From the IMG/VR virus record IMGVR_UViG_2786546475_000043, positions 1,534 to 65,533 of that record: a stretch of 64,000 nt of DNA; one strand, written 5' to 3'. This DNA is from a virus. Its lineage: Duplodnaviria > Caudoviricetes. The notes under the pieces were generated by a model. The model worked only from the letters and a program-made list of their open reading frames with translations. It made no database searches and was not told the DNA's origin. A program made the translations under genes and the position numbers. This document shows, piece by piece, positions 1-64,000 of the stretch (its first letter is position 1; each line of letters begins with the position of its first letter).

Positions 1-35
1 TTGGCCGGAGCCGACCTTGATGCGGGAGACGCGTA

Positions 36-686
36 ATGGCCTACGACCTGATGCACGGTGCGCAGTTCGCCAAGAGCTACGTCAACGAATATCTCAAGTT
101 AGATATCCCCACTCGTCTTGTGTCCTACAGAAACGGTTGGGATTTGAACGACGGCAGTTTGCCGGACATCGAATTATTCCTTGTTCATGAGCCGATCGCC
201 CTCGACCATTGGCCGACCATTATCACGGTCGCCCTTTCGACGGGCAGCTTTGAACAAATCGGAATGGTTTCAGGTCATCCCGAATTCCGAGTTGGCTACT
301 CCATGCGTACCTATGTGTGGGTCAGGACAGAGGGGTCCGAAGAAACCACAATAATGAGGGATCGGCTGACCACCGTTGTCCGGGCCGCTCTCTTGGATCG
401 TCCTTGTCTGAGAGCAACTGATCCTCGTTCTACCTGGCAAGCACAGATCGATCAGGACACCATGCGAGAAGAGTTCTCTGACTTGACGCTACTGAAGGGG
501 GACCGGGTTATGGCTGGTTCGTATATTGCCTACGAGCTGACCATCAACGAAATTGTGGCTCGAGAAAAGCTTGGGATTGTGGACGAAGAGGGTATCTCCA
601 TCGGCGTCAAGAACGTTGGAATCGGAGAGGACATGGTGGTTGCGGCGACTACGTCTTATACCACTACAGGGGGCTATTCGGAATGA
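36..686 (+). CDS. Probable neck / tail-completion (terminator-like) protein
   Basis: 216-aa ORF directly upstream of the sheath/tube block; call is mainly positional. Confidence 0.5.
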   Translation: MAYDLMHGAQFAKSYVNEYLKLDIPTRLVSYRNGWDLNDGSLPDIELFLVHEPIALDHWPTIITVALSTGSFEQIGMVSGHPEFRVGYSMRTYVWVRTEGSEETTIMRDRLTTVVRAALLDRPCLRATDPRSTWQAQIDQDTMREEFSDLTLLKGDRVMAGSYIAYELTINEIVAREKLGIVDEEGISIGVKNVGIGEDMVVAATTSYTTTGGYSE

Positions 687-940
687 GCTGTATCTGTCGT
701 AACTTGCCTCGCGGTACAGCCGATGTATTCTCAACCGGCGCCGAGCATAATGATGGAGTGGTTGTTCTCAATCTTGGAACAGGCCCCATTGAGACTTGCA
801 GCTGTTGTGGACACAGGGTCGATCCGTTGGGGTACATGCTCTGTCAACGAAATAACATGGTGGCAGGTGCGATCGCCGCAGGACATCTTCAGGTTCTAGA
901 CGAGTTCAGCGCGTTCGGTCATATCCATAGTAAAGAATAG
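683..940 (+). CDS. Hypothetical protein, Cys-rich
   Basis: ATGA overlap with the upstream stop; CxC and CSCC motifs. Confidence 0.45.
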   Translation: MSCICRNLPRGTADVFSTGAEHNDGVVVLNLGTGPIETCSCCGHRVDPLGYMLCQRNNMVAGAIAAGHLQVLDEFSAFGHIHSKE

Positions 941-942
941 GG

Positions 943-948
943 TACAAT
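943..948 (+). promoter_or_regulatory. -10 box TACAAT, leaderless start at 955
   Basis: 6 nt to ATG; no SD. Confidence 0.6.
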
Positions 949-954
949 CGAGTT

Positions 955-1338
955 ATGGCAAAAATCCCCTATCAGGTGTTTAGTTCTGCCCAGCGCGAAG
1001 ATGCTATGCGGGCTGCGGGCGAAGGCTATGTCGTCGTCTACAACCAGGGTATGGCTATTCGTGAACTTGATAAAGAGGGTCATTCGGTTCCCATCGGACA
1101 CTTCGGGGTCCTACCGGAAGGGAACGAGATTCTCGACAGACTTATTGAAGGGGGATTTCTCAGCCTAGTTTCCGGGAGTTCCGAACCCCCCAAGAAAAAG
1201 GTTGCTCCTAAAAAAAAGGTCGAGAAAGAACAACCTCCAGCCAGTTCGGAAGAGAAAAGCGGATTTAAGGAAAACGCCAGAGACGGCGACGGTGACGGCA
1301 TGGTCCAAGACGGTACGGAATGGGAGCGTCCAGCTTGA
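955..1338 (+). CDS. Hypothetical protein with a C-terminal DGDGDG motif
   Basis: 127 aa, Lys-rich linker, ends RDGDGDGMVQDGTEWERPA; -10 box 6 nt before the ATG. Confidence 0.7.
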   Translation: MAKIPYQVFSSAQREDAMRAAGEGYVVVYNQGMAIRELDKEGHSVPIGHFGVLPEGNEILDRLIEGGFLSLVSGSSEPPKKKVAPKKKVEKEQPPASSEEKSGFKENARDGDGDGMVQDGTEWERPA

Positions 1339-1414
1339 ATTCATCTCCGGCTCAGGCCTTACATCTGATAACCTATAATCAGCAGTTGCACGGATACGCT
1401 CAAGCGTTCTGCTG

Positions 1415-1420
1415 TACAAT
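1415..1420 (+). promoter_or_regulatory. -10 box TACAAT upstream of the sheath gene
   Basis: Intergenic; SD GGAAGG lies downstream. Confidence 0.45.
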
Positions 1421-1460
1421 GAACAGGACACAAAGCTCCTAAAAGGAACGGGAAGGTGTT

Positions 1461-2951
1461 ATGCCTGGTGTAGTAATAACAACAGCGGTCAGGACCGGAC
1501 CATCGGCAGACACGGTTGCCCCCTCCTCGCAGGCATTCTTCTGTGGGATGGCTCAGCGTGGTCCAATCCATCTGGCTAGGAAAATCAACAGCATTGCCGA
1601 GTTCGAGGCGACCTATGGTGTTTACCAGTCGTACTCCTACCTCCACCCCACGGTGGAAACCTTCTTTGAAGAGGGTGGCACCCAGTGCTACATCTCTCGC
1701 GTAGCGGGTCCTGCTGCGACTTCTGGCGCTCACAAGTTCCTTGACGCTACACCTGCCGACTCCTTCACGCTGACGGCTTCCGGTCCTGGTGACTGGTCAG
1801 CTCTTCTCGAGTGCAGGGTCGAAGCTGGCTCTATCGCTAGCAGCGTTAACGTCACAATTTCTCACGCCAACGTCGATGTCTTCACTACCGGAAACTGCAC
1901 AACCGTCGACCAGATTGTTGGTCGGATCAACGGCAGTTCCATTGCCGCCTCTTACGCGACCGCAACGGGCCTAGGAACAGGCCTCCCGGCTGTCATCGCC
2001 GCACAGGCGCTGACCTATTCGGATCAGCCCGCCAGCGGCACCACGGCTTCTACGGATGACCGTTCAAACATCACAACCGCCCACTACACGGGCGGGCTAC
2101 TACTCTTCAACCATGCCTACGGCACTGGCGCTGTGTGCAACCCCGAGTCGGCCGCTGCTGCGGTTTACCAGGGTCTCATCGCCCACGCCAACAGCTACAA
2201 CCGGATTGCCTTTCTGCATCCGGCCGCTTCGCAGACTGCTGCGCAGGCGGAGGCGTTCACGGAGGGCATCACGGCTGCCGAGACCAATACCGAACATGCG
2301 GCTTGCTATTTCCCATGGATCAACGTTCCCACCGCAACTGCTGGTGTGACTCGTTTGATTCCTCCGGATGGATTTGCTGCCGCTACTCGGGCCAGGGGTC
2401 ACAACCAGGTCGGACCACAGCAGCCAGGTGCGGGCCTCATCTCGAATGCCCGTTGGGTTGTTAGCACCGAAATCGAAATCGACAAGACCGTCGGTGACGC
2501 CCTCGATGTTGCTCTGTGCAACGCGATCCGGCTTATCAACGGCACGCTCCGTGTCTACGGTGCACGCTCCCTGTCTGGTGATGATGTGAACTTCCGTTAC
2601 ATCACTGGCCAGGACACGGTGAACTCCGTGGTGACTAAGGCGAATAACGCGCTAGAGGACCTGATCTTCAATGTGATCGACGGCCGAGGCTCGATCTTCT
2701 CCGATGTCGAGGCAAAGCTCAAGGCCATTCTCGAACCGCTACGGAACTCCGGAGCCCTCTATGAGGCCTTCGATGCAAACGGCAAGCGGATCGACGCTGG
2801 TTACACCATTGTTTGCAATTCGTCGAACAACCCAGTTACGCAGCTGGCTACTGGTCTTGTCAAAGCTTCGGTCGGTATGCGCGTGTCAAGCGTTGGCGAC
2901 AAGATCGAAGTCGACATCATTAAGTCAAACTTGACTAACTCAGTGGTATAG
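1461..2951 (+). CDS. Contractile tail sheath protein
   Basis: MPGVVITT start, FFCGMAQRGP, YLHPTVETFFEEGG..CYISRV, CYFPWI, PPDG, RVYGARSL; typical sheath layout. Confidence 0.93.
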   Translation: MPGVVITTAVRTGPSADTVAPSSQAFFCGMAQRGPIHLARKINSIAEFEATYGVYQSYSYLHPTVETFFEEGGTQCYISRVAGPAATSGAHKFLDATPADSFTLTASGPGDWSALLECRVEAGSIASSVNVTISHANVDVFTTGNCTTVDQIVGRINGSSIAASYATATGLGTGLPAVIAAQALTYSDQPASGTTASTDDRSNITTAHYTGGLLLFNHAYGTGAVCNPESAAAAVYQGLIAHANSYNRIAFLHPAASQTAAQAEAFTEGITAAETNTEHAACYFPWINVPTATAGVTRLIPPDGFAAATRARGHNQVGPQQPGAGLISNARWVVSTEIEIDKTVGDALDVALCNAIRLINGTLRVYGARSLSGDDVNFRYITGQDTVNSVVTKANNALEDLIFNVIDGRGSIFSDVEAKLKAILEPLRNSGALYEAFDANGKRIDAGYTIVCNSSNNPVTQLATGLVKASVGMRVSSVGDKIEVDIIKSNLTNSVV

Positions 2952-2964
2952 GAGGGGCTAACTA

Positions 2965-3435
2965 ATGGCCAAGATTTCACAGCGCCAAGTACTGGCAGAC
3001 ATTGAACCTGACGAAGCGCTCTCGCCGAACGCACCGAAATGGTCTGGATTCAGGTTCGCTCAGATCTCCGGTGGTGAAATTACCGCTGCCGTAGAGAAGA
3101 TTTACCAGGGTGGCGACCTACATCCCCAGGTTTTGTGCGCTCCATTCGAAATCGGTGATATCACCCTTACCGCCCATTACGACGATGACCGTACCCCGAA
3201 CTCCGATACCGAAGCGGGTATCGCTTTGAAGATCAAGGCATTGCGAGACAAAGTTGGCCAGGCCTTCTATACCTTGCACGTTAAGACTTACGACTGCGAT
3301 ATCGAGAACAAAAAGCTCGACAGGACCTACAGTCATGCACTTCTCGTCGGTTTGACCGAGGCTGAAGGTGACGCTTCCTCTGGAGCTCCGGCAACCTTCG
3401 CACTCACGTTTGCTATCCAGGGCGTCGACGCTTAG
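2965..3435 (+). CDS. Tail tube protein
   Basis: 156 aa directly after the sheath; FAQISGGEITA and GDITLT..Y tube-like motifs. Confidence 0.85.
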   Translation: MAKISQRQVLADIEPDEALSPNAPKWSGFRFAQISGGEITAAVEKIYQGGDLHPQVLCAPFEIGDITLTAHYDDDRTPNSDTEAGIALKIKALRDKVGQAFYTLHVKTYDCDIENKKLDRTYSHALLVGLTEAEGDASSGAPATFALTFAIQGVDA

Positions 3436-3475
3436 TCCAATAGCGTCCCCAGTTCCCTACACGGCGTGGTCGCTG

Positions 3476-3484
3476 TGCTAGCCT
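3476..3484 (+). promoter_or_regulatory. Extended -10 TGC-TAGCCT, leaderless start at 3492
   Basis: 7 nt to ATG; no SD. Confidence 0.55.
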
Positions 3485-3491
3485 GCGCCTT

Positions 3492-4049
3492 ATGAGCGAC
3501 TCATTGTACGAAACACCCAATGAGGGCGAAGCGGCTGAGAAACCCACCTCAAAGAAGGTCACAAAGGATCTCGCTGCTGCCTCTGCCCCCAAAGAGGAAA
3601 ATCTTCTCGAGAGGCTGAGAGCTACAATTTCAGCCAAAGTCGAGCGGGAAGTCGTATTGCTTGAGGTTCCCGATCGCAAGGATGTGCTCTTGCGCATCAG
3701 CCCCAACATTACCCAGGCTCAAATGAAGGCTTGGCGTAAAAATGCTGGTGAAGAGACCAAAAATGGCCTCGACCCTACGAAATTCGCCTGTCAGGTAATC
3801 GGACAATCCTGTGTCGGTATTGAAATAGACGGACAGGAAGTATTCGATGAAATGGGTAACTCCCTGAACTTTGCGGCAGACGAGGTTCTGGAAATGACCG
3901 GCACGACGCGGCCGGTGCCAGATGCGGTACGGGCCTTCTTCGGCACCGACCCACATATTGAGGGAGCAGCTTTAGCGATTCTCGAATCCGCTGGTTACGG
4001 TGACACCGTTGATGTGGTGGACCCTACGAGCCTGTCTTCGATGAGTTAA
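3492..4049 (+). CDS. Tail assembly chaperone (gpG-like)
   Basis: Lies between tube and tape measure genes; ends VVDPTSLSSMS. Confidence 0.8.
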   Translation: MSDSLYETPNEGEAAEKPTSKKVTKDLAAASAPKEENLLERLRATISAKVEREVVLLEVPDRKDVLLRISPNITQAQMKAWRKNAGEETKNGLDPTKFACQVIGQSCVGIEIDGQEVFDEMGNSLNFAADEVLEMTGTTRPVPDAVRAFFGTDPHIEGAALAILESAGYGDTVDVVDPTSLSSMS

Positions 4050-4225
4050 TTAAGGACCCGCACATAGTCAACGCTGCAAGACTATCTGAGGTCTTCCACG
4101 CTAGTCCCTTACAACTACTAGATTGTACGGACACTGAATGGTTCATTCTGATGGCCTGTGCTAAAGTTATAGAGAACGATCGTGAAGCAGCGGAGCGTGA
4201 AAGGCGGTTGAATTCCCCCAATTAG
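4013..4225 (+). CDS. -1 frame extension of the tail chaperone (gpGT-like); missing from the ORF track
   Basis: Open frame after TGA at 4010-4012 reads ..PYEPVFDELIKDPHIVNAARLSEVFHASPLQLLDCTDTEWFILMACAKVIENDREAAERERRLNSPN*; no ATG/GTG/TTG in its 5' half; overlaps the chaperone 3' end. Confidence 0.7.
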   Translation, partial: CGGPYEPVFDELIKDPHIVNAARLSEVFHASPLQLLDCTDTEWFILMACAKVIENDREAAERERRLNSPN

Positions 4226-4257
4226 CGCACGTCCGGCCAGGGCAGGAGTGACCATCT

Positions 4258-7200
4258 ATGGCTGATACGTCACTCATTATTAGAGCCAAGCTAAAGGGGG
4301 AAGACGAGCTTCGAAAAGCCCGTCGTCGCCTTCTTCAAATTGGAGCCGCTGCAAAATCCGCTGAGAAGAATATCGGCCTTGTTGCCAAGAGCTACAACAG
4401 GAGTCTTCTCGATTCGATCAACCGAACTGATGGTCGTTGGAAGAAACACTTTGACGATCTAGACGGGATCATCAAGAAGTTCGGCTCGCTGACAATGGGT
4501 GGCCTGAAATTGGCCATCAAAGCAGCCGGTGCCGAAATGGTCCTGATGTCCCTCTCCATGGTCGCACTCCATGGACTATTCGTGGCCGGTCAGGGATTAA
4601 TGAAGGCCTACACCGGCGCGCTCAATATGATCGCCGGTGCCGCTTCCGCCGCTGGCGTGGCCCTTGCGGCCGTTGCTGCCGCAATGCGGGAACAGCAGGC
4701 AGCCATGTTCGCCTTTAGGGGCAACGCTATGGGCATGGATCGGTTTGGCACGAGCATGAACAAGGTCCGTGTCGTAATGCGCGGTCTCCACACCGATTCG
4801 AACCTTGCTGCTGTTGGCATTGAGAACCTCAACGCTGCGTACAGCGCGGTATCCCAGAACTCCACATTCACTCGTGGTTCTCAGACAATGTTGAAGAGTC
4901 TGATGGACTTCGCCTCTGCGGGACAAGATGTCAAGAAGGGCGTGTCCTCTGCCGGGAGCCTCATCGGCACAATCCAGGATCCCAAGAAGTCCTGGGGCGA
5001 TATTCGAGCCGCTGCGGAAGCAATGGGTCCGCAGATGAAGAAGGCCATGCAAGAGGCCATGAAGGCGGGGATCGACACACGCGCCGAATTGGTTGCGGCG
5101 ATCAACAGCGGCGAGCTAGCCGTGTTGGGCGGTGTCCAGGGCCAATGGGAGGCCATGTCCGGCACGTTGGTAAACATCGGCAAGGCCGCCTTCACCACAA
5201 TTCGAAACGATTTTGCCGATCTGGGCCAAACGTTCCTAAAGCCAATCAAGGAAGCACTGGACGAGTCGGTTAAGCGCTTCCGTGAGGGCATGACACGAGT
5301 ATGGGGGCCACTTGTCCGATTCGGAGAGGGGCCCTTCATCGCATCTATTACCGGCATGACCGAAAAGCTCACGGATGCCTTCGTCAACCTCGTCAGGAGG
5401 GGCCCAGAGGTCGAAGGCATCATGGGTCGTATTTCTGACCGATGGAAGGGTTTTGTCGACGGCTGGAACGTGGTTCTGGACAAGCTGCGTCCCCTCATCG
5501 ACGGTGCCCGAATTCTCGAAACGATGTTTGGGAACATCTTTGGTGAAATCGGTAGGTACATAGCGGATTCTTTCGGCACCTTCAACCAGATGATGCAAGA
5601 CAACCAGGAAGAGGTGGAGAAGTTCGGCACCCGTTTAGGTGAGCTCTTCGCCTCTTTCGGGCGATTCCAGAATCAACTCAAAGAACTATTCATTGAGGCT
5701 CTTCCCTTCGTAAACAAGCTCCTTACCGGTGTGCGCCAGATTGTGGACATGTTGACCAGTGTCATGCGGTTCATGGGCGGGATAATGGGTGGTCTTGGTG
5801 ACGGAGCGGGAGCCATGATGCTCTTGACCGGATCCATGCTCATCCTCTCGAAGCTGAGGGCATGGGCTGGTGGATTTCTCTTTCAGAAGTCGACAGGCAC
5901 CATGAATGTAAACGCCGGTTCGGTAGTTGTCACAGGGGCTACTGCAGGTGGACAAATGAACCCCGGCCCTGGCGCCGGAGGCGGCGGAGTCGGTCCTGGA
6001 GGCACACTCGTCAATAGTCGCGGTCAGCCCATTTCCAGTTCCGGCATGCGCTCGTCGAGCGCGGTGAACACCGCTGCCGCTTCTACGACCAGATCTAACA
6101 ATCTGTTTCGTCGAAGCCAAGCCCGGGCTAACGCTCGGATGTCTGCAGGCGGGTACTCGGGATGGATGAGAGGGGACAACGCCTACTTCAACAGGGGAAC
6201 GGATGCGCCCAGCCTCATGCAGGGCGGCCCAGGTGCCAGGATCCGGGCAATGAGGGAACGCACCGGCAATATGCGTAGACGCTTCAACTCGAGTATGGGC
6301 GCCAGGATGGGTATAGGTATGGGTCTCAGCATGCTGAGCTCCCATGCCCCTCAGGAAATTCAGGGTGCCCTCAGCATGGGTGGTATGGCAGCCATGATTA
6401 ACCCACTGGTTGGTCTTGGTATCGCCGGACTCGGCACTGCCATGAAGTCCGAGAACGCCGGGATTGCCGCTCTGGGTGGCGCAGGCGGTGGAGCCGCCCT
6501 CGGATTCCAAACAGCTGGCGTACCCGGAGCCGTAGCTGGTGCAGTTTTGGGCGGTTTCTACGGGCTCCTCAGCGCCGGTGTTCGGAAAGCAGCCCGAGAG
6601 AGGAAGTACGCAAGACAGGCTGGCTCTGCAGCGGCATCAGCGATCATGGACACCATGTTCGGGAATCTCAGCAACCAGGCCTCCACTTTTGGTGGAGGTG
6701 TTACCGCCCTGCCAGAGAACCTCCGAAGAGCAGCCAACATCCAGGGAAATAAAGACTTGGCGAACGAAGCGGCCCGTCTGTGGGGTCTGGACACGTCCAT
6801 ATCTCGACCGCAGACAGAGAAGACCAAGAGGGGACGGGCCAACAAGGCAGCACAAGGAGCCTTCATAGAAAACCTGCTTGCGACCGGTGGCAAGGATCAG
6901 GGTGGGTTTGACCTAGAACAAGTCCTAAAGGAGGGAAAGTATGGGGCTTTCCTAGCCAGCTATGGCAACCAACTCGGTGATGAGATGCGAGCTATGGAGT
7001 TCACCATCGACACCGGGGAAAGACGCCTGGGGCGTTTGGCCACCAACATGGGCATGACCAATATCGAAATCATGAACATGGCGGAAGCCACGGGAACCAA
7101 CCTCTACGACGCCACCAAGTCTTATGGAGAACTAGCTGAAAGCATCGCCAAAGGCCTGATGCACACGGTTAATGACCTACAGAACGCAGCTGGCGATCGT

Positions 7201-8265
7201 TTCGGTACGCGAGGCAATCTATTCGAAACTGAAATAGATCGACTAGATGCTCCGCACATCATGGACGAGATCCAGACGAATCTGCTGACGATGCTTGCAG
7301 ATGGAGATTGGGACGAAGCAACTGCCCTACAGGAAATGGACAGACTGCAACGTGCCTACATCTCCTTTGCTGGCGGAGACGAGATGCTCGCCGAACGAAT
7401 GATGGCTGCGTCCCTGGGAGGGGAGGGCACCGCCTGGCGAGCAGGCGGGGAAATGGGGCCCGAAATGCTTGCGATGCTGCAGCAGAGCGGCGCATTCAAC
7501 ACCTGGCAGGCCGGTATCACTTCTTCTCCCATGACCCAGAACAAGGACATGCGCGAAGCCCTAATGGGCAATCTGATGACTGCCGGATTCGGAGCAACCG
7601 AGGGCGGCGAGAGCATGTCCATGCAGTTGATGCGGATGCTCGGTCCTGGTGCGTCATTCGAAGATTTGATGAAGGTCCGCTCATCAGGCCTGCTGGAGCA
7701 GTCCACTTACTTTGATGCGGAAACCGGGGATCGCAAAACCGCAGACCAAATAGCACAGTTGTTTTCAAATGCAGGTCTTGCGGACTTACTCGTCATGCAA
7801 ACATCGGATACCACGCCAGCAGAAGCCATAAAGGACTCTTCCGTCACATTCAAAGAAGCTGTGGAGAAATTTGCAGGCAAAATCGACGAGATACTTCAGC
7901 AAACTGACACCTCTACTCCTCGACGCAAAATGGTCGGCATGCGAGGACTGCTTGCTAAACGGTCTTCCATGTTCATGCCGGGAAGCAGTGATTCGGATCA
8001 TCTAGCTGGAGCCGCAACCGACTTTTACGGTTCAGGACTGGGTGCGGTTGAGAGTGTAGTTCAAGCAGCGGGTGGATTTGCCGAAAGGCACGGGCGTGGT
8101 CCTTCCCGGCATCTACATGCCGTAGAGGGCGGAGGAGGCGAAGGATCGACTAGCAACTACACGATCAACGTAACCGGTGGAGCTTCGGCTTCCCCTGCAG
8201 AGATAGCTGACGAAGTGATGTACCGAATTCAACGTCAGCAAACAAACATCATGCAAAGGACCTAG
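4258..8265 (+). CDS. Tape measure protein with a putative C-terminal M15-like peptidase motif
   Basis: 1335 aa, Ala/Gly/Met-rich and helical, canonical position; SDHLAGAATD...RHLH near the C-terminus. Confidence 0.9.
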   Translation: MADTSLIIRAKLKGEDELRKARRRLLQIGAAAKSAEKNIGLVAKSYNRSLLDSINRTDGRWKKHFDDLDGIIKKFGSLTMGGLKLAIKAAGAEMVLMSLSMVALHGLFVAGQGLMKAYTGALNMIAGAASAAGVALAAVAAAMREQQAAMFAFRGNAMGMDRFGTSMNKVRVVMRGLHTDSNLAAVGIENLNAAYSAVSQNSTFTRGSQTMLKSLMDFASAGQDVKKGVSSAGSLIGTIQDPKKSWGDIRAAAEAMGPQMKKAMQEAMKAGIDTRAELVAAINSGELAVLGGVQGQWEAMSGTLVNIGKAAFTTIRNDFADLGQTFLKPIKEALDESVKRFREGMTRVWGPLVRFGEGPFIASITGMTEKLTDAFVNLVRRGPEVEGIMGRISDRWKGFVDGWNVVLDKLRPLIDGARILETMFGNIFGEIGRYIADSFGTFNQMMQDNQEEVEKFGTRLGELFASFGRFQNQLKELFIEALPFVNKLLTGVRQIVDMLTSVMRFMGGIMGGLGDGAGAMMLLTGSMLILSKLRAWAGGFLFQKSTGTMNVNAGSVVVTGATAGGQMNPGPGAGGGGVGPGGTLVNSRGQPISSSGMRSSSAVNTAAASTTRSNNLFRRSQARANARMSAGGYSGWMRGDNAYFNRGTDAPSLMQGGPGARIRAMRERTGNMRRRFNSSMGARMGIGMGLSMLSSHAPQEIQGALSMGGMAAMINPLVGLGIAGLGTAMKSENAGIAALGGAGGGAALGFQTAGVPGAVAGAVLGGFYGLLSAGVRKAARERKYARQAGSAAASAIMDTMFGNLSNQASTFGGGVTALPENLRRAANIQGNKDLANEAARLWGLDTSISRPQTEKTKRGRANKAAQGAFIENLLATGGKDQGGFDLEQVLKEGKYGAFLASYGNQLGDEMRAMEFTIDTGERRLGRLATNMGMTNIEIMNMAEATGTNLYDATKSYGELAESIAKGLMHTVNDLQNAAGDRFGTRGNLFETEIDRLDAPHIMDEIQTNLLTMLADGDWDEATALQEMDRLQRAYISFAGGDEMLAERMMAASLGGEGTAWRAGGEMGPEMLAMLQQSGAFNTWQAGITSSPMTQNKDMREALMGNLMTAGFGATEGGESMSMQLMRMLGPGASFEDLMKVRSSGLLEQSTYFDAETGDRKTADQIAQLFSNAGLADLLVMQTSDTTPAEAIKDSSVTFKEAVEKFAGKIDEILQQTDTSTPRRKMVGMRGLLAKRSSMFMPGSSDSDHLAGAATDFYGSGLGAVESVVQAAGGFAERHGRGPSRHLHAVEGGGGEGSTSNYTINVTGGASASPAEIADEVMYRIQRQQTNIMQRT

Positions 8266-8267
8266 TC

Positions 8268-9947
8268 GTGGCCAACACAAAGACAGGCGTTGAGTGGCCG
8301 GACGCTGCCAAAGGTTGCGCGGTGTGGGCACAACGGAACATGGCCTCTCACTCTCGTGCTCTGAACGGCACCCAGGAAGGAAGAGTCGGAATTCCAGCAC
8401 AATTCAACCCCGGCGATATAGATAGAACTTACAGAATTGTCAAGTTTTGGGGCATAAGTAAACAAACGGTTACGACGGGGAATTATCGATCGGGGAACAC
8501 CACAACATCGCGAGTTTGGAAAAAATTCCCTTTGTGGATCCAGGCCAAAGGCGACGGCTCCGGCTATCCGTATGTGTATGACGACGATACAAACTTTTAC
8601 TACTTCCAGCTGGGGGCGCATAGGGTTTACGCATGGAGGCCTCAGCTGTATGTCAGCTACAAAGTCAAGACTGAATCCCAGGTACAAACCTTCAACGCTG
8701 GAAGATCTCGCTCAGGGCACACAGGCCCAATGGGAGGGGGTGAAGCGCCACAGGGGGGCTTCGATCCCGGTTACAGCCTAAGTGACTCTGAACGAGATCG
8801 TGAAGCGGGTTGGATCCGGCCAATGAGCGCAGATCTCTTCACTGGAGGCAGTTCCGCTCAGGAAGCCCGGTTGGCATTCGCATCCAGAAGGGATGATATG
8901 AGGCGGTGGCAGTCTGAATACAGCCAACAGCGAGAAGATATGGACAAGATCGCTAACGCTGTTCGGTATGCGCACGCAAACGTACCTCCGGGTCTTTTTG
9001 TCATGATGGAGGGCGATATTGATGCTGAAATAGAAGAGGCACTTATCCAGGCTGGGTATAACTCCGCCCAGATCGACTGGTACACCAGTGGGGGGCTAAC
9101 AAACCCATCGCTCATCAGCGTAAATAATCCCGTATGGAGCGGCCTTCAGGCGGGCGCGAGTGCACCTGCGGATGCAGCCAAGGACTCACATATCCTGCCA
9201 CCGACTCCATCTGTTACGAGACTTGTGGTTAGGGCTCCAATTGGCTATGCACAACCAGCGATGAATCCCCATACATCTGGAAGACCTGAGATAGTTCAGA
9301 CTTACAAGAAAATGACTGGCGGTAGTGGCCCCGGGGGACCAGCAGGCGGGTATCGCAGCTTAGAAACCTTCACCGATCGGTTCTTCTTCCCGATGATCCC
9401 CAACACCGTTAGTTATTCGGGTTTGGGTTCCAGGTGGGTCGAAATTCCACGCAAGGGTGACTTTCCGGTTGTTGAGTGGTCCGACTGGGCCCTCATGAAG
9501 GTTCAATTCGAATTTCTGGTTGCTCACGAACATGACGGTCTATTTGCTGATGTCAAGAACCAGTTAAATCTGTTGAGACGAATGTCACAGCGCCCGAATC
9601 CGGTAGTGGTATTTGGGATGGACGAGCTTTTTGATTTGCAGATGAAACGAGCGCAACGTACAGGCAAGGCTCTTCAATTTGTTATCGCGGATTTCACGAT
9701 TCAATCACAACGCCGAACCGTCGTAGTGGGCAACAAGGAGATTACGGCAGCACAGTGCAGTATGACCCTGCAGGAAATGCCAATCGAGCAGATGAGTCTG
9801 ATTTCAATGAGTGTTCCACCGCTATCTGAGAGTTCTGTACCCCAAACCGGTGATACGGATCCCGACGATATTCATCACCTCTCCCTTAATCGCGAAACCA
9901 ACCAGTTCCAGGCGATTGCGGAACGATACGCAATTACAGAAGGCTAG
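8268..9947 (+). CDS. Baseplate / tail-tube initiator-like protein with a long N-terminal extension
   Basis: Follows the TMP; C-terminal FFFPMIPNTVSYSG..KVQFEFLV segment resembles tube-initiator proteins. Confidence 0.55.
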   Translation: MANTKTGVEWPDAAKGCAVWAQRNMASHSRALNGTQEGRVGIPAQFNPGDIDRTYRIVKFWGISKQTVTTGNYRSGNTTTSRVWKKFPLWIQAKGDGSGYPYVYDDDTNFYYFQLGAHRVYAWRPQLYVSYKVKTESQVQTFNAGRSRSGHTGPMGGGEAPQGGFDPGYSLSDSERDREAGWIRPMSADLFTGGSSAQEARLAFASRRDDMRRWQSEYSQQREDMDKIANAVRYAHANVPPGLFVMMEGDIDAEIEEALIQAGYNSAQIDWYTSGGLTNPSLISVNNPVWSGLQAGASAPADAAKDSHILPPTPSVTRLVVRAPIGYAQPAMNPHTSGRPEIVQTYKKMTGGSGPGGPAGGYRSLETFTDRFFFPMIPNTVSYSGLGSRWVEIPRKGDFPVVEWSDWALMKVQFEFLVAHEHDGLFADVKNQLNLLRRMSQRPNPVVVFGMDELFDLQMKRAQRTGKALQFVIADFTIQSQRRTVVVGNKEITAAQCSMTLQEMPIEQMSLISMSVPPLSESSVPQTGDTDPDDIHHLSLNRETNQFQAIAERYAITEG

Positions 9948-9949
9948 TC

Positions 9950-11068
9950 ATGCCCGGGAGAGTTCATGAGGACCGGAGAAATGCACGGGATCTGGTGTGG
10001 GATGATCCCACCAAGATTGACGGCAGCACCGTCATCAACCAGGCAATTTTGTCAATCAAAGTTAATTACAGCATGGACATGGTGTCCGAGGTCACCGTTG
10101 AGGTCCTCGATAGTAATGGCTCGCTCGCTCAGGCTAACTATTTCTCGATAGGTAGACACGTCTGGTACAGGGGCTTCGCTCATAAGGACCGCTCCTGGGT
10201 TGCAATCAACAGTGGGTTCGTAGAAGGGGAGCGGATCTGGCAGCTATTCGAGATCGCGTCTGTATCGATGGGACCTGGCCCTGGAACAAATCCGGTTTGG
10301 AACTTGAAACTACGCCCCTCCGCTTGTCAGCAAATGAAACGTGACAAGGACCCGGGGACCGTTGTCGGGATGGGTTCCAATCTCATCATCAACGCTGCCC
10401 ATAAATACGGTCTGGACTGTGTTGCTCAAAGTACGGAAACTGGGGTTGATTGGAAGGCCGCTGGTGAGGACGAAGTCAAGGAATCACTGTGGGACATAAT
10501 GAAGCGAACGGCAAGTGAGAGTCGGGATAAGGATGGTCATACCCAGTTCAGGCTATTCGAAGCCGACGGTGTTCTCTTTTTCGGAACCCAGAAGTGGTTA
10601 TTGGGTCGGTGGGGAACAACATACGACAATCCCGACGTTGGAATAATTGATCCAGAGGGTCTCATAGCCGGAGGGGGTAACGACGCGTATAACTACATTG
10701 AGCTCTGTTGGCCCGTACTCCGAAATACAAATCCCCCTGATGCCTTTCAGTTGATGTCGATGCCAACCTGTAGCCGATCGGATAACGATCCGATAGCGAC
10801 TGAAGGGAGTGCCTCGATTGATCGTGCCAATGGGAGAACGCTGCGCCCCGGAATGACAATTTTCCTACGTTTTGATCGAGGTGCCACCACCAGGGGTCAC
10901 TATTTCCAGGGGTTGTACTTAATCAGCTCTGTTTCTTACGAACATATTGGCAGTGCGCCAGTGAGTATCAACTTTCGTTCCCCGGAGAGGCTGGCCAAAG
11001 ACATTAAAATGCTTGAAGTGGGTGCTGTTCATGGACAGCTTAAGGGAAGGTACTCGGAGATTATTTAA
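9950..11068 (+). CDS. Baseplate hub protein (gp27/gpD-like)
   Basis: Position; IKVNYSMDMVSEVTVEVLD, FRLFEADGVLFF, LRPGMTI and GLYLISSVSYEH match the hub layout. Confidence 0.7.
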   Translation: MPGRVHEDRRNARDLVWDDPTKIDGSTVINQAILSIKVNYSMDMVSEVTVEVLDSNGSLAQANYFSIGRHVWYRGFAHKDRSWVAINSGFVEGERIWQLFEIASVSMGPGPGTNPVWNLKLRPSACQQMKRDKDPGTVVGMGSNLIINAAHKYGLDCVAQSTETGVDWKAAGEDEVKESLWDIMKRTASESRDKDGHTQFRLFEADGVLFFGTQKWLLGRWGTTYDNPDVGIIDPEGLIAGGGNDAYNYIELCWPVLRNTNPPDAFQLMSMPTCSRSDNDPIATEGSASIDRANGRTLRPGMTIFLRFDRGATTRGHYFQGLYLISSVSYEHIGSAPVSINFRSPERLAKDIKMLEVGAVHGQLKGRYSEII

Positions 11069-12178
11069 ATGGATTATTTAAGCAATAACCCTTCAATGAG
11101 GTTTCTTAGCGGTGTCGGCGGCTCGTCCAACACGTTCAAGCCGGGCGGAATCTATAAAGGCGTTGTGAAGGCTGTCAAGGGAACCAGTGACCGTGGCGTT
11201 CCCGCTGGTCAAGTAATTGTCAGCATTCCTTATTTCGGAGGGCAGAACTTTCGTTACTCCCCCTCGAGTGACCAATCCCCAATGGACCGTCTCACGACGG
11301 GGGATCAGGTTTATTGCACGTTCCTAAATAACAAAACGAAAGACTTGGCGATTCTGGGGCGGGCGGACAGGCAGACAGACGTTTTCATCCCCCTCGCAGA
11401 CACCGACGGTGATGGTGGCTCTCGTCCAGCATTCGAGGGACAACTGAGGGGTGACGACGGATCAGATCTTGTCGGAGGCTATTTTCACCCGACATACTCG
11501 TTTACCGACGGTACTGGCACCGGAATGCATCGGTCGGATACGGCGAATAGCGCCGACACCCTTCACCTCAGTGTTTCCGGAACCGAGGCGATTCGAATTG
11601 GTCAAGATACCTACAGCAGTTACGGCACCGTCTGGTTTACAGACAGCTATCTACAAGTTCAAGGAATCTACCCATGGGCCCACAACCTCTACAGCATGGG
11701 CGCCACCGGTCTTCGTTTCCTCAACATGTACGTCTCAGGCGACTATTTCGGCCCCAACCAGTACATCAACACTTCAGACGAAAATCTGAAGACCGACATC
11801 CTGGATTCCGCACTGGGTTTAGATTTCGTTCTCAACCTAAGGCCCGTGTCGTACAAATGGATCGACAGGGGTGACGGTGACCCTGGTGTCAGAACCCACC
11901 ACGGATTCGTTGCTCAAGAAGTTGAAACGCTTCTCGGTGCGGATGCTGCTGCAACGGCCCTATGGATCAACGAGGAAATTCCGGCACAGGATGAACAGCC
12001 CGCCATGATGCACCTCAACGGGGAGGACGAGATTCGTGCAGCTATCCCGGCGACTGAAGCCCGCACGGAGCAGGGCCTGAGGTACGGGGAACTGATAGCC
12101 CCCATGGTCAAGGCGATTCAGGAACTTTCTGCCAAGCTCGAAACAGCGGAAGCCCGTATCGCTGTCTTAGAGGGGTAA
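11069..12178 (+). CDS. Baseplate central spike with a C-terminal intramolecular chaperone (Peptidase S74-like)
   Basis: N-terminal OB-like GIYKGVV..GDQVYCTF..LAILG; C-terminal TSDENLKTDI..LRPVSYKW..HGFVAQEV..LRYGELIAPMVKAIQEL coiled coil. Confidence 0.75.
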   Translation: MDYLSNNPSMRFLSGVGGSSNTFKPGGIYKGVVKAVKGTSDRGVPAGQVIVSIPYFGGQNFRYSPSSDQSPMDRLTTGDQVYCTFLNNKTKDLAILGRADRQTDVFIPLADTDGDGGSRPAFEGQLRGDDGSDLVGGYFHPTYSFTDGTGTGMHRSDTANSADTLHLSVSGTEAIRIGQDTYSSYGTVWFTDSYLQVQGIYPWAHNLYSMGATGLRFLNMYVSGDYFGPNQYINTSDENLKTDILDSALGLDFVLNLRPVSYKWIDRGDGDPGVRTHHGFVAQEVETLLGADAAATALWINEEIPAQDEQPAMMHLNGEDEIRAAIPATEARTEQGLRYGELIAPMVKAIQELSAKLETAEARIAVLEG

Positions 12179-12220
12179 GGACAACTGGGGTAAACTGTTT
12201 GTACCTTGTAGGAGTCACAC

Positions 12221-12529
12221 ATGGACGCAATGAAATTTCCTCTCAGATTCAACGAGACCAACGGTGGTTTGGCGATGACTGAGGAAGGAACAGACGACTA
12301 TTACCGTCAACTCCTTTCCGTCGCGGCCAGAACCGAACCCGGCGCACATCCAATCACGCCCGAATTCGGAATCATGGATCCAACTTTTAAATCCATCGAT
12401 CGCGGACAGTTCCTGTTCGCTGCTGCACGCTTTGTCCCTGAAATCGAGGTTGTGTCAGTCGAGACCACCCTTACTGGAGACGGCGCGAATATTGTCAACT
12501 TCAGCTTTATCAAACGTCCGGAGATGTAG
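12221..12529 (+). CDS. Baseplate wedge protein (gp25/gpW-like)
   Basis: 102 aa; MKFPLRF..RTEPGAHPITPEFGIMDP; lies before the J-like gene. Confidence 0.75.
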   Translation: MDAMKFPLRFNETNGGLAMTEEGTDDYYRQLLSVAARTEPGAHPITPEFGIMDPTFKSIDRGQFLFAAARFVPEIEVVSVETTLTGDGANIVNFSFIKRPEM

Positions 12530-12531
12530 GC

Positions 12532-13767
12532 ATGCCAGCAGACTTCAGTGATTACATCGACATGATTCCCGAGGACATCTCCCCTGGACAAATTTACTTG
12601 GGGGCCATCGAGCTTGCGCGACTGACCCTTCCGGAATTCAAAATTCGTCAGGGAACACCCGAAGATGCCCTGTTGCAGGCAGCTGCACATATGAACTATC
12701 TGTCCGTGGCACATATCAACAGGCTGCCACCGAGACTCATGGAAGGTATCGCCCGGATTATGGGGGTTACCAAGAACGAGGGCACTCGTTCTACGATCGA
12801 AGTGACTATTACCCTTAACCAAAATACCGGAATAGATATCCCTACTGGAACAGTTTTTCTTTATGAAATCAAGGTGGACGGAGAGACCGAACAGTTCGCC
12901 TACGAAACTACCGCTGACATCGCGGCTGCCACTGGTTGGGCGGGAACACCATCAGCCATAACAGCAACACTCACTTCAAGGGCCGTCGGCGTCCACCCGG
13001 TAATCGCAACCGGAGCAGATCTGGTTCTCCAGAGCATTATGTTTGAGGTCGACACTATTGTCTCTACCAGCAACTTCACTAATGGCACGAATGCTGAAAA
13101 TCCACTCGACTTCCTCACGAGATCCACGACCTATCTCAGGGGGCTCTCGTCAGCCTTGGCTAAAGCCAGCCAAGTCAAGTCGAACATATTAAGTGAGTAC
13201 TCGATTTTGCAGAGGTCCAAGGTATACGACCTCACAGATTCGACCGGAACCTACCCGCGTCTCTTCTCTTACGCTGATGATCTGGGGTTCGTAGCGATCT
13301 ATACATACGGTAACAACCGTCAACTAACAGCTATCGAGAAGTCCGATATCGAGTTGTCTGCTGCCAACAAGTCTATTGCTGGTCTGACTTTTGGCGCTCG
13401 AGACATGGAACTTGTCGATGTCGAAGTATCTGTGGGTCTCAAGTACGACAGTACTTACAATTCCGCTGCTATTACCACCCTGGTCAGAGACGCAATCTTG
13501 AACTATCTCTCGCCCCTGGGGTTTGACGGACCTACTGAGGGGTGGATGGAGACAGACGTTGCTCGTGTTTGTCAGGAAGTCAACGGAGTGCTATTTGTTG
13601 ACTCCGTTGCATTTAGTGTGGCATCAGGAAATTCAAATACGGGAACCGCCTTCTCGGCGCTGTATGCAATTAGTAGTGGAAATGTCTCATTCCTGGCCAA
13701 AGGTTGCCTACCCGCAGTGACAACAGGGAACCTTACGACAACCCTGACCGCAGTTACGGTCGAATAG
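12532..13767 (+). CDS. Baseplate J-like wedge protein
   Basis: 411 aa; RIMGVTKNEGTRSTIEVT, IPTGTVF, GTNAEN..FLTR; position. Confidence 0.8.
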   Translation: MPADFSDYIDMIPEDISPGQIYLGAIELARLTLPEFKIRQGTPEDALLQAAAHMNYLSVAHINRLPPRLMEGIARIMGVTKNEGTRSTIEVTITLNQNTGIDIPTGTVFLYEIKVDGETEQFAYETTADIAAATGWAGTPSAITATLTSRAVGVHPVIATGADLVLQSIMFEVDTIVSTSNFTNGTNAENPLDFLTRSTTYLRGLSSALAKASQVKSNILSEYSILQRSKVYDLTDSTGTYPRLFSYADDLGFVAIYTYGNNRQLTAIEKSDIELSAANKSIAGLTFGARDMELVDVEVSVGLKYDSTYNSAAITTLVRDAILNYLSPLGFDGPTEGWMETDVARVCQEVNGVLFVDSVAFSVASGNSNTGTAFSALYAISSGNVSFLAKGCLPAVTTGNLTTTLTAVTVE

Positions 13768-15242
13768 TGGCTGCCTCAACTCTAAATCTACTGAGCAGTA
13801 CGGAGGCCTTGGCTTCTCGAAACACCGCTGGCACTATTCTCCCGCCAGATACCTATTCCACGGCATGGACATTTAACTCAGGAAACGGGTCATTCATTAT
13901 CGATGACGACCGAACCGGGAGTTTAACTCCCAGCTATTACGGGATGAAGATCAGTCCAACTGACACAAACCCGGTTGTCATCAGTCTCCAGGACAAGTCA
14001 GTTCTTGGAACTCAAATGATGAACCAGACAAATCTCGTCTTTTCGGCAAACATAAATTCAGACTCACAGCTATCCATTTCCGCGAACTTGGTTCAGCAGG
14101 CGGAATCACCAGCGAGCCAATTGCGAACAAGTCAAAATATCCCTGGAGTCTGGACTGCCTTCCGTAGTAATTATTTTGAAGTTACCACGACCGGCTCCAC
14201 ACTAGGTACGGCCGACTACATAATGCACATTCAGATTACCATCAGCAACCACGGGGGAAACCCTTTCCATATAACCACCTGCGCCCTTATAGACGACTTT
14301 GCCTTTTTGAAAAACAACTATGTATTAACTGGAAGAACCTACCTTCCTACCTTCTATTGGGATATAGACGGACAACAGACAAATCCGACGTACCCGTTCT
14401 TCAAACTCCTCGATCTCATGACAACTAAGTCGTTTGAAATGCTGCAGAAATACGCTAACTGGTTTGACTTCGAGATGAGGGAGCTCAGGGCTAAAGACAC
14501 AGGCAGCGAGGACTGGTCGAAAAGCACCCTCACGGATCCCTATTATGCTCAAGAGGCGGCTCGACCCTGGCTATCCCAGTTCATCGGAACGACTACTAAA
14601 TCGAACGTATGGGCAACGGGAACGAATGCAAATGCTGCTGGCGGCGCTGCCAGTGGGGCATTTGAATCATGGATATCTGATGAGGCCTCGTATATCTCAT
14701 GGCAGCTCGCAAACGGCCACTACGGCCTTGCCTCCGGAAGCAGATCTGCGGTAATAGGCGCAGTACAGCAAGTTCTTTCCGATACCAAGACCGTTGCCCT
14801 ATCTCCGTATGCCGCGACAGATAGTGGAACCGCTCAGGCGGGCAGTGGAAGCTCTATGACGTTGGCTGCCACCGCTTCCGCACTTGATGATGCCTACAAT
14901 AATCACATTGTCACTATTACCGGTGGTACCGGTGTTGGACAAACAGCCACAATTACAGACTACGTCGGGTCAACGAAGGTCGCATCAGCGACATTCTCTA
15001 CGAATCCCGACAATACATCTACTTACACCCTGAATTCCCGGTGGGCGCTCCTGATTCGTACCCTGACTTCCGAAACTCCGGACGCCACTTCAGCGGGAGA
15101 CACCTCAGCCCCAGTTCTGGATGCGGTAGAATTGGCACGTCCCATGGGATTTTCCTTCTACCACGCTGTAGAGACTGCCCTGTACCTAACACTGAATAAC
15201 ATGGGTATCGGTCGGCTAAACTTGTTTAAGCTAGGGACATAG
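13767..15242 (+). CDS. Baseplate wedge / fibre-attachment protein (gpI-like, extended)
   Basis: GTG start overlaps the J-gene TAG; ARPWLSQFIG and VLDAVELARPMGF are gpI-like; internal module shared with the big fibre. Confidence 0.6.
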   Translation: MAASTLNLLSSTEALASRNTAGTILPPDTYSTAWTFNSGNGSFIIDDDRTGSLTPSYYGMKISPTDTNPVVISLQDKSVLGTQMMNQTNLVFSANINSDSQLSISANLVQQAESPASQLRTSQNIPGVWTAFRSNYFEVTTTGSTLGTADYIMHIQITISNHGGNPFHITTCALIDDFAFLKNNYVLTGRTYLPTFYWDIDGQQTNPTYPFFKLLDLMTTKSFEMLQKYANWFDFEMRELRAKDTGSEDWSKSTLTDPYYAQEAARPWLSQFIGTTTKSNVWATGTNANAAGGAASGAFESWISDEASYISWQLANGHYGLASGSRSAVIGAVQQVLSDTKTVALSPYAATDSGTAQAGSGSSMTLAATASALDDAYNNHIVTITGGTGVGQTATITDYVGSTKVASATFSTNPDNTSTYTLNSRWALLIRTLTSETPDATSAGDTSAPVLDAVELARPMGFSFYHAVETALYLTLNNMGIGRLNLFKLGT

Positions 15243-15254
15243 CGGAGGCACCAA

Positions 15255-15554
15255 ATGGCTCAAGGCTTTAAGACATTCGTAGCGGAAACAATTTTGACGG
15301 CCGCCGATGTCAACGATTATCTCATGAAGCAATCCTGCATGGTATTCCCAGACGCTGCGGCTAGAGACTCAAATCTCACTGGTGGAAATCTCCGCGAGGG
15401 AATGATCTGTTACATAACTGCACTCAACCAGTTCCAGGTCTATGGCGATCTTGCCGGAAATGGCGATGAATGGTCAAGGCTGGGTACGAAAGCCGAAGTG
15501 GACGCAGCTTCTGCTGAAATCGCGTTGATGGAGCACTACATGGAGGTCATGTAG
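15255..15554 (+). CDS. Small tail-fibre-related structural protein
   Basis: GFKTFVAETILTAADVNDYLMKQ..VFPDAAARD..EGMICY, a motif typical of actinophage fibre N-termini. Confidence 0.6.
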   Translation: MAQGFKTFVAETILTAADVNDYLMKQSCMVFPDAAARDSNLTGGNLREGMICYITALNQFQVYGDLAGNGDEWSRLGTKAEVDAASAEIALMEHYMEVM

Positions 15555-15557
15555 GGT
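15552..15557 (+). promoter_or_regulatory. -10 box TAGGGT, leaderless start at 15564
   Basis: 6 nt to ATG. Confidence 0.45.
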
Positions 15558-15563
15558 TTTCCC

Positions 15564-16190
15564 ATGCCAGTAGCCAAGATTTCAGAGTTCTTATCAGAGG
15601 ACACGCACTCTGAATTGGTCGATTTTGTCGATAACGAGCTCCCCAACTGGCACGCAAAGCTCGACGAACACTCTCCCGAGCGACCTGACGCTGCAATGAA
15701 CCGAATTACCTACAACTCGGGTTCTGCTCTGCACCCCTATGTCCAAAAGTGCCATGAGAATTTAGTGGACCTGGTGTCCGACTTCTTTGGCGAAGCCGTT
15801 GAGCCCACCTACGCGCTGGTGTCTAAGTACTACGAAGGCGGCGTTTGTCCCATGCATGTGGACCGAGCCGCGTGTCGTTACACCTTGGGGTACATGGTCA
15901 AATGTGATCCCCCCTCTTGGCCCATCCATGTGTCGACAGAAGAAGCCAATACGAAGGAGCTGGGCTCATGGGGTTGGACGGAAATCAGCGGTTTCATGCC
16001 GCAAGCGGTAAACGATGAAGAAATAGATTATGAATTGTTTCGCAGGTCAGAGCTCACATGGTTAGAAATCGACCAGAAGCCCAACGACGGCTACATCTTG
16101 TCTGGGACCCATAATTGGCATTATCGGGAAAAACTCCCTTACGGAACAGCTGATGTCCTGCTATTTCACTTCATTCCAGCGGGCACATAG
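15564..16190 (+). CDS. 2OG-Fe(II) oxygenase
   Basis: KYYEGGVCPMHVD (HxD) and GTHNWHYR distal His/Arg. Confidence 0.8.
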   Translation: MPVAKISEFLSEDTHSELVDFVDNELPNWHAKLDEHSPERPDAAMNRITYNSGSALHPYVQKCHENLVDLVSDFFGEAVEPTYALVSKYYEGGVCPMHVDRAACRYTLGYMVKCDPPSWPIHVSTEEANTKELGSWGWTEISGFMPQAVNDEEIDYELFRRSELTWLEIDQKPNDGYILSGTHNWHYREKLPYGTADVLLFHFIPAGT

Positions 16191-16225
16191 CGCGATTCCG
16201 CTCCCAGCGGTCCTAATCACTGATG

Positions 16226-16231
16226 TATAAT
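16226..16231 (+). promoter_or_regulatory. -10 box TATAAT upstream of the holin
   Basis: Perfect hexamer in an intergenic region. Confidence 0.5.
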
Positions 16232-16268
16232 GTACAAGGACCACTGACTGCAAACCAAGGAGGGTTTC

Positions 16269-16484
16269 ATGAACATGTCCTTTTGGCGCGATGCCATTGA
16301 GCGTTCCGTTCGTACCTTCGTCCAGGCTTATCTGGGCGTATGGATGGCGACCGGTGCGGATTTTGACGGATTTGCTGATACCAGCAATTTGAAGGCTGGC
16401 GCTGTTGCTGTTGCGCTGTCTATCGCTATGGCGATGGGCCTGAAGAATGTTGGACCCAATAAGGGTTCAGCTTCCGTCGGCTAA
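16269..16484 (+). CDS. Holin (r1t-like)
   Basis: FWRDAIERSVRTFVQAYL, two hydrophobic segments, 71 aa, SD AAGGAGG. Confidence 0.85.
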   Translation: MNMSFWRDAIERSVRTFVQAYLGVWMATGADFDGFADTSNLKAGAVAVALSIAMAMGLKNVGPNKGSASVG

Positions 16485-16550
16485 CCCGCGTAACTGCCCG
16501 GCAATTGGGGCCTTGTAATCTACAATGAGTAGAGAACGAGGAGTCACCCG

Positions 16551-16922
16551 ATGATCGCAGGCATCTACAACATAACGTGCGAACAGGGAACCGACTTCAC
16601 AAGGTCGTGCATCCTGAAGTACCCAGACCCAGCCGATCCCACGGGTTCGACGTACCTGCTCTATGACTTGACGGGTTACACCGCCAGAATGCAGATACGT
16701 CGGACCCTGGAATCAGCTTCTCCCGAGATTGAATTGACCACTGAAAACAGTGGCATCGTTCTTGGCGGAGACGCTGGAACCTTTGAAATTGTCATGACAA
16801 ATACGCAGACAGCCGCTCTTGATTCGTCCGGCGTCTACGACCTGGAAATTGTTTCAGGCGCTGGCACGGTTTCTCGTGTAATCCAGGGCACCTTCACTCT
16901 TGATTTGGAGGTGACTCACTAA
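16551..16922 (+). CDS. Virion structural protein (BppU-N-like)
   Basis: YNITCEQGTDF..YDLTGYTARMQIR..GVYDLEI..RVIQGTF. Confidence 0.6.
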   Translation: MIAGIYNITCEQGTDFTRSCILKYPDPADPTGSTYLLYDLTGYTARMQIRRTLESASPEIELTTENSGIVLGGDAGTFEIVMTNTQTAALDSSGVYDLEIVSGAGTVSRVIQGTFTLDLEVTH

Positions 16923-17284
16923 TGACGGTTCCGAATCAGGTCATTTGTGATGCCGACGGTAACCAGATTCAAATCACTGAGTACCCGAATGCTGTCAACG
17001 TTTACGAAGATGGACGCAATCAGATCTGTATTGATCCGGAAGCTCCAACCGTAATAGCGGTTCAGCTTCTGGGCACAGAGTCGATCTTTGTGAAGCGCCA
17101 TGTCCACAATCAGGCATCACCATCAACGTCATGGTCAATAACCCATGCTCTGAAGGGTAAACCGCAAGTAACCGTAGTGGATACTGCGGACACCTGCGTT
17201 GTAGGTGATGTAACATATAACAGCGACACGCAAATAACAGTCTCATTCTCAGCAGCCTTCGCTGGGAATGCATATCTCACTTGA
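16922..17284 (+). CDS. Virion structural protein
   Basis: HNQASPSTSWSITH..PQVTVVD..GDVTY..ITVSFSAAFAGNAYL beta-rich domain; translationally coupled. Confidence 0.55.
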   Translation: MTVPNQVICDADGNQIQITEYPNAVNVYEDGRNQICIDPEAPTVIAVQLLGTESIFVKRHVHNQASPSTSWSITHALKGKPQVTVVDTADTCVVGDVTYNSDTQITVSFSAAFAGNAYLT

Positions 17285-17297
17285 CAGGCGGTAGGGG

Positions 17298-18659
17298 ATG
17301 GCGACTAAATTCGTTACGAATCTTGACCTAAACCAGAATCAGCTCCTTAACGGTCGATTCGAATCGCTGGCCTCGGACCCTGGTACTGGTAACTTTGAAG
17401 GCCGTTTAATCTACAACAGCACCGAGAAGGTGCTCAAGGTATATACCGGTTCTGCATGGCGTAAAGCCTTACACGCTGCAGCTTCTACTACTAACGCCCT
17501 CGTTGTCACCGAATCCAACGGTACTGTTACTTTCTCCATTGCCGATTCTGTCGCGAGCGGTAATTCGGGTCTTCTGAGTGGCGCCGACAAGCAAAAGCTT
17601 GACGATGCCACAAGTACGAACACCAACTCAACCGTCGCCATGCGCGATGGCAGCGGTCGAATTCAGGTCTCCGCTCCTGCCGCAGATCTAGACGCTGCCA
17701 ATAAGTCTTACGTTGACGCCGCCCGTTCCGGGCTCGATGTCAAGGCGTCCGTTAGGGCAGCAACAACTGCCGCCCTCACCCTCATCAGCGACCTGGAAAA
17801 CGGTGACACCCTCGATGGCGTAACGCTGGCCACCGGCGACAGGGTCCTGGTCAAGAACCAGGGTACTGGTGCTGAAAATGGCATCTACATCGTTGCTGCT
17901 TCTGGCGCACCAAGCAGGTCAACTGACGCCGACTCCAACTCAGAGGTGACGCCAGGGATGTTCACCTTCGTCGAAGAAGGCACGACGAACGCTGACTCCG
18001 GCTGGGTGATGACTAACGACGGTGCAATTACCGTCGGTACAACCGCCCTCGTCTTCGCCCTCTTCTCGGTTGCGGGAACGATCTTCGCCGGTGACGGCCT
18101 CAGCAAGACCGGTGACGTACTCAACGTCAATGTCAAGTCCGATGGTGCCGTTATTATCACCAGCGACGAGCTGGAGGTCGAACTCGATCCCGCCGTAGCT
18201 GGTTTGGCCACAACGGCTTCCGGTCTTGCCATCAAGAGCGACATCGCCGGTACTGGTATTAGCTATACCGCTGGTGTCCTTACTTCCGATGCTGCTGACT
18301 TGGCTGCCGGTGCTGTGGATGGCGGTGTTACGGGAACTCTGGTTATTGCTCAGGGTGGTACCAACGCAACCACTGAAGCCGCCGCCCGTGACAATCTCGC
18401 TGCCACTTCGGCTGCGGGCCTTACCGTCTCAACCCCGACGACTGCTCGTGTCGCGAGTCAGACAGTCGGTGACGCAAGTGCTACAAGCTTTGCCCTAGTC
18501 CACAATTTCAGTACTCGGGCAGTGGTGGTTCAGGTATATGACGCCGCCACCTATGACACGGTGATCGCCGATGTTGTGCGAACCAGCGCAAGCACGGTCA
18601 CTGTTGATTTCTCTACGGCTCCCGCAAGTGGTGCCTATGTAGTTGTGATTACCGGCTAA
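17298..18659 (+). CDS. Tail fibre-like protein
   Basis: LDVKASVRAATT..GDRVLVKNQ..ENGIY fibre domain; Ala/Thr/Gly-rich. Confidence 0.7.
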   Translation: MATKFVTNLDLNQNQLLNGRFESLASDPGTGNFEGRLIYNSTEKVLKVYTGSAWRKALHAAASTTNALVVTESNGTVTFSIADSVASGNSGLLSGADKQKLDDATSTNTNSTVAMRDGSGRIQVSAPAADLDAANKSYVDAARSGLDVKASVRAATTAALTLISDLENGDTLDGVTLATGDRVLVKNQGTGAENGIYIVAASGAPSRSTDADSNSEVTPGMFTFVEEGTTNADSGWVMTNDGAITVGTTALVFALFSVAGTIFAGDGLSKTGDVLNVNVKSDGAVIITSDELEVELDPAVAGLATTASGLAIKSDIAGTGISYTAGVLTSDAADLAAGAVDGGVTGTLVIAQGGTNATTEAAARDNLAATSAAGLTVSTPTTARVASQTVGDASATSFALVHNFSTRAVVVQVYDAATYDTVIADVVRTSASTVTVDFSTAPASGAYVVVITG

Positions 18660-18717
18660 GACGGTACTCATCCATAGCATCCTGAGGGGTGCCTTATAGG
18701 AAGGTACGGTCGAGGCC

Positions 18718-19164
18718 GTGGCTCAGAAGTTCAAGACCGCTATTTCCGTTGAGGAACTCTCAGCAGCGTCAGCTCAAGCAGTTGGCGTCAAGGTCGATGG
18801 GGACTCTGAGGCACGAGTCAAGATTGATGCGGGTGGCAAGATCACCTGGGGTTCCGGTTCCGCCGCTGGCGATGTCAATCTGTACCGCTCTGCTGCCAAC
18901 ACCCTAAAGACGGATGACGCTGTTGATGCCAGCGCCGCCGGTGTTGTCAACTTGATTACTGACGGAGAGCCCACGGGGGCTGCCGCCAATGGAACAATTG
19001 CGATTGACACCACAAACAACAAGTTCTATTTCAGGTCCAGTGGAGCGTGGCAGGAAATTGCTTTAGACACCCTGTCCGCGACAGCCGCAGATGGTGGAAG
19101 TTCCGCCTCCTGGGTCCGGTTCCACATCAATGCGGATGGCCAAGATTCCGTCGTGAATGTCTAA
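18718..19164 (+). CDS. Small fibre-associated structural protein
   Basis: GDVNLYRSAANTLKTDD and NGTIAIDTTNNKFYFR fibre-like motifs. Confidence 0.55.
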   Translation: MAQKFKTAISVEELSAASAQAVGVKVDGDSEARVKIDAGGKITWGSGSAAGDVNLYRSAANTLKTDDAVDASAAGVVNLITDGEPTGAAANGTIAIDTTNNKFYFRSSGAWQEIALDTLSATAADGGSSASWVRFHINADGQDSVVNV

Positions 19165-19173
19165 GGGGTAGCT

Positions 19174-22100
19174 ATGGCAGCAATTATTCAATTCCGTAGA
19201 GACACCGCCGCCAACTGGACTTCTAATAACCCCACGATGGCCCTTGGGGAAATCGGATACGAAACCGATGGTGGCGGCAATTACAAGATTGGTGACGGAT
19301 CAACCGTATGGACCTCCCTCGGCTACGGCGGTTTGGGGGACATCCACAGGACGCTGATCGATGCCAAGGGCGACCTTATTGTCGGTACGGCAGCCGACAT
19401 AGCGGGTCGGCTTGCCGTAGGAAGCGATGGGCAGCACCTCGTTGCCGACAGCAGTGCTGCTGGTGGCGTTTCGTGGGCAACCAGTACTGAGAGTATTGAA
19501 GACGTTGTTGGCGCTCAGTTCGTTACCAACGGATCGCACAGTGGAATTAGTGCCACCTATGACGACGCTGGTGACGGTGCCATCGACCTGAATGTCGACG
19601 ACTTTACGATCACCTTGGCTGGCGACCTGAGCGGTAACGCGACCATCACCAACCTTGCTGATGCGACACTGACTGCAACCATCGTTGCTGACGCGACAGC
19701 GTTGGGAACCGATACCACGGGTAACTATGTCGCCACAGTCGCTGGCACTGCCAATGAGGTTGAGGTTTCCGGATCTGGTTCAGAAACGGCTGCCGTAACC
19801 GTCGGTCTACCTAGCGATGTAACTGTCACAACCTCCCTTACCACTCCTCTGGTCAATATCTCCGGTGCGTCCATCGTCCTGGAGGGTGCTACCGCGAATG
19901 ACTTTGAAACCACTCTGACGGTCACAGACCCCACAGCAGATCGCACAGTCACGCTCCCGGATGCAACGGGAACGGTAGTTACGACCGGGAACCTGAGTGC
20001 CGCCACAGAGCACATCGAGGACACTGTCGCTGCCCAGTTGGTTACCAACGGCTCCCATTCCGGCATCGCTGCTACCTATGACGACGCCGGTGACGGTGCG
20101 ATTGACCTCAACGTCGATGACTTTACGGTCACCCTTGCTGGAGATCTTGGTGGTAGTGCCACTATTACCAATCTCGCCGATGCAACCCTCACCGCAACAA
20201 TCCAAGCGAACTCAGTTGCCTTAGGTACAGATACAACTGGTGATTACACCGCCAGTCTCGTAGCTGGCACCGGTGTCACTCTCACTAACAACAGTGGGGA
20301 AACTGCGACCCCGACCGTTGCTATCGGACAGGCCGTAGGTAGCTCAGACACTCCCACCTTTGGGGCAGTCACAATTTCTAATGCCGTCGCCAACGCAACT
20401 CACGCCGCTACCAAGGCCTATGTCGACAACGCCATCGCAGGTCTCGATTGGCATGAGGCTGTCAACTATGGCTCTGCTGCGGCATTGCCAAATACTCCGG
20501 CCTACGACAATGGGACTTCCGGGGTGGGGGCAACCCTGACCGCTGGTGCCCAGGTTCGCCTTGTCATTGACGGTGCGAATGCAACTACCGGAAATCGAGT
20601 TCTTGTTCAAGACCAGGCAACCGGAGCCCACAACGGCATTTACGACGTAACCGCTCAGGGCGCCGCAGGTTCCGCCGCGTGGGTGCTCACGAGGGCCACC
20701 GACTTTGATGGCGCACCCACTGGTGAGATCAAAGCGGGCGAAGCTGTTTACGTTCTGTCGGGTTCCTCCAACAGCGGGCAGGGCTTCGTGGTCACATCCA
20801 CAAGCGACCCGCATACTGTCGGATCAGACACGATCACCTGGACCCAGTTCACCGGCACCCAGGCGTTCAGTGCCGGTACATACCTAACGATTACCGGCAA
20901 CACCATCGACCATGATGCCTCTGGAGTTTCTGCGGCTGCTTACGGAAGCGCCACTCAGGTCCCCGGATACACCGTTGACGCTCAGGGCCATTTAACCGCT
21001 GCATCGAACACAACGATTGCCATCCCGTCAACCGCAATAACCGACTTCACTGAGGCAGTTCAGGACGTAACTGGGGCTCAGGTAGCCACCAATGGCTCTC
21101 ACACCGGCATAGCGGCCACCTATGACGATGCTGGCGATGGCGCTGTAGATCTTACCCTTACAGCTTCCGGCGTCTCTGCTGCCTCCTACGGAAGTGCGAC
21201 TCAGGTTCCGGGATACACAGTCGACACCTATGGCCGGTTGACTGCAGCATCGAATACGACAATCGCCATCCCGTCTACGGCTGTTACTGACTTCACAGAA
21301 GCAGTACAAGACGTATCTGGTGCCCAACTTGTTACCAACGGTTCGCACACTCATCTAACCGCCACCTATGACGATGCTGGCGACGGCGCAATTGACATTG
21401 CGCTAAATGTCACGGCTGTTACCGCAGCGGCTTATGGCAGCGCCACCCAAGTTCCTGGCTACACGGTTGACGCCTACGGACGTTTGACTGCTGCGTCGAA
21501 CACCACGATCGCCATTCCTTCAACAGCAGTGACGGACTTCACGGAAGCCACTCAGGACGTTGCGGGTGCCCAGGTGGCCACGAACGGTTCACATACGGGG
21601 ATCTCTGCCGCGTATGACGACGCGGGCGACGGTGCTATTGATCTGGCGCTTACCGCTTCGGGAGTTTCAGCAGCGGCGTATGGCAGCGCTACTCAGGTAC
21701 CGGGCTACACGGTTGATGTTTATGGGCGCCTAACCGCTGCGGCGAACACAACGATCGCTATTCCCTCGACAGCAGTTACGGACTTTACGGAAGCTGTCCA
21801 GGATGTCTCTGGCGCACAGCTCGCTACCAATGGATCACATACTGGTATTACCGCTACCTACGATGATGCCGGTGATGGCGCTATCGATCTGGCTCTCGTC
21901 ACAGAGAATGTTCAGGATATCGCGGGCGCCCAGTTGGCGACTAATGGAAGTCACACGGGAATCACTGCTACTTACGACGATGCCGGTGACGGTGCTGTCG
22001 ACCTGGCTCTGATTACCGAAAATGTCCAAGACATTTCTGGTGCGCAGTTGGCGACCAACGGCAGTCACACGGGGATCACCGCGACGTATGACGACGCAGG

Positions 22101-24285
22101 CGATGGAGCGATTGATCTTGCCCTTATCACGGAGAATGTCCAAGACATCGCGGGCGCTCAGATCGCGACGAACGGTACCCACGTTGGCCTAACAGCCGCC
22201 TATGACGACGCCGGAGACGGCGCAGTAGACCTGACGGTCGCAGCGACCCTTGGAACCCACACCTCTGGCAACTATGTCGCCACTGTCGCCGGTACCGCCA
22301 ATGAGGTTGACGTTTCTGGTTCCGGTTCTGAAACCGCAGCCGTAATTGTTGGTTTGCCTGCTGCCGTTACCGTTACTACTTCTCTTACAACTCCGTTGGT
22401 CAACGTGTCTGGCGCGTCCATTGTCATTGAGGGTGCAACAGCAAATGACTTTGAGACCACTCTGACAGTCACCGACCCCACAGCGGATCGCACAATCACC
22501 TTCTTGGATGAAACCGGCACCGTCTTCACAACAGCAAGTGTCCAAGCCCTAGCAAACGGTGTCACCGCAACGACTCAGTCGGCAAGCGATAACAGCACCA
22601 AGTTGGCCACCACCGCTTATGTGGATACGGGTCTTGGTGCCTTGAGCAGTGACTCAATCACTGACGCTGATGGCGACACGAAAATCCAGGTTGAAGAATC
22701 GGCTGATGAAGACATCATCCGCTTCGATACGGCTGGAACCGAGAGGATGTCGATTGCCGCTGATGGTACTGTCACCATCGTCGGGAATCTGACAGTCAGC
22801 GGAACCACAACTGAGATCAGTTCCACAACGATCACCGTTGACGACAAGAACATCGAGCTTGGTTCGGTTACTACCCCGACAGACGTTACGGCTGACGGTG
22901 GCGGACTCACCCTGAAGGGCACAACTGACAAGACCTTCAACTGGGTTGACTCGACCGATGCCTGGACATCATCCGAGCACCTCGCCCTTGCTACCGGCAA
23001 GAGCGTGTACATCGATGGTGTTCTCCAGTTGTCCAAGAATGCGCTCGCGGCCACTGTTGTCCTGGCTGATGGTGTTGCAGGAACAACACAGGCGCAGAGT
23101 AACAACTCCACGAAGGTTGCTACTACGGCTTACGTTGATGCTGGTCTTGGTGCTCTGAGTAGCGATTCGCTGACCGATACTGATGGTGACACTCTCATCC
23201 AGGTTGAAGAGTCAGCCGATGAGGACATCATTCGTTTCGATACTGCTGGCACAGAACGGATGACCATTGGTGCTACCGGCATAATCGCCACGACAGGCAC
23301 GAACATCACGTTGGCCAACGTCGCTTCTCCGACAGACCTCACTGCTGACGGAACTGGTTTCACTCTGAAGGGTGCTGCCGACTACACGATTAAGTGGAAC
23401 GACGTAGACGAACTTACCGCTGAACTTAATTACTGGGAATCCAACCAGAACATCGTTGCCACCACCCCGACGAAGGCTCTACATAGCGACTACAAGGACC
23501 ACGGTCTAGAAATAGGCACTATCGCTCTCGGCAGTACCATCCACTACGGAACGGCAACTGCTGGAAGTGCCACGACGATCACTCTCGCTGCTGGAGCATC
23601 GGCTGTGGACGATGCCTACAACACCTTCAAGATCAGGATCAGGTACGGCACCGGGATTGGTCAAGAACGAACCATCACCGATTACGTTGGTTCGACCAAG
23701 GTGGCGACTGTAGCCGCATGGACAGTCACTCCTGACGCAACCACCCAATACTCGATTATTCAGTCGTATGTCGACTATTCGGGTATCGCCACCGTTGGTC
23801 AGTCGCCCTCCACCACCGAGTATCTGATGGCAACTGACGGTTCTTATACTTATCTTGGTACTGGCTCTGGTGGAAATACTGCTATTTACACCTACAACGG
23901 TAGTTTGACCGCGAGATTTGATTACGGCGGTGTCACGCTCGGCTATTCAGGTACCAAAACCTACGGTCGGCTCACTAGCCACGCTACAGGAACTACTAAA
24001 ACAGCTTCCTACACGGCAGCTCTAGTAGACGAATCTTCTTATATTTGGATGAACGTCGCTAGCGCTAACACTTTCACTGTCCCACCGGCCTCGAGTGTCG
24101 CATTCGATAGCGGCACGATGATGACCATCATCCAATATGGGGCTGGACAAACAACTATTACTGCTGGTAGCGGTGTGACGCTTATCGCTACTCCAGGCTT
24201 GAAGCTTCGGGATCAAAACAGTGTTTGTACTATTGTTCATTACACAGCAGACACTTGGTTGGTATACGGGGACTTGGACGACTAA
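19174..24285 (+). CDS. Large modular tail fibre (Mtd/hyaluronidase-type N-terminus)
   Basis: IQFRRDTAANWTSNNPTMALGEIGYETD N-terminus; internal repeats; C-terminal receptor-binding-like domain ending TWLVYGDL. Confidence 0.85.
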   Translation: MAAIIQFRRDTAANWTSNNPTMALGEIGYETDGGGNYKIGDGSTVWTSLGYGGLGDIHRTLIDAKGDLIVGTAADIAGRLAVGSDGQHLVADSSAAGGVSWATSTESIEDVVGAQFVTNGSHSGISATYDDAGDGAIDLNVDDFTITLAGDLSGNATITNLADATLTATIVADATALGTDTTGNYVATVAGTANEVEVSGSGSETAAVTVGLPSDVTVTTSLTTPLVNISGASIVLEGATANDFETTLTVTDPTADRTVTLPDATGTVVTTGNLSAATEHIEDTVAAQLVTNGSHSGIAATYDDAGDGAIDLNVDDFTVTLAGDLGGSATITNLADATLTATIQANSVALGTDTTGDYTASLVAGTGVTLTNNSGETATPTVAIGQAVGSSDTPTFGAVTISNAVANATHAATKAYVDNAIAGLDWHEAVNYGSAAALPNTPAYDNGTSGVGATLTAGAQVRLVIDGANATTGNRVLVQDQATGAHNGIYDVTAQGAAGSAAWVLTRATDFDGAPTGEIKAGEAVYVLSGSSNSGQGFVVTSTSDPHTVGSDTITWTQFTGTQAFSAGTYLTITGNTIDHDASGVSAAAYGSATQVPGYTVDAQGHLTAASNTTIAIPSTAITDFTEAVQDVTGAQVATNGSHTGIAATYDDAGDGAVDLTLTASGVSAASYGSATQVPGYTVDTYGRLTAASNTTIAIPSTAVTDFTEAVQDVSGAQLVTNGSHTHLTATYDDAGDGAIDIALNVTAVTAAAYGSATQVPGYTVDAYGRLTAASNTTIAIPSTAVTDFTEATQDVAGAQVATNGSHTGISAAYDDAGDGAIDLALTASGVSAAAYGSATQVPGYTVDVYGRLTAAANTTIAIPSTAVTDFTEAVQDVSGAQLATNGSHTGITATYDDAGDGAIDLALVTENVQDIAGAQLATNGSHTGITATYDDAGDGAVDLALITENVQDISGAQLATNGSHTGITATYDDAGDGAIDLALITENVQDIAGAQIATNGTHVGLTAAYDDAGDGAVDLTVAATLGTHTSGNYVATVAGTANEVDVSGSGSETAAVIVGLPAAVTVTTSLTTPLVNVSGASIVIEGATANDFETTLTVTDPTADRTITFLDETGTVFTTASVQALANGVTATTQSASDNSTKLATTAYVDTGLGALSSDSITDADGDTKIQVEESADEDIIRFDTAGTERMSIAADGTVTIVGNLTVSGTTTEISSTTITVDDKNIELGSVTTPTDVTADGGGLTLKGTTDKTFNWVDSTDAWTSSEHLALATGKSVYIDGVLQLSKNALAATVVLADGVAGTTQAQSNNSTKVATTAYVDAGLGALSSDSLTDTDGDTLIQVEESADEDIIRFDTAGTERMTIGATGIIATTGTNITLANVASPTDLTADGTGFTLKGAADYTIKWNDVDELTAELNYWESNQNIVATTPTKALHSDYKDHGLEIGTIALGSTIHYGTATAGSATTITLAAGASAVDDAYNTFKIRIRYGTGIGQERTITDYVGSTKVATVAAWTVTPDATTQYSIIQSYVDYSGIATVGQSPSTTEYLMATDGSYTYLGTGSGGNTAIYTYNGSLTARFDYGGVTLGYSGTKTYGRLTSHATGTTKTASYTAALVDESSYIWMNVASANTFTVPPASSVAFDSGTMMTIIQYGAGQTTITAGSGVTLIATPGLKLRDQNSVCTIVHYTADTWLVYGDLDD
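19490..22240 (+). repeat. Protein-level repeats in the fibre: 9x YDDAGDGA, 4x YGSATQVPGYTVD
   Basis: Counted in the translation; codons differ between copies; boundaries approximate. Confidence 0.9.
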
Positions 24286-24288
24286 ACA

Positions 24289-24822
24289 ATGGTACAGAGC
24301 GGGCAAGGCCAAGAGCAGCCCAGAAAGGGCATAGTCCCCGACATCGTTGGGGAAACGATTAGTAACGCCAACTCTCAGATCACTTCAGCTAATTTTGATG
24401 TAGGAACGACTACTGCAACTCCCGCCCCTTCGGGGAATCCGGGGGTCGTGGATACGGTTGTCAGCCAGGTACAGACGGCTGGAGAGCTTTACATACTCGC
24501 GACAGATATCGACTACACCTATTACAGCCCCCATTTCCCCCCGTATTTCCCCCCGTTCTTCCCTCCACACTTCCCACCCTTCTTCCCACCTCACTTCCCC
24601 CCGTTCTTCCCACCCTTCTTCCCTCCGCATTTTCCACCCTTCTTCCCACCCTTCTTCCCCCCGTTCTTCCCACCATTCTTCCCGCCATTCTTCCCGCCCC
24701 ACTTCCCCCCGTTCTTCCCACCGTTCTTCCCCCCGTTCTTCCCACCACATTTCCCGCCATTCTTCCCACCGTTCTTCCCGCCCCACTTCCCTCCGTTCTT
24801 CCCACCGAGCTTTAAGGGGTAG
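24289..24822 (+). CDS. PASTA-like domain protein with a (F/H/Y)FPP x23 tail
   Basis: IVPDIVGETISNA..VVSQ..AG is PASTA-like; aa 82-173 are 23 xFPP units; 3 nt after the fibre stop. Confidence 0.8.
   Translation: MVQSGQGQEQPRKGIVPDIVGETISNANSQITSANFDVGTTTATPAPSGNPGVVDTVVSQVQTAGELYILATDIDYTYYSPHFPPYFPPFFPPHFPPFFPPHFPPFFPPFFPPHFPPFFPPFFPPFFPPFFPPFFPPHFPPFFPPFFPPFFPPHFPPFFPPFFPPHFPPFFPPSFKG
24532..24807 (+). repeat. 12-nt period coding tandem repeat (xFPP x23)
   Basis: 15 FFPP, 7 HFPP and 1 YFPP, with varied synonymous Pro codons. Confidence 0.95.
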
Positions 24823-24824
24823 GC

Positions 24825-25862
24825 ATGAAACCAATACACCCAAATCTTCGAGATCCCCATGACCACTGTCCTCACCACGAGGAGACAAGTCAGTGCACCG
24901 ACGATTGCAAGTTAGGATTTCTCAAGCGAGACATGTCGGCTTATGACTTTGAGATTCCGTCAGCAGACGGAACTAATCCCAACATCTTGGCCGACTCCAT
25001 AGGGAAGGTCACACTGCTATTCAATGTTGCGGCTGGCTGTGGTAATTATCCTCAAATGGTTGCGCTCAAGGTACTGGACGAGCACTACGCGGATGAAGAT
25101 AATTTTCAGATTAAGGCCATCGTTGTCGATGACTTTACTTGCCATGGATTCGGCGAGTTCAATGAGGGCCTAGAGGCATACGCCGAGAAGGAGCATGTCG
25201 ACGAGTCCTTTCGGGGTCTAAATGCTGGTCAGATAGCTGAGAAGTACGCCCGTGAACAGTACGAGGTTGAATTCGAGTTCTCTGAATGCATCAACGGGCG
25301 GTTCGATAAGCATCAATACGACCCGGAATGGCAACCTGGAACACAATATGAACAGGAAATGCATCCATTTTGGCAGTACCTACTACAGGTAGATCTTCTT
25401 CCGCGAGATGAAAACAACCTGCCCTACCATTATGAAGTCAGCCCATGGGCCAAAGAGGAGCAAGTAGTCGACTTAACCCAAGAAGGATTCCATGGGCTTC
25501 AGGGTAATTTCGAAAAGTTTCTCATCACTCCTGATGGTAAAAGTTTCAAACGATACGCGAATGGTTTCCTACTTGGCGAGCGTGATACTTCAGGAGCCAT
25601 GTTCCCCTGGTGGCTAAGTCCAGAGGAGCAGGAGGGTCCAGAATTTCTGACCTATCCAAATCCACTACAGCTCCGAGGAATCCAGGAATCATTGGCCACT
25701 CTCTGCGCAGACATCGACGCTCTGCTCGTGGGTGATGACAAGATTTACGATCCCGAGGAATTTGATGGCGACTATGTGCCCCCCACGGAATCAGCTAGGG
25801 ACGCCATTAGGAAATATGGGGACGAATTCACCAAGGGTCTCGGAGTACAGGAAACGGCGTAG
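24825..25862 (+). CDS. Glutathione peroxidase-like protein (Cys type, with insertions)
   Basis: GKVTLLFNVAAGCG, HPFWQYL, GNFEKFLITPDGK. Confidence 0.8.
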   Translation: MKPIHPNLRDPHDHCPHHEETSQCTDDCKLGFLKRDMSAYDFEIPSADGTNPNILADSIGKVTLLFNVAAGCGNYPQMVALKVLDEHYADEDNFQIKAIVVDDFTCHGFGEFNEGLEAYAEKEHVDESFRGLNAGQIAEKYAREQYEVEFEFSECINGRFDKHQYDPEWQPGTQYEQEMHPFWQYLLQVDLLPRDENNLPYHYEVSPWAKEEQVVDLTQEGFHGLQGNFEKFLITPDGKSFKRYANGFLLGERDTSGAMFPWWLSPEEQEGPEFLTYPNPLQLRGIQESLATLCADIDALLVGDDKIYDPEEFDGDYVPPTESARDAIRKYGDEFTKGLGVQETA

Positions 25863-25871
25863 TGCTAGCAT
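25863..25871 (+). promoter_or_regulatory. Extended -10 TGC-TAGCAT, leaderless start at 25878
   Basis: 6 nt to ATG; no SD. Confidence 0.6.
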
Positions 25872-25877
25872 GTTGCC

Positions 25878-26531
25878 ATGCCCGACGAGGACATGGATGT
25901 CGACTACGACCATTCCCTGGTCGAGCCCGGACACTTCGGGGATTCCTCAGATAACATCATAATTATTAAGAATCTTGTTGCGCCTGAAGATCTCAAGAGG
26001 ATCCATGAACTCCTTCCGGAAATTGGGATCTGGTATAACCCCAGTCCGAACATGTACAACGATGAAGGTATCTGTATCTACGACGCTCAGTACTGGTGGG
26101 ATCGCGTAGTCAATACTGCAATTCTCCGAGACAACTATCTCGAGCTCCACGATCTCATTGACAAGTACAACATGTTGGTCAAGGCAGCCATCGAAGACAA
26201 GTTTGGCTACAAGGTATTCATGCGACCACCTTCCCTGGTCCGCTGGCTGCCCGGCTGCGTCCAAGAACCCCATGCGGACAAACAGCTAAACGATGGAACC
26301 CCCAACCCGTTCCCCACCTATGACATCAATTCGGTCATCTATTGGAATGACGACTTCGAGGGTGGGCAGTTCTATTACGAGCAGCATGACATTGAGTTGG
26401 AAATCGAGCCCGGCATGGCCGTAGTCCACCCGGGTGATGTCCACTACCTCCATGGCGTCAAGCCGGTAACATCAGGAGTGCGTTGGACCAGTCCTGCGTT
26501 TACTACGATCACGAACCTAGGAGAGATGTAA
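25878..26531 (+). CDS. 2OG-Fe(II) oxygenase, prolyl 4-hydroxylase-like
   Basis: EPHAD, YWNDDFEGGQFYY, YLHGVKPVTSGVRW. Confidence 0.9.
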   Translation: MPDEDMDVDYDHSLVEPGHFGDSSDNIIIIKNLVAPEDLKRIHELLPEIGIWYNPSPNMYNDEGICIYDAQYWWDRVVNTAILRDNYLELHDLIDKYNMLVKAAIEDKFGYKVFMRPPSLVRWLPGCVQEPHADKQLNDGTPNPFPTYDINSVIYWNDDFEGGQFYYEQHDIELEIEPGMAVVHPGDVHYLHGVKPVTSGVRWTSPAFTTITNLGEM

Positions 26532-26532
26532 A

Positions 26533-27243
26533 GTGAAGATCGCTGGTTACTGCGGAAATCCATTCATGGCCATTATGTTGTACAAGGAAGTATGGCCGGA
26601 CCCACAAAACTTAGTTGACCGACTAGAAGCTGCTCTTGCTGAGAGCGAACACGAATATTTCTCCTGGAAGAAGGCCACCGTCGGAGATGTCGAGGAAATG
26701 CTCGATTATCGAGATTGTAGTGATTTTAAGATCAGCGAAGCAGTCCTTCCGGTAGGAGCAGACGGTTTCGAAGATCTGGGGGCCATCTACACGGAGTTCA
26801 TTGAGCCAGTCAGGGAGTGCGTTCACAACGATTACGCGAAGAGGTACAACCTCACCCTGGAGTTTGAAGAAGCAACCAACTTTGTCCGGTATTACGAGGG
26901 CCAACACTTCTCGCTACACCCCGACCACGGGTTCTCGTACTGCGCTACTACGTCCACTATTGCATGGCTCAACGACGACTATGAGGGTGGCGAACTGGTC
27001 ATCCCTTACATGGACATCAAGTTCACCCCGGAAGCTGGGGATCTCATGGTCTTCCCCTCGAACTACCCCTACGTCCACCAGTCGTTGCCAATAATCGGAG
27101 ACAAGCCGAAGTATTCAGCGGTCACGATGTATGACTACAACGATCGAAACCATCAGGATCACGGTCAACCACACGCAGCGCTCCAGTACGCACCGGGAGG
27201 ATCAACGCATGACGGACAAATCCAGTCTGCCTCTGCCGCTTGA
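26533..27243 (+). CDS. 2OG-Fe(II) oxygenase, prolyl 4-hydroxylase-like
   Basis: FSLHPD, WLNDDYEGGEL, FPSNYPYVH..KYS. Confidence 0.9.
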   Translation: MKIAGYCGNPFMAIMLYKEVWPDPQNLVDRLEAALAESEHEYFSWKKATVGDVEEMLDYRDCSDFKISEAVLPVGADGFEDLGAIYTEFIEPVRECVHNDYAKRYNLTLEFEEATNFVRYYEGQHFSLHPDHGFSYCATTSTIAWLNDDYEGGELVIPYMDIKFTPEAGDLMVFPSNYPYVHQSLPIIGDKPKYSAVTMYDYNDRNHQDHGQPHAALQYAPGGSTHDGQIQSASAA

Positions 27244-27706
27244 GGTCCTTAACCAGGGCGTAATCGACAACAATGTTGGGGATCGATTCGGGGGCCGAGG
27301 GTTAGCGGCCGGGGTAGCTGGATGGCTAAGCATTGCCATTGTCGACATTGACCCAGAGACCGGAATTTGCCACACAGCTTTCGCTGTGGAGAAAGAACAT
27401 CTCATGTTCACCGGCCATCTACACGGTGCCTGTATAACTGCCCTGATCGATACGTCGCTACCCCTAACCGTTTACCCGTTCGTCCCAATTGGCTCGGTGG
27501 TATTTGTCGGTCATCTGGGTGTCGATTACCTGAGTAGCGTCACGGAGGGCATTTGCGACGCCTACACGACAATCGAGTCTTTAGGTTCAAGTACAGCCGT
27601 GCTTAGAACCAAGGTTGAGAACAAGGGTCGATTGGTAGCCCTTGGAAATGGAACCTGCCACATCAAGAACTTCGACAACAGAAGCAAACTAACAACGGAC
27701 TCCTGA
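27209..27706 (+). CDS. PaaI-like thioesterase (hot-dog fold)
   Basis: GHLHGACITALID, HLGVDYL, GRLVALGNGT; SD GGAGG before the ATG at 27209. Confidence 0.85.
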   Translation: MTDKSSLPLPLEVLNQGVIDNNVGDRFGGRGLAAGVAGWLSIAIVDIDPETGICHTAFAVEKEHLMFTGHLHGACITALIDTSLPLTVYPFVPIGSVVFVGHLGVDYLSSVTEGICDAYTTIESLGSSTAVLRTKVENKGRLVALGNGTCHIKNFDNRSKLTTDS

Positions 27707-28596
27707 TGGAAGTAAATGTCATAAGAAATCATCAGAATCCTCCCGAGATTCGTCAGTGCCGTCCTCGTCGGGATTGGATGGATGAAAGCTACAAAAAGCA
27801 CGCCTATAAGTGCCTACCCTTAACTGCGGCAAACACACACGGGTGGGAAGTGGTTCTTCAACAAGATGTAACTGTGATTTTAGATGACTGGGAAACCATC
27901 CCCAGAGTCCTTGAAGGTCAAACGATTACCCATAGCATTTTTCAGGAGCAGCCCGAAGAAAAGGCTCCCCCTCCCCCACCCGGCAAACGTAGGTGGATAG
28001 GCAATCCTCCCGAGGGTTGGGTTGAGCCGGTCCATGTTCCGGAATCTGTGTTACCTCTTGAGCCGGAAATCCTCCAGACTTACGAACGCGATATTCCCAT
28101 GCCTTCTATCGTAGGAACCATCTCGTTGGCTGTTGATTGGGTCATGAATCCCGGCGAGGGTTACAGCACGTTTATTTCTGGTCCACCCAACTACTTCATG
28201 GACGGCATAGTTCCCCTGACGGCGATGATCCCAGGGTGGTGGCCTGATCCGTTTGCCATGAATTGGAGGATCACCACGCTCAATACTCCGATCACCTTTC
28301 CGAAGGGGATGCCTTACATGTGGTTCACCTTCGTAAAGGACGATTTCCTGCCGGACATCAGGTTCAATGTCAGCGGTACCTGGAATGATCCTGAGTTAAT
28401 GGAAGAGCGAGCCAGCTATGGGGCGGAAAAGAGTCGCAAAGAGATAGAGCAACCGTGGGTTTGGATGGGCGGACTCCGAACCGGCCTCAATGAACACGGG
28501 GAGAGAGTCGGCCCGAAACATGAAGGTCACCCAATTTTGGATGTACCGACTTATGAGGCGGGTAGGGGTTCGGTTTGGGACAAGGTGGATCAATGA
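27706..28596 (+). CDS. DUF6065-like protein
   Basis: RRDWMD...HAYKCLPLTAANTHGWEV, GPPNYF, FAMNWR, FPKGMP. Confidence 0.75.
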   Translation: MEVNVIRNHQNPPEIRQCRPRRDWMDESYKKHAYKCLPLTAANTHGWEVVLQQDVTVILDDWETIPRVLEGQTITHSIFQEQPEEKAPPPPPGKRRWIGNPPEGWVEPVHVPESVLPLEPEILQTYERDIPMPSIVGTISLAVDWVMNPGEGYSTFISGPPNYFMDGIVPLTAMIPGWWPDPFAMNWRITTLNTPITFPKGMPYMWFTFVKDDFLPDIRFNVSGTWNDPELMEERASYGAEKSRKEIEQPWVWMGGLRTGLNEHGERVGPKHEGHPILDVPTYEAGRGSVWDKVDQ

Positions 28597-30434
28597 ACAA
28601 AGATGAACTAGACCCAAAGTCTTCTCAGGAGAAGACCGCCGCATGGGGTGACCAGCGAGGCCTTACCAAGAAAAAGAGGATGAAGGGAGACGGAAATGAC
28701 TCCCACAGTGGTACTGGAATGGCAGCCGGGATGTTTACTGATGCTATGGGACTTCGACTCCAAGGAATAACCCCACAGCAAATTCTTGACGATCAAGAGT
28801 GGTACAGGGGCTTATTGCTCAAACATAAGGCGATTGGTTTCAAGAGACTGAACCCGACAAGAGAAGAGCATCGTGATGTTTTGAGGGCCCTGTATAGCGG
28901 AGAGCACGAGAAGATACCAGGGATCGACCTCGGCCCACTACCCGAGGGCCAAGAGCAGGGTTGGGGAGAAGTCTTCGATGTCACTCATGACTGGATTGAA
29001 ACCAGCAATCAAGGTGTTAAAGAAGACTGGGGACACACGTTTATAGACAAAAACTGGCACATAGACGGTCTCGCCTTTAGAGATGACGTACCGGCACTCA
29101 CAAGCATGCTCATGACGCGCCACACAAAGCTTGTGGAGAACGACGACACTTGTGTCGCGAGCTTGGAATACTTATATGAGATCATGCCTGACGAGTTCAA
29201 AGAGAAATTGCAAGATGCTCGCCTAACCCACATCAACACGGGCCAGTCTCGCACTCACCCAGCTTTACGAACTCATCCAGTGACGGGAGTCACTTCTCTT
29301 TGTTTTGCGATAGAAACATTTTCTAACGATCCGAAGTTGTTCCTGGATAACGCTGTAGAACGGGTGGAACAAAAGATAGACCCGGAAGGTCAAGATAGAG
29401 AAGACCGTCTTCAGGTAACTGGCGCTGTCGATGCCGATGGCAACGTGATAGATATGGGTGAAATCAAGCAATGGGTCATGGATCAGCTGAAAGATCCAAG
29501 GTTGCGGTTTACCTGGAGATGGGATGAAGGTGATCTCTTCGTTTGGGACAACAGGTGTCTTGTTCACACATTCGACAGTGGATTCATAGTCGGTGAACGG
29601 ATATTCAATCGTGTCGAAATGGGATTTGAAGTTCCTTATTACGACCCAACCAAGAATCCAGAGCCGAAGCAATACGAGAAGCCCCAATCCCCCGTCAACA
29701 CGAATAAAACCAGTTCGGAAGAATTTGACAAATCAGTCGAAGCACCAATAGCTGAGGATTGGGCCACCGCCCCCGCCACCCAGGATCACATCCCATTGGT
29801 ACTTACGGAGGGGATTTACGCTCTCCCGGAATACAAGTACTTAGCGAATGGGGTAACACTTTTTGTCATTGTCAAGGACCAGTATTCCAGTGTTCCCGAC
29901 GAGATCATGAGCCTGCGTGAACGTTGCGAGGATCCAGATTTCCATGTCATAAAGGTTCCATACGATGAGAATCACATACTCATCAAGAAATATGCCAGAC
30001 ATTGGCATCCTGGTGAACCGTTGATAGGCCAAATATTTGTCTTCACCAGGAATGGTGACTATTCCACGTCGTTCACCTCAATATCTGATGAGCTTATGGA
30101 CAGCAATACTTTATGGACCGATATTACGTCGCTGCTGGAGCAGCGTAGGGATTTCCGACATGCCGGACACGCTTGGCATTATCCAGACTTTATGAGTTAT
30201 CCGAATCACATGCTGCGGCCATACCATTGGCGGAACTTGTTATTCGAAAGCTACACGGACTTTGACGAGAAAGAAGGCCCCCCCAAAGACTTTTTGGTTC
30301 AGTACGCCATCGACCACATCTTCGGATGTTTCAATCACTACAAGACAAACGAAGAGCGAAAAGAACTCGTTGAGGACGTAAGGGACTATCTGGACATCAT
30401 GCTGGAAATGAACGAACATGAGCTTGGACGCTGA
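28593..30434 (+). CDS. TauD/TfdA-family dioxygenase with an extra C-terminal domain
   Basis: WHIDG, HPALRTHPVTG, WDEGDLFVWDNRCLVH; ~250 extra C-terminal residues; ATGA overlap at 28593. Confidence 0.85.
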   Translation: MNKDELDPKSSQEKTAAWGDQRGLTKKKRMKGDGNDSHSGTGMAAGMFTDAMGLRLQGITPQQILDDQEWYRGLLLKHKAIGFKRLNPTREEHRDVLRALYSGEHEKIPGIDLGPLPEGQEQGWGEVFDVTHDWIETSNQGVKEDWGHTFIDKNWHIDGLAFRDDVPALTSMLMTRHTKLVENDDTCVASLEYLYEIMPDEFKEKLQDARLTHINTGQSRTHPALRTHPVTGVTSLCFAIETFSNDPKLFLDNAVERVEQKIDPEGQDREDRLQVTGAVDADGNVIDMGEIKQWVMDQLKDPRLRFTWRWDEGDLFVWDNRCLVHTFDSGFIVGERIFNRVEMGFEVPYYDPTKNPEPKQYEKPQSPVNTNKTSSEEFDKSVEAPIAEDWATAPATQDHIPLVLTEGIYALPEYKYLANGVTLFVIVKDQYSSVPDEIMSLRERCEDPDFHVIKVPYDENHILIKKYARHWHPGEPLIGQIFVFTRNGDYSTSFTSISDELMDSNTLWTDITSLLEQRRDFRHAGHAWHYPDFMSYPNHMLRPYHWRNLLFESYTDFDEKEGPPKDFLVQYAIDHIFGCFNHYKTNEERKELVEDVRDYLDIMLEMNEHELGR

Positions 30435-31233
30435 AGTACTAGGCAGCGGTGTAGTCCTCTATCGAAACGCCGTAGAGCTGGATTGGGACTTCATTCGAGA
30501 CTTCTCTAAGGAATCAGCAGAGAAGGAACTGGCCTCCATGTATACCCCGGGGAAAGATCCGATCTCGGGGGAAGAGGGGTTCATCAACCGCAACGGGTAT
30601 TTCTTTCCTTCTCGGTCGGTGTGGCTCATGCCCCAGCACTGTGCCTACGTCCATTCGGACATGCGTCCAGAAGCTCGAAAGGCATTGAATGCACTGGAGA
30701 AGGCCAGAGATTTATGTCTGTGGCATTACCTCCATAAGTTCCCGCTGGCAGGCAAGTGCATCTGGTGGAGAATCAAGGGACACATCCTGGTCTATCCGCC
30801 CGGCGGGTTTCTCGGGATGCACTCCGACCAGAGCACGGACTACGAATACGGCTCCCCTCACCCCACCGACCAGATAGCCACTCGAACCGTGGTGTCCACG
30901 CTGGGCTTCCTCAACGACCACGTCGACACCGAGGAGGAGCTGGACGGCACCAACTTCACTGGCGGACTGGTGAAGTTCGAATACCTGGGTATTGAATACA
31001 CCCCGGCCAAGGGCGACATTCTCGTATTTCCATCGAACTACATGGCAGCCCACGGCGTGACGGAAGTCGGCGGGGGTCCCCGATATTCACATGTTGGTTG
31101 GTATTGCCACGGAACACCTAATTCCCAATACAGGGAAAATGTTGTAGACCCCATCGAGGACCCTGAGATGGCGGAAACCGCAACAAACATCTACATGCCA
31201 GAAGGCTACAAACTCCCCGATGCACAACGCTAA
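30418..31233 (+). CDS. 2OG-Fe(II) oxygenase (WW-GH subfamily)
   Basis: IWWRIKGHILVY, MHSD, FPSNYMAAH..RYS. Confidence 0.9.
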   Translation: MSLDAEVLGSGVVLYRNAVELDWDFIRDFSKESAEKELASMYTPGKDPISGEEGFINRNGYFFPSRSVWLMPQHCAYVHSDMRPEARKALNALEKARDLCLWHYLHKFPLAGKCIWWRIKGHILVYPPGGFLGMHSDQSTDYEYGSPHPTDQIATRTVVSTLGFLNDHVDTEEELDGTNFTGGLVKFEYLGIEYTPAKGDILVFPSNYMAAHGVTEVGGGPRYSHVGWYCHGTPNSQYRENVVDPIEDPEMAETATNIYMPEGYKLPDAQR

Positions 31234-31792
31234 GCGACACTCAATCGTTGATATTGGCTATTGGACCTGTGACATAGATGCCAATGCCCGAGCTATTCAC
31301 GATCTTGTTGTTGAGAAACACGAACCGAATAAGGATTTCGACTTACCAATCGGGAATCTCACTATGGATCTGCGGCAGAACATCACGACGGCTGCTTGTC
31401 AACTTCTGGGACGACCGTATTACATTGACGCCATTTGGGGCGTGTACACGGCGCCTGGTCAATCTGTTATGGCTCATTCCCACTGGTCGAATACTTGGCT
31501 GAATCCAGAGGAACACTTCTCTTTCTGCTACTACCCCCTCTGCCAAGAAGATGATGCTGACATGGTGATTCACATCATGTACTGCAATCGTCTTGAAAAG
31601 CTTGAAAGCATTCCGCTTCGTCCGGGTCTGTTGGTCATCTTTGGGGCGTACTATCAACACATGACAACAAGACAGTTTCCTGACAGGGACCGGGTGTCTA
31701 TAGCTGGTAACCTCTACCCTTATGAGTCCACCGGTATTCCAATACGACGAGAAATGCGACAAGGTGTAACGAGCGACGACTTATGGCAGTAA
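31220..31792 (+). CDS. Putative 2OG-Fe(II) oxygenase (TIGR02466-like)
   Basis: IWGVYTAPGQSVMAHSH, FSFCYY, PGLLVIFGAYYQH, RVSIAGN. Confidence 0.75.
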   Translation: MHNAKRHSIVDIGYWTCDIDANARAIHDLVVEKHEPNKDFDLPIGNLTMDLRQNITTAACQLLGRPYYIDAIWGVYTAPGQSVMAHSHWSNTWLNPEEHFSFCYYPLCQEDDADMVIHIMYCNRLEKLESIPLRPGLLVIFGAYYQHMTTRQFPDRDRVSIAGNLYPYESTGIPIRREMRQGVTSDDLWQ

Positions 31793-32454
31793 TTGGAATT
31801 GCCCACATCGGGAAGATGGGATTCAGCATTGCGGATGCCCTCATTCGCTCTGGCCACGAAGTTCTTTCGGCTTGCGGTGACCGTTCAGAAGAAACACGCG
31901 CACGGGCGGAGAAGATCGGCACCCGCGAGGTTGAGAAGCTCACTTCGCTCTTCGATGAGTCCGAATTCATGTTCTCCATCGGCAGTGGGATGGTTCACTG
32001 TGAACAGGCGGTTTGGAACGAAGAGGCACAGGACATGCTTACGCCAGATGGCAACCTTCCCAAAGCTGTTGACTTTCCAATGATCCGTGCTGCCATAAAC
32101 GCCGACTTCCAAGGCATCTATGTTGATTGCAACTGGTTTCATGAGCAACATTGGGAGCTCTTGCGGACAGTCAGCAAAGAACTGCCAAGTTACGTCGAAT
32201 GTGCCATTTACGGTTGGCCCGTCGGAGACGAACGCGACCTCTCTGGAACCTCTGGACGGATAATGTGGTTATCCGGAGACGACGAGGCACCAGTGGGTCG
32301 TCTCTTCAAAGAGGATTGCGGAATGAATTTACAACCCTTGCCCTTGGGGGCGTCGGCACTAGAACACAAAGAATACGTTACCCACGGGTCCGGATTGGCA
32401 GAGAGGATTGCAGCAGATGACCAAGTGCGTCGTTCATCAGTCGGGGGTTGTTGA
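31783..32454 (+). CDS. NAD(P)-binding oxidoreductase (6PGD/HIBADH-like N-domain)
   Basis: VIGIAHIGKMGFSIADALIRSGHEV, YVDCN. Confidence 0.75.
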   Translation: MAVIGIAHIGKMGFSIADALIRSGHEVLSACGDRSEETRARAEKIGTREVEKLTSLFDESEFMFSIGSGMVHCEQAVWNEEAQDMLTPDGNLPKAVDFPMIRAAINADFQGIYVDCNWFHEQHWELLRTVSKELPSYVECAIYGWPVGDERDLSGTSGRIMWLSGDDEAPVGRLFKEDCGMNLQPLPLGASALEHKEYVTHGSGLAERIAADDQVRRSSVGGC

Positions 32455-33199
32455 ATTTCCAAACGCTTTCACGGTAGATCCGGATGCGTTAGCTCAATGG
32501 ATGGAGCTTCGTCGAACCTGCGAGCCGGATGACTACACGGTTAACGACGACGGGAACTTCGTGAACAGGGGTGGATACGTCTTCACCCCTGAGCAATACC
32601 AGTCATCGCCGAGTCGGTTTCTGAATCTCGAACCGGAAGGCGAAGATACAACGTTCCTTGAATCGATCCTGGACGTTATGTACAAGTGCGTACTCGAGTA
32701 CATCGACATCTTTCCCACTGTTGCTCATTCGATTTGGTGGCGAACCGACGGACAGGTGGCCTCCTACAAGGATGGACAGGGCATGGGTCCCCATCATGAC
32801 CGGGCAATCGAATACATCCCGGGTGATATTCCCGCCAGTGAGGCTCCGATCCACAATGAGATAACGGGCTCGATCGTTCTTCAGAAAGCCGAAGAGGGCG
32901 GACAACTTTTGTTTCCCATCAACAAAACCACCGTCGATGGCGAGGCGGGCACGGCAATCCTCTACCCGTCCAATTACATTGGATCACACGCGGTAGCGCC
33001 GGTTACTAGGGGCGAACGACTGTCATACCTCGAGTTTTATGGACAGGGAACCCCGGGTGGCTATGAAGGAAACGCCCCAGCCCAGCAATCATGGTTTTCT
33101 GCTCTACTTGACCCAGAAACCGGACAGCGTCCTATGTGGGGTCAGAGTGGTCACGAACGCGGCGAGATAGTCGGTGATCCGCCTCCAGCTCAGTCATAA
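32417..33199 (+). CDS. 2OG-Fe(II) oxygenase (WW-GH subfamily)
   Basis: IWWRTDGQVASY, PHHD, YPSNYIGSHAVAPVTRGERLS. Confidence 0.9.
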   Translation: MTKCVVHQSGVVEFPNAFTVDPDALAQWMELRRTCEPDDYTVNDDGNFVNRGGYVFTPEQYQSSPSRFLNLEPEGEDTTFLESILDVMYKCVLEYIDIFPTVAHSIWWRTDGQVASYKDGQGMGPHHDRAIEYIPGDIPASEAPIHNEITGSIVLQKAEEGGQLLFPINKTTVDGEAGTAILYPSNYIGSHAVAPVTRGERLSYLEFYGQGTPGGYEGNAPAQQSWFSALLDPETGQRPMWGQSGHERGEIVGDPPPAQS

Positions 33200-33926
33200 C
33201 ATCTTGCTCCAGGGCGGGTAGCCACGTTCGCCCCTGCAGCCCTGATTTGCGCTCGGACTGAATCACAATCCCTCTATCAGGGGCCGAAGTTCCCTGCCCA
33301 AACGTCGAGATGTACGAGTACCGGGTACCCTCGATGACCGGCGTAATTTCATGAGCCCCCATGTAGTTACTTGGGAACAGGATGTGGTCACCCGGACCAA
33401 CTCGGACTTCAAGCTTCAGGTGTTCGAACTTGATATTTCCTCCACTGAAGCCAGCTCCCAACACCAATGTGGACGACACCGTGTTGAACAGGGCTGTCTG
33501 GTCCTTGGGGTGATCTCCAAAGCGGTAGTTGACATCGTTGTCACTGTGCATCCCTAGCAGGGCCCCTTTGCGATACACCGCGACGTGACCTCCAGCGTCC
33601 CACCAACAAGAGGGCATGGCGTCTGGATAGAGGGTGCAGTAGGCAACAAGGTTCTTGTAGATGGCCCTGTCACATTCAGCAAAAAAAACCGGATCTAAAG
33701 GCTGGTTGATCCGTATTGGCATAGTGGAGATGTGTTCTGCTGGAATGAGGTGGCCACTTTGATTGGTCCCATTCCCGTCTTCATCCAGGTCATACATCTC
33801 GACAAGGGCCTTGTCGGCCATCTCCCTAAGATCCCGTTCCAACAGGGTTGGCATACCATCGTCAAGATCGGTGATGGTGTCGTGAAACTTGACTACACCT
33901 CCACCCAGTTGATGGGCCCACACCAT
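33132..33926 (-). CDS. 2OG-Fe(II) oxygenase (WW-GH subfamily)
   Basis: CWWDAGGHVAVY, MHSD, FPSNYMGAHEITPVIEGTRYS; start placed at MVWAHQ behind AAGGAG. Confidence 0.88.
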   Translation of the reverse strand: MVWAHQLGGGVVKFHDTITDLDDGMPTLLERDLREMADKALVEMYDLDEDGNGTNQSGHLIPAEHISTMPIRINQPLDPVFFAECDRAIYKNLVAYCTLYPDAMPSCWWDAGGHVAVYRKGALLGMHSDNDVNYRFGDHPKDQTALFNTVSSTLVLGAGFSGGNIKFEHLKLEVRVGPGDHILFPSNYMGAHEITPVIEGTRYSYISTFGQGTSAPDRGIVIQSERKSGLQGRTWLPALEQDVMTELEADHRLSRRVRDHSDPT

Positions 33927-33927
33927 C

Positions 33928-34908
33928 TCATGTATCTCCTTCGGTTGGCGATCCCCCGCCCACCTGGAGGCCCTGAGAGTCCTTGAACACTGAGGTCGAG
34001 TATTTGGGTGTCCCCTCATGCCCAAATGCTGGGTATTGGCTAGTCACCTCTTCTGCGGTCCAGCCGGAATACTTTAGAAAGTCCCCCCGAACGGTTGGAC
34101 ACCACATGAAGGGGTCTATGAAGCCCTCTCGGGGTTCAGTAATTGCCAGGCCTTCCTCAGCGCTTGTCAGGGCCTCCATCGAGCCTTGCCCGAAGAACTG
34201 TAGATAAGACAGTCGCCTATTCCCTTCCGCTACTGGCGTTATCTCATGGGAACCCAAGTAGTTGGCTGGGAACAAGATGATGTCCCCCTCGCGAGCTTCA
34301 ACAGTTAGGTCGGCGTAGGGGAAGTACATCTCTCCACCCTCGCAATCGGCAATGTGCATTGTGGTACTCATTACGTTACGGGTTGAGATCTCGTGCTTCC
34401 CGATAACATTTTCACGAGTGTCGTAGGTGTAACCGATGTCTTGATCCTGGTGGCGTGACAGGAACGCTCTAGGTTCGTAAACCAAAACATGACCTCGGTT
34501 CTTCCACCATAGAGAAGTGATGATGGTGGGGTATTTCTGGATGTACTCCAATACCGCCAGATAGCAAAGACGGTCGACTTCAAACCAGTAATCATCAACA
34601 GTGAAGTCGGAGAGTTCTACGCTCCCATCCCGTCCATGAGGATGCACCCTGGTCGGTTGTTCAAGGATGTCTCTTTTATTGTGGTAGACAATTCCACTGT
34701 GTTTGTGGGTTGCTGCATCACCGTCGAAGTCATATTCCTTAGATAGTTGAAGATCCCGTAACGTCACTAGCTCGTCAATGATGGACTGGGGCGTTTTGAT
34801 TACGGCTCGCTTGATGGCGATACCGCACGCATAATGCTCCATGGAGCCCGTGAGCGGTGGAGGGGGCTGTCGAGTTCTAACGGTTGGTATGTCGTCTGTC
34901 AGGGACAT
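33928..34908 (-). CDS. 2OG-Fe(II) oxygenase (WW-GH subfamily)
   Basis: LWWKNRGHVLVY, RHQD, FPANYLGSHEITPV..RRLS. Confidence 0.88.
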   Translation of the reverse strand: MSLTDDIPTVRTRQPPPPLTGSMEHYACGIAIKRAVIKTPQSIIDELVTLRDLQLSKEYDFDGDAATHKHSGIVYHNKRDILEQPTRVHPHGRDGSVELSDFTVDDYWFEVDRLCYLAVLEYIQKYPTIITSLWWKNRGHVLVYEPRAFLSRHQDQDIGYTYDTRENVIGKHEISTRNVMSTTMHIADCEGGEMYFPYADLTVEAREGDIILFPANYLGSHEITPVAEGNRRLSYLQFFGQGSMEALTSAEEGLAITEPREGFIDPFMWCPTVRGDFLKYSGWTAEEVTSQYPAFGHEGTPKYSTSVFKDSQGLQVGGGSPTEGDT

Positions 34909-34910
34909 GA

Positions 34911-35963
34911 TTACACATCATAGGGCTGATAGATGCCTTCGGCGTCACCTTCCAGGGATCGTTGTTGTGACACGGGGTTTGCTACAACCATTGATTCGTA
35001 GGTCCCTGCCTTAAAGTCGGGTCGGCGATGGTACCCGCTCCAGCTTTCTTCCGACTTGGAGTGTCCGGATTTGAAGAACCGTTCGTAATCCTGAAAGATC
35101 CACGGAAGATACACAGGTGGTAGCCATTCATGGCTGTCTGTGGCTTCGGAAATGACGTACTTGTCATCCTTGCCCTGTCCAAATTGGGTCAGGTACGAAT
35201 AGCGACACCCTGATGTCACTTCCGACACTCCATGAGATCCCATGAAATTGGCCGGGAATAGAACGATGTCTCCAGTCTTGGTTTCAAGAGACAGCTTTGA
35301 GTAGGGGAAAATAAAGTTCCCGCCCTCGTAGTCCTCGTTGAGAGCTACGGTCCCATTGAGTACCTGATAGATAGCTACCGGTCGCTGTGTTTCGTATCGT
35401 TGGCCGTCTATGACCCTGAAGTTTGTGTCGTTGTCGTTATGTAGGCCCAACAGGGCACCTGGCTTGTAGTAAAGAACGTGTCCCCGCATCTTCCACCAGA
35501 TGGTATTGAGAATCATCGGATAGAGATCGATGTAGCGGATAAGGCACTTGTAGAGCGCTGTCTCACAGTTGTTGAAGAAATCAACAAGAGATCCGGGGGT
35601 CCGATCCATCACTGGCTCATTTTCCCCAAGACCGCCCAAGCGGAATGGTTGTTCCATCAACAGTCGGATGTCGTGACGGTTCCCCTGGTAATCTTCAGCC
35701 CACTTTTCCCCGTCCTCTTCCACCCACTTCAAGCCGCAGTTCGAGGGTTGGGCTTCCTCATTGACGTAGGGAAGAAGCTCATCGATGGGTACATCCAGAA
35801 CACGCTTGAAGTGCACGACACCGTTCTCGTGCTGCTCGAACTCGAGACTAGCAATTTCTGCACAGTCAGCGTCCGTTAGCTTGGGCGACGGATGGACTGG
35901 TTTTGGATCCTGACCGTTGGTGGGGTTATCGGTTGTGTACCTATCCGTCATCAAGACAGTCAT
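34911..35963 (-). CDS. 2OG-Fe(II) oxygenase (WW-GH subfamily)
   Basis: IWWKMRGHVLYY, LHND, FPANFMGSHGVSEVTSGCRYS. Confidence 0.88.
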   Translation of the reverse strand: MTVLMTDRYTTDNPTNGQDPKPVHPSPKLTDADCAEIASLEFEQHENGVVHFKRVLDVPIDELLPYVNEEAQPSNCGLKWVEEDGEKWAEDYQGNRHDIRLLMEQPFRLGGLGENEPVMDRTPGSLVDFFNNCETALYKCLIRYIDLYPMILNTIWWKMRGHVLYYKPGALLGLHNDNDTNFRVIDGQRYETQRPVAIYQVLNGTVALNEDYEGGNFIFPYSKLSLETKTGDIVLFPANFMGSHGVSEVTSGCRYSYLTQFGQGKDDKYVISEATDSHEWLPPVYLPWIFQDYERFFKSGHSKSEESWSGYHRRPDFKAGTYESMVVANPVSQQRSLEGDAEGIYQPYDV

Positions 35964-35971
35964 AATTGTTC

Positions 35972-36733
35972 CTACGAAAGGCGTTTGGCAATAATCATGC
36001 CTTGTTCCATGGGGACATGGTACACATCGAAGTTCGACTGGGCCGCAATGTAACGGTTAAAGCTTGTGTATGAATGCTTGTGAGGTCTCCCCACATTGTA
36101 AGAACTTTGAAACCCACTGGTTTCGGGGTAGTGGAGTATCCCCCCGACGTTGAGTAGACCCAGGATGGCGTCAACTACACGGTTGTTGATGGAATGCAGG
36201 GTTCGTGGTCCAACACGAACCATGTCGAACGTGCCCGCTCCTTCTCCATCGAGAAGATCCTGCATATCCATTGCTGCGTACCGAATATCTGAATAATTAT
36301 TCGTTACGTCAGATAGGGGCAGTCCGAATTCCTCCCAATCGTACAAGTTGCCGCTGTTTAGGATTGTATATTCCCTTATCGGCGTAGGGCCTTCCATCAC
36401 GTCAAGCATTGCGGCAATCGGAAGTGGGGAATCGGACAGGATCTTTGGATTGCTCCTGTCCATGAGCTTGGCAAGCATGACCGTAACCATGTAGCCCATC
36501 CACATGACGTTCTCCCAATTCTCGGGAGCGGTTTTGTACAGATCGTGTTTAACCATCTCGAACTCGCCACCGACGGCGATATCTCGCTGGTCTAAATTGA
36601 GAGCGGCGTAATCAGCCGTAACAGCAACTGACCAATCGTTCATCACTGCAGTGTTGGCAAATGTTCCATCCCACTGAGCGTTGGAACTATCGCGGGCTAC
36701 ACGAAGAGCTTTCGACCAATGACTCTCAGCCAT
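35972..36733 (-). CDS. Class I methyltransferase-fold-like protein lacking the Gly-rich motif I
   Basis: MQDLLDGEGAGTFDMVRV, LLNVGGIL, YHVPMEQGMIIAK; start overlaps the upstream TAA; paralog of 42560-43261. Confidence 0.55.
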   Translation of the reverse strand: MAESHWSKALRVARDSSNAQWDGTFANTAVMNDWSVAVTADYAALNLDQRDIAVGGEFEMVKHDLYKTAPENWENVMWMGYMVTVMLAKLMDRSNPKILSDSPLPIAAMLDVMEGPTPIREYTILNSGNLYDWEEFGLPLSDVTNNYSDIRYAAMDMQDLLDGEGAGTFDMVRVGPRTLHSINNRVVDAILGLLNVGGILHYPETSGFQSSYNVGRPHKHSYTSFNRYIAAQSNFDVYHVPMEQGMIIAKRLS

Positions 36734-37038
36734 TACGCACGTCCAATCGCTAGAGCGCGCCTGCGCCAAGCCCGTCGGATAACGGCAATCAAGAGTTGTT
36801 GTTTAACAAAAGTCCATTCATCCGCTGCCAATATATGAGCGGTACCTTCTACGGCTGGACCATTTGCATAGGTTTCACGGATCTTATTGACGATGTCGTC
36901 AATAGTTGTGGTGTCGATGTCTGCCCAGTCGAGTCCTGCGGTAAACATGACCCGCGCCACTTCACCTTCAGACCACGTCAGTTCATCATCGTTCGAGTAG
37001 AGCGATCCAACCGTGTCCTGCGTGGTACGGACAGTCAT
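36733..37038 (-). CDS. Hypothetical ~100-aa protein (triad member)
   Basis: Coupled on both sides; similar to 42261-42560. Confidence 0.75.
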   Translation of the reverse strand: MTVRTTQDTVGSLYSNDDELTWSEGEVARVMFTAGLDWADIDTTTIDDIVNKIRETYANGPAVEGTAHILAADEWTFVKQQLLIAVIRRAWRRRALAIGRA

Positions 37039-37250
37039 GATTCGTCTCCGGCGGCCCTCCGGAACCCAGGGCAGAAGGTCACAGAGTTATCAGATACCCA
37101 TTCCCAGGCGCTCAATGTTGGATTCCAACGGCGAATGTCGTTATCGCGTGATTCGTTTGGCAAGGTGTCGTAGTATGCACCCGCCGTTTCTCCAATTTCA
37201 CCGCCATGAATGGTTCGACCTGCCGCTATGGCGTCTGTCTGGACGGTCAT
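37035..37250 (-). CDS. Small hypothetical peptide (triad member)
   Basis: ATGA-type overlaps; RWNPTLSAWE..SVTFC. Confidence 0.7.
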   Translation of the reverse strand: MTVQTDAIAAGRTIHGGEIGETAGAYYDTLPNESRDNDIRRWNPTLSAWEWVSDNSVTFCPGFRRAAGDES

Positions 37251-37456
37251 GCGAGTGCCTCCAAAGCCGTGGCCTGCCTAAGTATCGCCTGATGAGCGCT
37301 ATAGGAACTGTCGCTCTCAGCTACAGGAATAGCGTAGGAACTAGACACATCTGCCGTGTCTACGCCAAGAGTTAAACAGAGAACCTGGATTGAATACTCC
37401 AAGAATTCCTTGGCATCTGCTTTAGCTGCGGCGGCTTGGGCTTCTGTAAGGGCCAT
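37247..37456 (-). CDS. Small helical protein, possible fibre-chaperone family
   Basis: LTEAQ..LEYSI..LGVD; leaderless promoter. Confidence 0.7.
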   Translation of the reverse strand: MALTEAQAAAAKADAKEFLEYSIQVLCLTLGVDTADVSSSYAIPVAESDSSYSAHQAILRQATALEALA

Positions 37457-37462
37457 AGTGAA

Positions 37463-37471
37463 ACCTTACCA
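37463..37471 (-). promoter_or_regulatory. Extended -10 TGG-TAAGGT, leaderless start at 37456
   Basis: 6 nt to ATG. Confidence 0.6.
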
Positions 37472-37476
37472 GACCA

Positions 37477-37725
37477 CTACGATAGTGAAGCTTTATGGGC
37501 CTTAAGGGTCGCTAGAGCATCGAGCCTTTCCTTGAGCGTATGCTCGATGGCATAAACCTCAGCGTCCTCTTTGCCTGCTGGGATAGCGTAGTTGTCACCA
37601 TCGAACGTCGTAGGGTCAAAGCCGAGGAGCAGAATCTTTTCATAGACACTCGGCTCGATCTGATCTGCGGCAGCATCGCAGGCCGCAAGTTTTTCCGCAG
37701 TTGTGAGTCCAGCTGTAAACTCCAT
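37477..37725 (-). CDS. Small helical protein, same family as 37247 and 46859
   Basis: LTTAEK..IEPSVY..LGFDP..FD. Confidence 0.7.
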   Translation of the reverse strand: MEFTAGLTTAEKLAACDAAADQIEPSVYEKILLLGFDPTTFDGDNYAIPAGKEDAEVYAIEHTLKERLDALATLKAHKASLS

Positions 37726-37788
37726 GGAGGCCTCTCGATACGATCGCTCTGGCGTTGATCTCCATAATACCAGTAACTGACAGGTACA

Positions 37789-37797
37789 TGGTACAGT
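37789..37797 (+). promoter_or_regulatory. Extended -10 TGG-TACAGT, leaderless start at 37804
   Basis: 6 nt to ATG. Confidence 0.6.
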
Positions 37798-37803
37798 CTC
37801 AGC

Positions 37804-38001
37804 ATGGACAACGATGGAGTTTCACCCGAGGGGGTCATCGAAGACCTCGCTGAACAAAACAAGCGCCTAACTATAGATTGTGCCATATTGCGTACAGCTG
37901 TCAAGCAACTACGGGCCGAACTCGCATTACTGCAGGAACCGCCGGGAATACCACCACAGATAGAGGGCCAACAGGTCCTTGATGGTGACGACACGGACTA
38001 G
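37804..38001 (+). CDS. Small coiled-coil protein
   Basis: Heptad LAEQNKRLTIDCAILRTAVKQL; extended -10 box 6 nt upstream. Confidence 0.65.
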   Translation: MDNDGVSPEGVIEDLAEQNKRLTIDCAILRTAVKQLRAELALLQEPPGIPPQIEGQQVLDGDDTD

Positions 38002-38006
38002 CTGCA

Positions 38007-38447
38007 ATGGACAGAATTTGTTATTGCCCTTCCGAGGAGGAGATCAAGCAAGCTGAGGAGCTTGCTGAACCCTGGGGCATTCCTATCCAAATTGGGGATA
38101 GCGAAAAAACCAGCGTTCTGGAGTTCGACAGATCTCTGACACAAATCCTCCAAGTCCCAACTAGGCAGTACCTGCATCTCAGTTCTGCCAATCTAAGAGT
38201 CAACAATGCCCTCCTGGTGCTCTACAAGGACGAGTTCGAGGGGACAGAGGGCTGTTGGGCCGAGATCCACCTGATGACAAACGTTCCCCACACGGGAAAC
38301 GTTTTCGAGAAGATACTGCCCACACCCACTGCAAACGGATACACGAAGAATTTTCGTATCCGTCCCAGGTACATCGGCGATTACGAACTTCGAATCGTTG
38401 ACACAGACGGCGTTATCGCTACTGACAACTTTACAGTCAGAAGATAG
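38007..38447 (+). CDS. Hypothetical protein
   Basis: 146-aa ORF inside the operon; beta-rich C-terminus. Confidence 0.65.
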   Translation: MDRICYCPSEEEIKQAEELAEPWGIPIQIGDSEKTSVLEFDRSLTQILQVPTRQYLHLSSANLRVNNALLVLYKDEFEGTEGCWAEIHLMTNVPHTGNVFEKILPTPTANGYTKNFRIRPRYIGDYELRIVDTDGVIATDNFTVRR

Positions 38448-38452
38448 CCCTT

Positions 38453-39127
38453 ATGTCGTCTACTCACGACATGAGTGACCTGGTCAACACCGACCCTCGG
38501 GCTGCCTTGAACTTGTTTCGAAAGGCCAGGGAATCCCTCGAAGAGGATCCGTTTCCGTATGAGGAACCAATCCCATTTGTCCATCTTTACCATGGCGGGT
38601 TCGATGGGCAGGCCCTCATCGACGCGTTCGAGGCCACAGGCGAGTGGCGTCAAGCAATGACCGGTGGTGGCGACAAGGGACGGGTTGGCGAACACAGAGA
38701 TTCCAGAACAATTAGTTTGAATATACCTTTGAACCAGAAAAGTGACACCTTAAGTGACGTTCAGAAGGCAGGATTGCCAGTCCTGTATGCCGCAGAACGC
38801 GCTGTCTGGGATTACCGAGAGACCTATGACCTTCATCTGGATGAACAACAGGGCTGGATAATAAACAAATATGGACACGGGGGAAACTACTTACCGCATA
38901 CAGATCACGGCCCCTCATCCCCAAGGCTACTTTCAGCTGTTGTTTATCTAAACACCATTAGTGACGAAGGTAAAACGTTCTTCTTGGAATGGGACTGGCG
39001 AGCTTCCTGTGTCGAGGGGGACATTCTGCTATTTCCATCGAGTTACCCCTGGAAACATGAAGCTGAACCGGTGGGACTTAACGATCCTACGCAAGTGAAG
39101 TACTCAATGGTTACTTGGTTCGTATGA
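38453..39127 (+). CDS. 2OG-Fe(II) oxygenase, prolyl 4-hydroxylase-like
   Basis: YLPHTD, SAVVYLN, FPSSYPWKHEAEPV..KYS. Confidence 0.9.
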   Translation: MSSTHDMSDLVNTDPRAALNLFRKARESLEEDPFPYEEPIPFVHLYHGGFDGQALIDAFEATGEWRQAMTGGGDKGRVGEHRDSRTISLNIPLNQKSDTLSDVQKAGLPVLYAAERAVWDYRETYDLHLDEQQGWIINKYGHGGNYLPHTDHGPSSPRLLSAVVYLNTISDEGKTFFLEWDWRASCVEGDILLFPSSYPWKHEAEPVGLNDPTQVKYSMVTWFV

Positions 39128-39759
39128 TTGAACACATTGATAACCCAATTCCTGGTGTTTCAATCTATTCCGTCGAAAGAGATGAGGATCTAATCGAACC
39201 TGCTGGTTTGGTTCGGGACTACCTAACTAGCCGCAACACGAAGGATGTTCTTCTGTTCCCCATGGGGGAATTCGTAGAGATTTACGAGGAAGAAGCCAAT
39301 CGCACATGGCCTCATCTCCCCTTCTTTCCCAACCTGGTTGGGGATGCCAACTATGCCGACACCTTCTGGTCGCCCGTGGTGGGGATCGAAAAAGCGCAAC
39401 AGTCACGTTTGGTACATATCGCCATGAGGTTCAAGGTTCTCAATGCGGTTATAGAAGAGTGCATCGCTGACTACAGAACATTTTACGACATAAAGTGGGA
39501 AAGATCTACGCGATGTGAAGTTATCAAGATACGCGGTAAGCAATTTTCTGCCTCCCTCACAGTTCATGAAACAAAGTCAAGTACAACAACCTTTATAGCT
39601 CTAACTGATCTCATTGTACGACTCACAAGATTTGATACGGAGTTCCCTATCGCTGAGGGGCAGGTATTTGTTGCCCCTATCCAGTTTCCCTACGATCTTC
39701 AAGTCAAGCCACCGGAATCGAACATTGCCTATTTCCTCACCAAGTCCCTGTATCCATGA
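39124..39759 (+). CDS. Probable inactive 2OG oxygenase paralog
   Basis: DYRTFYD and EGQVFVAPIQFPY align with the upstream oxygenase; HxD and the distal His are absent. Confidence 0.5.
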   Translation: MIEHIDNPIPGVSIYSVERDEDLIEPAGLVRDYLTSRNTKDVLLFPMGEFVEIYEEEANRTWPHLPFFPNLVGDANYADTFWSPVVGIEKAQQSRLVHIAMRFKVLNAVIEECIADYRTFYDIKWERSTRCEVIKIRGKQFSASLTVHETKSSTTTFIALTDLIVRLTRFDTEFPIAEGQVFVAPIQFPYDLQVKPPESNIAYFLTKSLYP

Positions 39760-41294
39760 AGAAGAACTTAGTTATTGTCGGTTCCGGCCAATCTGGCCTC
39801 ATTGCGGCTCTCCTGGTTAAGTCGATCCTTCCCGAGTATGCGAACATAACCGTAATCTCATCCTCAGACATTCCCCCAATAGCTGTCGGCGAGGGTAGTA
39901 CGGAACATTGGAATGAATTCGAAAAGATTGTGGGATTGGTACGGAGAGAAACGATTAGGCAATGTGACGCAACTTTCAAATATGGCATACGGTTTATGGA
40001 TTGGACTCACCATACGCCGGACTACATGCATAGCATCGGCGGTGATGGGCTGTACGCGGACCATTTCAACGTCCTTTACAACTATGTCAACAGCTCAGAT
40101 CACTTATTAACCTCAGTCCTTCTGCCGGTGGGGCTGACTGAAGGCCTGGTCAAACATGAAGAGGATGACCACATGCTTCATCAGGTTAACCAACTTCATT
40201 TCGATACCCATAAGCTAAATAACTACCTAAGGGATCGATGCGTCAAACTCGAAATTGAGTTTGTAGATGCAAAAGTTCAAGGTCTAGAACGAGATTCTCA
40301 TACCGGAGACATTGCGAAACTGGTTACTTCGGCTGGCAACTATCCAGCCGACTTTGTAATAGATGCCAGTGGGTTCAGCAGAACTGTGCTCAGTTTGTTG
40401 GGAGATGTCCACTGCACGACGTTTGATGATGTCCTTCCCTGTGATACTGCTCTCGTTTTTCGAACCCCTTCGGAGTCCAATAGCATTCTGAAGCCCTACA
40501 CCTCGGCCAGGGCTCTTTCGTCTGGATGGCTTTGGGAAATTCCAACCTACCGTTGTCGTGGAAACGGGTATGTCTTTTCATCAGATTACATAACCGAATC
40601 TCAAGCTCTCGAGGAAGTAGAAACTACTTTAGGGATTGAGGTTCCCGATGCCAACCTAATTGAATTTCGTCCACATTACGTTACAAATTCTTGGCAATCC
40701 AACTGCGTGGCGGTAGGGCTGGCGTCCAATTTTCTGGAACCCCTGGAGGCGACATCCATCGCAGCCACCATTAACCAGGTAAGGCTACTTTGTTCGAACT
40801 TGCCCGCCTATAAACCCAACTCGAGCGTCTTGCAAAACAGCTACCTGAAAACCTTCAGATCTATGGTTGATAATATGCTGGCCATGGTGGCGATGCACTA
40901 TGTCAGCGATCGTGCCGATTCTCCAATGTGGCTTGAGCAGCAAAGCCGTCCTAAACCAGATCTCCTCCAACACCTCATCGGAATCATGAAATATCGAGGA
41001 CCTGAGGATCACGATATTCCTCATACCGGTTTTGAGTTGTTCCGCGCAGGACATTTTTGGCACGTCGGACAAGGACAGGGTTTGATTGACCGGGAGAATA
41101 GTAGGGTTGCACTCATGGCTCGCCTACAAGAAGATAATGCAGCAGACCGGGTCAGGACGATCGTCACCCAGCAGGGAGCGAAGGGTTCTCTCGACCATCG
41201 TAGGGTTCTTGAGCTGGCAAGGGAAGACTTGCCGGTCACTCACTATCCCGACTGGAAATTTGGCGAATACCAAATAGAGAGGCTAGATGTCTGA
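39756..41294 (+). CDS. Flavin-dependent halogenase (tryptophan halogenase PrnA/RebH family)
   Basis: IVGSGQSG, VGEGST, ATFKYGI (catalytic Lys), WLWEIP, GLASNFLEPLEATSI. Confidence 0.92.
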   Translation: MKKNLVIVGSGQSGLIAALLVKSILPEYANITVISSSDIPPIAVGEGSTEHWNEFEKIVGLVRRETIRQCDATFKYGIRFMDWTHHTPDYMHSIGGDGLYADHFNVLYNYVNSSDHLLTSVLLPVGLTEGLVKHEEDDHMLHQVNQLHFDTHKLNNYLRDRCVKLEIEFVDAKVQGLERDSHTGDIAKLVTSAGNYPADFVIDASGFSRTVLSLLGDVHCTTFDDVLPCDTALVFRTPSESNSILKPYTSARALSSGWLWEIPTYRCRGNGYVFSSDYITESQALEEVETTLGIEVPDANLIEFRPHYVTNSWQSNCVAVGLASNFLEPLEATSIAATINQVRLLCSNLPAYKPNSSVLQNSYLKTFRSMVDNMLAMVAMHYVSDRADSPMWLEQQSRPKPDLLQHLIGIMKYRGPEDHDIPHTGFELFRAGHFWHVGQGQGLIDRENSRVALMARLQEDNAADRVRTIVTQQGAKGSLDHRRVLELAREDLPVTHYPDWKFGEYQIERLDV

Positions 41295-42075
41295 AATGAT
41301 GGAACACCATTTCCCGGTCGGTAGGTCAAATCACGTTATGGTGTTTGACAACTACCTTGATCCAGACGTGTGTGATGAGGCCGTTGAATTGTTCAAGGTC
41401 CACTATTCGCGTCTGTTCACCCCAGGACCAACCTTTAGTGGAGTGACCCCTGGGGTCAAGCTGAGCCAGGATGCTGCAATCGACCCCAACTCTCTAGCGG
41501 ATTTGGGCCTGGAGGGATCAGGCTTAACGGTGCTTCGAAACCAAGCTGAAACGGCCATACATATTGCAGTCCAAAGGTACATTCAGGAATACCGCACACT
41601 TTGGTCCTGGCCGGGGATAGGCGAATCTGGTTTTCGGGTTCAGCACTATCATCGAGGACATGGTTTTTACCGACAACATTGCGACCATTTACCGTGGGAA
41701 GGTCACCCTTCGCACTCCGCTGTTGCGCGAGTGCTCGCTACCATCACCTACCTCAACACCATCGAAGTTGGGGGAGCTACCCGCCTGGTCGAGCAGGAAG
41801 CCGATGTCCAGCCGGTAACGGGGAGAATATTGATCTTCCCAGCCACCTGGACCCACCCCCACATGGGGCTACTTCCGGTCTCCTCGGACAAATGGATTCT
41901 AAGTAGCTTTATCCATTGTGCAATAGAGGAGTACCACGAGGACTTCCAGTCGGAAACGTGGATTACACCTCTCAAGGACGGCGTGGAGGTTGGTGAGGCA
42001 ACTGAGTTGCTCAAAGAGGAGTTGCTCACAGAAGAGGCTACCGAGGACACAGAAGAGGCTACCGAGGACGAATGA
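41287..42075 (+). CDS. 2OG-Fe(II) oxygenase, prolyl 4-hydroxylase-like
   Basis: YRQHCD, TYLNTIEVGGAT, FPATWTHPH..KW. Confidence 0.9.
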   Translation: MSEMMEHHFPVGRSNHVMVFDNYLDPDVCDEAVELFKVHYSRLFTPGPTFSGVTPGVKLSQDAAIDPNSLADLGLEGSGLTVLRNQAETAIHIAVQRYIQEYRTLWSWPGIGESGFRVQHYHRGHGFYRQHCDHLPWEGHPSHSAVARVLATITYLNTIEVGGATRLVEQEADVQPVTGRILIFPATWTHPHMGLLPVSSDKWILSSFIHCAIEEYHEDFQSETWITPLKDGVEVGEATELLKEELLTEEATEDTEEATEDE

Positions 42076-42107
42076 TACAATTAGAAAGATTGTGACCTGG
42101 AGGAATT

Positions 42108-42257
42108 ATGCCCACGACTCCCGATAAATGGAATGCTGAGAGCGAACGCTACGAAGGCCACGACTACGAAGAGTCGGGCAACCTTGTGTTCTGCATGATG
42201 TGGGACACGCCTCCAATGACCATAGATGACCCAATTCTTAATCCACTGGAGGATTAA
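42108..42257 (+). CDS. 49-aa peptide (triad member); missing from the ORF track
   Basis: GGAGG SD; MPTTPDKWNAESERYEGHDYEESGNLVFCMMWDTPPMTIDDPILNPLED*; -10 box TACAAT at 42076. Confidence 0.7.
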   Translation: MPTTPDKWNAESERYEGHDYEESGNLVFCMMWDTPPMTIDDPILNPLED

Positions 42258-42260
42258 GTT

Positions 42261-42560
42261 GTGGCTTACGACATCGACGCCGACTACCAATACCTCTGCA
42301 CCCATCTAGCCCTACTGATTGCGTCCGTTGGGGGAGACGACGAGACCGTCGAAACCATGACCCATACAGACTTGCGGCTCTTAATCACGACCCACTACAA
42401 CGATCTCCCCAGCCCGGGCGCTGCCCCATACGGTGGGCGTATGAGTCCTGACGACTGGACCCCTTCCGAAATTGCCTCAAGCAGGATCAGATTCCAAAAA
42501 TACGACAATGCCCGGAAGTTCATCTTCTATCGGGATCTCTTGAAGGCGAGGATGGCCTAA
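42261..42560 (+). CDS. Hypothetical ~100-aa protein (triad member)
   Basis: GTG start with GGAGG; similar to 36733-37038. Confidence 0.75.
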   Translation: MAYDIDADYQYLCTHLALLIASVGGDDETVETMTHTDLRLLITTHYNDLPSPGAAPYGGRMSPDDWTPSEIASSRIRFQKYDNARKFIFYRDLLKARMA

Positions 42561-43261
42561 TGGCATTGCCAACCGCAGTAGACATGCTCAAGGTTGCGGA
42601 AGCCCACGGGAACGCGGCCCACTACGCCAGTATCGAAGTGGCTACAGAGAAAGCCTTCGCCGAAGCCGTTATCGCCGAGGAACTCGGACTCGGAGCGGAT
42701 CGAAGTACTGAGAGTATCGGCATCCACGATGATATGAATCACTACGCGCACGCCGCTATGTGGTCCGAAGCTTTTGGAACTGTGATGCTGCATTCGCGCA
42801 CCATCCAAGAAATGCTGATTCGAATGGCGAATCCATCAGAACGCCTGGTGATTTCGAATAATCCGTATTTCCTACTGAAGCTCGGTATTGGCAATGTGAC
42901 CATTGCTAACAGTATTCACCTTGACTACCTGGAACGACACCACAATATTTCCGGCTTGGAGTACAGCGTTATCTCCATGCAGGACATCGAAGCTGGTAGT
43001 TTCACTACAACGTATGACATGGCTATTGTTGGTATGCCCCTGGTTAGACACGACTTCGGGTTGATAGACACGATCTACGGTCAGCTACCTAATGGTGGGT
43101 CAGTTATCCTTACCAGCAGCAATGACCACGGGAAGCTGTTTCACTTCAACAACGCCCATGACTATTCTGCGGTATATGAACATCTTAAAACTTTGACAGG
43201 GGCTCACTTGTACCATATACCTGGAGGCCTCGGGATCTCACTCCTCACCAAGACCGTTTGA
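42560..43261 (+). CDS. Class I methyltransferase-fold-like protein lacking motif I
   Basis: MQDIEAGSFTTTYDMAIV, QLPNGGSV, YHIPGGLGISLL. Confidence 0.55.
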   Translation: MALPTAVDMLKVAEAHGNAAHYASIEVATEKAFAEAVIAEELGLGADRSTESIGIHDDMNHYAHAAMWSEAFGTVMLHSRTIQEMLIRMANPSERLVISNNPYFLLKLGIGNVTIANSIHLDYLERHHNISGLEYSVISMQDIEAGSFTTTYDMAIVGMPLVRHDFGLIDTIYGQLPNGGSVILTSSNDHGKLFHFNNAHDYSAVYEHLKTLTGAHLYHIPGGLGISLLTKTV

Positions 43262-43266
43262 TCCCG

Positions 43267-43272
43267 TAAGAT
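43267..43272 (+). promoter_or_regulatory. -10 box TAAGAT, leaderless start at 43279
   Basis: 6 nt to ATG. Confidence 0.55.
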
Positions 43273-43278
43273 CCCAAT

Positions 43279-44121
43279 ATGGAATTCAGGATTTCGGGTA
43301 AAGACCTATTACATGACGATGCTCGCATTATCTCGGATATTGAAGTCGAACCTGGACACATACTCCTAGCTCCTCACGACAATTCTTTGTTCCACCCAAC
43401 CATTACCCCGCTTGACAATCTGAAAACCTGGCCCCCGTGGCGCAGAGAAGTGTTCGCTGGATTGAAGGCCTGTCAGGGAAACTCTGATTACATATCGCTG
43501 GGGGGCACCTGGAGACTGCATGGCGACGTGAGGTTTCGTCCTTCAGCAGACATGACCCAGTGGGAATCACGGATAGACCTTGATCCTCCCCCGGGTGACC
43601 AGCATCCCGATCTCTTCAAGACTGACATTTTTCCTTACGGAGCTTCCGGCCCCAGCTGTCCCTTCAATAAAGACAGAGCTCTGCCTGAATCTAACCAGTG
43701 TAAGGTTGTTAATCCTTGGATAATTAAGACTGCTCCTGGTTGGTCCACCATCCTCATTCCAAACCTTATGGAGCCGTCAAGGGACTGGAGTCTTATTCCC
43801 GGGGTAGTCAATACCGACTACTACCACCACATGCATTGGGTTTTCAACATCTACACCGACGAAGAATTCGTCCTTCGAGCTGGAACCCGCGTAGGACAAT
43901 TCATCACTTTCCCGCGCAACCATCAACACGTCGAATTTGCTTCGCCAAAAGTTGCCTCCATGCTTGAAACTCTTGGCTTTGATTCTCCAATTGGCCACCC
44001 TATAGACAAAAAGGGGGCCTATCGCAGGGAACACCGCAAGGCTGATCGCGTGAAACCGACGGTAGAAGCGCCCAAAGAGTCCATGCTGAATAGGATTCGG
44101 GAATGGCTGATCGGTACCTGA
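43279..44121 (+). CDS. Hypothetical protein, DUF6065 / dUTPase-like fold suspected
   Basis: KVVNPWIIKTAPGWSTIL, IPGVVNTDYY, LRAGTRVGQFI. Confidence 0.5.
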   Translation: MEFRISGKDLLHDDARIISDIEVEPGHILLAPHDNSLFHPTITPLDNLKTWPPWRREVFAGLKACQGNSDYISLGGTWRLHGDVRFRPSADMTQWESRIDLDPPPGDQHPDLFKTDIFPYGASGPSCPFNKDRALPESNQCKVVNPWIIKTAPGWSTILIPNLMEPSRDWSLIPGVVNTDYYHHMHWVFNIYTDEEFVLRAGTRVGQFITFPRNHQHVEFASPKVASMLETLGFDSPIGHPIDKKGAYRREHRKADRVKPTVEAPKESMLNRIREWLIGT

Positions 44122-44203
44122 ACGCTCAGAACCACCAGGAGCAGTAAGGTATCACTGGTAATATGTAGGAGAGTGTGAACAACTCCGGGAAGGACCCTGA
44201 CAA

Positions 44204-44545
44204 ATGGCTCTAACTCAAACCAGGTTGGCTGGGCCCGCCGTTATCTCCAATTCAGGAACATACGGTACTTCACAGTACGTTGTCCCTGCAGCGACTTCTG
44301 CGATCGTCAAACAGATCGTGCTCTCGAACATCACTGCGTCTGCCCAGACGGTCACCATCACCCTGCTTCCTAATGCTGGAAGTCTCGCAGACACCATGAT
44401 CCTGTTCAAGGATCTGGCGTTGACGGAAAAAGAAACTACCTTTCTTAACATGTCCCTAGTTATGAATACCGGAGATACGTTATACGCACTGTGCGGAGCC
44501 GCCAGTTCGTGCAACATCACTGCGTCCGGAATCCAGGTAACGTAA
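44204..44545 (+). CDS. Virion structural protein
   Basis: YVVPAATSAIVKQIVLSN..LVMNTGDTL, typical of small phage structural proteins. Confidence 0.6.
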   Translation: MALTQTRLAGPAVISNSGTYGTSQYVVPAATSAIVKQIVLSNITASAQTVTITLLPNAGSLADTMILFKDLALTEKETTFLNMSLVMNTGDTLYALCGAASSCNITASGIQVT

Positions 44546-45237
44546 TGGCCTGGGGTAGAACCCGGGTCAATTCTCCCGGTCTCCTCGCCAGTTTCCTCGA
44601 CTCACCGGATGACATTTACGGTTCGGGAGCAGATGATTCTGTCACCATCTCCGGCAACACAACGCTGTCCAGTGACATGTTCTATTACGACCTTACGGTT
44701 AATGCCAATATCACCCTGAACACGGGTGGCTATCGGGTATTCGTAAAGAATGTCCTAACGATGGGGTCATCTGCTGTAATTGGACTTCCTGGCGGATCTG
44801 TTGCGACGGGAACCCTCAAGGGTGGCGGTGCCGCGTCAGCAAATACCACAAACAGTCTGGGGGGCAATGGCGCAAGCGCTACCGCAACTCAGATTACTGC
44901 AGCAGCTGGTGGGGCAGCATATTACAGGCACCCCTCACAGGCCGTCAGGGGTTACAACGTCACCGCATCAGCTACAACTCCGACCTATCTTGAAGGTGGT
45001 GCTGGTGGTACCGGCGTAGGTGGAGGAGTAGTTATCGTCTGTGCCCGCTACATCTCTACCAGCGCAGCGTGCACCGTTTCCGCAACCGGTGGGGCCGCTG
45101 CTGGAGGCGGGGTCGTTATCTTTGTTTCGTCCAATGATGAAACCATATTCAATACCCAAACCCACTTGACACTAGACGTTGCTAAGGGTGCGGGCGGTGG
45201 CACCGACGGGACAGCCATTTATCTCGAGGTGGACTGA
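44545..45237 (+). CDS. Gly-rich fibre/adhesin-like structural protein
   Basis: DMFYYDLTVN..TGGYRVFV, GGGVVIVCA; TAATG coupling. Confidence 0.65.
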   Translation: MAWGRTRVNSPGLLASFLDSPDDIYGSGADDSVTISGNTTLSSDMFYYDLTVNANITLNTGGYRVFVKNVLTMGSSAVIGLPGGSVATGTLKGGGAASANTTNSLGGNGASATATQITAAAGGAAYYRHPSQAVRGYNVTASATTPTYLEGGAGGTGVGGGVVIVCARYISTSAACTVSATGGAAAGGGVVIFVSSNDETIFNTQTHLTLDVAKGAGGGTDGTAIYLEVD

Positions 45238-46844
45238 TGCCGATTATTCGTCATAATCACCCAATCCAGCAGAGACTTGGCAACAACATCATTTATGGTG
45301 AGGGCCAAGACGCCACTGTGGTAATTACCACAACGGTTTTCCTGACCAAGGACATGTACTACCAGAATCTCACCATTAATAGCGGTGGAACCCTGTTCAC
45401 CAACGGATTCAGGGTATTTGTTGCCGGAAACCTCGTAGTCAACTCTGGGGGCGTCATCGGAATGCCAGCTGAAATTCCTTCAACGGTCTCGGTTGGAACC
45501 GTCTATGGGCGTGGTGCCGACGGGTCCTCCCCCAAAACCTATGTAATCGGGGACTCCGCAGCCGGTACCCAGGTTCCGACAGAAATTCTGAACGATCTCG
45601 AAAACATTGTCCAGGGTTGGAACTGGAGCGTTATCGACGGATTCAAACGCATGGAGGGTGCTGACGACGGTGACGATGGAGCGGATACACCCGGAAGCCC
45701 GGGTGGTGCGGGCGGCGGGGGCAATGCGGGCAACCCTGGCGGAAACGCACCAGCCGGAGCAAATCCATCAGACCCACTCGGCAATCCTGGCACGGCTGGC
45801 AACCCTGGCAATCCTGGCACGGCTGGCAACCCTGGGGCAACTGGCCCTGGCGGTGCAGGCGGTATCGGAGGCGGTCTAGTTCTGGTAGTCGCAAAAAACA
45901 TTTCTGGAACCGGTTCGATTGTGAGCCAAGGCGGAGCGGGAACAGCGGGCACCACGGGTGCGTCTGGTAATCCGGGCGCAGGTGGCAATCCCGGTACGGG
46001 TGGCGGAGCCGGAAATCCTTCCCCCACTATTCCCGGAGACTCCCATGGTGCACACGGGGGAAACCCAATTCCGGGCGATCCGCCTTCAGATGCTGATGCA
46101 CCGGCACATTCGAAATCTCAGTCGGATCCCAACCCATTTCATGCCCATGCCTCTCATGCGGATGCAAAACCTCACTCCAATACGGATGCCAAGACGAACC
46201 CAGGACCGGCCAACACTGGTACACCGACTAGCTCGGATGCTGGAAGTAAAGAGATTCCCGGAGACCCAGTTCCGTGTGAGGTAAATACCCCTGGATACCA
46301 TTTCCCTGGAGGTCCTGGAAATGGTGCTGGCTACATTCCGCCTTTTTATATTCCCGGGCCTCCCACACATTCCCACTGCCCTGGTGCCCCAGAACCACAT
46401 GCATACGGCGACGGCTCAGATCCTCAGGCGACTGCCAACTCAGATCAAGATCCCATTCCCGGAACACAGCACTCGGATCCATTACCCACGGGAGGCGGCA
46501 ATGCAGATCCTCAACCCCTTCCAGATAACAACCAATCGGATCCCGCACATACTCCGGTTCCGCCAGCCGGGAATCCCAAGACTGGGGATCCGGTTGCCGA
46601 TCCGCCCACACCGTCCAGTAATCCGTACTCAGGGCCGGGTGGGAATCCGCCCTATACCAACCCTGGTGGAACCTCTGGTGGAGTGGGCTCAGGCGGTGCG
46701 GCGGGTGCGGCAGGTACCGGTGGCACCGGAGCCACTGGAAGTACTGGCGGCCTAGGCGGCATTATCGTCATCACTGATAGCGCTTCCCCGCTGAGCACGA
46801 CCCAAGTCAGTGCGACTTACTCACATCTCCAACTTTCTACTTGA
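45237..46844 (+). CDS. Gly-rich collagen/polyglycine-like protein with a Pro/His/Asp-rich insert
   Basis: Paralog of the upstream gene; G-x-x runs with GNP; ~210-aa insert rich in SDP and His. Confidence 0.75.
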   Translation: MPIIRHNHPIQQRLGNNIIYGEGQDATVVITTTVFLTKDMYYQNLTINSGGTLFTNGFRVFVAGNLVVNSGGVIGMPAEIPSTVSVGTVYGRGADGSSPKTYVIGDSAAGTQVPTEILNDLENIVQGWNWSVIDGFKRMEGADDGDDGADTPGSPGGAGGGGNAGNPGGNAPAGANPSDPLGNPGTAGNPGNPGTAGNPGATGPGGAGGIGGGLVLVVAKNISGTGSIVSQGGAGTAGTTGASGNPGAGGNPGTGGGAGNPSPTIPGDSHGAHGGNPIPGDPPSDADAPAHSKSQSDPNPFHAHASHADAKPHSNTDAKTNPGPANTGTPTSSDAGSKEIPGDPVPCEVNTPGYHFPGGPGNGAGYIPPFYIPGPPTHSHCPGAPEPHAYGDGSDPQATANSDQDPIPGTQHSDPLPTGGGNADPQPLPDNNQSDPAHTPVPPAGNPKTGDPVADPPTPSSNPYSGPGGNPPYTNPGGTSGGVGSGGAAGAAGTGGTGATGSTGGLGGIIVITDSASPLSTTQVSATYSHLQLST

Positions 46845-46846
46845 TG

Positions 46847-46852
46847 TAAAAT
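46847..46852 (+). promoter_or_regulatory. -10 box TAAAAT, leaderless start at 46859
   Basis: 6 nt to ATG; no SD. Confidence 0.6.
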
Positions 46853-46858
46853 ATTCAC

Positions 46859-47134
46859 ATGACGAACTTTCAACTCTCATCCGCCAAACGTAGGGAAATC
46901 CTGCTCAAAGCTCGGCAGGACCTTGAGCACAACTTGTACGATAGGGCGGCCCGAATGGATCTCGACTTGGATTTATTTGATCCCCAGAACCCTGGCCATT
47001 CGTGGAATTACACTGGGGTTGACACCCAGGTGGAACAGGGTTTCACCGAGGACACCATCCGAACCATGGAAAGACTAGGCACTACTCTTCGAAGTATCGT
47101 CGAAAAACTGGAAGGACCCAACAGGGTCATCTAG
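46859..47134 (+). CDS. Small helical protein, possible fibre chaperone
   Basis: LSSAKR..LEHNLY..LDLDLFD; directly after the collagen-like gene. Confidence 0.65.
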   Translation: MTNFQLSSAKRREILLKARQDLEHNLYDRAARMDLDLDLFDPQNPGHSWNYTGVDTQVEQGFTEDTIRTMERLGTTLRSIVEKLEGPNRVI

Positions 47135-47184
47135 ACTTGTAGTGTAAAATGGCCTCCTAGACTTGTTAATTATAGGGGGCAAGG

Positions 47185-47628
47185 ATGGATGGGGACCTCC
47201 AAAAGTATCTCAAGCGCAGCGCTGCTGTTATTGAGGAAACGCTGGCCGAGACCGCTCCAAGCGCCCCTCAGAAGCCCGTTAAGAAGGCTTCTCTGAGTCA
47301 GGCCAAGACGGCCACAAAGTTGCTCACGAAGTGTAAGGACAATATTGCTTGGGTTCTTGGACTTCCAGCCGCTATTTCCGGCGCCTTTGGCTTCCTCTGG
47401 CAAAACTCCAGTGACGAAGCTGCTCTCACTTATCAAGTCACCCAATTAGAAGAGGCCGTAGCAGAGCTAAAAGCCGAGAACGACCTGCTTGGTGGCGGAA
47501 CCAAGAACTTTTCCATTGACATGAGTGGCGCCCCTGGAGGCTCAGCCACTGTCATAATCACTGCTGCCTGCATTGTTATCTTTATCGGCTTTTTGGTCTG
47601 GTACCAGAGCAAACGCAAGCGGGGGTAA
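47185..47628 (+). CDS. Membrane protein (2 TM segments plus a coiled coil)
   Basis: Hydrophobic segments IAWVLGLPAAISGAFGFLW and VIITAACIVIFIGFLVWY. Confidence 0.75.
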   Translation: MDGDLQKYLKRSAAVIEETLAETAPSAPQKPVKKASLSQAKTATKLLTKCKDNIAWVLGLPAAISGAFGFLWQNSSDEAALTYQVTQLEEAVAELKAENDLLGGGTKNFSIDMSGAPGGSATVIITAACIVIFIGFLVWYQSKRKRG

Positions 47629-47631
47629 GCC

Positions 47632-50600
47632 ATGAAAAGGCTCCTCGCTGTCCTACTGACAGCTGCCCTGGTCTTCTCGGGCTGCTCCAGTTCAGAGTCG
47701 ACTGCCCCAACGGGCACCCTGTTCCCCCCGACGACCACTGAGGCTGTTGCTACAACAACTGCTGCGCCGATCACAACCACGGTTGCCCCTGAGGTCTTGG
47801 AAGCGGTACCACTCGCTGACCACGCCATCCCTCAATACGCGATAGCGGATGACGCTTTCTCCTTTGAAAATTTCGGTGGAGGCGAGGCACCAGCCGACCT
47901 AACGGTCAACATGGCTCGTCGCCTGTACGGCGATACACAAGTCTGTTCAGATGTAACGGACAACCAGTGCACCCCTTATCCGGTAATCCTCCAGCTCATT
48001 TCGCAGGCGAACCGATCGATGCGTGGTGGTTTGTGCGAGGGCCTGACCGTACTCAGCCTGCGCCTCGCTGGAGATATCGAAACGCTTGCTGCATTTCAGG
48101 GAACAAACACTGTTGCCCAGCTAATCAAGGAAGACCCTGCGCTTCTCTCTGAGATTGCCTACTGGTATGTGACACAGTTCGCTACCGAGGTCCAGGAAGA
48201 AGCCACCGCCTTCCTACAGAAGTCTCCGACGGAACTGGCTGAAGTGCTGCTCTACGACTTTGCCCAAGCGGAGCAAGGAAAGCCACACACCGGCTTCACA
48301 ATCGGTATTTACAGCGAAATGGGCGGACACGCCGTCACGCCTTACCGGGTTGAACAGATGGCTGGTGGTTACAGGATCTACATATATGACAGCAACTGGC
48401 CCAACACTGAGCGTTGGATCGACGTATCCGAGGATGGCCAGTGGAAGTACGCGCTTGCGGCTACTAATCCTACGGAAAAAACGGAAGCGTGGAGTGGCGG
48501 TACGGGGACGATGGAACTCACCCCGATGCGCTCCAGGTCTGGTCCATTCACCTGCAGCTTCTGTCCTCAGGAGGGGTCTGAAGAATCCGGCACGATGCTC
48601 ACCGTTGCTGCTTCTGGCGACAAGCAGATGGCTATCAAAATTGAAACGGAATCAGGCAACCGTCTCGGCTATTACAACGGCACGTTCGTCAACGAGATCG
48701 AGGGGGCAACCTACCGGTATCTGATTTCAGGTCCATCAACATCTGACCCAGTACTGGTGTTCTTGCCGCCCGGAATCGACGACTTCAGTGCTGATGTTGA
48801 GGAAATTAACGTTCCCACCCCGACGGTTACCCCGGACTCCCCCCAGGACTCCGAAGCTCCGTCAGAGCAGGAACCTGAAAAGGATACCCAAAAATTCTCC
48901 CTGTTGGTCCTCAACGAAGAAAAATCAGTCCAAATTGAGGCTGTCATAGTCGAGGAGACTCCGGAAGAAAATACGCAATCTGAAAATTCCAAAAATATGG
49001 ACGAACAATCTCTGGTTGAATTCAGCCAAGAGTCCATTGAAATCGCTGAAATCGAAGAGGCCACCGTAGCTATCGCTATTGACGCTCTCGAGGTGGAAAT
49101 CGAGCTGGAGGCTGGTCAACAAATTGAGGTGATTTTTGCGCCGGAACCAGACACGGAGCCCGAACCCGAACAACCCGGTATACCAACTCCTGAACCTGAA
49201 CCAGTCAGGGACATGTTGGATATCGCCATTCAAAACGACCAGGGTGAAGTACTGGCCGAGGTAGAAGTTGATATGACCGCCTACCGGATTGAGGAACGGG
49301 TAGAGGAACCGGTTGCGCCAAGCCAACCGGATATGCCTTCGGTCACAATCCCAGATCAACCAGATGAGCCAACAGCCACCCTGCCTCCCGAGCCGGAACC
49401 GGTAATCGTTCCCGTTGTTATCGAACTGGTGTTCGATGCAGAAGCCGGAGAGATTACCCAAGAGGAAGTAGAAGTTGAAGCGTGGGTGGCCTCAGATGCC
49501 GAGTACTTCATGGCCGTTGCCGAAGACCGTCTCGACGAGGTACTGGGCGAGTCCTACGTCGATGAAATCGAAGAAATGTGGGAGACCCCCGAAGCGTTTG
49601 AAGACGAAAGCTTCGACCTAACGGCTGTCATCCTCAGCGTTGATGAGGAGTACTGGGAGGACGAGCAGTGGGAGGCAGAGGACTTTGACGACGAGTGGTT
49701 CGAGGAAGAGTACGAGGAGCAATTCTTCGCCGAGGCCATGGACATCGAAGAGATCTTTGAGGAAGCCGAAAGCTTTATGGAGGAAATCGAGGAAACTCGC
49801 GAAGAGTTCTTCGAAGAGCATGAGGAATTCACCGAAGAAGAATTCTGGGACGACTACGAGGAGGAGTACTACGACGAGGAATTTGCCTTCCAGGAGTACA
49901 ACGCCGAACTAGAAGAGGAAATGATCCTCGAAGATTTCGGCCTAGACGAGTGGAACGACGAACTTATGGGCCCACAGCCCACAGAAGTAGTCGACTGGGA
50001 CCAGGACGATTGGGAAGCCTACGACGAGGAAATGGACGCCATCTGGGAAGAACAGATGGAGGACCCGGAGGCATTCGAGGAATCCCTGCTTGAGGATCTG
50101 GGCGCAGAGGAATGGGATGACGAATGGGGTCCCTCGCCAACGGAGGCTGCAGAGTGGACTGAAGAGGACTGGGACGAGTTCGATCAGGAGTGGGCGGCTG
50201 ATGAGGAGGCCATGATCCTTGAACAGGAGGGTCTAGACGAGTGGCCCGAAGACTGGGGCCCCTCACCCACAGAAACAATCGACTGGACCGAAGAGGATTG
50301 GCAGGAATTCGATGCTGAACAAGAAGCGCTGTGGGAAGCGGAAGAGGAGTCCTGGGAGCTAGATACCGAGGAGGAATGGGACGACTGGCAGGAAGAGTTC
50401 TGGCCCGAGGACGGAGAGTGGTGCGAGGATTGTGAAGAGGGCCCCTGGGACGACCCGGAATGGGATGATTCCACACAGTGGGAAGAGGAAGAAATCCCTG
50501 AGGAGCCATTCGAAGACTGGGAGAACTGGACTGGCGAAGACGAAGAGCAGTGGATCCTTGACGAAGAGGGCTTAGACGAGTGGCCCGAGGACTGGGGTCC

Positions 50601-52833
50601 GTCGCCAAGCGAAACTTGGGACTGGACAGAGGACGAGTGGCAGGAATACGACGAGGAAATGGAAGCCCAGTGGGAAGAGGACTGGGAGGACATGACCGAG
50701 GAGTGGACCGAGGAAGAGTGGGGCAACTGGGACGACTTCATGGGTGGAGAGGAAGAGTGGGACGAGTCCTGGGAAGAAGAAGAGGAGTGGGAAGAGCCCT
50801 GGCTTGAGGAAGAGCTTGAAGAGCTTGAGGAAGAGCTTGAAGAGGAACCCTGGGAGGCAGAGGATTGGACAGGCGAAGATGAGGAGGCCCTCATCCTGGA
50901 GGACATGGGTCTTGAAGAATGGCCCGAGGATTGGGGCCCTTCGCCGAGTGAAAGTTGGGATTGGACCGAAGACGACTGGGACGCATGGGATGAGGAGCAA
51001 GAGTGGGATACTTGGGATGACGAATGGTTAGACGAGGAGGAAGAATGGCTCGACCCCAGTGACGAAGACTCAGAATCCGACAGCTCTTTACTTGAAGAAG
51101 AAGAAGTGGATGAGGAGCAAGTGGATGAAGAGGAGATGCCTGATGAAGAGGTAGACGACTGGGAAGAGCCTTGGCTTGAAGATGAGTGGGGGGACGAGAA
51201 CTGGAGTGGGGAAGATGAGGAACAGTGGATTCTGGATCAGGAAGGTCTAGACGAATGGCCGGAAGACTGGGGTCCGTCACCCAGCGAGTCGTGGGACTGG
51301 ACTGAAGATGAGTGGCAAATCTTCGACGAAGAACAGCAGGCACTCTGGGAAGAAGAAGAACACGACGAGGGCAGCGAAGAGGTACCTGAAGAAAGCCCGG
51401 AAGAAGAAAATATAGAAGAGACGCCTCCCACAACGACGGTGGCCCCTCCCACTACGACAGTCCCAGAGCCTGAACCAGAAGAAGAAGTCTGGGATCCCTA
51501 TGCGGATTGCAGGGGTACCTCAGCTTGTGACAGTGCCCCTGGGGGGTATGACTCCTGGGAGGATTACGACCAGTCCAATGATCCTGGTTATTACGACGAT
51601 TGGGGCGAAACTCCCCCGGGGTATGCAACCTGGGAAGACTTCACTATCGAAGTCGAAGCGGGAATAGTTCCCCCTGAAGACGCTGAGGAGTTCCTCCCCG
51701 AAGATGTCCAGGAGGAGTACATCCCGCCCCCACCGCCAGTTTATGTTCCGACCTTTAGCTATACATCCATCTCTTCGTCCGTGTCCGAAACCCTGTCGAC
51801 CTCTGTTTCCACAGCCCAGACTGGCGTAGTCAGTTCCTCAGAAGTTACTGCTGCGAACGTCACCGGCACCGAGGTCACCGGCACGAACGTGACGGGCACC
51901 AACGTCACCACCGCTGATTCGGGAATCCTGACCCACAATAGCAACGACGGTCATTGGCATTTAGATACAACGACGGTCACAACTACGGAAACTACGACGG
52001 CTACGACTACGGCGACTACGACCGCTACCACGACTGCTACGACTGTCACAACCACCTACGTCGACTCGACAACCGTGGTGGCCCGGGAGGGAATAAGCAC
52101 GACGTTCTGTACATTCGTTGACGGCCAAGTATCCAGTTGCGATGTACAGGTGGAGTGGGCTGACTCCACAGCTGCTACTACCGCTGGTGACGCTTACACG
52201 GGGATCGCTGTATCGACTGCTACTGCAGATGTCGTAACGAGCGCTACAGCGGATGTTGTAACAACTGCAACTGCAACGGCGACCGTAGGCACCGAGGAAG
52301 GCTGCGCTGAGGGTGGCTTCCGAGGCTTGGGGGACTGGTGCATCGTCCAGTCAAGTCAAAGATCCGACTACGACCATATTCAGTTTTCTTTGGACGAGGT
52401 AACCAGTGTCCGTATCGACGCTGAAACAAATCTAACTCGTGCCCAGTTCAATACAAATAATGAGGCTGCCGACCCCTACATCTATCTACACCACGACACT
52501 CACGCTGCTGAGGGAGACCACTCAGGGGATACAACGGCAATAGGGGTTGGTCAACTTATTGAAGGTGACGATGACGGTGGGAACGACTGTGGGAACACTT
52601 GTGTTAACCCGCCGAGCAGTGCCGTGGATGTGGATGAAACTCCCACTATCACCTACTGCAACACCGGAGGCGCTTGCTCCAATGGTGTTCCAGTGATCGA
52701 CAACGTGAGCGATCAGTGGGACAGCCGCATCGTCCGCACGAACATGGATGCGGGCGACTATGTGGTGCGTGCTTCCGTGTACAACGGGAACAACGATGGG
52801 TGGTATCGACTAACAATTGAGGAGGATGACTAA
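47632..52833 (+). CDS. Giant acidic lipoprotein: papain-like domain, Trp/Glu/Asp repeats, Thr-rich stalk, PPC-like C-terminus
   Basis: Signal peptide with lipobox FSG-C18; GLC135EG, GH233AV, YD253SN; six G(L/A)xEW..GPxP repeats. Confidence 0.8.
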   Translation: MKRLLAVLLTAALVFSGCSSSESTAPTGTLFPPTTTEAVATTTAAPITTTVAPEVLEAVPLADHAIPQYAIADDAFSFENFGGGEAPADLTVNMARRLYGDTQVCSDVTDNQCTPYPVILQLISQANRSMRGGLCEGLTVLSLRLAGDIETLAAFQGTNTVAQLIKEDPALLSEIAYWYVTQFATEVQEEATAFLQKSPTELAEVLLYDFAQAEQGKPHTGFTIGIYSEMGGHAVTPYRVEQMAGGYRIYIYDSNWPNTERWIDVSEDGQWKYALAATNPTEKTEAWSGGTGTMELTPMRSRSGPFTCSFCPQEGSEESGTMLTVAASGDKQMAIKIETESGNRLGYYNGTFVNEIEGATYRYLISGPSTSDPVLVFLPPGIDDFSADVEEINVPTPTVTPDSPQDSEAPSEQEPEKDTQKFSLLVLNEEKSVQIEAVIVEETPEENTQSENSKNMDEQSLVEFSQESIEIAEIEEATVAIAIDALEVEIELEAGQQIEVIFAPEPDTEPEPEQPGIPTPEPEPVRDMLDIAIQNDQGEVLAEVEVDMTAYRIEERVEEPVAPSQPDMPSVTIPDQPDEPTATLPPEPEPVIVPVVIELVFDAEAGEITQEEVEVEAWVASDAEYFMAVAEDRLDEVLGESYVDEIEEMWETPEAFEDESFDLTAVILSVDEEYWEDEQWEAEDFDDEWFEEEYEEQFFAEAMDIEEIFEEAESFMEEIEETREEFFEEHEEFTEEEFWDDYEEEYYDEEFAFQEYNAELEEEMILEDFGLDEWNDELMGPQPTEVVDWDQDDWEAYDEEMDAIWEEQMEDPEAFEESLLEDLGAEEWDDEWGPSPTEAAEWTEEDWDEFDQEWAADEEAMILEQEGLDEWPEDWGPSPTETIDWTEEDWQEFDAEQEALWEAEEESWELDTEEEWDDWQEEFWPEDGEWCEDCEEGPWDDPEWDDSTQWEEEEIPEEPFEDWENWTGEDEEQWILDEEGLDEWPEDWGPSPSETWDWTEDEWQEYDEEMEAQWEEDWEDMTEEWTEEEWGNWDDFMGGEEEWDESWEEEEEWEEPWLEEELEELEEELEEEPWEAEDWTGEDEEALILEDMGLEEWPEDWGPSPSESWDWTEDDWDAWDEEQEWDTWDDEWLDEEEEWLDPSDEDSESDSSLLEEEEVDEEQVDEEEMPDEEVDDWEEPWLEDEWGDENWSGEDEEQWILDQEGLDEWPEDWGPSPSESWDWTEDEWQIFDEEQQALWEEEEHDEGSEEVPEESPEEENIEETPPTTTVAPPTTTVPEPEPEEEVWDPYADCRGTSACDSAPGGYDSWEDYDQSNDPGYYDDWGETPPGYATWEDFTIEVEAGIVPPEDAEEFLPEDVQEEYIPPPPPVYVPTFSYTSISSSVSETLSTSVSTAQTGVVSSSEVTAANVTGTEVTGTNVTGTNVTTADSGILTHNSNDGHWHLDTTTVTTTETTTATTTATTTATTTATTVTTTYVDSTTVVAREGISTTFCTFVDGQVSSCDVQVEWADSTAATTAGDAYTGIAVSTATADVVTSATADVVTTATATATVGTEEGCAEGGFRGLGDWCIVQSSQRSDYDHIQFSLDEVTSVRIDAETNLTRAQFNTNNEAADPYIYLHHDTHAAEGDHSGDTTAIGVGQLIEGDDDGGNDCGNTCVNPPSSAVDVDETPTITYCNTGGACSNGVPVIDNVSDQWDSRIVRTNMDAGDYVVRASVYNGNNDGWYRLTIEEDD
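49921..51360 (+). repeat. Six dispersed acidic repeats, consensus EGLDEWPEDWGPSPSE.WDWTEDEW
   Basis: Copies near 49939, 50101, 50230, 50569, 50908 and 51244. Confidence 0.9.
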
Positions 52834-52925
52834 TGGGTATCGGGGAGTCATTTATTTATGGCCTAACAGCGCTCATGGGGCTGTTTTGCGTCTATTTGTA
52901 TATTCAGCTCAAAAAGGACCTGTAG
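52833..52925 (+). CDS. 30-aa single-TM peptide; missing from the ORF track
   Basis: TAATG coupling, GAGGAGG SD; MGIGESFIYGLTALMGLFCVYLYIQLKKDL*. Confidence 0.55.
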   Translation: MGIGESFIYGLTALMGLFCVYLYIQLKKDL

Positions 52926-52988
52926 AGCATCGGGTACAATGAGTAATGTCCGAATTGTTCTCATTGGGCAGTTTTCTAAGGAGCATGT

Positions 52989-53774
52989 ATGGCCACCTCA
53001 CGCCCGTATACGGGGTTTGACGGAAACGCCACCAGCAGACGCGCAGGAACAGAACGGCTCATGCTGGAGCTGAATAAATTGACAGACAACGGAATGTGGC
53101 ATCTCGGTTCTTGGGTTGTCCGCAGTAAGCGTGGAAAGTCATCTCCATCCGTCCATGGGACGGGTCGAGCCATTGATATTTCCTGGAGAGAGATGCGGCC
53201 AGAAAATAAGGGGTCAGGCCTCTATTCTGACGCCCTCAAAGTCTGTGACTTTCTAGTCGAGCACAACGAGCAATTGGGGATTGAAGCCGTTTACGACTAT
53301 TTCCCAAAGCCGTGGGCCCGGGGATGGAAGTGCGATCGTCAAAAGTGGGTTTCCTATGACCACAAGGTCATGTCCTACACGCCGGGCGGAGATTGGCTTC
53401 ATGTAGAAATCAGCCCGGAGCACGCCGATGACGAGAATTGGTACGCCCTGAATATCCCGCGCCTCTGGGGAACACCCGACAAACGAACCGTTGTTAGAAA
53501 ATCCACGATCAAGAAGGGCTCCAAGGGCAAGACGGTTACCTACATGCAGGAACAGCTCAACAGGCATGACCACCAATGTGAACCATGTAGCTGGGAGCTT
53601 AAGGTCGACGGCAAATTTGGACCCATTACTGACGCCGCAGTCAGAGAATTCCAGGGCAACCATAGAGAAGTAGGCCGTGTCGACATTCCGGAACGTTCAG
53701 AGTTGGTAGTTGACGGCATCTGCGGACCCCAAACCTGGTGGGCGCTTGATGATTGGGCGGATGAGGTGCTATAG
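52989..53774 (+). CDS. Endolysin: M15-like peptidase plus peptidoglycan-binding domain
   Basis: SVHGTGRAID..WLHVE; KKGSKGKTV..VDGKFGPITDAAVREFQ..VDGICGPQTW. Confidence 0.88.
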   Translation: MATSRPYTGFDGNATSRRAGTERLMLELNKLTDNGMWHLGSWVVRSKRGKSSPSVHGTGRAIDISWREMRPENKGSGLYSDALKVCDFLVEHNEQLGIEAVYDYFPKPWARGWKCDRQKWVSYDHKVMSYTPGGDWLHVEISPEHADDENWYALNIPRLWGTPDKRTVVRKSTIKKGSKGKTVTYMQEQLNRHDHQCEPCSWELKVDGKFGPITDAAVREFQGNHREVGRVDIPERSELVVDGICGPQTWWALDDWADEVL

Positions 53775-53776
53775 AC

Positions 53777-54253
53777 ATGACCGTAACCGAAACCTACGTT
53801 CGAAAAAACGTTCTGGATCAACCAGTCGAGCATTACCCGGGTTTGCTTCCGCCAGAAATGTGCAATGGGTATCCAGACCCAAGGGTTTTCTACGAAGAGG
53901 ATGTTTGGGGCATTGTCGATCCCGGTGACATTGTCGCGTCGTGGTTCGGTTCAAGCTGCACTCCCCAACAGTTCATAGATTTCGAACTGGCTCAGAGACT
54001 TGAAGTTTCCAGGGAAACGGGTCTGTACGACGACATCCGCGATAACGGCATGCACGCACGACCCCTTGGTGCCAAACGCGCGGACGGCACCATCGACTTC
54101 ATGGATGGTAGTCACCGGATTGTCGTATGCCACGACCTTGGTAGGCCGGTTCCAATGAAATTGTTCAACTGGTTCGACCTTCCAGCACCCTGTTTAACAG
54201 CGTGGTTATCCCACCCTGATATGTGGGTCGAGGGAATAGGTTTCGGCGGATGA
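53777..54253 (+). CDS. ParB/Srx-like N-terminal domain protein
   Basis: LYDDIRDNGM..PL..FMDGSHRI. Confidence 0.6.
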   Translation: MTVTETYVRKNVLDQPVEHYPGLLPPEMCNGYPDPRVFYEEDVWGIVDPGDIVASWFGSSCTPQQFIDFELAQRLEVSRETGLYDDIRDNGMHARPLGAKRADGTIDFMDGSHRIVVCHDLGRPVPMKLFNWFDLPAPCLTAWLSHPDMWVEGIGFGG

Positions 54254-54480
54254 CCGAGATCTTCGTCGCCTTGATCGGCTTCTTTGCCATGACTTCAGTG
54301 GCGTTGATTGAGAAGGTCCGCAGAGACAATAAGCGCGACCACAGTATTGTCGCCATGAAGCTTGACATGATTGCTCAAGGACTAGGTAGATCTATCGACC
54401 AGATCCGTGACGCTACCGAGCGGACAGAGGAACACATAGACAATCATGTCGCTGACCATGCCCGAGGCGCGTTCAAATAG
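54250..54480 (+). CDS. Small membrane protein of the lysis-cassette type
   Basis: N-terminal TM segment, coiled coil, IDNHVADH end; ATGA overlap. Confidence 0.65.
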   Translation: MTEIFVALIGFFAMTSVALIEKVRRDNKRDHSIVAMKLDMIAQGLGRSIDQIRDATERTEEHIDNHVADHARGAFK

Positions 54481-54501
54481 AAAAAGGGAGGGGGGCCCTA
54501 A

Positions 54502-54873
54502 ATGATTAACCGCATCAAGACGGCACAGCCGCAAACACACCTAACAAGCACCTTTCTAGGCTGCTTGACCGCCATGAGTGATGGTGACCTGTCATCCATC
54601 ACAGGTGACCACTGGGTCAATGCGTTGAGGTCGGGTGGAATAACAGCAGCAATTGCCACTGTGGTGGCAGCAGTTGGGCTTCGTGTGAACAACTGGACTC
54701 GAGCAGCGCTATGTGGTGTAGCGACCTTCAGCGTGGAAATGATTGCTCAGTCGCCGACCTATGGCACCTCAAGATCCGACATCTTCCAGACCTCGCTAGT
54801 CGCAGCAGGCATAGCAACCGTCCTGGCCCTGGTGGCAGGCAGGATGTTCGGTAAGTTTCTACCCGCCGAATAG
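54502..54873 (+). CDS. Multi-TM membrane protein (possible holin)
   Basis: Three hydrophobic segments; near the endolysin. Confidence 0.55.
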   Translation: MINRIKTAQPQTHLTSTFLGCLTAMSDGDLSSITGDHWVNALRSGGITAAIATVVAAVGLRVNNWTRAALCGVATFSVEMIAQSPTYGTSRSDIFQTSLVAAGIATVLALVAGRMFGKFLPAE

Positions 54874-54882
54874 CTGCTGAAG

Positions 54883-54888
54883 TAGACT
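54883..54888 (+). promoter_or_regulatory. -10 box TAGACT, leaderless start at 54895
   Basis: 6 nt to ATG. Confidence 0.55.
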
Positions 54889-54894
54889 GGTTAT

Positions 54895-56076
54895 ATGTTA
54901 CATACGGTAACCGACGTTACGTTTGATGACATCATCAACGATTTCGGAACTTACGCCGACCTGCTTCTTGAGCATAAGGTTCTTGGATTCGCGGCACCCC
55001 TGTATTTGGACATACACCAACACGCCGAAATTCTGCAGTTGATGTACACCTATGGAGTGTGTACTTCTTACCCCATAAACAACAGCGTTGGCCTGTGGAC
55101 CAACAACACGGGAGTTAATCATCACCCGTCAACCAGCTTGAAGGACGGAGATGACCCCCTGGAGTTGGCCAAGCGGAACTACCACGCAGACACCGTTGAA
55201 ACCAAACGACCAGAGTCAGTCATCACCATGAGTATGCACACATACTCAAAGGCGGTCTATGGAAATCGCCCGGGTTACGAGGAACTTGCGAAGTGGGAAG
55301 GTGAAACTGTCTATTTCGATATGCAGGACCTGTACCAAAAATGTCCGTTCAAAGATTATCTAGCAACTCTTGACCTTAAGCATCCCCCCCTGCCCGGTAC
55401 GGAAGTAGAAATCCATCCTGCCCTGCGGACTCATCCGATTACTGGCAAAACTTCCCTGTGTCTCTCAAACTCCAATTGCGTGCCGGTGGGATGTGAGTTC
55501 AACACTGTCCCAAGGTATGACGGTCAGGAACGAACCTTTAACGAAAACACCCTAGAGTATGACTATTTCAAAGAAGGCGACCTCCCACAGGAGTTCATCG
55601 AATACATAGCTTGGTTTAAAGGCGAATTAAATAAGGAAGAGAATCGCCACTGGTGGCATTGGGAGGAGGGCAATTTCGTCATCTGGGATAATCGATGCAC
55701 ATTCCACTCATTTAGCGGATACGAGTTTGGGCCCACACGAGTATTCGACAAGGGCATGGTGGGACACGAAGGCGTTTGGTATGGAGAAAAGCCACAAGAG
55801 TTCATAGATGAAGACGCTCAGGCCAGACCCGCCCCGGAAGAGTTCGGTCACGTCTCCTGGGTGGCGATTGATGTGTTGGAGTGGGAGGCCGGGCCCACCA
55901 ACAAAACACACCCGATCGACGACGATCGTCCTGACTACGGTCCAAGAACGGAGCGCGACGTAGCCATCGTAGGGGCGCCTGTCGAATTTGGCGACGGTAC
56001 TAAAATGACCCACACCACCGTGCAGGAGCAAGTCCCATATAAGCGCAGTCCAATCCATGAAACCTATGATGATTGA
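54895..56076 (+). CDS. TauD/TfdA-family dioxygenase
   Basis: NYHADT, HPALRTHPITG, WEEGNFVIWDNRCTFH. Confidence 0.88.
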   Translation: MLHTVTDVTFDDIINDFGTYADLLLEHKVLGFAAPLYLDIHQHAEILQLMYTYGVCTSYPINNSVGLWTNNTGVNHHPSTSLKDGDDPLELAKRNYHADTVETKRPESVITMSMHTYSKAVYGNRPGYEELAKWEGETVYFDMQDLYQKCPFKDYLATLDLKHPPLPGTEVEIHPALRTHPITGKTSLCLSNSNCVPVGCEFNTVPRYDGQERTFNENTLEYDYFKEGDLPQEFIEYIAWFKGELNKEENRHWWHWEEGNFVIWDNRCTFHSFSGYEFGPTRVFDKGMVGHEGVWYGEKPQEFIDEDAQARPAPEEFGHVSWVAIDVLEWEAGPTNKTHPIDDDRPDYGPRTERDVAIVGAPVEFGDGTKMTHTTVQEQVPYKRSPIHETYDD

Positions 56077-56094
56077 TTGCTAAGCTCAAGTCCC

Positions 56095-56631
56095 ATGAGG
56101 ACATTCGAAGAATTCCAGCTATTCGACCCCTCCTTTTGCGCCCACGTCAGAGAAATAGCCGAGCATGAACGTGCACATTCGGCGACCATTGTGGGGGAAA
56201 CGCGCAACGAGTCCAACGAGACCGTTAGAAGGGCCACCCGCTACAAGATTGCCGACCCTGGGATTCTCAATAAGGTGCTCGACGCCTTTGGCGAATGGGA
56301 CAACTGGGACTTCTGCACCTACTGGGGAGAAGAAGCCCTACCCCTCGTGGAGGCCATCCTCTACAAGCCTGGGGACTTCTATAAGCCACACACTGATTGG
56401 AGTCCCACCTACTCCGCACGGAAGCTGTCAATGACCGTACAGCTGTCTGGGACTACGGAATACGAGGGCGGCAACGTCCTGCTACATGACGGTCCAGAGC
56501 CGCACACTGTTTATCGCAAGCAGGGAACCGCCTGCGTGTGGCCTTCGTGGACCCTGCATGAGGTCGAGCCAGTTACTTCTGGGGAGCGTTGGGCTCTGGT
56601 CGCGTGGATGCTGGGACCCGACTTCTATTAA
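56095..56631 (+). CDS. PKHD-type 2OG-Fe(II) hydroxylase
   Basis: FYKPHTD, RKLSMTVQLS..YEGG, WPSWTLHEVEPVTSGERWALVAW. Confidence 0.9.
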   Translation: MRTFEEFQLFDPSFCAHVREIAEHERAHSATIVGETRNESNETVRRATRYKIADPGILNKVLDAFGEWDNWDFCTYWGEEALPLVEAILYKPGDFYKPHTDWSPTYSARKLSMTVQLSGTTEYEGGNVLLHDGPEPHTVYRKQGTACVWPSWTLHEVEPVTSGERWALVAWMLGPDFY

Positions 56632-57073
56632 GCCGGGTGTGATACTCGACGCCGGACATCTCTTCATGCTGGAAACGATTTCGTATGGCCTTCTGCGCTT
56701 CGGGGTCTTGTTCAATTAAAACAAACCGACGGTTCATCTGAAAGGCAGCGACCCCTAGGCTCCCATGGTAAGCGCCGTAGTCAAGCACCCAATCGCCTGG
56801 TCGGGTACTCGCTTCGAGTAGCGACCGAAAGGATTCTTCCGTCCAGCCCTGATGGGCTTTACTTTCGTTGAGTTGGAGATAAAAGGTTCCGGTCTTGTGT
56901 AGAAGCCTCCAAGCTTCCTCAAATTCGGACTCAGCGTGTTCGTTGACGAAGACGGTTTGGTTGACGAAGATGGCTTGGAACATCCCATCTGGAAAGTATT
57001 GGAGGGCGTCCAGGGCATCGCTCTCAATGACCGTGTCCGGCGCACTGTCTCTGTCGAATTCGGGAATGGTCAT
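56573..57073 (-). CDS. Degenerate, minimal N4/N6 DNA methyltransferase-like protein
   Basis: IESDALDALQYFPD, STRPGDWVLDY..HGS, AFQMNRRFVLIEQD; DPPY replaced by NQTV; TRD absent. Confidence 0.6.
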   Translation of the reverse strand: MTIPEFDRDSAPDTVIESDALDALQYFPDGMFQAIFVNQTVFVNEHAESEFEEAWRLLHKTGTFYLQLNESKAHQGWTEESFRSLLEASTRPGDWVLDYGAYHGSLGVAAFQMNRRFVLIEQDPEAQKAIRNRFQHEEMSGVEYHTRLNRSRVPASTRPEPNAPQK

Positions 57074-58734
57074 GATTTCGAAGAGGCTGGGAATATCGTT
57101 CCACCCAGCATGGTTCCCCATACTGGAATGTCTCGCAGATCCATGGGGTCAGCCGTGTAGGGGTCTTCTTCCAGGATCGCCAGGTCTGCAAACTTGCCCG
57201 GAGATATTGAACCAACTTCGTGATCCATCTTTAACAAGTGGGCGGCCCCCAGAGTGATGGCGCGCAGAGCTTCGTCGACGGAAATGCATTCGTCAGGGCC
57301 CAGCGTCTCCCCCGAGGGGGTCACACGATTAACCGCCGTCCACGCCACATGCAGGGGACCGAGGGGCGTTACGGGGGCATCGGTGTGTATAGAGATGGGC
57401 ACCCCTAGGTCAAGAGCAGTACGAGCGGAGTTCATACGGGCCGCTCTGTCTGGTCCTACGGTGTAAGCAGCGTGCTGCTCTCCCCAGTACCAGGTGTGAT
57501 TTGAGAACAGATTGGCACACATTCCTAGTTCTGCCATCTGTTCATACTGCCTTGCACTTGTGAGTTGGCAGTGTTCGACGACGTAGCGATGGTCGGGTCG
57601 CTTGAATTCTGCCTGGAGTTCTCGAACGGCCTCTATGAACACCTCTACCGCTTGGTCCCCATTGCAGTGTGCGTGTACCTGGAATTCCGCTTCGTGGAAC
57701 GGTCGCATCCATTCGGTGAGTTTCTCGGGATGGTGTAGCCACATCCCGTTCTGCTCTCCATTGATGTAGCCCGGCCAACGAAGCCGGGCCGTGTACCCCT
57801 GTATCGAACCGTCCAGAACGACTTTGACCGCACCTAAGCGCAGCTTTTCACTGGACTGTTTCCGGGTAGCGATAAGGGTCTCAATTGTGGCCTGACTTAT
57901 GATTGTCATGTCGAAGATGAACAGGCGGGTTGGAAAGGCGGGGTGGTCCACCACTCCACGCCACTCCTCGATTGTTGCCGGGTCGGTAGAGGACGGATTA
58001 CCGAGGTCCGTCAGGGTAGTGATCCCAGCGTTGTTTGCTAGGCGCCCCAGATCCCACTTGGTCTTCTCTGCCTTCATGCGGCCATGGAAAGACCGGAATG
58101 CCTTACCCGCTAACTCCATCGCAGGGGGCTCCTGCAACTCTCCAATGGGTTCTCCGTAGCCGTCCTTGGGGACCCCCGTCATGTCGATATCAGCCGTGAT
58201 CCCCTCAATGCTCATCAGAACATGGTTGACCGTAGCGATATGTCCGCTTGCGTGATAGACGAAGATCCGTCGGGTGGTGGATACCCGATCTAGGTGATCG
58301 GCCACTAGCCGTTCTCCCCCGAAATAGATGGGATCCAGTCCCCAAGCCAAAAGTGGTTGATCTGGGTCGTCGATGGCGGAGTCTGCCTCCCGAAGCCGCT
58401 CGATGACTTCGCCGATGTTTTTGCATCCAGGCCAAGTTCGTCCAGACGGATCAGACCTGTCAAAGAAGCCACAGTAGGTGTGGAGCCAGAATCCGGCAGC
58501 CTGGGCGTGGCTATGGGCTTCGATGAAGCCCGGCAGGAGAACCTTGCCCGCGAAGGTGTCGTCAATCGCGTGATCTCCAGAAACACACAGTTCGTCTACT
58601 GATCCAGTGGCGACAATGCGCCTGTCCCTTACTGCCACAGCTGTGGCCTGCCGCCATGGGGCCGTACCTGGACCATTGGGAAGAACGGGGTCCATCGTGT
58701 ACACGGCTGCCGCTGGATAGATAGTAGTGCTCAC
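57070..58734 (-). CDS. Amidohydrolase 3 family (YtcJ-like) metal-dependent hydrolase
   Basis: LLPGFIEAHSH, AHCNGD, VEHCQ, HTDAPV, GSISPGKFADL. Confidence 0.92.
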   Translation of the reverse strand: MSTTIYPAAAVYTMDPVLPNGPGTAPWRQATAVAVRDRRIVATGSVDELCVSGDHAIDDTFAGKVLLPGFIEAHSHAQAAGFWLHTYCGFFDRSDPSGRTWPGCKNIGEVIERLREADSAIDDPDQPLLAWGLDPIYFGGERLVADHLDRVSTTRRIFVYHASGHIATVNHVLMSIEGITADIDMTGVPKDGYGEPIGELQEPPAMELAGKAFRSFHGRMKAEKTKWDLGRLANNAGITTLTDLGNPSSTDPATIEEWRGVVDHPAFPTRLFIFDMTIISQATIETLIATRKQSSEKLRLGAVKVVLDGSIQGYTARLRWPGYINGEQNGMWLHHPEKLTEWMRPFHEAEFQVHAHCNGDQAVEVFIEAVRELQAEFKRPDHRYVVEHCQLTSARQYEQMAELGMCANLFSNHTWYWGEQHAAYTVGPDRAARMNSARTALDLGVPISIHTDAPVTPLGPLHVAWTAVNRVTPSGETLGPDECISVDEALRAITLGAAHLLKMDHEVGSISPGKFADLAILEEDPYTADPMDLRDIPVWGTMLGGTIFPASSKS

Positions 58735-58741
58735 ACACGGG

Positions 58742-58750
58742 ATCTTAGCA
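58742..58750 (-). promoter_or_regulatory. Extended -10 TGC-TAAGAT, leaderless GTG start at 58734
   Basis: 7 nt to GTG. Confidence 0.55.
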
Positions 58751-58992
58751 TCTGCCTCGGGCTAGTGATTTGCGTGACCGATGTCACTGTCAGATCATCA
58801 AAAAGTATTTTACATTTTGGGACTTAAGCTCCCTGGTGGGAAAACGCCCTTTTCTTGCTTTTTAGGTGTCCCTCGGGGAGGGAATTCCCGGGGAGGGACG
58901 GGGGACACTTTCCACCTATGTATGTGGGCTCCCTTTGGTCACCAAAATCCCCGTCTCTCCGCACAATCCCGAGAAGACATGCGCCTATAGGG

Positions 58993-58998
58993 TATAAT
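58993..58998 (+). promoter_or_regulatory. -10 box TATAAT with no protein-coding gene directly downstream
   Basis: Perfect hexamer in the large intergenic region. Confidence 0.5.
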
Positions 58999-59004
58999 TA
59001 ACAT

Positions 59005-59145
59005 AGGCAGTTCCCACCGGTTCTGCCTGCAGGAAAAAGTGGCCATTTCTCCTAATTCATCTGTACCTCTAGGACGGAGGAGGTGAACCTGTAGCTCGAC
59101 TGACGAGGGCAGGGGGAGGAAACATCGCCCCCTACTCTCGTCTTT
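59005..59145 (+). ncRNA. Candidate structured small RNA
   Basis: TATAAT at 58993, no sizeable ORF, several hairpins, terminal 15-bp stem plus TTT. Confidence 0.35.
59102..59145 (+). terminator. GC-rich hairpin followed by TTT
   Basis: GACGAGGGCAGGGGG-11 nt-CCCCCTACTCTCGTC-TTT (one mismatch, one G-U pair). Confidence 0.5.
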
Positions 59146-59152
59146 CGGGGTA

Positions 59153-59158
59153 TAAGAT
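59153..59158 (+). promoter_or_regulatory. -10 box TAAGAT, leaderless start at 59166
   Basis: 7 nt to ATG. Confidence 0.5.
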
Positions 59159-59165
59159 CACTTCC

Positions 59166-59552
59166 ATGCCGACTATTACTCCCGACGAGGTCGTCTGGAG
59201 CAACGACGGTCACACGATCATGTTGCACATCGAGAGGGAGAATCTTGAGGTTCTCGATGTCAGCTGCCCGCACGACCTTGCGTTCAAAAATGACATTGAC
59301 CCGGATGCGGTAGATACGGATGGAGACGGCTTCGTCCAACCCTGCCTGGAGGGCTCCAAGGTCGGCTGCGTGGTAAAGCACTTTCTGAACCTCTATGGGC
59401 TCGAGTGCAATATCGGCTCCTGTGCGCCGGAACCGGTGCTAGAGATATCGTGGTGTCTGCATGGAAGTATCCACGATATCGATCAGGCCCAACTCTGGTT
59501 CGTCCCCATTAAGGACGAAGTTTTTTACGCTTGGATGACTCAGCGGACTTAG
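59166..59552 (+). CDS. Hypothetical protein, Cys-rich
   Basis: 128 aa with six Cys; leaderless promoter. Confidence 0.7.
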   Translation: MPTITPDEVVWSNDGHTIMLHIERENLEVLDVSCPHDLAFKNDIDPDAVDTDGDGFVQPCLEGSKVGCVVKHFLNLYGLECNIGSCAPEPVLEISWCLHGSIHDIDQAQLWFVPIKDEVFYAWMTQRT

Positions 59553-59688
59553 CACGCCACTTCTCAGCTTCTTCATCGCGCAATCGCATCAGATGCTCGC
59601 GGGTATAGGTGTCGTAGTAGGTGCTTTTGTCTATCCGGGGAATCATGGCAGGCTTGCTTCGCGGGCGACTCTTCCTTTTGGCAGCCAT
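59509..59688 (-). CDS. 59-aa basic protein; missing from the ORF track
   Basis: TAATG coupling to the 59688-59987 gene; MAAKRKSRPRSKP..KRKKLRP*. Confidence 0.55.
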   Translation of the reverse strand: MAAKRKSRPRSKPAMIPRIDKSTYYDTYTREHLMRLRDEEAEKWRAKSAESSKRKKLRP

Positions 59689-59987
59689 TACCCCTTCAGC
59701 ACGTTCCTAATCGCTATCAACAGGGCCTCCCGGCCTCTATTGGTGATAATCCATCTATCATTTGGGGTTGATCGGATGTATTCACCCTTGAAGAGCACCT
59801 CTACTGACCGCTCGACTTTGGTTCTTGATGAGAACTTACCACATAGAACGTGTAGCGCATCATCAACAGAGCATCCGGGCTCACCGTCTCGGCTCATTAC
59901 CTGCGTCAGACAGAGGAGACTGTGGGTAGCGCTGTCTCTTTTGAAAGAAACCGTTGGGTAAAACGCGATGGGGAGACTCTGGACCAT
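59688..59987 (-). CDS. Possible winged-helix protein
   Basis: VERSVEVLFKGEYI..WIITNRGREAL. Confidence 0.45.
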   Translation of the reverse strand: MVQSLPIAFYPTVSFKRDSATHSLLCLTQVMSRDGEPGCSVDDALHVLCGKFSSRTKVERSVEVLFKGEYIRSTPNDRWIITNRGREALLIAIRNVLKG

Positions 59988-59999
59988 GTTTCGAAGTTA

Positions 60000-60485
60000 C
60001 TAGAAAGCCTCACGTTTTACAACCTTAGGGGGATCTGCTACCTCTAGGTCCTTCGGTGAATACGTTTTCCCCTTGATCGACACCTTCTCCATGTCGGCCA
60101 GAATCTGCATCACTTGACGTAGATGTTGTATATCACTGTGTTTTAAGACACTTTTTCGGTTGACTTCGTAGACGTTTCTGCGATTGACTTTTGTCTTTGT
60201 AATAAGTCCAGAGTCCACTAATAGCTTGACTTTTTTGTCAACAAGCTGTTCGCTGCACCCCAAATACACTGACATTGCCCTCTGAGTGAGGGTTGGATCC
60301 TCAACGATCGCGGCAAGCACCTTCCCGACTGTGGACAACAGTTGGACATCCTCGTCGTTGTGGTACCGAAACAGCTTTGTGCGGTCCAGGGCGTGCATTA
60401 ATTGGTCGACTTCCGGCGCATTTGGATCCTGCCCCACAGCTGTGGCCAGCACTTTTCGTAGTTCTTGCGACGTTAGGTCACTCAT
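60000..60485 (-). CDS. MarR-type winged-helix DNA-binding protein
   Basis: VLAAIVEDPTLTQRAMSVYLGCSEQLVDKKVKLLVDSGLITK. Confidence 0.8.
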   Translation of the reverse strand: MSDLTSQELRKVLATAVGQDPNAPEVDQLMHALDRTKLFRYHNDEDVQLLSTVGKVLAAIVEDPTLTQRAMSVYLGCSEQLVDKKVKLLVDSGLITKTKVNRRNVYEVNRKSVLKHSDIQHLRQVMQILADMEKVSIKGKTYSPKDLEVADPPKVVKREAF

Positions 60486-60567
60486 AGCCAACCAGATGTC
60501 CCCGATGCCCTCCGGTGGCGGGTGTACTATATAGGTAGCCCGTGCAGATCATTGATTGGAGACTACC

Positions 60568-60834
60568 ATGCTCAAAGATCGGCTGGTTGAGTTGAACGCC
60601 GGAGGCGGCCTTCTTTGCAAAATGCCGCGAATCTTTGAGCAATTGGACACCGAAACCAAGACAATTCTGCGTGATTCCCTTGAAAGAAAGACCGCCTCAA
60701 CGCGTGGCCTGAGAAGCGCCCTATGTGAAGAGGGATATAGCGTTTCTCGAGAGGCCGTAGACCATTCTCGAAAGGTTCTTCGGGGAGAACTCGAGTGCTC
60801 CTGCCTAGACCTCCTTAAAGGAGGGAGCGGATGA
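60568..60834 (+). CDS. Hypothetical protein
   Basis: GGAG SD; ATGA overlap with the next gene. Confidence 0.6.
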   Translation: MLKDRLVELNAGGGLLCKMPRIFEQLDTETKTILRDSLERKTASTRGLRSALCEEGYSVSREAVDHSRKVLRGELECSCLDLLKGGSG

Positions 60835-62066
60835 GCGACTCCCTGAAAAAACGACTAGCCGCAGTCGAAGGTCAGGCTGAGCTCCAAGACATAACCAGGC
60901 ACCGGGTCACTCCCACCGGCTGGGAACCCGGAGTCACCTGGGACGGCACTACGGGTGAAATCACCACAAACACGGTCTACGAGACTGTCGGAGACTGGGA
61001 TGACCTCCTCTCCGAGCGGGGATTAGACCCGGACAAGTACGAGATCGTCGGAGACACAATCCGGTGGACCAGCTATGACGGCTGGAAACGTGATGAAGTA
61101 GGCGGAGAAGCCTACAGCACCATCTGCTACTCGTATAAGGCTGAAATCCGCCTGAAAGCCTACGCCTTCGAGGAACGTCTAATCCCTGAGGATGTATATC
61201 AGGAGGTTCGGAAGGCCAAAAAGGGGTCCAAGAAGGTCCCCAAGGGCAACACCCATTTTGTCGTTGCACTGTCGGATTGGCAAACCGGCAACTGTGATGG
61301 CGGAGGTTTGGAGGAACAAGTTGAGAAAATTGCCAACCTTGTCGATGCCATCCCAGCTCGTATTGAGGCTCTTAGGAGTGCTGGTCATCGCATCGGGCAT
61401 GTTGTTTTGGCTGGCCTGGGCGATCTGGTCGAAGGTACATGCGGCTATTACCCGGCCCAGCAATATCGGGTCGACGCAGATAGGCGAGAACAACTCAAGC
61501 TCGTTCGGCGCGGAATACGAGACATCATACTTTCCACGGCCCCTACCGTAGACAAGATGACCGTCCTGGCTGTAGGCGGCAACCACGGAGAGAATCGCAA
61601 CAACGGTAAGGCCTACACCACTACAGGGGACAACGACGATGTCGCCGTATTCGAGCAAATCGCCGAGATAATTGCCGTAAACGAGAAAGCCTTCGGGCAT
61701 GTCGGATTCAAACTGCCGCTTGATCGACTATCCCTCAGTATCGAACTGGCAGGTCACATCGTGGCCTTTACCCACGGACACCTCTCCAGGCCAGGACAAA
61801 ACGCCGGGCAAGCAGTATGGAACTGGTGGACGAAGCAGGCGATGGGCCGCGCACATGAAGGCGTCGCTGATGCCAACCTCTTAGTAGCAGGCCACTATCA
61901 CCACCTCAATGTTAAAGAGCAAGAGGGCAGAGCTCTAATAATCGCCCCCAGCCTCACAAAGGTAGGGGAGTACTTCGCTGATGGCTCTGGAGTAACCACA
62001 AGGCCGGGAACACTCAACTTCACGGTAGATCCGGGTGGTTGGAACAACTTGAACATCATCGACTGA
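60831..62066 (+). CDS. Calcineurin-like metallophosphoesterase (Mre11-like)
   Basis: SDWQTG, GDLVEG, GGNHG, FTHGH, GHYHH. Confidence 0.88.
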   Translation: MSDSLKKRLAAVEGQAELQDITRHRVTPTGWEPGVTWDGTTGEITTNTVYETVGDWDDLLSERGLDPDKYEIVGDTIRWTSYDGWKRDEVGGEAYSTICYSYKAEIRLKAYAFEERLIPEDVYQEVRKAKKGSKKVPKGNTHFVVALSDWQTGNCDGGGLEEQVEKIANLVDAIPARIEALRSAGHRIGHVVLAGLGDLVEGTCGYYPAQQYRVDADRREQLKLVRRGIRDIILSTAPTVDKMTVLAVGGNHGENRNNGKAYTTTGDNDDVAVFEQIAEIIAVNEKAFGHVGFKLPLDRLSLSIELAGHIVAFTHGHLSRPGQNAGQAVWNWWTKQAMGRAHEGVADANLLVAGHYHHLNVKEQEGRALIIAPSLTKVGEYFADGSGVTTRPGTLNFTVDPGGWNNLNIID

Positions 62067-62069
62067 GCT

Positions 62070-62261
62070 ATGGCTCACCTCTACACGGTCGAAAAGATCT
62101 ATAACTTCACCTGCTCAAGGTGCAAGAACTGGTGGTCCTACGCCTCCGAGGAGAAGGGCCTACCCCTCAATATTCAGCAGAACTTCGGTTGTCCGCACTG
62201 TGGCTACAAGGATTCCATCGGGGAACCGAGGAACTTGGATTCAGGGTGGAGCACCGTCTGA
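62070..62261 (+). CDS. Zn-ribbon protein
   Basis: CSRC..CPHC. Confidence 0.65.
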   Translation: MAHLYTVEKIYNFTCSRCKNWWSYASEEKGLPLNIQQNFGCPHCGYKDSIGEPRNLDSGWSTV

Positions 62262-62350
62262 TGGTTGGCGTAGTCCTGTCCCTCATCGGAGTGGCCATTT
62301 CCTTCAGCGCGTGGGCGTGGGCAATAGGGGAATGGCCGAACAAACGATGA
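62261..62350 (+). CDS. 29-aa TM peptide
   Basis: TGATG coupling; MVGVVLSLIGVAISFSAWAWAIGEWPNKR*. Confidence 0.4.
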   Translation: MVGVVLSLIGVAISFSAWAWAIGEWPNKR

Positions 62351-62526
62351 AGACTGAGAATAAAGCCGCGCATGATTCCTCAACGTTTGCGAAACCCGGC
62401 ATTGTCCCTACAGGGGGTAAGACCAACTACCTCTATATGAGACTAAGGGAACAGGGAGAGTACATCTCCTACCTACAGGACCTTCTCAAGGCTTCTGGGA
62501 TCCCCTACAAAAAAGCACACCGATAA
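62347..62526 (+). CDS. Hypothetical protein
   Basis: ATGA overlap upstream and TAATG overlap downstream. Confidence 0.5.
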   Translation: MKTENKAAHDSSTFAKPGIVPTGGKTNYLYMRLREQGEYISYLQDLLKASGIPYKKAHR

Positions 62527-62843
62527 TGCCCTCCAAAGATCCACACCCCTTGGAGATGCTTGCTATACACCGATACAGCTGGATGAACGACGCTAACTGT
62601 AAAGGAATGACCAAATCAATGTTCCCCAAGGAACACAAGGATATTACCTACATAGCCGAAGCAAGGGCCCTGTGCGAAGAGTGCAAGGTCTCATCAGAAT
62701 GCTTAGAGTACGCACTCGAGTTCCCACCTGCAGACCTACACGGGGTATGGGCAGCGATGACCCCAAGACAGCTCGCCGCAGAACAAAAACGAAGAGGGAT
62801 CAAACCAGTAAGGCCAACCCTCAGTCAAATGTGGTTTGCGTAA
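62526..62843 (+). CDS. whiB: WhiB-family Fe-S transcription factor
   Basis: WMNDANC..ARALCEECKVSSECLEYAL..HGVWAAMT; four Cys. Confidence 0.93.
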   Translation: MPSKDPHPLEMLAIHRYSWMNDANCKGMTKSMFPKEHKDITYIAEARALCEECKVSSECLEYALEFPPADLHGVWAAMTPRQLAAEQKRRGIKPVRPTLSQMWFA

Positions 62844-63273
62844 CCACCTGCAGAATCACCGCATCATCAGGACCAAACACGTCCTCGATAACTTCCTTCA
62901 CATCAGACCAGTCAAGGCCCCCGATACCACAACCCACCTGAGGGCAGTTCATCGTCTTAACCCCGTTCTCCTTCATGTGATCCCGCATCTTGACCAGCGA
63001 ACCCCTCATGAAATCAAGGCTGGCATTAGCACCAGACTCCTCCTGGGTAAACAGGTTGTACACCCAGAACGTCTCAAAGTCACAAGGGAAGATGTCCCCA
63101 CCCTCAAACGTCCCCTGGATACAGGCCATCTTGTAGACCTCCTTCATATCCGGCAGACGAGAGAACACCTCATTAGCCAACCCACCAATAGCCCCCTTGG
63201 TATTGCAACCGTGAGAGAACCCATCAGCAGGTAACTCGAACAGGGAAGTCTCCTCATGGTAGGTAACAGCCAT
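62821..63273 (-). CDS. Macrodomain protein (TARG1/DarG/Tk.4-like)
   Basis: HGCNTKGAIGGLA, VYNLFTQ, PQVGCGIGGLDW. Confidence 0.85.
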   Translation of the reverse strand: MAVTYHEETSLFELPADGFSHGCNTKGAIGGLANEVFSRLPDMKEVYKMACIQGTFEGGDIFPCDFETFWVYNLFTQEESGANASLDFMRGSLVKMRDHMKENGVKTMNCPQVGCGIGGLDWSDVKEVIEDVFGPDDAVILQVVTQTTFD

Positions 63274-63618
63274 CTAATCAATCCTCACATTGCAAGTCTC
63301 GCAGAACTTCATGTTACTCACTTCCACCACCGACATGTCACATGACTCCTGCCCACAAGGATTTAACAGCTTTTCGCCTCGAAGATAGGCTCGAAGGTGC
63401 TCATGCGTGCTTGGGAGTGCGTATTTTGCTGTTGTAGGAGGAGGGATCCCCTTTTCTGTGCGTGTGTGTGCCCAGACGCAGTAGAGGATGTATTGCGAAA
63501 GTGTTACGTTTTGTTTCTTGGCTTCTTTGAGAATCTTATTTTTTTCTTTGCCGGTGATTCTCAGGACGATGTTGTAGAGCCGGTAGGGGTATTCGGCCCG
63601 TTGCGCTTTACGCGGCAT
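63274..63618 (-). CDS. Ribbon-helix-helix-like protein with a C-terminal Cys cluster
   Basis: IVLRITGKEKNKILKEAKKQNVTLSQYI; CGQESC..FCETC. Confidence 0.6.
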   Translation of the reverse strand: MPRKAQRAEYPYRLYNIVLRITGKEKNKILKEAKKQNVTLSQYILYCVWAHTRTEKGIPPPTTAKYALPSTHEHLRAYLRGEKLLNPCGQESCDMSVVEVSNMKFCETCNVRID

Positions 63619-63778
63619 CTCGTTCGACGAGTGTGCGGATGTACTCGGTGATTGTCATACCGTAAGCTTCGGACTGGTCGAGCACCGTCTGTTTGAATTC
63701 AGACGTGACCTTCATGGTGATGGAAGATTTGGAGCCGTTCGGGCGAACAGGGGGGCGCCCTACATTACGTTTCATCAT
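63608..63778 (-). CDS. Ribbon-helix-helix DNA-binding protein
   Basis: GRPP..SITMKVTSEFKQTVLDQSEAYGMTITEYIRTLV. Confidence 0.75.
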   Translation of the reverse strand: MMKRNVGRPPVRPNGSKSSITMKVTSEFKQTVLDQSEAYGMTITEYIRTLVERDAA

Positions 63779-63998
63779 CTGAGGGATTCCTTTCCACCAC
63801 CGTAAGAGGTAAGTCAAGGTGGGCCTGGACGTGCCTCTGGTAGGCCTCTAGCACGAAATTGCGATCGCCGTTCGTGTTCATCGTGTAGGCCGCAGCCCCG
63901 AGTTCCTGTAGCGTCTTCCGGACACACGGGTGCTCAGCGATTTCGGAGGTTCTGTCCGGTCGCACACCCTTCGCCGAAGCCCCGATGATGTCCTGGAG
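63765..63998 (-). CDS. Hypothetical protein, C-terminal part (runs off the window)
   Basis: Frame open to the window edge: LQDIIGASAKGVRPDRT..AYQRHV.. Confidence 0.55.
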   Translation of the reverse strand, partial: LQDIIGASAKGVRPDRTSEIAEHPCVRKTLQELGAAAYTMNTNGDRNFVLEAYQRHVQAHLDLPLTVVERNPSDDET

Positions 63999-64000
63999 AT

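Follow-up and report, generated by a model that had tools for sequence, protein, structure and literature searches.

What might a row of 2-oxoglutarate (2OG) oxygenases, placed directly behind a tail fibre gene, be doing in a phage genome? The question is raised by a stretch of 64,000 nucleotides (hereafter the window; positions 1,534 to 65,533 of IMG/VR record IMGVR_UViG_2786546475_000043) from an uncultured myovirus whose host probably belongs to the Actinomycetota. Because it encodes WhiB, this virus is probably an actinophage rather than a cyanophage. A sequence-only reading had proposed that an island between positions 24289 and 47134 oxidatively decorates virion fibres or a repeat peptide in a RiPP-like way, with Pro-rich and Gly-rich substrates at its two ends. 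We regard the locus as a fibre-module form of the phage dioxygenase array, and we see about an even chance that its conserved core is a protein-hydroxylation system. Two genes set the scene:

19174..24285, plus strand: tail fibre of 1703 aa, Thr/Ala/Gly-rich (PHROG 30390 match, internal repeats)
24289..24822, plus strand: xFPP protein, candidate substrate (translation; PASTA match of 20.9 bits, below cut-off)

Translation of the second gene confirmed the 23 xFPP units noticed earlier directly after the fibre. The 177-aa protein begins with a PASTA-like domain of about 80 aa and ends with 23 copies of the four-residue unit (F/H/Y)FPP and a terminal SFKG. At the DNA level the repeat has a period of 12 and is only 75% matched; the copies have therefore diverged at synonymous sites. 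The protein is a conserved family across viral contigs, and fibre homologues lie upstream of its gene in nearly all related loci. Only 3 nt separate the fibre stop from its start. The repeat protein is a putative virion component. Between the fibre gene and position 33199, genes are separated by gaps of 1-15 nt or overlap, and the packed fibre-gene block shows no excess of terminator-like sites. The oxygenases are the following:

25878..26531, plus strand: 2OG oxygenase A, prolyl-hydroxylase type, core gene (PF13640, AF2, Foldseek, profile)
26533..27243, plus strand: 2OG oxygenase B, core gene (PF13640, 36.5 bits)
30418..31233, plus strand: 2OG oxygenase, first of a five-paralogue family (PF13640, 41.6 bits)
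31220..31792, plus strand: 2OG-FeII_Oxy_5-like protein with HSH replacing HxD (PF13759, 19.8 bits, below cut-off)
32408..33199, plus strand: 2OG oxygenase, five-paralogue family (PF13640, paralogy, HxD..H)
33132..34025, minus strand: 2OG oxygenase, five-paralogue family (same evidence)
33928..34908, minus strand: 2OG oxygenase, five-paralogue family (same evidence)
34911..35963, minus strand: 2OG oxygenase, five-paralogue family (same evidence)
38453..39127, plus strand: 2OG oxygenase, triad present (PF13640, 46.3 bits)
41287..42075, plus strand: 2OG oxygenase (PF13640, 42.6 bits)

Nine of these genes (25878, 26533, 30418, 32408, 33132, 33928, 34911, 38453 and 41287) match PF13640 above or near its cut-off, and all nine carry the HxD...H...R/K signature. 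Ten HxD..H oxygenases had been counted from the sequence; nine are canonical and the tenth, 31220, is not, given its HSH motif and sub-threshold match. Members of the five-paralogue family share 25-37% identity.

Protein prolyl and lysyl hydroxylases (P3H1, the Bacillus anthracis prolyl 4-hydroxylase BaP4H, vCPH, PHD2) are the closest relatives of the three oxygenase families tested. In the 25878 family, H132, D134, H192 and R202 are invariant among 29 orthologues. The AF2 model of 25878 (pLDDT 87.8) was best matched in Foldseek by PiuC, vCPH (5c5t), P3H1, PHD2, BaP4H, LH3 and C-P4H-II, with E about 1e-9 and TM of 0.5-0.65. As best solved relatives, family profiles retrieved P3H1 for 25878 (E 2.7e-6), BaP4H for 26533 (E 8.5e-7) and PKHD/PiuC for the 30418 family (E 1.9e-6), which also matched BaP4H.

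This class assignment bears on a quite different function, the modification of nucleotides or DNA bases by TET/JBP-like oxygenases acting with dUTPase-fold proteins, for which two further genes are relevant:

27706..28596, plus strand: DUF6065 protein, core gene (PF19541, 117 bits)
43279..44121, plus strand: 280-aa protein with a weak dUTPase-like match (PF00692, 17.1 bits, below cut-off; phrog_7084)

Both had been read as DUF6065-like, which holds for 27706; in Pfam, 43279 has only the weak dUTPase match, and its homologues adjoin the repeat gene in some relatives. The AF2 model of the DUF6065 protein (pLDDT 76.5) predicts a dUTPase-like beta-barrel fold: its VIA-align search reached Z 9.8, and the top 22 rows were all dUTPases, dCTP deaminases or viral dUTPase-related proteins. 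Together with a Tet_JBP match of 30418 (E 0.007, below cut-off) and a 30418-family profile match to the Naegleria Tet-like dioxygenase (E 0.12-0.17), this fold is what speaks for nucleotide chemistry. However, matches to prolyl and lysyl hydroxylases are better by orders of magnitude, and the block lies in the fibre and structural module, away from replication genes. Cys36 is invariant in the DUF6065 family, whose invariant residues, compared by eye, do not resemble the dUTPase motifs. We consider base or nucleotide modification highly improbable. No DUF6065 homologue was found in cultured phages.

The suggestion that xFPP proteins and oxygenases travel together across phage genomes was borne out: they co-occur and are adjacent across divergent clades with differing gene orders. 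Searches with the xFPP protein gave 43 viral loci, 38 of which contain one to eight oxygenase homologues, mostly with a DUF6065 homologue as well; three of the other five (L009, L016 and L017) end at the repeat. From the enzyme side, 56 viral loci were retrieved through 25878, and in 45 of them an aromatic-Pro tract lies no more than about 6 kb away on the same strand; nine loci without a tract have short flanks, and two apparent exceptions, L071 and L072, correspond to records G016 and G015, in which a DNA pattern search located a common short tract beside the array. The L071 tract belongs to an FN3-like protein with C-terminal PPYFPPYFPPYFPPRFK. Among 23 records related by their tail sheath (50-93% identity), the FPPxFPP pattern lies beside the array in all seven that have one (at least three PF13640 genes) and occurs in none of the 16 with zero or one such gene (Fisher p = 4e-6, ignoring shared ancestry). 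None of these co-occurrence counts is corrected for shared ancestry, and many of the records are fragments. Of three 100%-complete genomes, G016 and G022 have both tract and array and G026 has neither. Counting against the tract as substrate, oxygenase gene number does not follow its proline count (51 loci, rho 0.05, p 0.71).

The association persists where the partners differ. In the L086 clade, with an oxygenase at only about 40% identity, an Mtd_N fibre is followed by an FN3, repeat and intein/Hint protein, two 2OG oxygenases, a DUF6065 gene, five more 2OG oxygenases, a Collagen triple-helix protein (E 1e-21), a PASTA, repeat and Hint protein, a lectin-like protein and the portal. The enzymes thus adjoin repeat proteins of PASTA, FN3 and Hint-capped architecture.

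These patterns are difficult to reconcile with the idea that the hydroxylases are auxiliary genes that modify proteins of the host (translation factors, or components of the ribosome or envelope) or reprogram host metabolism as a 2-oxoglutarate sink, and sit beside the fibre because it is an insertion hot-spot. A hot-spot leaves unexplained both the joint gain and loss of tract and array in sheath-related phages and the persistence of the enzymes beside PASTA, FN3 or Hint-capped repeats or a collagen protein, and a sink would hardly call for eleven paralogues. A host target is nonetheless suggested by BaP4H, a solved relative that, according to the title of entry 5v7y, binds and modifies EF-Tu, which counts against a phage-borne substrate, and by the PKHD/PiuC-type enzymes among the nearest relatives. 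Cyanophage 2OG oxygenases have been tied to 2OG/nitrogen-stress signalling and DNA repair (PMC3037559), and P4H genes are common among the auxiliary genes of viruses, with a use that "remains cryptic" (PMC9301287). On balance, a host target appears unlikely.

Co-occurrence fits equally well with a tract that is a polyproline-type docking site or scaffold, or a chaperone for the fibre, and brings the enzymes to a different target, such as the fibre, a Gly-rich or collagen-like protein, or the host cell wall bound by the PASTA-like domain. Many aromatic residues are invariant in the 25878 family, and collagen-like or G-x-y proteins lie inside the block in some clades and in this window:

44491..46844, plus strand: a pair of Gly-rich paralogues, 248 and 535 aa long; the longer (45237) has short GNP G-x-y runs

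Against such a role, the fibre contains 1.8% Pro and no collagen-like runs, collagen-like and Gly-rich proteins are missing from complete relatives that keep tract and enzymes, and the tract is the only Pro-rich element always present. We judge this arrangement quite improbable. The Gly-rich proteins had been put forward as a second bracket of substrates, a role their distribution does not favour, as homologues occur in two of five related records.

The remaining genes are of another kind:

24825..25862, plus strand: GPx-fold protein that has a long insert and, in NVAAGCG, a candidate active-site Cys (GSHPx, 25.2 bits)
27131..27706, plus strand: hotdog (PaaI-type) thioesterase, variable accessory (4HBT, 34.8 bits; TIGR00369, 42.9 bits)
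28575..30434, plus strand: TauD/TfdA-family dioxygenase extended by about 270 aa at its C-terminus (PF02668, 71.6 bits)
31783..32454, plus strand: NADP-binding oxidoreductase-like protein (F420_oxidored, 22.7 bits)
35972..37250, minus strand: cassette 1, with 71-aa and 101-aa ORFs and a 265-aa O-methyltransferase-like protein (paralogue of 42560)
39115..39759, plus strand: 214-aa protein with no Pfam match (BLASTP against 38453)
39756..41294, plus strand: flavin-dependent Trp-type halogenase, variable accessory (PF04820, 298.6 bits)
42108..43261, plus strand: cassette 2, with 49-aa and 99-aa ORFs and a 233-aa O-methyltransferase-like paralogue (paralogy, family profile)
54895..56631, plus strand: second TauD-family dioxygenase and eleventh 2OG oxygenase, beyond the 47134 boundary first proposed

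The gene inventory drawn up from sequence largely stood, including the thioesterase, the TauD enzyme at 28575 and the halogenase, which is intact and of Trp type (Trp_halogenase E 1e-88; GSGQSG, ATFK, WLWEIP and FLEPLE present), its nearest solved chains being Trp 5-halogenases (E 1.5e-51), with VirX1 at E 3e-34. For the GPx-like protein, NVAAGCG and NFEKFL, presumably GPx-like motifs, are retained and the Pfam match falls short of the cut-off (25.2 against 27 bits); the "NAD dehydrogenase" has only its marginal F420_oxidored match. Both methyltransferase-like cassettes are present, their likeness resting on a distant profile match to caffeoyl-CoA O-methyltransferases (CCoAOMT; E 3e-4) and on Atlas leads to Methyltransf_3. 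Two items did not stand. Similarity of 39115 to 38453, of which it was thought a dead paralogue, is not detectable (BLASTP E 2.4), and the island does not stop at 47134: past the second giant protein lie the TauD gene at 54895, a 2OG oxygenase at 56077 and, on the minus strand, an amidohydrolase at 57070.

Nor is a single coherent island supported. Synteny with relatives covers the left half only, from the fibre to about 36 kb. Across about 100 related loci, each taken with about 10 kb of flanking sequence on both sides of the repeat gene or a 25878 homologue, 26533 has 86 orthologues, the GPx-like protein 18, 31783 12, TauD 28575 eight, and the halogenase and thioesterase one each. Variable additions to the core are the halogenase and the thioesterase, the TauD enzymes, the cassettes with O-methyltransferase-like proteins, and the Gly-rich proteins.

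It is these genes that recall small-molecule pathways, of which halogenases, hotdog thioesterases, TauD enzymes and catechol-O-methyltransferase-like proteins are typical, a point against protein modification. The array might build or tailor, for example, a halogenated, hydroxylated or O-methylated aromatic or peptide metabolite, the repeat protein being a nearby fibre accessory; the Trp-type halogenase, PaaI-type thioesterase, two TauD-family enzymes, CCoAOMT-like proteins and amidohydrolase of the window would fit. A precedent exists in Syn9 gp41-gp54, where tandem dioxygenases, Trp halogenase(s) and a dUTPase-fold protein were read as genes for secondary-metabolite synthesis (Iyer, Abhiman, de Souza, Aravind 2010, PMC2938197) and no aromatic-Pro or Pro-rich tract is present. 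However, no scaffold-forming enzyme (NRPS, PKS, ATP-grasp, cyclase) is among the Pfam/NCBIfam matches of the island proteins, it is the suggestive genes that vary, protein hydroxylases are the closest relatives of the conserved core, and the both-or-neither pattern with the tract is left unexplained. A small-molecule product thus seems improbable.

The resemblance to Syn9 is real. Its array also combines a tandem series of many 2OG dioxygenases that look unrelated with Trp-type halogenase(s) and a dUTPase-fold protein containing a conserved Cys; it lies directly downstream of fibre and fibre-assembly genes, and the Gly-rich gp36 is encoded between fibres and array. The earlier remark that oxygenases cluster near fibre genes in cyanomyoviruses therefore holds for Syn9, a T4-like cyanophage, whereas the virus studied here is a WhiB-carrying, actinophage-like myovirus. 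Syn9 matches are limited to the halogenase, 41287 and 31220 (22-26% identity; 26% between 41287 and the gp50 region), and the published reading is not virion-protein modification. Collagen-like and tail-collar proteins have nevertheless been proposed as substrates of co-encoded bacterial dioxygenases (Iyer et al. 2010, PMC2938197). T4-like cyanophages carry several 2OG oxygenases, at most five per genome (PMC3037559 table), and prnA-type halogenases (Sullivan et al. 2010, PMC3037559), with no linked repeat protein reported, whereas eleven or twelve oxygenases occur per block here; in the catalytic core, 25878 is 32-39% identical to theirs. A similar enzyme array was thus already published in 2010, and we found no account in the literature tying one to a repeat protein; the new evidence for such a link is comparative.

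Other systems that modify Pro-rich repeats offer partial parallels. Chlorovirus PBCV-1 encodes a prolyl 4-hydroxylase (vCPH, among the top structural matches of 25878) and its own proline-rich repeat peptides, and hydroxyproline was not detected in its virions (PMC7019647). PBCV-1 is a eukaryotic giant virus with a single enzyme; the present array has up to eleven paralogues, the repeat unit is four residues of aromatic-Pro-Pro type, and the genes for enzyme and candidate substrate are adjacent and co-inherited. The P4H, P3H and lysyl hydroxylases of collagen and plant or algal extensins share the enzyme class by profile and fold and act on Pro-rich tandem repeats, the candidate substrate here, and the related L086 clade has a true collagen-repeat protein in its block. 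They differ in working in the secretory pathway rather than a bacterial cytoplasm; except for the short GNP runs of 45237, neither a Gly-X-Y nor a Ser-Pro4 tract occurs in the window, and no glycosyltransferase was found in it, as the sequence-only reading had also noted. RiPP clusters, with their 2OG hydroxylases and flavin-dependent halogenases, likewise set a ribosomal repeat polypeptide beside tailoring enzymes. However, RiPP recognition, leader-protease, YcaO, radical-SAM and lanthipeptide families are absent from the Pfam/NCBIfam matches of the island proteins, no leader/core layout, recognition element, protease or exporter was found, and the candidate substrate, which carries a folded N-domain, is encoded in a virion structural operon. 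The RiPP analogy is thus dropped along with the Gly-rich substrate, while the link between repeat and oxygenases and their hydroxylase class are retained from the original proposal.

That the conserved core hydroxylates the repeat tract is an explanation we hold with roughly balanced confidence, as to both substrate and chemistry. The fibre, the repeat protein, 25878 and 26533, the DUF6065 protein and five further paralogous hydroxylases would be expressed from one packed transcription block. In the infected cell, before or during virion assembly, the enzymes would hydroxylate prolines of the tract and perhaps the side chains beside them, the many paralogues differing in position, sequence context or regiochemistry, and the GPx-like and NADP-binding proteins would provide redox upkeep. 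By analogy with P4H action on collagen and plant extensins, hydroxylation could give a very hydrophobic Phe-Pro tract the character of a stiff rod, more soluble and rich in hydroxyproline. Tract and enzymes are present together or missing together in relatives, and this phage therefore probably hydroxylates its own fibre-associated repeat protein.

The aromatic-proline tract encoded directly after the tail fibre is a well-founded candidate substrate for a conserved core of predicted prolyl-hydroxylase-type enzymes, a reading to which we give roughly even chances. The sequence-only reading had proposed that the whole gene island is a candidate protein-tailoring system bracketed by putative Pro- and Gly-rich substrates. 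What it described is largely there, and its interpretation is supported in part: the link between tract and enzymes is supported, and the Gly-rich bracket, the analogy with RiPPs and the unity of the island are not.

The source record is a linear 65.5-kb IMG/VR viral contig (CheckV completeness 44%) that is almost wholly covered by the window. The window has a GC content of ~52%, and its genes include those for a tail sheath, a baseplate wedge protein and fibre-like proteins. The following features are referred to below.

19174-24285: tail fibre of 1703 aa, followed 3 nt later by the 177-aa xFPP ORF
47632-52833 (+): acidic protein of 1733 aa (19% Glu, 10% Asp, 18 Cys), which divides the oxygenase island in two
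52989-53774 (+): 261-aa protein with a PG_binding_1 domain, probably an endolysin, between the giant acidic protein and a second TauD/2OG oxygenase pair
62580-62771 (+): WhiB-family gene (PF02467, 50 bits)

Downstream of the xFPP gene, genes are tightly packed, with overlaps or gaps of 1-15 nt, up to 33199. A convergent minus-strand block (37725 to 33132) follows, and a second plus-strand block starts at 38007. Promoter-like and terminator-like sites showed no excess over shuffled sequence.

As first described, the ORF after the fibre carries xFPP units: its last 96 residues are 23 (F/H/Y)FPP units followed by SFKG. The 12-nt DNA units of the tract agree at only 75%, so that the copies have diverged at synonymous sites; the tract is not a fresh product of slippage. 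An IMG/VR scan with the xFPP protein recovered 43 related loci, whose ORFs share an N-domain of ~80 aa (PRK..VPNIVG..NA.SQI.SAGF.VGT); the number of xFPP units in them ranges from 6 to 32. The PASTA profile PF03793 scores 20.9 bits on the window protein, below its gathering cut-off of 23.2, and 25.1 bits on the relative in L086, a locus of a distant clade; four database homologues have a precomputed PF03793 match. No match was obtained by tblastn of the N-domain, the DUF6065 protein or the product of gene 43279 against cultured phages, nor by megablast of the whole island against them, and literature searches on aromatic-Pro tracts or FFPP repeats in phages and on DUF6065 returned no relevant paper.

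Among tracts that lack a Hint cap, x-F-K or x-F-K-G is a very frequent ending (SFKG, GFKG, RFK, YFK, FFK, AFK), and a Lys conserved at this position could serve for processing or cross-linking. Other tracts terminate in a Cys-rich tail, CPSCPGGCGSGFYCNCGTCGF. These tract ends were read at 24808-24822 in the window and in L010, L027, L035, L037, L040, L042, L063 and L071. Tracts of some relatives include WFPP units (L112:5845, L113:805), the Trp of which would be a natural target for a Trp-type halogenase; the window's own tract contains no Trp.

On the enzyme side, nine of the ten HxD..H oxygenases first counted are PF13640-type proteins with an intact HxD..H..R/K, and the tenth (31220) is a sub-threshold Oxy_5-like protein with HSH. 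The iron triad and the basic residue that binds 2OG are present in 25878, 26533, 30418, 32408, 33132, 33928, 34911, 38453, 41287 and 56077. They are invariant in alignments of orthologues from related loci, built for 25878 (oxygenase A), for 26533 (oxygenase B) and for the five-paralogue family (30418, 32408, 33132, 33928 and 34911). The supposed dead paralogue, 39115, contains no HxD/E...H triad. It shows no detectable similarity to 38453, and this part of the first description is not supported. By profile, the solved structures that come closest are those of prolyl 3-hydroxylase 1, the P4H of B. anthracis and PKHD/PiuC-type hydroxylases, then LH3 and the chlorovirus enzyme vCPH; PDB searches with the single sequences of 30418, 26533 and 38453 gave nothing useful. 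The AF2 model of 25878, the only paralogue folded (pLDDT 87.8), has as its top Foldseek matches PiuC, vCPH, P3H1, PHD2, BaP4H, LH3 and C-P4H-II, and Tet/JBP matches are far weaker than those to prolyl/lysyl hydroxylase-type proteins. As modeled, 25878 has a double-stranded beta-helix fold of the P4H/PHD/P3H/LH type and is predicted to be of the prolyl-hydroxylase type.

The association of tract and enzymes was examined from three starting points. First, starting from the repeat, 38 of the 43 loci contain 1-8 oxygenase homologues, mostly together with a DUF6065 homologue; five contain no oxygenase, and three of these stop at the repeat. Second, starting from the enzyme, a same-strand aromatic-Pro tract lies within ~6 kb in 45 of the 56 loci found via 25878, and nine others have no tract but short flanks. 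The apparent exceptions L071 and L072 belong to records G016 and G015, where a DNA pattern reveals the same short tract beside the array; the tract of L071 is the end of an FN3-like protein, PPYFPPYFPPYFPPRFK. The co-occurrence that the sequence-only reading proposed as a check is borne out from both sides. Third, the tail sheath was used as an anchor, since the fibre C-terminus had yielded only 3 loci. This sampling, which starts from neither tract nor enzyme, gave 80 contigs at 50-93% identity, and 23 of the longer records were searched with PF13640 and with a DNA pattern encoding FPPxFPP. The pattern adjoins the array in all seven records with at least 3 oxygenase genes and occurs in none of the 16 with zero or one (Fisher p = 4e-6, a value that ignores shared ancestry and includes many fragmentary records). 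Three of the genomes are rated 100% complete; two have both tract and array and one has neither. Within this one phage group, tract and array are gained and lost together. The number of oxygenases shows no relation to how many prolines the tract contains (rho 0.05; 51 loci, each truncated at 10 kb).

A DUF6065-profile scan of a genome collection picked up five contigs from MAGs assigned to four phyla; none of the five is informative on the host. The same block of fibre, repeat and oxygenases is present on four of them, and the fifth, L114, has only the DUF6065 and oxygenase genes. The island's left half (fibre, xFPP, GPx-like protein, 2OG-A, 2OG-B, DUF6065, TauD, 30418-type paralogues and NADP-binding protein) is syntenic in several contigs at 45-70% protein identity, and the MAG contigs among them are clearly the same phage module. 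In the distant clade represented by L086, whose oxygenase is ~41% identical, the genes are arranged in this order:

Mtd_N fibre
FN3 domain with aromatic-Pro tract and intein/Hint domain
two oxygenases
DUF6065 protein
five oxygenases
Collagen triple-helix protein (E 1e-21)
PASTA domain with tract and Hint domain
lectin-like protein
portal and prohead protease

In this order the oxygenase battery is part of the structural module and has proline-rich structural proteins on both sides; the carrier domain varies while the tract and the enzymes persist. Hint domains that follow the tract, at L086:5686-7023 and L086:14762-15676 and also in L081-L106, start with C(V/I)xGD(T/S)LILT and match Pfam Intein_splicing (E 3e-7 and 3e-6). 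Such a cap suggests self-cleavage where the tract ends, the released C-terminus possibly being passed to another molecule; the xFPP protein of the window has no Hint domain. One oxygenase of this clade (L086:12218-13060) has an N-terminal match to the CDGSH iron-sulfur zinc finger (29.0 bits, slightly below cut-off), which hints at a built-in redox partner.

The Gly-rich proteins fare differently as the second bracket of the island. Homologues of the paralogues 44491 and 45237 were found in only two of five related records, and a complete 206-kb relative keeps the tract and six oxygenases with no Gly-rich homologue. Four short G-x-y runs are present in 45237, which lacks long uninterrupted Gly-X-Y repeats and does not match PF01391; this collagen repeat occurs only in the relatives L086/G006 and G007. 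The fibre itself, considered as a collagen-like substrate, was rejected in view of its 1.8% Pro and its lack of collagen runs. Nor could the RiPP analogy be sustained: Pfam and NCBIfam searches of the island disclosed no leader/core precursor, recognition element, leader protease or class-defining enzyme.

Most of the accessory enzymes first named are present. The TauD-family enzyme has a long C-terminal extension, and the hotdog (PaaI) thioesterase is recognized by Pfam and NCBIfam. The PrnA-like protein is an intact Trp-type flavin-dependent halogenase (PF04820, 298.6 bits, residues 5-452) with all of the motifs GSGQSG, ATFK, WLWEIP and FLEPLE and a match to PyrH-type chains at E 1.5e-51. 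The Pfam searches of the window gave no flavin reductase family to partner the halogenase, a part that a host enzyme could play. The GPx-like protein keeps a candidate active-site Cys, with a GPx-fold match below the Pfam cut-off, and the alleged NAD dehydrogenase amounts to a marginal match to an NADP-binding protein. The DUF6065 assignment stands for one protein. The model of this protein (pLDDT 76.5) is a dUTPase-like barrel (VIA-align Z up to 9.8, ~10% identity), and the top 22 VIA-align rows consist entirely of dUTPases, dCTP deaminases and viral dUTPase-related proteins; an Atlas search gave viral hypothetical clusters only. The invariant residues of the family, which include Cys36, do not seem to resemble the dUTPase motifs. 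The two methyltransferase-like cassettes are indeed duplicated three-gene cassettes headed by the paralogues 35972 and 42560, whose likeness to caffeoyl-CoA/catechol O-methyltransferases is distant. Their family profile covers only the C-terminal half of CCoAOMTs (E 3e-4), Atlas leads to Methyltransf_3/CCoAOMT score 0.90-0.92, the two proteins have no Pfam or NCBIfam match, and the small ORFs of both cassettes belong to no Pfam family.

Unity of the whole 23-kb island is not supported: the left half is the syntenic part, and related loci contain one orthologue of the halogenase and one of the thioesterase. Its proposed end at 47134 does not hold either, as it continues beyond the 1733-aa acidic protein with another TauD, the eleventh 2OG oxygenase and an amidohydrolase. 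The acidic protein matches nothing in Pfam or PHROG, and a 147-aa ORF with a hydrophobic C-terminal stretch lies just before it.

The host is most likely actinobacterial, judging from gene content. WhiB, a marker gene of actinobacteria and of their phages, also occurs in two complete relatives and is the strongest indication of the host that the window offers. Phages of Gordonia, Arthrobacter and Brevibacterium account for most of the sheath matches and for all of the baseplate J matches, and psbA is found in none of five relatives. The same three observations speak against a cyanophage. Binning had put the contigs that carry the phage module in L110-L113 into Gammaproteobacteria, Verrucomicrobiales, Acidibacter and Cyclobacteriaceae MAGs. 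They are most likely mis-binned phage contigs, and they call for caution in assigning hosts from bins.

The closest published parallel comes from cyanophage Syn9, in which ten dioxygenases arrayed in tandem, together with two Trp halogenases and a dUTPase-fold protein that has a conserved Cys, were proposed to synthesize a secondary metabolite (Iyer et al., 2010; PMC2938197). The same authors also proposed that co-encoded dioxygenases act on bacterial collagen-like and tail-collar proteins (PMC2938197). The present island likewise has tandem dioxygenases (eleven 2OG and two TauD genes), a halogenase and a DUF6065 protein with a dUTPase-like fold and an invariant Cys, and the Syn9 array directly follows the Syn9 fibre genes. 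As for the JmjC/MINA-type dioxygenase of Syn9 (gp49), Pfam gave no JmjC/cupin-8 family and tblastn matched gp49 to no window protein, although distant members could escape both searches. Syn9 lacks a Pro-rich tract and has only the Gly-rich gp36, whereas the xFPP tract is present here; the co-inherited repeat protein is what is new relative to the Syn9-type array.

In aquatic viromes, few "auxiliary metabolic" genes are as common as those resembling prolyl hydroxylases, and phage dioxygenase arrays have been termed unprecedented since 2010, their substrate not being known (PMC9301287, PMC2938197, PMC7019647). Cyanophage 2OG oxygenases have been tied to 2OG signaling and DNA repair (Sullivan et al., 2010; PMC3037559), and what viral P4H genes are used for "remains cryptic" (PMC9301287). 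The P4H of chlorovirus PBCV-1 is active on Pro-containing peptides, and hydroxyproline was not found in PBCV-1 virions (PMC7019647).

A far more speculative picture, which we consider improbable, is that large actinophages build an appendage resembling extensins or mussel adhesives. The aromatic-proline tract on small fibre-associated proteins would be multiply oxidized by dedicated paralogous hydroxylases, each acting on its own position or residue; some lineages would add halogenation or O-methylation, and in others a Hint domain would release the tract as a C-terminal thioester to be ligated to a virion or cell-wall component. Were this true, phages would decorate their host-recognition organelles chemically by a programmable system of several enzymes, and the purpose of the abundant viral "P4H" auxiliary genes would be explained. 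The more limited reading, that the tract is the substrate, would already imply that the array genes are not metabolic at all but encode virion-maturation enzymes, and that phages join animals and plants as users of hydroxyproline-rich rods, with a bearing on host recognition, particle stability and virome annotation.

What the first reader, a model, noticed from the sequence alone, without database searches (positions are those of the whole stretch)
24289..24822. PASTA-like domain fused to 23 tandem (F/H/Y)FPP units
Seen: aa 82-173 are exact 4-residue units (15 FFPP, 7 HFPP, 1 YFPP), with His every 2-6 units. Pro codons vary (ccc/ccg/cca/cct), which points to selection on the protein rather than recent slippage. 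There is no signal peptide, and the gene is coupled between the fibre and the GPx-like gene. Known: PASTA domains bind peptidoglycan fragments in Actinobacteria, and polyproline-II peptides are P4H substrates. Inference: an extensin-like hydroxylation substrate, a multi-core precursor peptide, or an aromatic PPII rod on the virion.
Basis: partly seen in the sequence, partly recalled or inferred. Interest (0 to 1): 0.8.

Follow-up and report, generated by a model that had tools for sequence, protein, structure and literature searches.

The report
Phage PASTA head on aromatic-proline rod
An uncultured tailed phage encodes, right after its giant tail fibre, a small protein with a cell-wall-binding (PASTA) head and a rod of 23 Phe/His/Tyr-Phe-Pro-Pro units. 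This repeat module is common in phages, almost absent from cells, and nearly always followed by collagen-type proline-hydroxylase-like genes, so it is a testable candidate substrate for these unexplained phage enzymes.

Summary
ORF 24289-24822 (177 aa) has exactly 23 xFPP units (15 F, 7 H, 1 Y). All nucleotide variation is synonymous or changes only the first, always aromatic, residue, so this frame is under selection.

The N-terminus is a true PASTA domain. A family profile hits M. tuberculosis PknB PASTA at E 2e-12. The AF2 model has pLDDT 89-97 there, and the top 28 Foldseek hits are all PASTA.

The repeat is a mobile module found in more than 119 IMG/VR stretches. It sits behind PASTA, FN3 or giant adhesin-like N-termini and ahead of nothing, Cys-rich knobs or Hint domains. 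It matched only one contig among 185,579 prokaryotic species genomes, and that contig is itself phage-like.

The gene always starts 1-23 nt after a fibre gene with a conserved C-terminal domain. It is followed on the same strand by a P3H-like oxygenase, a P4H-like oxygenase and DUF6065, which has a dUTPase fold. The reverse search from DUF6065 finds an upstream aromatic-proline repeat in 40 of 49 loci.

Best reading: a fibre-associated polyproline-II rod that these enzymes hydroxylate. No chemistry, expression or virion location has been shown. The RiPP, extensin and collagen memberships are not met. This scan had already found the same system on other DNA.

The parts
19174..24285 (+). Giant tail-fibre-like protein (1703 aa). 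Its last ~100 aa are a conserved C-terminal domain ending W-x3-GD-x3-stop. This domain precedes the repeat gene in all short-N relatives (PASTA-type and two other head types).
   Evidence: phrog_30390 hit. Fibre-like tblastn hits in 69/119 repeat loci, always upstream on the same strand. Conserved C-terminal domain in 33 distinct loci (alignment A5).
24289..24822 (+). The finding: a 177-aa protein made of a PASTA head, a (F/H/Y)FPP x23 rod and a 4-residue tail (SFKG).
   Evidence: 165 homologues at E<=0.01. Alignment A2.
24325..24528 (+). PASTA domain (about aa 13-80).
   Evidence: Pfam PF03793 scores 20.9 bits, below the 23.2 cut-off. Profile A1 against PDB hits PknB PASTA 2kui at E 2.2e-12. 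AF2 pLDDT is 89-97. Foldseek top 28 hits are all PASTA; 3ouv has TM 0.84 and rmsd 1.9.
24532..24807 (+). Repeat tract: 23 x (F/H/Y)FPP, 92 aa. AF2 predicts it without helix or strand at pLDDT 56-66. As a polyproline-II helix it would be about 28 nm long (inference from 3.1 A per residue).
24825..25862 (+). GPx/thioredoxin-fold-like protein that keeps an NVAxxCG-type Cys motif. It is an accessory neighbour, present in 19/119 repeat loci, all with a short N-terminal head where the repeat gene's start is on the contig, and downstream on the same strand in 18 of the 19.
   Evidence: PF00255 E 1.3e-5, below cut-off..
25878..26531 (+). oxyA: a 2OG/Fe(II) oxygenase, prolyl-3-hydroxylase-like. HxD...H...R residues are invariant in the family.
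   Evidence: PF13640 E 8.4e-5. Alignment A6 has invariant H132, D134, H192, R202. Profile against PDB: P3H1 8k0e E 4.6e-7. Homologue in 78/119 repeat loci.
26533..27243 (+). oxyB: a 2OG/Fe(II) oxygenase, collagen-type prolyl-4-hydroxylase-like. HxD...H...K residues are invariant in the family.
   Evidence: PF13640 scores 36.5 bits, above the cut-off of 27. Alignment A4 has invariant H129, D131, H182, K193. Profile against PDB: B. anthracis P4H 3itq E 3e-5, LH3 E 4e-4. Homologue in 84/119 repeat loci.
27706..28596 (+). DUF6065 protein with a dUTPase-like fold and invariant His32 and Cys36. It is a constant companion of the two oxygenases.
   Evidence: PF19541 E 9e-34. AF2 model, then Foldseek and VIA-align: the top 22 rows are all dUTPase or dCTP deaminase, Z 10.9-6.0. 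Homologue in 74/119 repeat loci. At least 594 IMG/VR stretches encode relatives.
28575..42075 (.). Rest of the tailoring island. It holds TauD (28575) and further PF13640 oxygenases (30418, 32408, 33135-, 33931-, 34914-, 38453, 41287). It also holds an Oxy_5-like gene (31220), an F420/NADP-oxidoreductase-like gene (31783) and a tryptophan halogenase (39756-41294). This part varies between relatives.
   Evidence: The halogenase is absent from all 242 related loci.

Best explanation
ORF 24289-24822 is a real, selected phage gene. It encodes a PASTA head (a peptidoglycan-fragment-binding fold of Gram-positive bacteria) joined to a 92-residue aromatic-proline tract.

Inferred steps:
1. The tract forms an extended polyproline-II-type rod of about 28 nm.
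2. The protein is made together with the giant tail fibre by translational coupling. It sits on or beside that fibre as an accessory adhesin or spacer for a Gram-positive, probably actinobacterial, host.
3. The two prolines of each unit are hydroxylated in the infected cell by the two conserved oxygenases encoded just downstream. One is P4H-like with a 2OG-binding Lys. The other is P3H-like with an Arg. This would resemble the 3Hyp-4Hyp pair of collagen and would stiffen or functionalise the rod. The dUTPase-fold DUF6065 protein would act as a third, unknown component.

Shown here: the repeat, the selected frame, the PASTA identity, the modular family, its near-restriction to viruses, and the conserved gene order.
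For: - Selection on the frame.
- PASTA identity.
- Family and modularity: the repeat occurs behind PASTA, FN3 and giant FN3/InlB-repeat proteins, and before Cys-rich or Hint ends.
- Virus restriction: more than 119 viral stretches against 1 phage-like MAG contig in 185,579 species genomes.
- Coupling to the fibre: the start lies 1-23 nt after a fibre ORF with a conserved C-terminal domain.
- Forward linkage: with at least 2.5 kb of downstream DNA, a P4H-like gene follows within 2.5 kb on the same strand in 23/27 PASTA-type, 25/26 FN3-type and 18/20 N-truncated cases.
- Contigs lacking an adjacent cassette: 10/18 carry DUF6065 elsewhere, including both that are at least 90% complete; the 8 without it are 8-53% complete.
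- Reverse linkage: 40/49 DUF6065 loci with at least 3 kb upstream hold an aromatic-proline repeat ORF, always upstream on the same strand.
- Depth of divergence: the order persists where DUF6065 is only 22-26% identical (FN3-type) and in the Hint-type branch, which has a different repeat unit.
- Enzyme identity: intact HxD...H plus Lys or Arg, with P4H, P3H and LH as nearest solved relatives.
- Competing substrate: the Gly-rich GNP protein in the same island is not a conserved neighbour, 0/242 loci.
- Host: the tail sheath is closest to actinophage myoviruses, 38% identity.
Against: - There is no evidence of transcription, translation, virion location or hydroxylation.
- The linkage could partly reflect inherited synteny in related aquatic phages.
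- AF2 confidence for the rod is only 56-66.
- In PBCV-1, the closest precedent, the viral P4H is active on peptides, yet no hydroxyproline was found in virions (PMC7019647).
- The island also holds a halogenase, TauD and a thioesterase, the type of array that Iyer et al. 2010 read as secondary-metabolite enzymes (PMC2938197).
- Some repeat carriers (giant and Cys-rich types) have no adjacent cassette.
- Syn9 has a similar oxygenase array but no aromatic-proline repeat.
Confidence: 0.5

Rival explanations
1. The rod is an unmodified rigid spacer or adhesin. The neighbouring oxygenases act on something else: small molecules, host proteins, the Gly-rich GNP protein or small peptides of the island. 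They merely share the hypervariable region behind the fibre genes.
For: - Iyer et al. 2010 interpreted the homologous Syn9 array as secondary-metabolite enzymes.
- Syn9 has the array after its fibre genes without any aromatic-proline repeat.
- The window island contains a halogenase, TauD, a thioesterase and a collagen-like GNP protein.
- No Hyp was found in PBCV-1 virions.
Against: - Adjacency is orientation-specific and reciprocal. It survives divergence to 22-26% identity and changes of head domain, repeat unit and C-terminal domain.
- The GNP protein and the halogenase are absent from all 242 related loci, whereas the repeat protein is nearly constant.
Confidence: 0.27
2. The protein is a tail-fibre assembly chaperone or tip protein in the manner of T4/S16 gp38 or Mu Tfa, encoded directly after the fibre gene. 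The rod is then incidental to virion structure, and the protein may not remain in the particle.
For: The gene always lies 1-23 nt after a fibre gene with a conserved C-terminal domain. The downstream position is typical of fibre chaperones (established knowledge of T4 gp38 and Mu/P2 Tfa).
Against: - The same repeat is built into 800-1470-aa FN3-bearing proteins and precedes distal FN3, Cys-rich or Hint domains. That fits a structural spacer rather than a chaperone.
- PASTA is a ligand-binding domain of cell-wall sensors.
Confidence: 0.12
3. The protein is a RiPP-like multi-core precursor. PASTA would act as leader, and FFPP/HFPP units would be excised and tailored into small peptides.
For: The units are highly regular and lie next to many tailoring-type enzymes.
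Against: - There are no inter-unit cleavage sites. The Pfam scans found no protease, cyclase or RiPP recognition element in the island.
- The tract occurs inside very large structural-type proteins and between folded domains.
- Unit number varies from 4 to 37, like a spacer.
Confidence: 0.03

Closest known systems
Chlorovirus PBCV-1 prolyl 4-hydroxylase (A085R) and the virus's own Pro-rich repeats such as (PAPK)n (Eriksson et al. 1999, cited in PMC7019647)
   Same: A virus encodes both a collagen-type P4H-family 2OG oxygenase and proteins with short tandem proline-rich units that are plausible substrates.
   Different: The host is eukaryotic. The repeat unit is different and non-aromatic. There is one enzyme rather than a conserved P3H-like plus P4H-like pair with a dUTPase-fold partner, and no tight gene adjacency. 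Hyp was not detected in PBCV-1 virions.
PASTA domains of PknB/PrkC/StkP kinases and PBP2x (PF03793)
   Same: Same fold and sequence family. The profile hit is E 2e-12, TM is up to 0.84, and rmsd is about 2 A.
   Different: Here there is a single domain with no kinase, transpeptidase, membrane anchor or signal peptide. It is encoded by a phage and fused to an aromatic-proline rod. Ligand binding was not tested.
Tandem dioxygenase array of Synechococcus phage Syn9 (Iyer, Abhiman, de Souza, Aravind 2010, PMC2938197)
   Same: An array of diverse 2OG oxygenases, a tryptophan halogenase and a Cys-bearing dUTPase-fold protein, placed after the tail-fibre genes.
   Different: Syn9 has no aromatic-proline repeat protein and no Pfam DUF6065 hit. 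The paper proposed small-molecule products and named no protein substrate.
Collagen Pro-Pro-Gly hydroxylation by P4H and P3H; bacterial collagen-like proteins with B. anthracis P4H (PDB 3itq/5hv0)
   Same: The nearest solved relatives of oxyB (P4H) and oxyA (P3H1). The substrate is a Pro-Pro dipeptide in a polyproline-II-type repeat.
   Different: The repeat has no Gly-X-Y, so a triple helix is not possible. It has a 4-residue period with two aromatic residues.
Plant extensins and other hydroxyproline-rich glycoproteins
   Same: Rod-like polyproline-II repeats with aromatic residues that depend on P4H.
   Different: There is no Ser-Pro(3-5) motif, no secretion signal, and no glycosyltransferase in the island ORFs scanned. 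This is an analogy only.

Membership tests
PASTA domain (PF03793) | Sequence match to the family profile | tested here: met
   The single sequence scores 20.9 bits against a cut-off of 23.2. Many homologues carry a precomputed PF03793 hit. A 23-sequence profile of the N-terminus hits M. tuberculosis PknB PASTA at E 2.2e-12.
PASTA domain (PF03793) | Small alpha+beta fold: one helix packed on a three-stranded sheet | tested here: met
   In the AF2 model residues 11-80 have pLDDT 89-97. The top 28 Foldseek PDB hits are all PASTA; 3ouv has TM 0.84 and rmsd 1.9 A over 69 columns.
PASTA domain (PF03793) | Binding of muropeptide, peptidoglycan or beta-lactam | not testable with these tools
   Needs a binding assay.
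Collagen-type prolyl/lysyl hydroxylases (2OG-FeII_Oxy_3, PF13640): oxyB 26533-27243 | Profile match above cut-off, and HxD...H iron triad with a 2OG-binding Lys about 10 residues after the distal His | tested here: met
   36.5 bits against 27. H129, D131, H182 and K193 are invariant in 17 sequences. The best PDB relative is B. anthracis P4H at E 3e-5.
Collagen-type prolyl/lysyl hydroxylases (PF13640): oxyA 25878-26531 | Profile match, and HxD...H triad with a basic 2OG-binding residue | tested here: met
   The single sequence scores 23.9 bits, below the cut-off of 27. H132, D134, H192 and R202 are invariant in 17 sequences. The family profile hits prolyl 3-hydroxylase 1 at E 4.6e-7.
Collagen-type prolyl hydroxylases | Hydroxylation of peptidyl proline, here in xFPP units | not testable with these tools
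Support comes from gene linkage only.
Extensin / hydroxyproline-rich glycoprotein | Ser-Pro(3-5) motifs, a secretion signal and Hyp glycosyltransferases | tested here: not met
   The sequence has no Ser-Pro runs and no N-terminal hydrophobic segment. No glycosyltransferase family was found among the island ORFs scanned.
RiPP precursor peptide | Leader/core organisation with a dedicated protease or recognition element, and a short precursor | tested here: not met
   The Pfam scans found no such enzymes. The tract is embedded in 800-1470-aa multidomain proteins in relatives.
Collagen-like protein | Gly at every third residue | tested here: not met
   The tract contains no Gly.
DUF6065 (PF19541): 27706-28596 | Profile match above cut-off | tested here: met
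   117.4 bits against 26.6. The fold is dUTPase-like, Z 10.9-6.0 over 22 consecutive top rows.

The most novel reading that the evidence does not exclude
The (F/H/Y)FPP tract is the natural protein substrate of a conserved phage enzyme trio: a P4H-like oxygenase, a P3H-like oxygenase and a dUTPase-fold DUF6065 protein. The trio converts Pro-Pro to hydroxyprolines and so makes a new, non-collagen, aromatic polyproline-II fibre on virions. This would give the first defined function for the abundant 2OG-oxygenase genes of aquatic phages, which are usually filed as auxiliary metabolic genes.
Probability: 0.4. Interest if true: 0.85.

Novelty: new variant of a known kind. Interest (0 to 1): 0.68.

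Why it matters
Arrays of 2OG/Fe(II) oxygenases behind the tail-fibre genes of aquatic phages have been known since at least 2010 but have no assigned substrate. This finding names a concrete, synthesisable candidate substrate, (FFPP)n, and two specific enzymes to test on it.

If the reading is confirmed, these genes would decorate the virion rather than alter host metabolism. It would also define a new kind of protein rod, aromatic polyproline-II and possibly hydroxylated, whose length varies from 4 to 37 units. Such variation could tune the reach of a phage's adhesin.

The tract has no Lys, Arg, Asp or Glu, so it is invisible to standard tryptic proteomics. That may explain why it has gone unnoticed.

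Tried and rejected
- **Readthrough fusion of fibre and repeat protein.** In the window the two ORFs share a frame and are separated only by TAA-ACA. Among 37 distinct relatives, 32 have a large upstream ORF ending next to the start, and it lies in relative frame 0, +1 or +2 in 10, 15 and 7 cases. The shared frame is therefore chance.
- **Cultured-phage homologues.** tblastn of the repeat protein and of DUF6065 against 50,697 GenBank phages found nothing. The low-complexity filter masks the tract. blastn of 23000-28000 also found nothing.
- **Literature.** No paper in the searchable library holds FFPPFFPP-type strings. 'FFPP' with 'phage' gave only unrelated hits such as PR-39 peptides.
- **Syn9 as a cultured example.** It has no PF19541 hit and no aromatic-proline repeat.
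- **PHROGs.** No family matched the repeat protein or four giant carriers.
- **Sequence search of DUF6065 against PDB.** Nothing significant came up; only the fold search resolved it.
- **The library-wide profile search.** It was dominated by multi-PASTA giants, and only 14 of 128 new hits carry the tract.
- **His periodicity as a structural signal.** Non-Phe units recur at lags of 3 and 5 units, which matches 36- and 60-nt DNA super-repeats rather than one helical face.
The planned test was fibre C-terminal domain against PASTA head.

Full report
**1. Observation**

The window is an IMG/VR contig of 65.5 kb, estimated 44% complete. It comes from a myovirus with tail-sheath and baseplate genes. 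The sheath is closest to those of Gordonia, Arthrobacter and Brevibacterium myoviruses at about 38% identity.

ORF 24289-24822 encodes 177 aa. Residues 82-173 are 23 exact tetrapeptides: 15 FFPP, 7 HFPP and 1 YFPP. TRF finds period 12 with no indels and a 60-nt super-period.

The 23 units use 16 different 12-nt sequences but encode only three peptides. All differences lie in the first codon (F/H/Y) or in the third positions of the Pro codons. Every other frame gives 6-16 variants. The FFPP frame is therefore the selected one, and the tract is not a fresh slippage product. Phe codons are 37 TTC to 1 TTT, against 162:86 in other genes of the window.

**2. The head is a PASTA domain**

Pfam alone is just below threshold, 20.9 against 23.2 bits. 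A profile of 23 N-termini from relatives (A1) hits the PASTA repeats of M. tuberculosis PknB at E 2.2e-12. AF2 models residues 11-80 at pLDDT 89-97 with a strand-helix-strands topology. The first 28 Foldseek PDB hits are all PASTA domains of StkP, PrkC, PknB, PBP1, PonA2 and PBP2x. The repeat itself is modelled without secondary structure at pLDDT 56-66. The polyproline-II rod is an inference from composition.

**3. A widespread, virus-specific module**

- The word-indexed protein search returned 165 homologues.
- The same pattern matched only one contig in one genome each of 185,579 prokaryotic species. That contig is a low-coverage MAG scaffold and is itself a phage-like PASTA-repeat locus.

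The tract follows several kinds of N-terminus: PASTA heads, a second ~87-aa head type, two or three FN3 domains, or 700-1300-aa N-terminal regions (whole proteins 800-1470 aa) carrying FN3 or InlB B-repeat domains. It is followed by nothing, by a few residues (often x-F-K), by Cys-rich knobs, by an FN3 domain or by a Hint domain.

Over 125 distinct tracts (2059 units) the first residue is F 61%, H 30%, Y 9% and W 0.6%. Tracts have 4-37 units, median 16. The tract therefore behaves as a spacer of variable length between binding-type domains.

**4. Context**

In short-N relatives (PASTA-type and two other head types) the gene starts 1-23 nt after a 300-2000-aa fibre ORF. The last ~100 residues of that ORF form a conserved domain ending W-x3-GD-x3. 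The shared reading frame of fibre and repeat gene in the window is chance: frames 0, +1 and +2 occur in 10, 15 and 7 relatives.

Three proteins recur downstream on the same strand:
- **oxyA (25878).** Present in 78 of 119 loci.
- **oxyB (26533).** Present in 84 of 119 loci.
- **DUF6065 (27706).** Present in 74 of 119 loci.

Where at least 2.5 kb of downstream DNA exists, a P4H-like gene lies within 2.5 kb in 23/27 PASTA-type, 25/26 FN3-type and 18/20 N-truncated cases.

Of 18 repeat loci without an adjacent cassette, 10 contigs carry DUF6065 elsewhere, including both that are at least 90% complete. The other 8 are 8-53% complete.

The reverse test starts from a DUF6065 profile, which finds at least 594 IMG/VR stretches. 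Among the best 81 loci, 49 have at least 3 kb upstream. Of these, 40 contain an aromatic-proline repeat ORF, always upstream and on the same strand.

The order holds where DUF6065 is only 22-26% identical (FN3-type). It also holds in the Hint-type branch, whose repeat unit differs (FFPPFFPFFPPYFPP-like). There the repeat gene is followed within about 200 nt by an array of P4H-like genes and, about 2 kb on, by DUF6065.

**5. The enzymes**

- **oxyB** passes the Pfam 2OG-FeII_Oxy_3 threshold. It has invariant H129-x-D131, H182 and K193. Its nearest solved relatives are B. anthracis P4H (E 3e-5) and lysyl hydroxylase LH3.
- **oxyA** has invariant H132-x-D134, H192 and R202. Its nearest solved relative is prolyl 3-hydroxylase 1 (E 4.6e-7).
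- **DUF6065** has a dUTPase-like fold. Foldseek gives E 5e-4, and in VIA-align the 22 top rows are all dUTPase or dCTP deaminase, Z 10.9-6.0. It has invariant His32 and Cys36.

[quoted passage not shown] 2010 noted in the Syn9 dioxygenase array (PMC2938197). Like Syn9, the window island has many oxygenases and a tryptophan halogenase. Syn9 itself lacks an aromatic-proline repeat and a Pfam DUF6065 hit.

**6. Mechanism proposed**

- **Shown:** a selected gene, a PASTA head, a modular virus-specific repeat, coupling to a fibre gene, and conserved adjacency to P3H-like and P4H-like oxygenases plus DUF6065.
- **Inferred:**
  - The tract is a polyproline-II rod of about 28 nm.
  - The protein is a fibre-associated accessory adhesin or spacer for a Gram-positive host.
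  - The two oxygenases hydroxylate the two prolines of each unit, by analogy with collagen 3Hyp-4Hyp.

I put about 0.5 on the whole chain. I put more than 0.9 on the shown parts, about 0.55 on hydroxylation and about 0.65 on virion association.

**7. Rivals**

- **Unmodified spacer, with the oxygenases acting elsewhere (0.27).** Support comes from the Syn9 precedent, the small-molecule-type enzymes in the island, a collagen-like GNP protein at 45237-46844, and the failure to find Hyp in PBCV-1 virions. Against it, the GNP protein, its paralogue and the halogenase occur in none of 242 related loci, while the repeat protein is nearly constant.
- **Fibre chaperone (0.12).** This fits the gene position. 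It does not fit the use of the tract inside large FN3-bearing proteins.
- **RiPP precursor (0.03) and extensin or collagen membership.** These fail their defining features.

**8. Novelty**

No paper in the searchable library contains such repeat strings. The closest published items are the PBCV-1 P4H with (PAPK)n-type repeats, and the Syn9 array paper, which names no protein substrate.

This scan had already reported the same system on other genomes and on this window. I repeated the key tests independently. I also added:
- the P3H-like/P4H-like split of the two core enzymes;
- the dUTPase-fold identification of DUF6065 by two aligners, and its link to the 2010 description;
- the near-absence of the tract from prokaryotic genomes;
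- the conserved fibre C-terminal domain;
- the negative test for the Gly-rich rival substrate.

**9. Limits**

Linkage statistics come from fragmentary, partly related contigs and are not corrected for phylogeny.

Noticed in passing
window 47632-52833 (+): A 1733-aa protein with a lipoprotein signal (lipobox at Cys18), about 700 residues of extremely acidic Glu/Asp/Trp-rich repeats (DEWPEDWGPSPSE-like), a Thr-rich stalk and a Cys-containing C-terminal domain. No Pfam hit. It accounts for the strong GC and AT skew at 50-52 kb.
   Followed up: partly
window 45237-46844 (+) and paralogue 44491-45237: Gly-rich proteins. The 535-aa one has short collagen-like G-N-P / G-T-A triplet runs and a His/Pro/Asp-rich insert, so it is a possible alternative P4H substrate. 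Neither has a homologue in any of 242 related loci.
   Followed up: yes
window 39756-41294 (+): An intact tryptophan-halogenase family gene (PF04820, E 1e-88) sits inside the oxygenase island, flanked by further PF13640 oxygenases at 38453 and 41287. It is absent from the related loci.
   Followed up: partly
window 24532-24807: Phe codons in the tract are 37 TTC to 1 TTT, against 162:86 in other genes. Pro codons are mixed. This may reflect avoidance of T-runs or translational tuning.
   Followed up: no
window 24283-24291: The fibre ORF and the repeat ORF are in the same frame, separated only by TAA-ACA. Relatives show no frame conservation, so this is not a conserved readthrough site.
   Followed up: yes
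L234, L236, L238, L239, L244 (about 2-4 kb into each locus): In Hint-type loci, a second kind of repeat protein (867-1024 aa) with long runs of F-P-T / F-P-S triplets lies a few kb upstream of the aromatic-proline repeat gene.
   Followed up: no
P0122, P0123 and similar hits: Proteins of 2000-3400 aa with 20-31 tandem PASTA domains and signal peptides dominate the profile search. They are an unusually large PASTA architecture of unknown origin.
   Followed up: no
L201 (DUCD01000215.1, binned as Verrucomicrobiales MAG): This is the only prokaryotic-genome hit of the repeat pattern. It is a 25-kb contig with a very low coverage tag (cov_0.075) in its name and an assembly gap inside the repeat. 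It looks like a phage contig mis-binned into the MAG.
   Followed up: partly
L003-L121 generally: Many IMG/VR contigs end inside the repeat tract, so the tract often breaks short-read assemblies. Counts of complete genes and neighbours are therefore lower bounds.
   Followed up: partly

Follow-up and report, generated by a model that had tools for sequence, protein, structure and literature searches.

Two cassettes on opposite strands

The window, that is, the whole 64,000-nucleotide stretch of DNA from an uncultured tailed phage analysed here, contains two copies of a cassette comprising three genes, which we call A, B and C. They follow each other in the same order in both copies, on opposite strands, and in copy 1 they are preceded by two further small genes, H1 and H2:

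37477-37725, minus strand: H1, helical, 82 aa, with an LGxDP motif; it opens the minus-strand unit
37247-37456, minus strand: H2, helical, 69 aa, with an LGxD motif and translational coupling to A1
37035-37250, minus strand: A1, small acidic protein of 71 aa, core RDNDIRRWNPTLSAWEWVSDNSVTFCPGF (open reading frame)
36733-37038, minus strand: B1, 101-aa three-helix protein (AF2 model, hhalign to B2)
35972-36769, minus strand: C1 open reading frame, probable coding sequence 35972-36733, degenerate COMT/CCoAOMT fold
42108-42257, plus strand: A2, 49-aa acidic small protein with KWN...VFCMMWD...DDPILNP (open reading frame)
42261-42560, plus strand: B2, 99-aa helical protein with a GTG start (nine homologues)
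42560-43261, plus strand: C2, 233 aa, degenerate COMT/CCoAOMT fold (AF2, Foldseek, VIA)

An earlier note, made from the sequence alone, had pointed out both the repeated gene order and the tight coupling of the genes, and our analysis bears it out on these two points, as stops and starts overlap or nearly touch in each copy. The H2/A1 and A1/B1 junctions of copy 1 are ATGA overlaps, and B1 and C1 are joined by TAATG; in copy 2, A2 and B2 are separated by 3 nt and B2 and C2 overlap by 1 nt. The ATG at 36733 is the likely start of C1 (253 aa), rather than the upstream TTG at 36769, because it matches the start and length of its relatives. A GGAGG lies 5 nt upstream of A2, and a promoter-like site is located ahead of H1 (37904-37877, minus strand). 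The dN/dS ratios of 0.22-0.35 for A, 0.15-0.22 for B and 0.06-0.20 for C indicate purifying selection in all three, and we therefore regard them as real genes; the ratio for H2 is 0.09-0.16.

The same note had described the cassette as duplicated. B and C are indeed homologous between the copies, but the tree of the C family separates them into two deep clades (99% SH-aLRT, quick tree), which rules out a recent duplication. Judging from their sequences, the two copies are paralogues that diverged anciently.

The three proteins and their upstream neighbours

C1 and C2 align by BLASTP over ~240 residues (E=3e-10, 24% identity), and the MQD, FDM, GG and YH.P..G blocks from which their likeness had first been read all fall inside this alignment. 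Both are members of a family that carries no annotation and numbers at least 112 clusters at 50% identity; it was found only on phage-sized contigs and, by this distribution, is apparently restricted to phages. The C1 orthologues of two related lineages, L005 and L006, are 72-78% identical to C1. All full-length representatives among the 112 measure 220-268 aa and no fusions were seen, so that A, B and C remain separate genes.

The AF2 model of C2 (pLDDT 72) adopts a class I Rossmann-type methyltransferase fold with an N-terminal helical lid. Its top Foldseek matches are cation-dependent O-methyltransferases (E ~1e-7), and VIA returned Z scores of 14.6 for TrmR, 14.2 for COMT and 13.7 for a CCoAOMT-like protein over residues 24-233. 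This kinship also extends to the sequence, with a profile of 91 family members matching the CCoAOMT structure 8gxo at E=6.5e-5. Against the methyltransferase models of Pfam and NCBIfam, neither C1 nor C2 reaches any threshold: for Pfam Methyltransf_3, C1 scores 11.8 bits (E=0.14), short of the cut-off of 22, C2 gives no match, and only 3 of the 91 members reach that family at E<=0.01.

The motifs expected of such an enzyme are missing throughout the family. Neither form of SAM motif I ([ED]xGxG or [ED]xGxxxG) follows β1 in any of the 91 members, a GxG of any kind occurs in the β1 loop of four, and the columns of the loop are variable. The acid of β2 is replaced by an Asn at position 117 (88 of 91), just after the predicted strand 112-116; from topology, this position is inferred to be equivalent to the SAM ribose-binding site at the end of β2. 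The D/D/N metal triad and the catalytic Lys (DADK...DN), mapped through the HMMER alignment of the C profile to 8gxo and 3cbg, correspond to columns 158, 160, 161, 186 and 187, none of which is conserved. The family instead conserves a polar set of its own, made up of D47-R/K-R, N117, E125, D142 (after β3, in 66 of 91), D153, Y194 and H219.

C descends from cation-dependent O-methyltransferases; its SAM loop, metal ligands and catalytic Lys are gone. The methyltransferase fold proposed in the earlier note is borne out, in a non-canonical protein that by its sequence lacks the canonical motifs, but a role for C as the modifying enzyme is not: since the whole family is without motif I, metal triad and Lys, C is unlikely to methylate. 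It is accordingly quite improbable that C is a genuine, strongly diverged methyltransferase or another SAM- or nucleoside-using enzyme that modifies A directly, for instance at its invariant Cys or at an aromatic residue hydroxylated by oxygenases, with B as the activating subunit. The whole-length COMT/TrmR/CCoAOMT fold, the sequence kinship to CCoAOMT and the few members still recognised by Pfam argue for such an enzyme, as do N117 and D142 at nucleoside-contact positions and E125, D153, Y194 and H219, which resemble a functional site. The missing Gly-rich loop, the unconserved metal and Lys positions and the sub-threshold scores of C1 and C2 argue against it.

B1 is modelled by AF2 (pLDDT 81) as three helices, spanning residues 16-34, 46-56 and 71-100, with no strands. 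It has 27 metagenomic homologues, and B2 has nine. Although BLASTP between B1 and B2 is not significant (E=0.3), their narrow profiles match at P=0.004 in the register first proposed for them, and upon adding the B proteins of four further lineages hhalign aligns 90 columns (Prob 95.7%, E=9.9e-9). That the ~100-aa proteins align, as had been suggested, is therefore upheld by profile-profile comparison with bridging lineages. Their description as an adaptor, taken as a PqqD-type RiPP recognition element (RRE), does not hold: that element combines three helices with a three-stranded sheet, and B is not an RRE because its model has no β-sheet. No Pfam match for B was obtained, and a PDB fold search with the model gave no match at E<=0.001.

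A profile of B matched five sequences of the T4 gp57A family by hhalign (P=7e-4) in a weak and local manner, with Prob 26% over 37 columns corresponding to a helix-GxxD-helix motif. B has this motif in common with H1 and H2 (P=0.0015), whose own match to the gp57A family is weaker (P=0.015). An ACP-like carrier was discarded for H1, H2 and B, as inspection of the alignments by eye showed no conserved Ser after the Asp of the LGxD motif. Scans of A, B, C, H1 and H2 against Pfam, PHROGs, NCBIfam and PADLOC returned nothing above threshold.

A measures 49 to 105 aa across lineages, and the residues it conserves lie in the middle of the protein instead of in an N-terminal leader. Orthologues of A1, in which an Asp and a Cys are invariant, are found in L005, L006, L021, L026 and L028/29, and a Trp-Asn-Pro core is conserved in four lineages. 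A2 has an orthologue in L014 (56% identity) and a positional equivalent in L004. The A proteins of L016/L018 do not contain the Cys, and that of L004 lacks Trp despite the halogenase coupled to its cassette. BLASTP yielded no alignment of A1 with A2; their profiles align best in the WN...FC register, at P=0.075. Of the likeness claimed for the two peptides, the common core and position stand while homology lacks statistical support, so the case for their kinship consists only of position and a short motif.

Relatives of the cassette and the surrounding island

The triad proved to be conserved and linked in relatives. The order and coupling of A, B and C are kept in every cassette examined, comprising the two in the window and those of L004, L005, L006, L014, L016/18, L021, L026 and L028/29. 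Neither a lack of profile homology between the copies nor unlinking of the genes in relatives, both of which would speak against the earlier proposal, was thus observed. The longer order H1, H2, A, B, C occurs in five of the seven types of lineage retrieved, with H1 and H2 preceding A except in the halogenase-linked type of copy 2; H2 immediately precedes A in L005, L006, L016, L021, L026 and L028, and H1 is present in the same loci.

No match was obtained among 50,697 GenBank phage records by megablast of the region or by tblastn of C1, C2 and the 280-aa protein that follows C2, and the halogenase neighbourhoods of P-SSM2 and HTVC008M contained no comparable cassette. Two scans of cellular-genome contigs (C1, P0170), a method that reaches close relatives only, found no relative, and single-protein locus scans with P0035 and P0026 gave no matches. 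The tail sheath of the window phage is nearest to those of Gordonia/Arthrobacter phages, not of T4-like cyanophages.

Both cassettes are embedded in an island rich in oxygenases, for which the following genes are of relevance:

27706-28596, plus strand: canonical DUF6065 protein (Pfam DUF6065 E=9e-34)
28575-30434, after the DUF6065 gene: TauD-family protein (Pfam TauD E=1e-19)
33132-35963, minus strand: three P4H-like 2OG-Fe(II) oxygenases directly downstream of C1 (Pfam 2OG-FeII_Oxy_3)
39756-41294, plus strand: Trp-type flavin-dependent halogenase, two genes upstream of A2 (Pfam Trp_halogenase E=1e-88)
41287-42075, plus strand: P4H-like 2OG-Fe(II) oxygenase adjoining A2 upstream (Pfam 2OG-FeII_Oxy_3 E=1e-10)
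43279-44121, plus strand: dUTPase-fold-like/DUF6065-like protein of 280 aa, after C2 (Pfam dUTPase E=0.005, weak)

Ten open reading frames between 25.9 and 42.1 kb match 2OG-FeII_Oxy_3, nine of them reaching its gathering score of 27 bits and one scoring 23.9, in addition to a TauD. The oxygenase adjoining A2 has peptidyl prolyl-4-hydroxylases as its nearest solved structures (E ~5e-4). A 4HBT thioesterase, an NADP oxidoreductase-like protein and a GPx-like protein are also encoded in the island. The L004 orthologue of the 280-aa protein matches DUF6065 at E=0.064, and the L014 orthologue adjoins C2.

P4H-like 2OG oxygenases surround the cassette in every locus examined: they follow C in L005 and L006 as in copy 1, and similar ones flank C in L016, L021, L026 and L028. 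A DUF6065 or DUF6065-like gene lies near the cassette in nearly all clusters, and directly beside it in the latter four lineages. The halogenase is present only in records with a cassette of the copy-2 type; its absence from G005, G006 and G007 rules it out as an obligatory partner. The triad belongs to a conserved phage module, carried in a mobile 'tailoring island' that combines P4H-like 2OG oxygenases with TauD, DUF6065 and GPx-like proteins and, sometimes, a flavin halogenase. A DNA-modification role, which the combination of dUTPase and methyltransferase folds with oxygenases might bring to mind, was set aside, as the oxygenases are of the P4H type and C has no SAM motifs.

The module sits among virion genes, beside Gly/Pro/His-rich collagen-like proteins. 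The island around it is flanked by tail, baseplate and fibre genes and by Gly-rich GNP-repeat proteins; the copy-2-type cassettes of L004 and L014 are next to orthologous Gly/His-rich proteins, and the L028 cassette adjoins a tape-measure-like gene. Collagen-like Pro is the classical target of P4H-type enzymes. This setting, together with the gp57A-like signals in B, H1 and H2, is the ground for the main rival reading, slightly less likely than the substrate presentation proposed below: the module would be an accessory of fibre maturation, in which the oxygenases and halogenase would modify the adjacent collagen-like structural proteins, H1, H2 and B would be gp57A-like chaperones and A and C would act in assembly or targeting rather than as a substrate and its enzyme. 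The gp57A signal is weak and confined to a local motif, however, and PHROGs assigns no chaperone family to B, H1 or H2. Furthermore, the thioesterase, TauD, NADP-oxidoreductase-like and halogenase genes do not have assembly functions, the position of the cassette relative to structural genes differs in L016, L021 and L026, and the constant coupling of a small Cys/Trp protein upstream of B would be left without explanation.

The same enzymes would suit small-molecule chemistry. Iyer, Abhiman, de Souza and Aravind (2010; PMC2938197) described a Syn9-type cyanophage neighbourhood of dioxygenases, a Trp-halogenase and a dUTPase-fold protein, and their account of it predicts that such neighbourhoods tailor peptides or metabolites, naming no substrate there. 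That prediction is compatible with an island that makes a small-molecule or amino-acid-derived metabolite, with A, B, C, H1 and H2 as regulatory or scaffold proteins that take no part in the chemistry, or as host-takeover proteins. We consider this unlikely: the open reading frames read around the cassettes include no NRPS, PKS or ATP-grasp ligase, the triad is linked to P4H-like, peptidyl-type oxygenases at all loci, and the halogenase is dispensable.

Possible role of the triad and comparison with known systems

The earlier note had left the choice between a RiPP-like module and a fibre accessory complex. The context slightly favours a tailoring pathway, because the island holds oxygenases, a halogenase, a thioesterase, TauD and DUF6065, while the gp57A-like signal keeps the fibre option alive; within such a pathway, the neighbouring oxygenases, and not C, are slightly favoured as the enzymes. 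Our best explanation, which we put forward tentatively, is that the triad is a RiPP-like substrate-presentation module for the oxygenase/halogenase island. A, a candidate substrate of the island enzymes, would be the ribosomal substrate, and C with its coupled three-helix partner B would form the recognition unit, a non-methylating scaffold that binds and presents A. The Trp/Asn/Pro/Asp/Cys core of A may then be hydroxylated by the neighbouring peptidyl-hydroxylase-like oxygenases and, in the copy-2 type, also halogenated by the adjacent halogenase. Each of the two ancient copies would then have a substrate of its own, A1 for one and A2 for the other.

Substrate presentation is consistent with the conserved order and coupling of A, B and C, which are never fused, with the constraint on A, and with a C that is not a canonical methyltransferase beside oxygenases that resemble peptidyl hydroxylases. 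A short potential precursor stands upstream of B-C with flanking oxygenases in all lineages examined, the island contains pathway-type enzymes, and the prediction made in the account of Syn9-type neighbourhoods (PMC2938197) points the same way. On the other hand, B is not of the RRE type, A is long for a precursor and has a central core, and the homology of A1 and A2 is unproven. The absence of the Cys from the L016/L018 A proteins, and of the Trp from that of L004 despite its halogenase, also weighs against it, and no RiPP-type protease, transporter (exporter) or cyclase was seen. The collagen-like neighbours would be equally good oxygenase substrates, B carries the weak gp57A-like signal, and N117 and D142 of C would allow some ligand binding.

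Arrays of 2OG oxygenases with Trp-type halogenases have been known in marine and freshwater myoviruses since 2007-2010, and VirX1 is a viral halogenase valued as a biocatalyst. A review (PMC8407142) gives no natural product for VirX1. It is conceivable, if rather unlikely, that A proteins are the natural ribosomal substrates of phage dioxygenase/halogenase islands, including the VirX1 type, and that B-C is a new, non-RRE peptide-recognition unit. What the present analysis adds is an apparently phage-restricted family of degenerate COMT-fold proteins that merits a name and a profile, A1 and A2 as concrete candidate substrates, and B-C as a candidate recognition complex. Were A modified, the islands would amount to a new peptide-tailoring system carried by phages, from which peptide hydroxylases and halogenases of defined substrate could be drawn; were B-C its recognition unit, a dead COMT fold and a three-helix partner would serve a phage-borne RiPP-like pathway. 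If B, H1 and H2 were instead gp57A-like chaperones, the module would tie post-translational tailoring to fibre assembly.

Among known systems, the closest in fold to C are the cation-dependent O-methyltransferases (Methyltransf_3: COMT, CCoAOMT, TrmR, SafC), with which it shares the whole-length fold, N-terminal helices included, and the FD...GG...C-terminal hairpin blocks. It differs from them in the absent Gly-rich SAM loop, D/D/N triad and catalytic Lys, in the Asn at β2, in conserving other residues, in scoring below the Pfam thresholds and in its invariable coupling to B and A. T4 gp57A, a tail-fibre chaperone, resembles B as a small all-helical protein of a myovirus structural region with a local helix-(V/L)G(I/L)xxD-helix pattern; the likeness is local and, with Prob 26%, not significant by that measure, B has an additional long basic C-terminal helix, and gp57A, unlike B, is not linked to oxygenases or to a methyltransferase-fold protein. 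RiPP triads such as mftABC and pqqA/D/E likewise couple a short open reading frame, a ~100-aa partner and a larger enzyme-fold protein beside tailoring enzymes. Here, however, B is a three-helix protein rather than a PqqD-like winged helix, C has lost its ancestral catalytic motifs, and A is larger and conserved in a central core; neither protease nor exporter was seen. The Syn9-type neighbourhood (PMC2938197) has, as here, tandem distant 2OG oxygenases, a Trp-type halogenase and a dUTPase-fold (DUF6065) protein in a myovirus, and the window contains each of these; the cassette of a small protein, a three-helix protein and a dead methyltransferase, absent from that paper's account of the neighbourhood, is what the present locus adds to it.

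Two cassettes and their genes

Both cassettes were found at the positions proposed in the earlier note, with all open reading frames correctly placed. The three-gene unit described there was revised to one of five genes, as two small helical genes, H1 and H2, precede A1, which encodes the small acidic protein of copy 1.

Cassette genes and preceding genes
37477-37725, minus: H1, small helical protein of 82 aa with an LGxDP motif
37247-37456, minus: H2, small helical protein of 69 aa with the same motif
35972-37250, minus: copy 1 (A1, B1, C1)
42108-43261, plus: copy 2 (A2, B2, C2)

ATGA overlaps join H2 to A1 and A1 to B1, and TAATG joins B1 to C1; in copy 2, B2 and C2 overlap by 1 nt and GGAGG lies upstream of A2. 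The dN/dS values against orthologues were 0.22-0.35 for A, 0.15-0.22 for B and 0.06-0.20 for C. Judged from sequence, A, B and C are all real genes.

The claimed relationship between C1 and C2, the methyltransferase-fold proteins, was borne out over ~240 aligned residues (E=3e-10). A quick tree separated the two by a split with 99% support, which makes them old paralogues, and both cassettes occur in the same relative layout in a related 114-kb record (G002). BLASTP gave no alignment between B1 and B2, and narrow profiles gave a weak one (P=0.004). Profile comparison became decisive once B proteins of four further lineages were included (Prob 95.7%, E=9.9e-9, 90 columns), in the register originally proposed. 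For A1 and A2, the best alignment does pair the WN...FC residues, but neither BLASTP nor profiles proved homology. The six-frame translation contains three matches to a loose, post hoc WN...FC-type motif, where a shuffle would be expected to give 0.35, and the A genes account for two of the three.

The AlphaFold2 model of B (pLDDT 81) comprises three helices, including a long basic C-terminal one, and a fold search found no solved structure resembling it. With this predicted three-helix fold and no solved look-alike, B is not an RRE.

A methyltransferase fold without its catalytic residues

When 1.84 billion representatives were searched exhaustively with the profile, 112 C-family proteins were retrieved at E<=0.001, nearly all of 220-268 aa, with no longer or fused proteins among them. 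Every cluster member sampled was a metagenomic protein without a name, and none of their contigs exceeded 219 kb; Tara samples were the source of some. The AlphaFold2 model of C (pLDDT 72) matches cation-dependent O-methyltransferases along its whole length (Foldseek E ~1e-7; VIA Z 14.6 for TrmR and 14.2 for COMT), and the family profile retrieved CCoAOMT among PDB sequences (E=6.5e-5).

The fold assigned earlier is thus confirmed, but the catalytic apparatus of O-methyltransferases is gone. No member carries an [ED]xGxG-type loop after β1, the β2 acid is replaced by Asn in 88 of 91 members, and the DADK and DN positions are not conserved. A different polar set (D47, N117, E125, D153, Y194, H219) is nearly invariant. 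In our reading, therefore, C descends from an O-methyltransferase and is either neofunctionalised or non-catalytic; that it is still a SAM enzyme, as the retained fold might allow, ranks as distinctly less likely.

The tailoring island and its relatives

The virus record spans 65.5 kb (IMG/VR; estimated completeness 44%), of which the window covers 64 kb. Window genes include a tail sheath, a baseplate wedge and fibre-like proteins, and both cassettes lie within a tailoring island.

Features of the window
1461-2951: tail sheath, closest (~38% identity) to Gordonia and Arthrobacter myovirus sheaths
~24.8-44.1 kb: tailoring island (Pfam)
27706-30434: canonical DUF6065 protein (296 aa), then TauD-family protein (619 aa)
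37804-38447, plus: 65-aa coiled-coil-like ORF and 146-aa ORF, starting a divergent unit
39115-39759: 214-aa ORF between oxygenase and halogenase, without Pfam match
44491-46844: Gly-rich protein (orthologues: L004, 2891-4699; L014, 3715-5861)

Ten island ORFs match 2OG-FeII_Oxy_3; other members are GPx-like, 4HBT thioesterase, DUF6065, TauD-family, NADP-oxidoreductase-like and Trp-type halogenase proteins. The closest matches of the halogenase, at ~32% identity, are PrnA-like genes of cyanophages and pelagiphages. The island seems able to move between the backbones of different myoviruses. The 65-aa and 146-aa ORFs are kept at the equivalent place in L005, L006 and L014, and a family search gave no match for the latter. 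Positional counterparts of the 214-aa ORF have 187 aa in L006/L014 and are partial in L005.

Synteny was compared across seven lineage types.

Loci from related phages
Copy-1 type: L005, L006
Copy-2 type: L014, L004/L003
Other lineages: L016/L018, L021/L022, L026, L028/L029

In all seven, A, B and C are linked, as the earlier note expected, in order and on one strand, and every cassette is flanked by P4H-like oxygenases. Outside the copy-2 type, H1 and H2 stand in tandem directly before A, and they are kept in five other lineages. A DUF6065 gene directly precedes H1 in L016, L021 and L026 and lies a few kb off in L028, where the DUF6065/TauD pair also adjoins the cassette. The copy-2 type has a divergent form (273-291 aa) beside or near C, while the L005 and L006 stretches read contained none. 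No mention of DUF6065 was found in the papers searched. All records with the halogenase also have a copy-2-type cassette, and G005, G006 (97% complete) and G007 lack the halogenase. The A-position protein of L016/L018 (4539-4712, 57 aa) ends in DPWS and lacks the otherwise conserved Cys, so this residue is not universal to the module.

Candidate substrates and known systems

We tentatively favour a RiPP-like scheme, in which B and C would together bind A and present it to peptidyl-hydroxylase-like oxygenases encoded next to the cassette and, in copy 2, also to the halogenase. The available part of Iyer et al. 2010 (PMC2938197) describes a neighbourhood in Syn9 where ten dioxygenases occur together with two halogenases and a dUTPase-fold protein, predicts that it tailors peptides or metabolites, and names neither a substrate nor a comparable cassette. 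Oxygenases and prnA are sporadic cyanophage genes (Sullivan et al. 2010), and the halogenase VirX1 has a large, open active site, with no natural product given (halogenase review, PMC8407142). That the island makes a small molecule, with the cassette peripheral to it, we consider improbable, ranking it below the RiPP-like scheme.

In three records, the copy-2-type cassette is adjoined by the orthologous Gly-rich proteins, which combine runs of GNP/GTAGNPG with long inserts rich in His and Pro (of the HPHPSG type in L004). The P4H-like enzymes could plausibly act on these GNP-run proteins instead. Under the main rival reading, only slightly less likely in our view than the RiPP-like scheme, the cassette is a fibre-maturation accessory set whose true substrates are these adjacent Gly/Pro/His-rich proteins.

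H1 and H2 form one family (alignment A7) with a weak resemblance to B, sharing with it a helix-LGxD segment (P=0.0015). The likeness of B and H1/H2 to the T4 tail-fibre chaperone gp57A, seen in sequence comparison, should be taken as a lead rather than an established finding. Compared with T4 gene 57A (L031:2408-2650) and four relatives, H1/H2 gave P=0.015 by profile comparison and B (36733-37038) gave P=7e-4 over 37 columns (hhalign, Prob 26%), B and gp57A having in common a local helix-VG(I/L)xxD-helix pattern.
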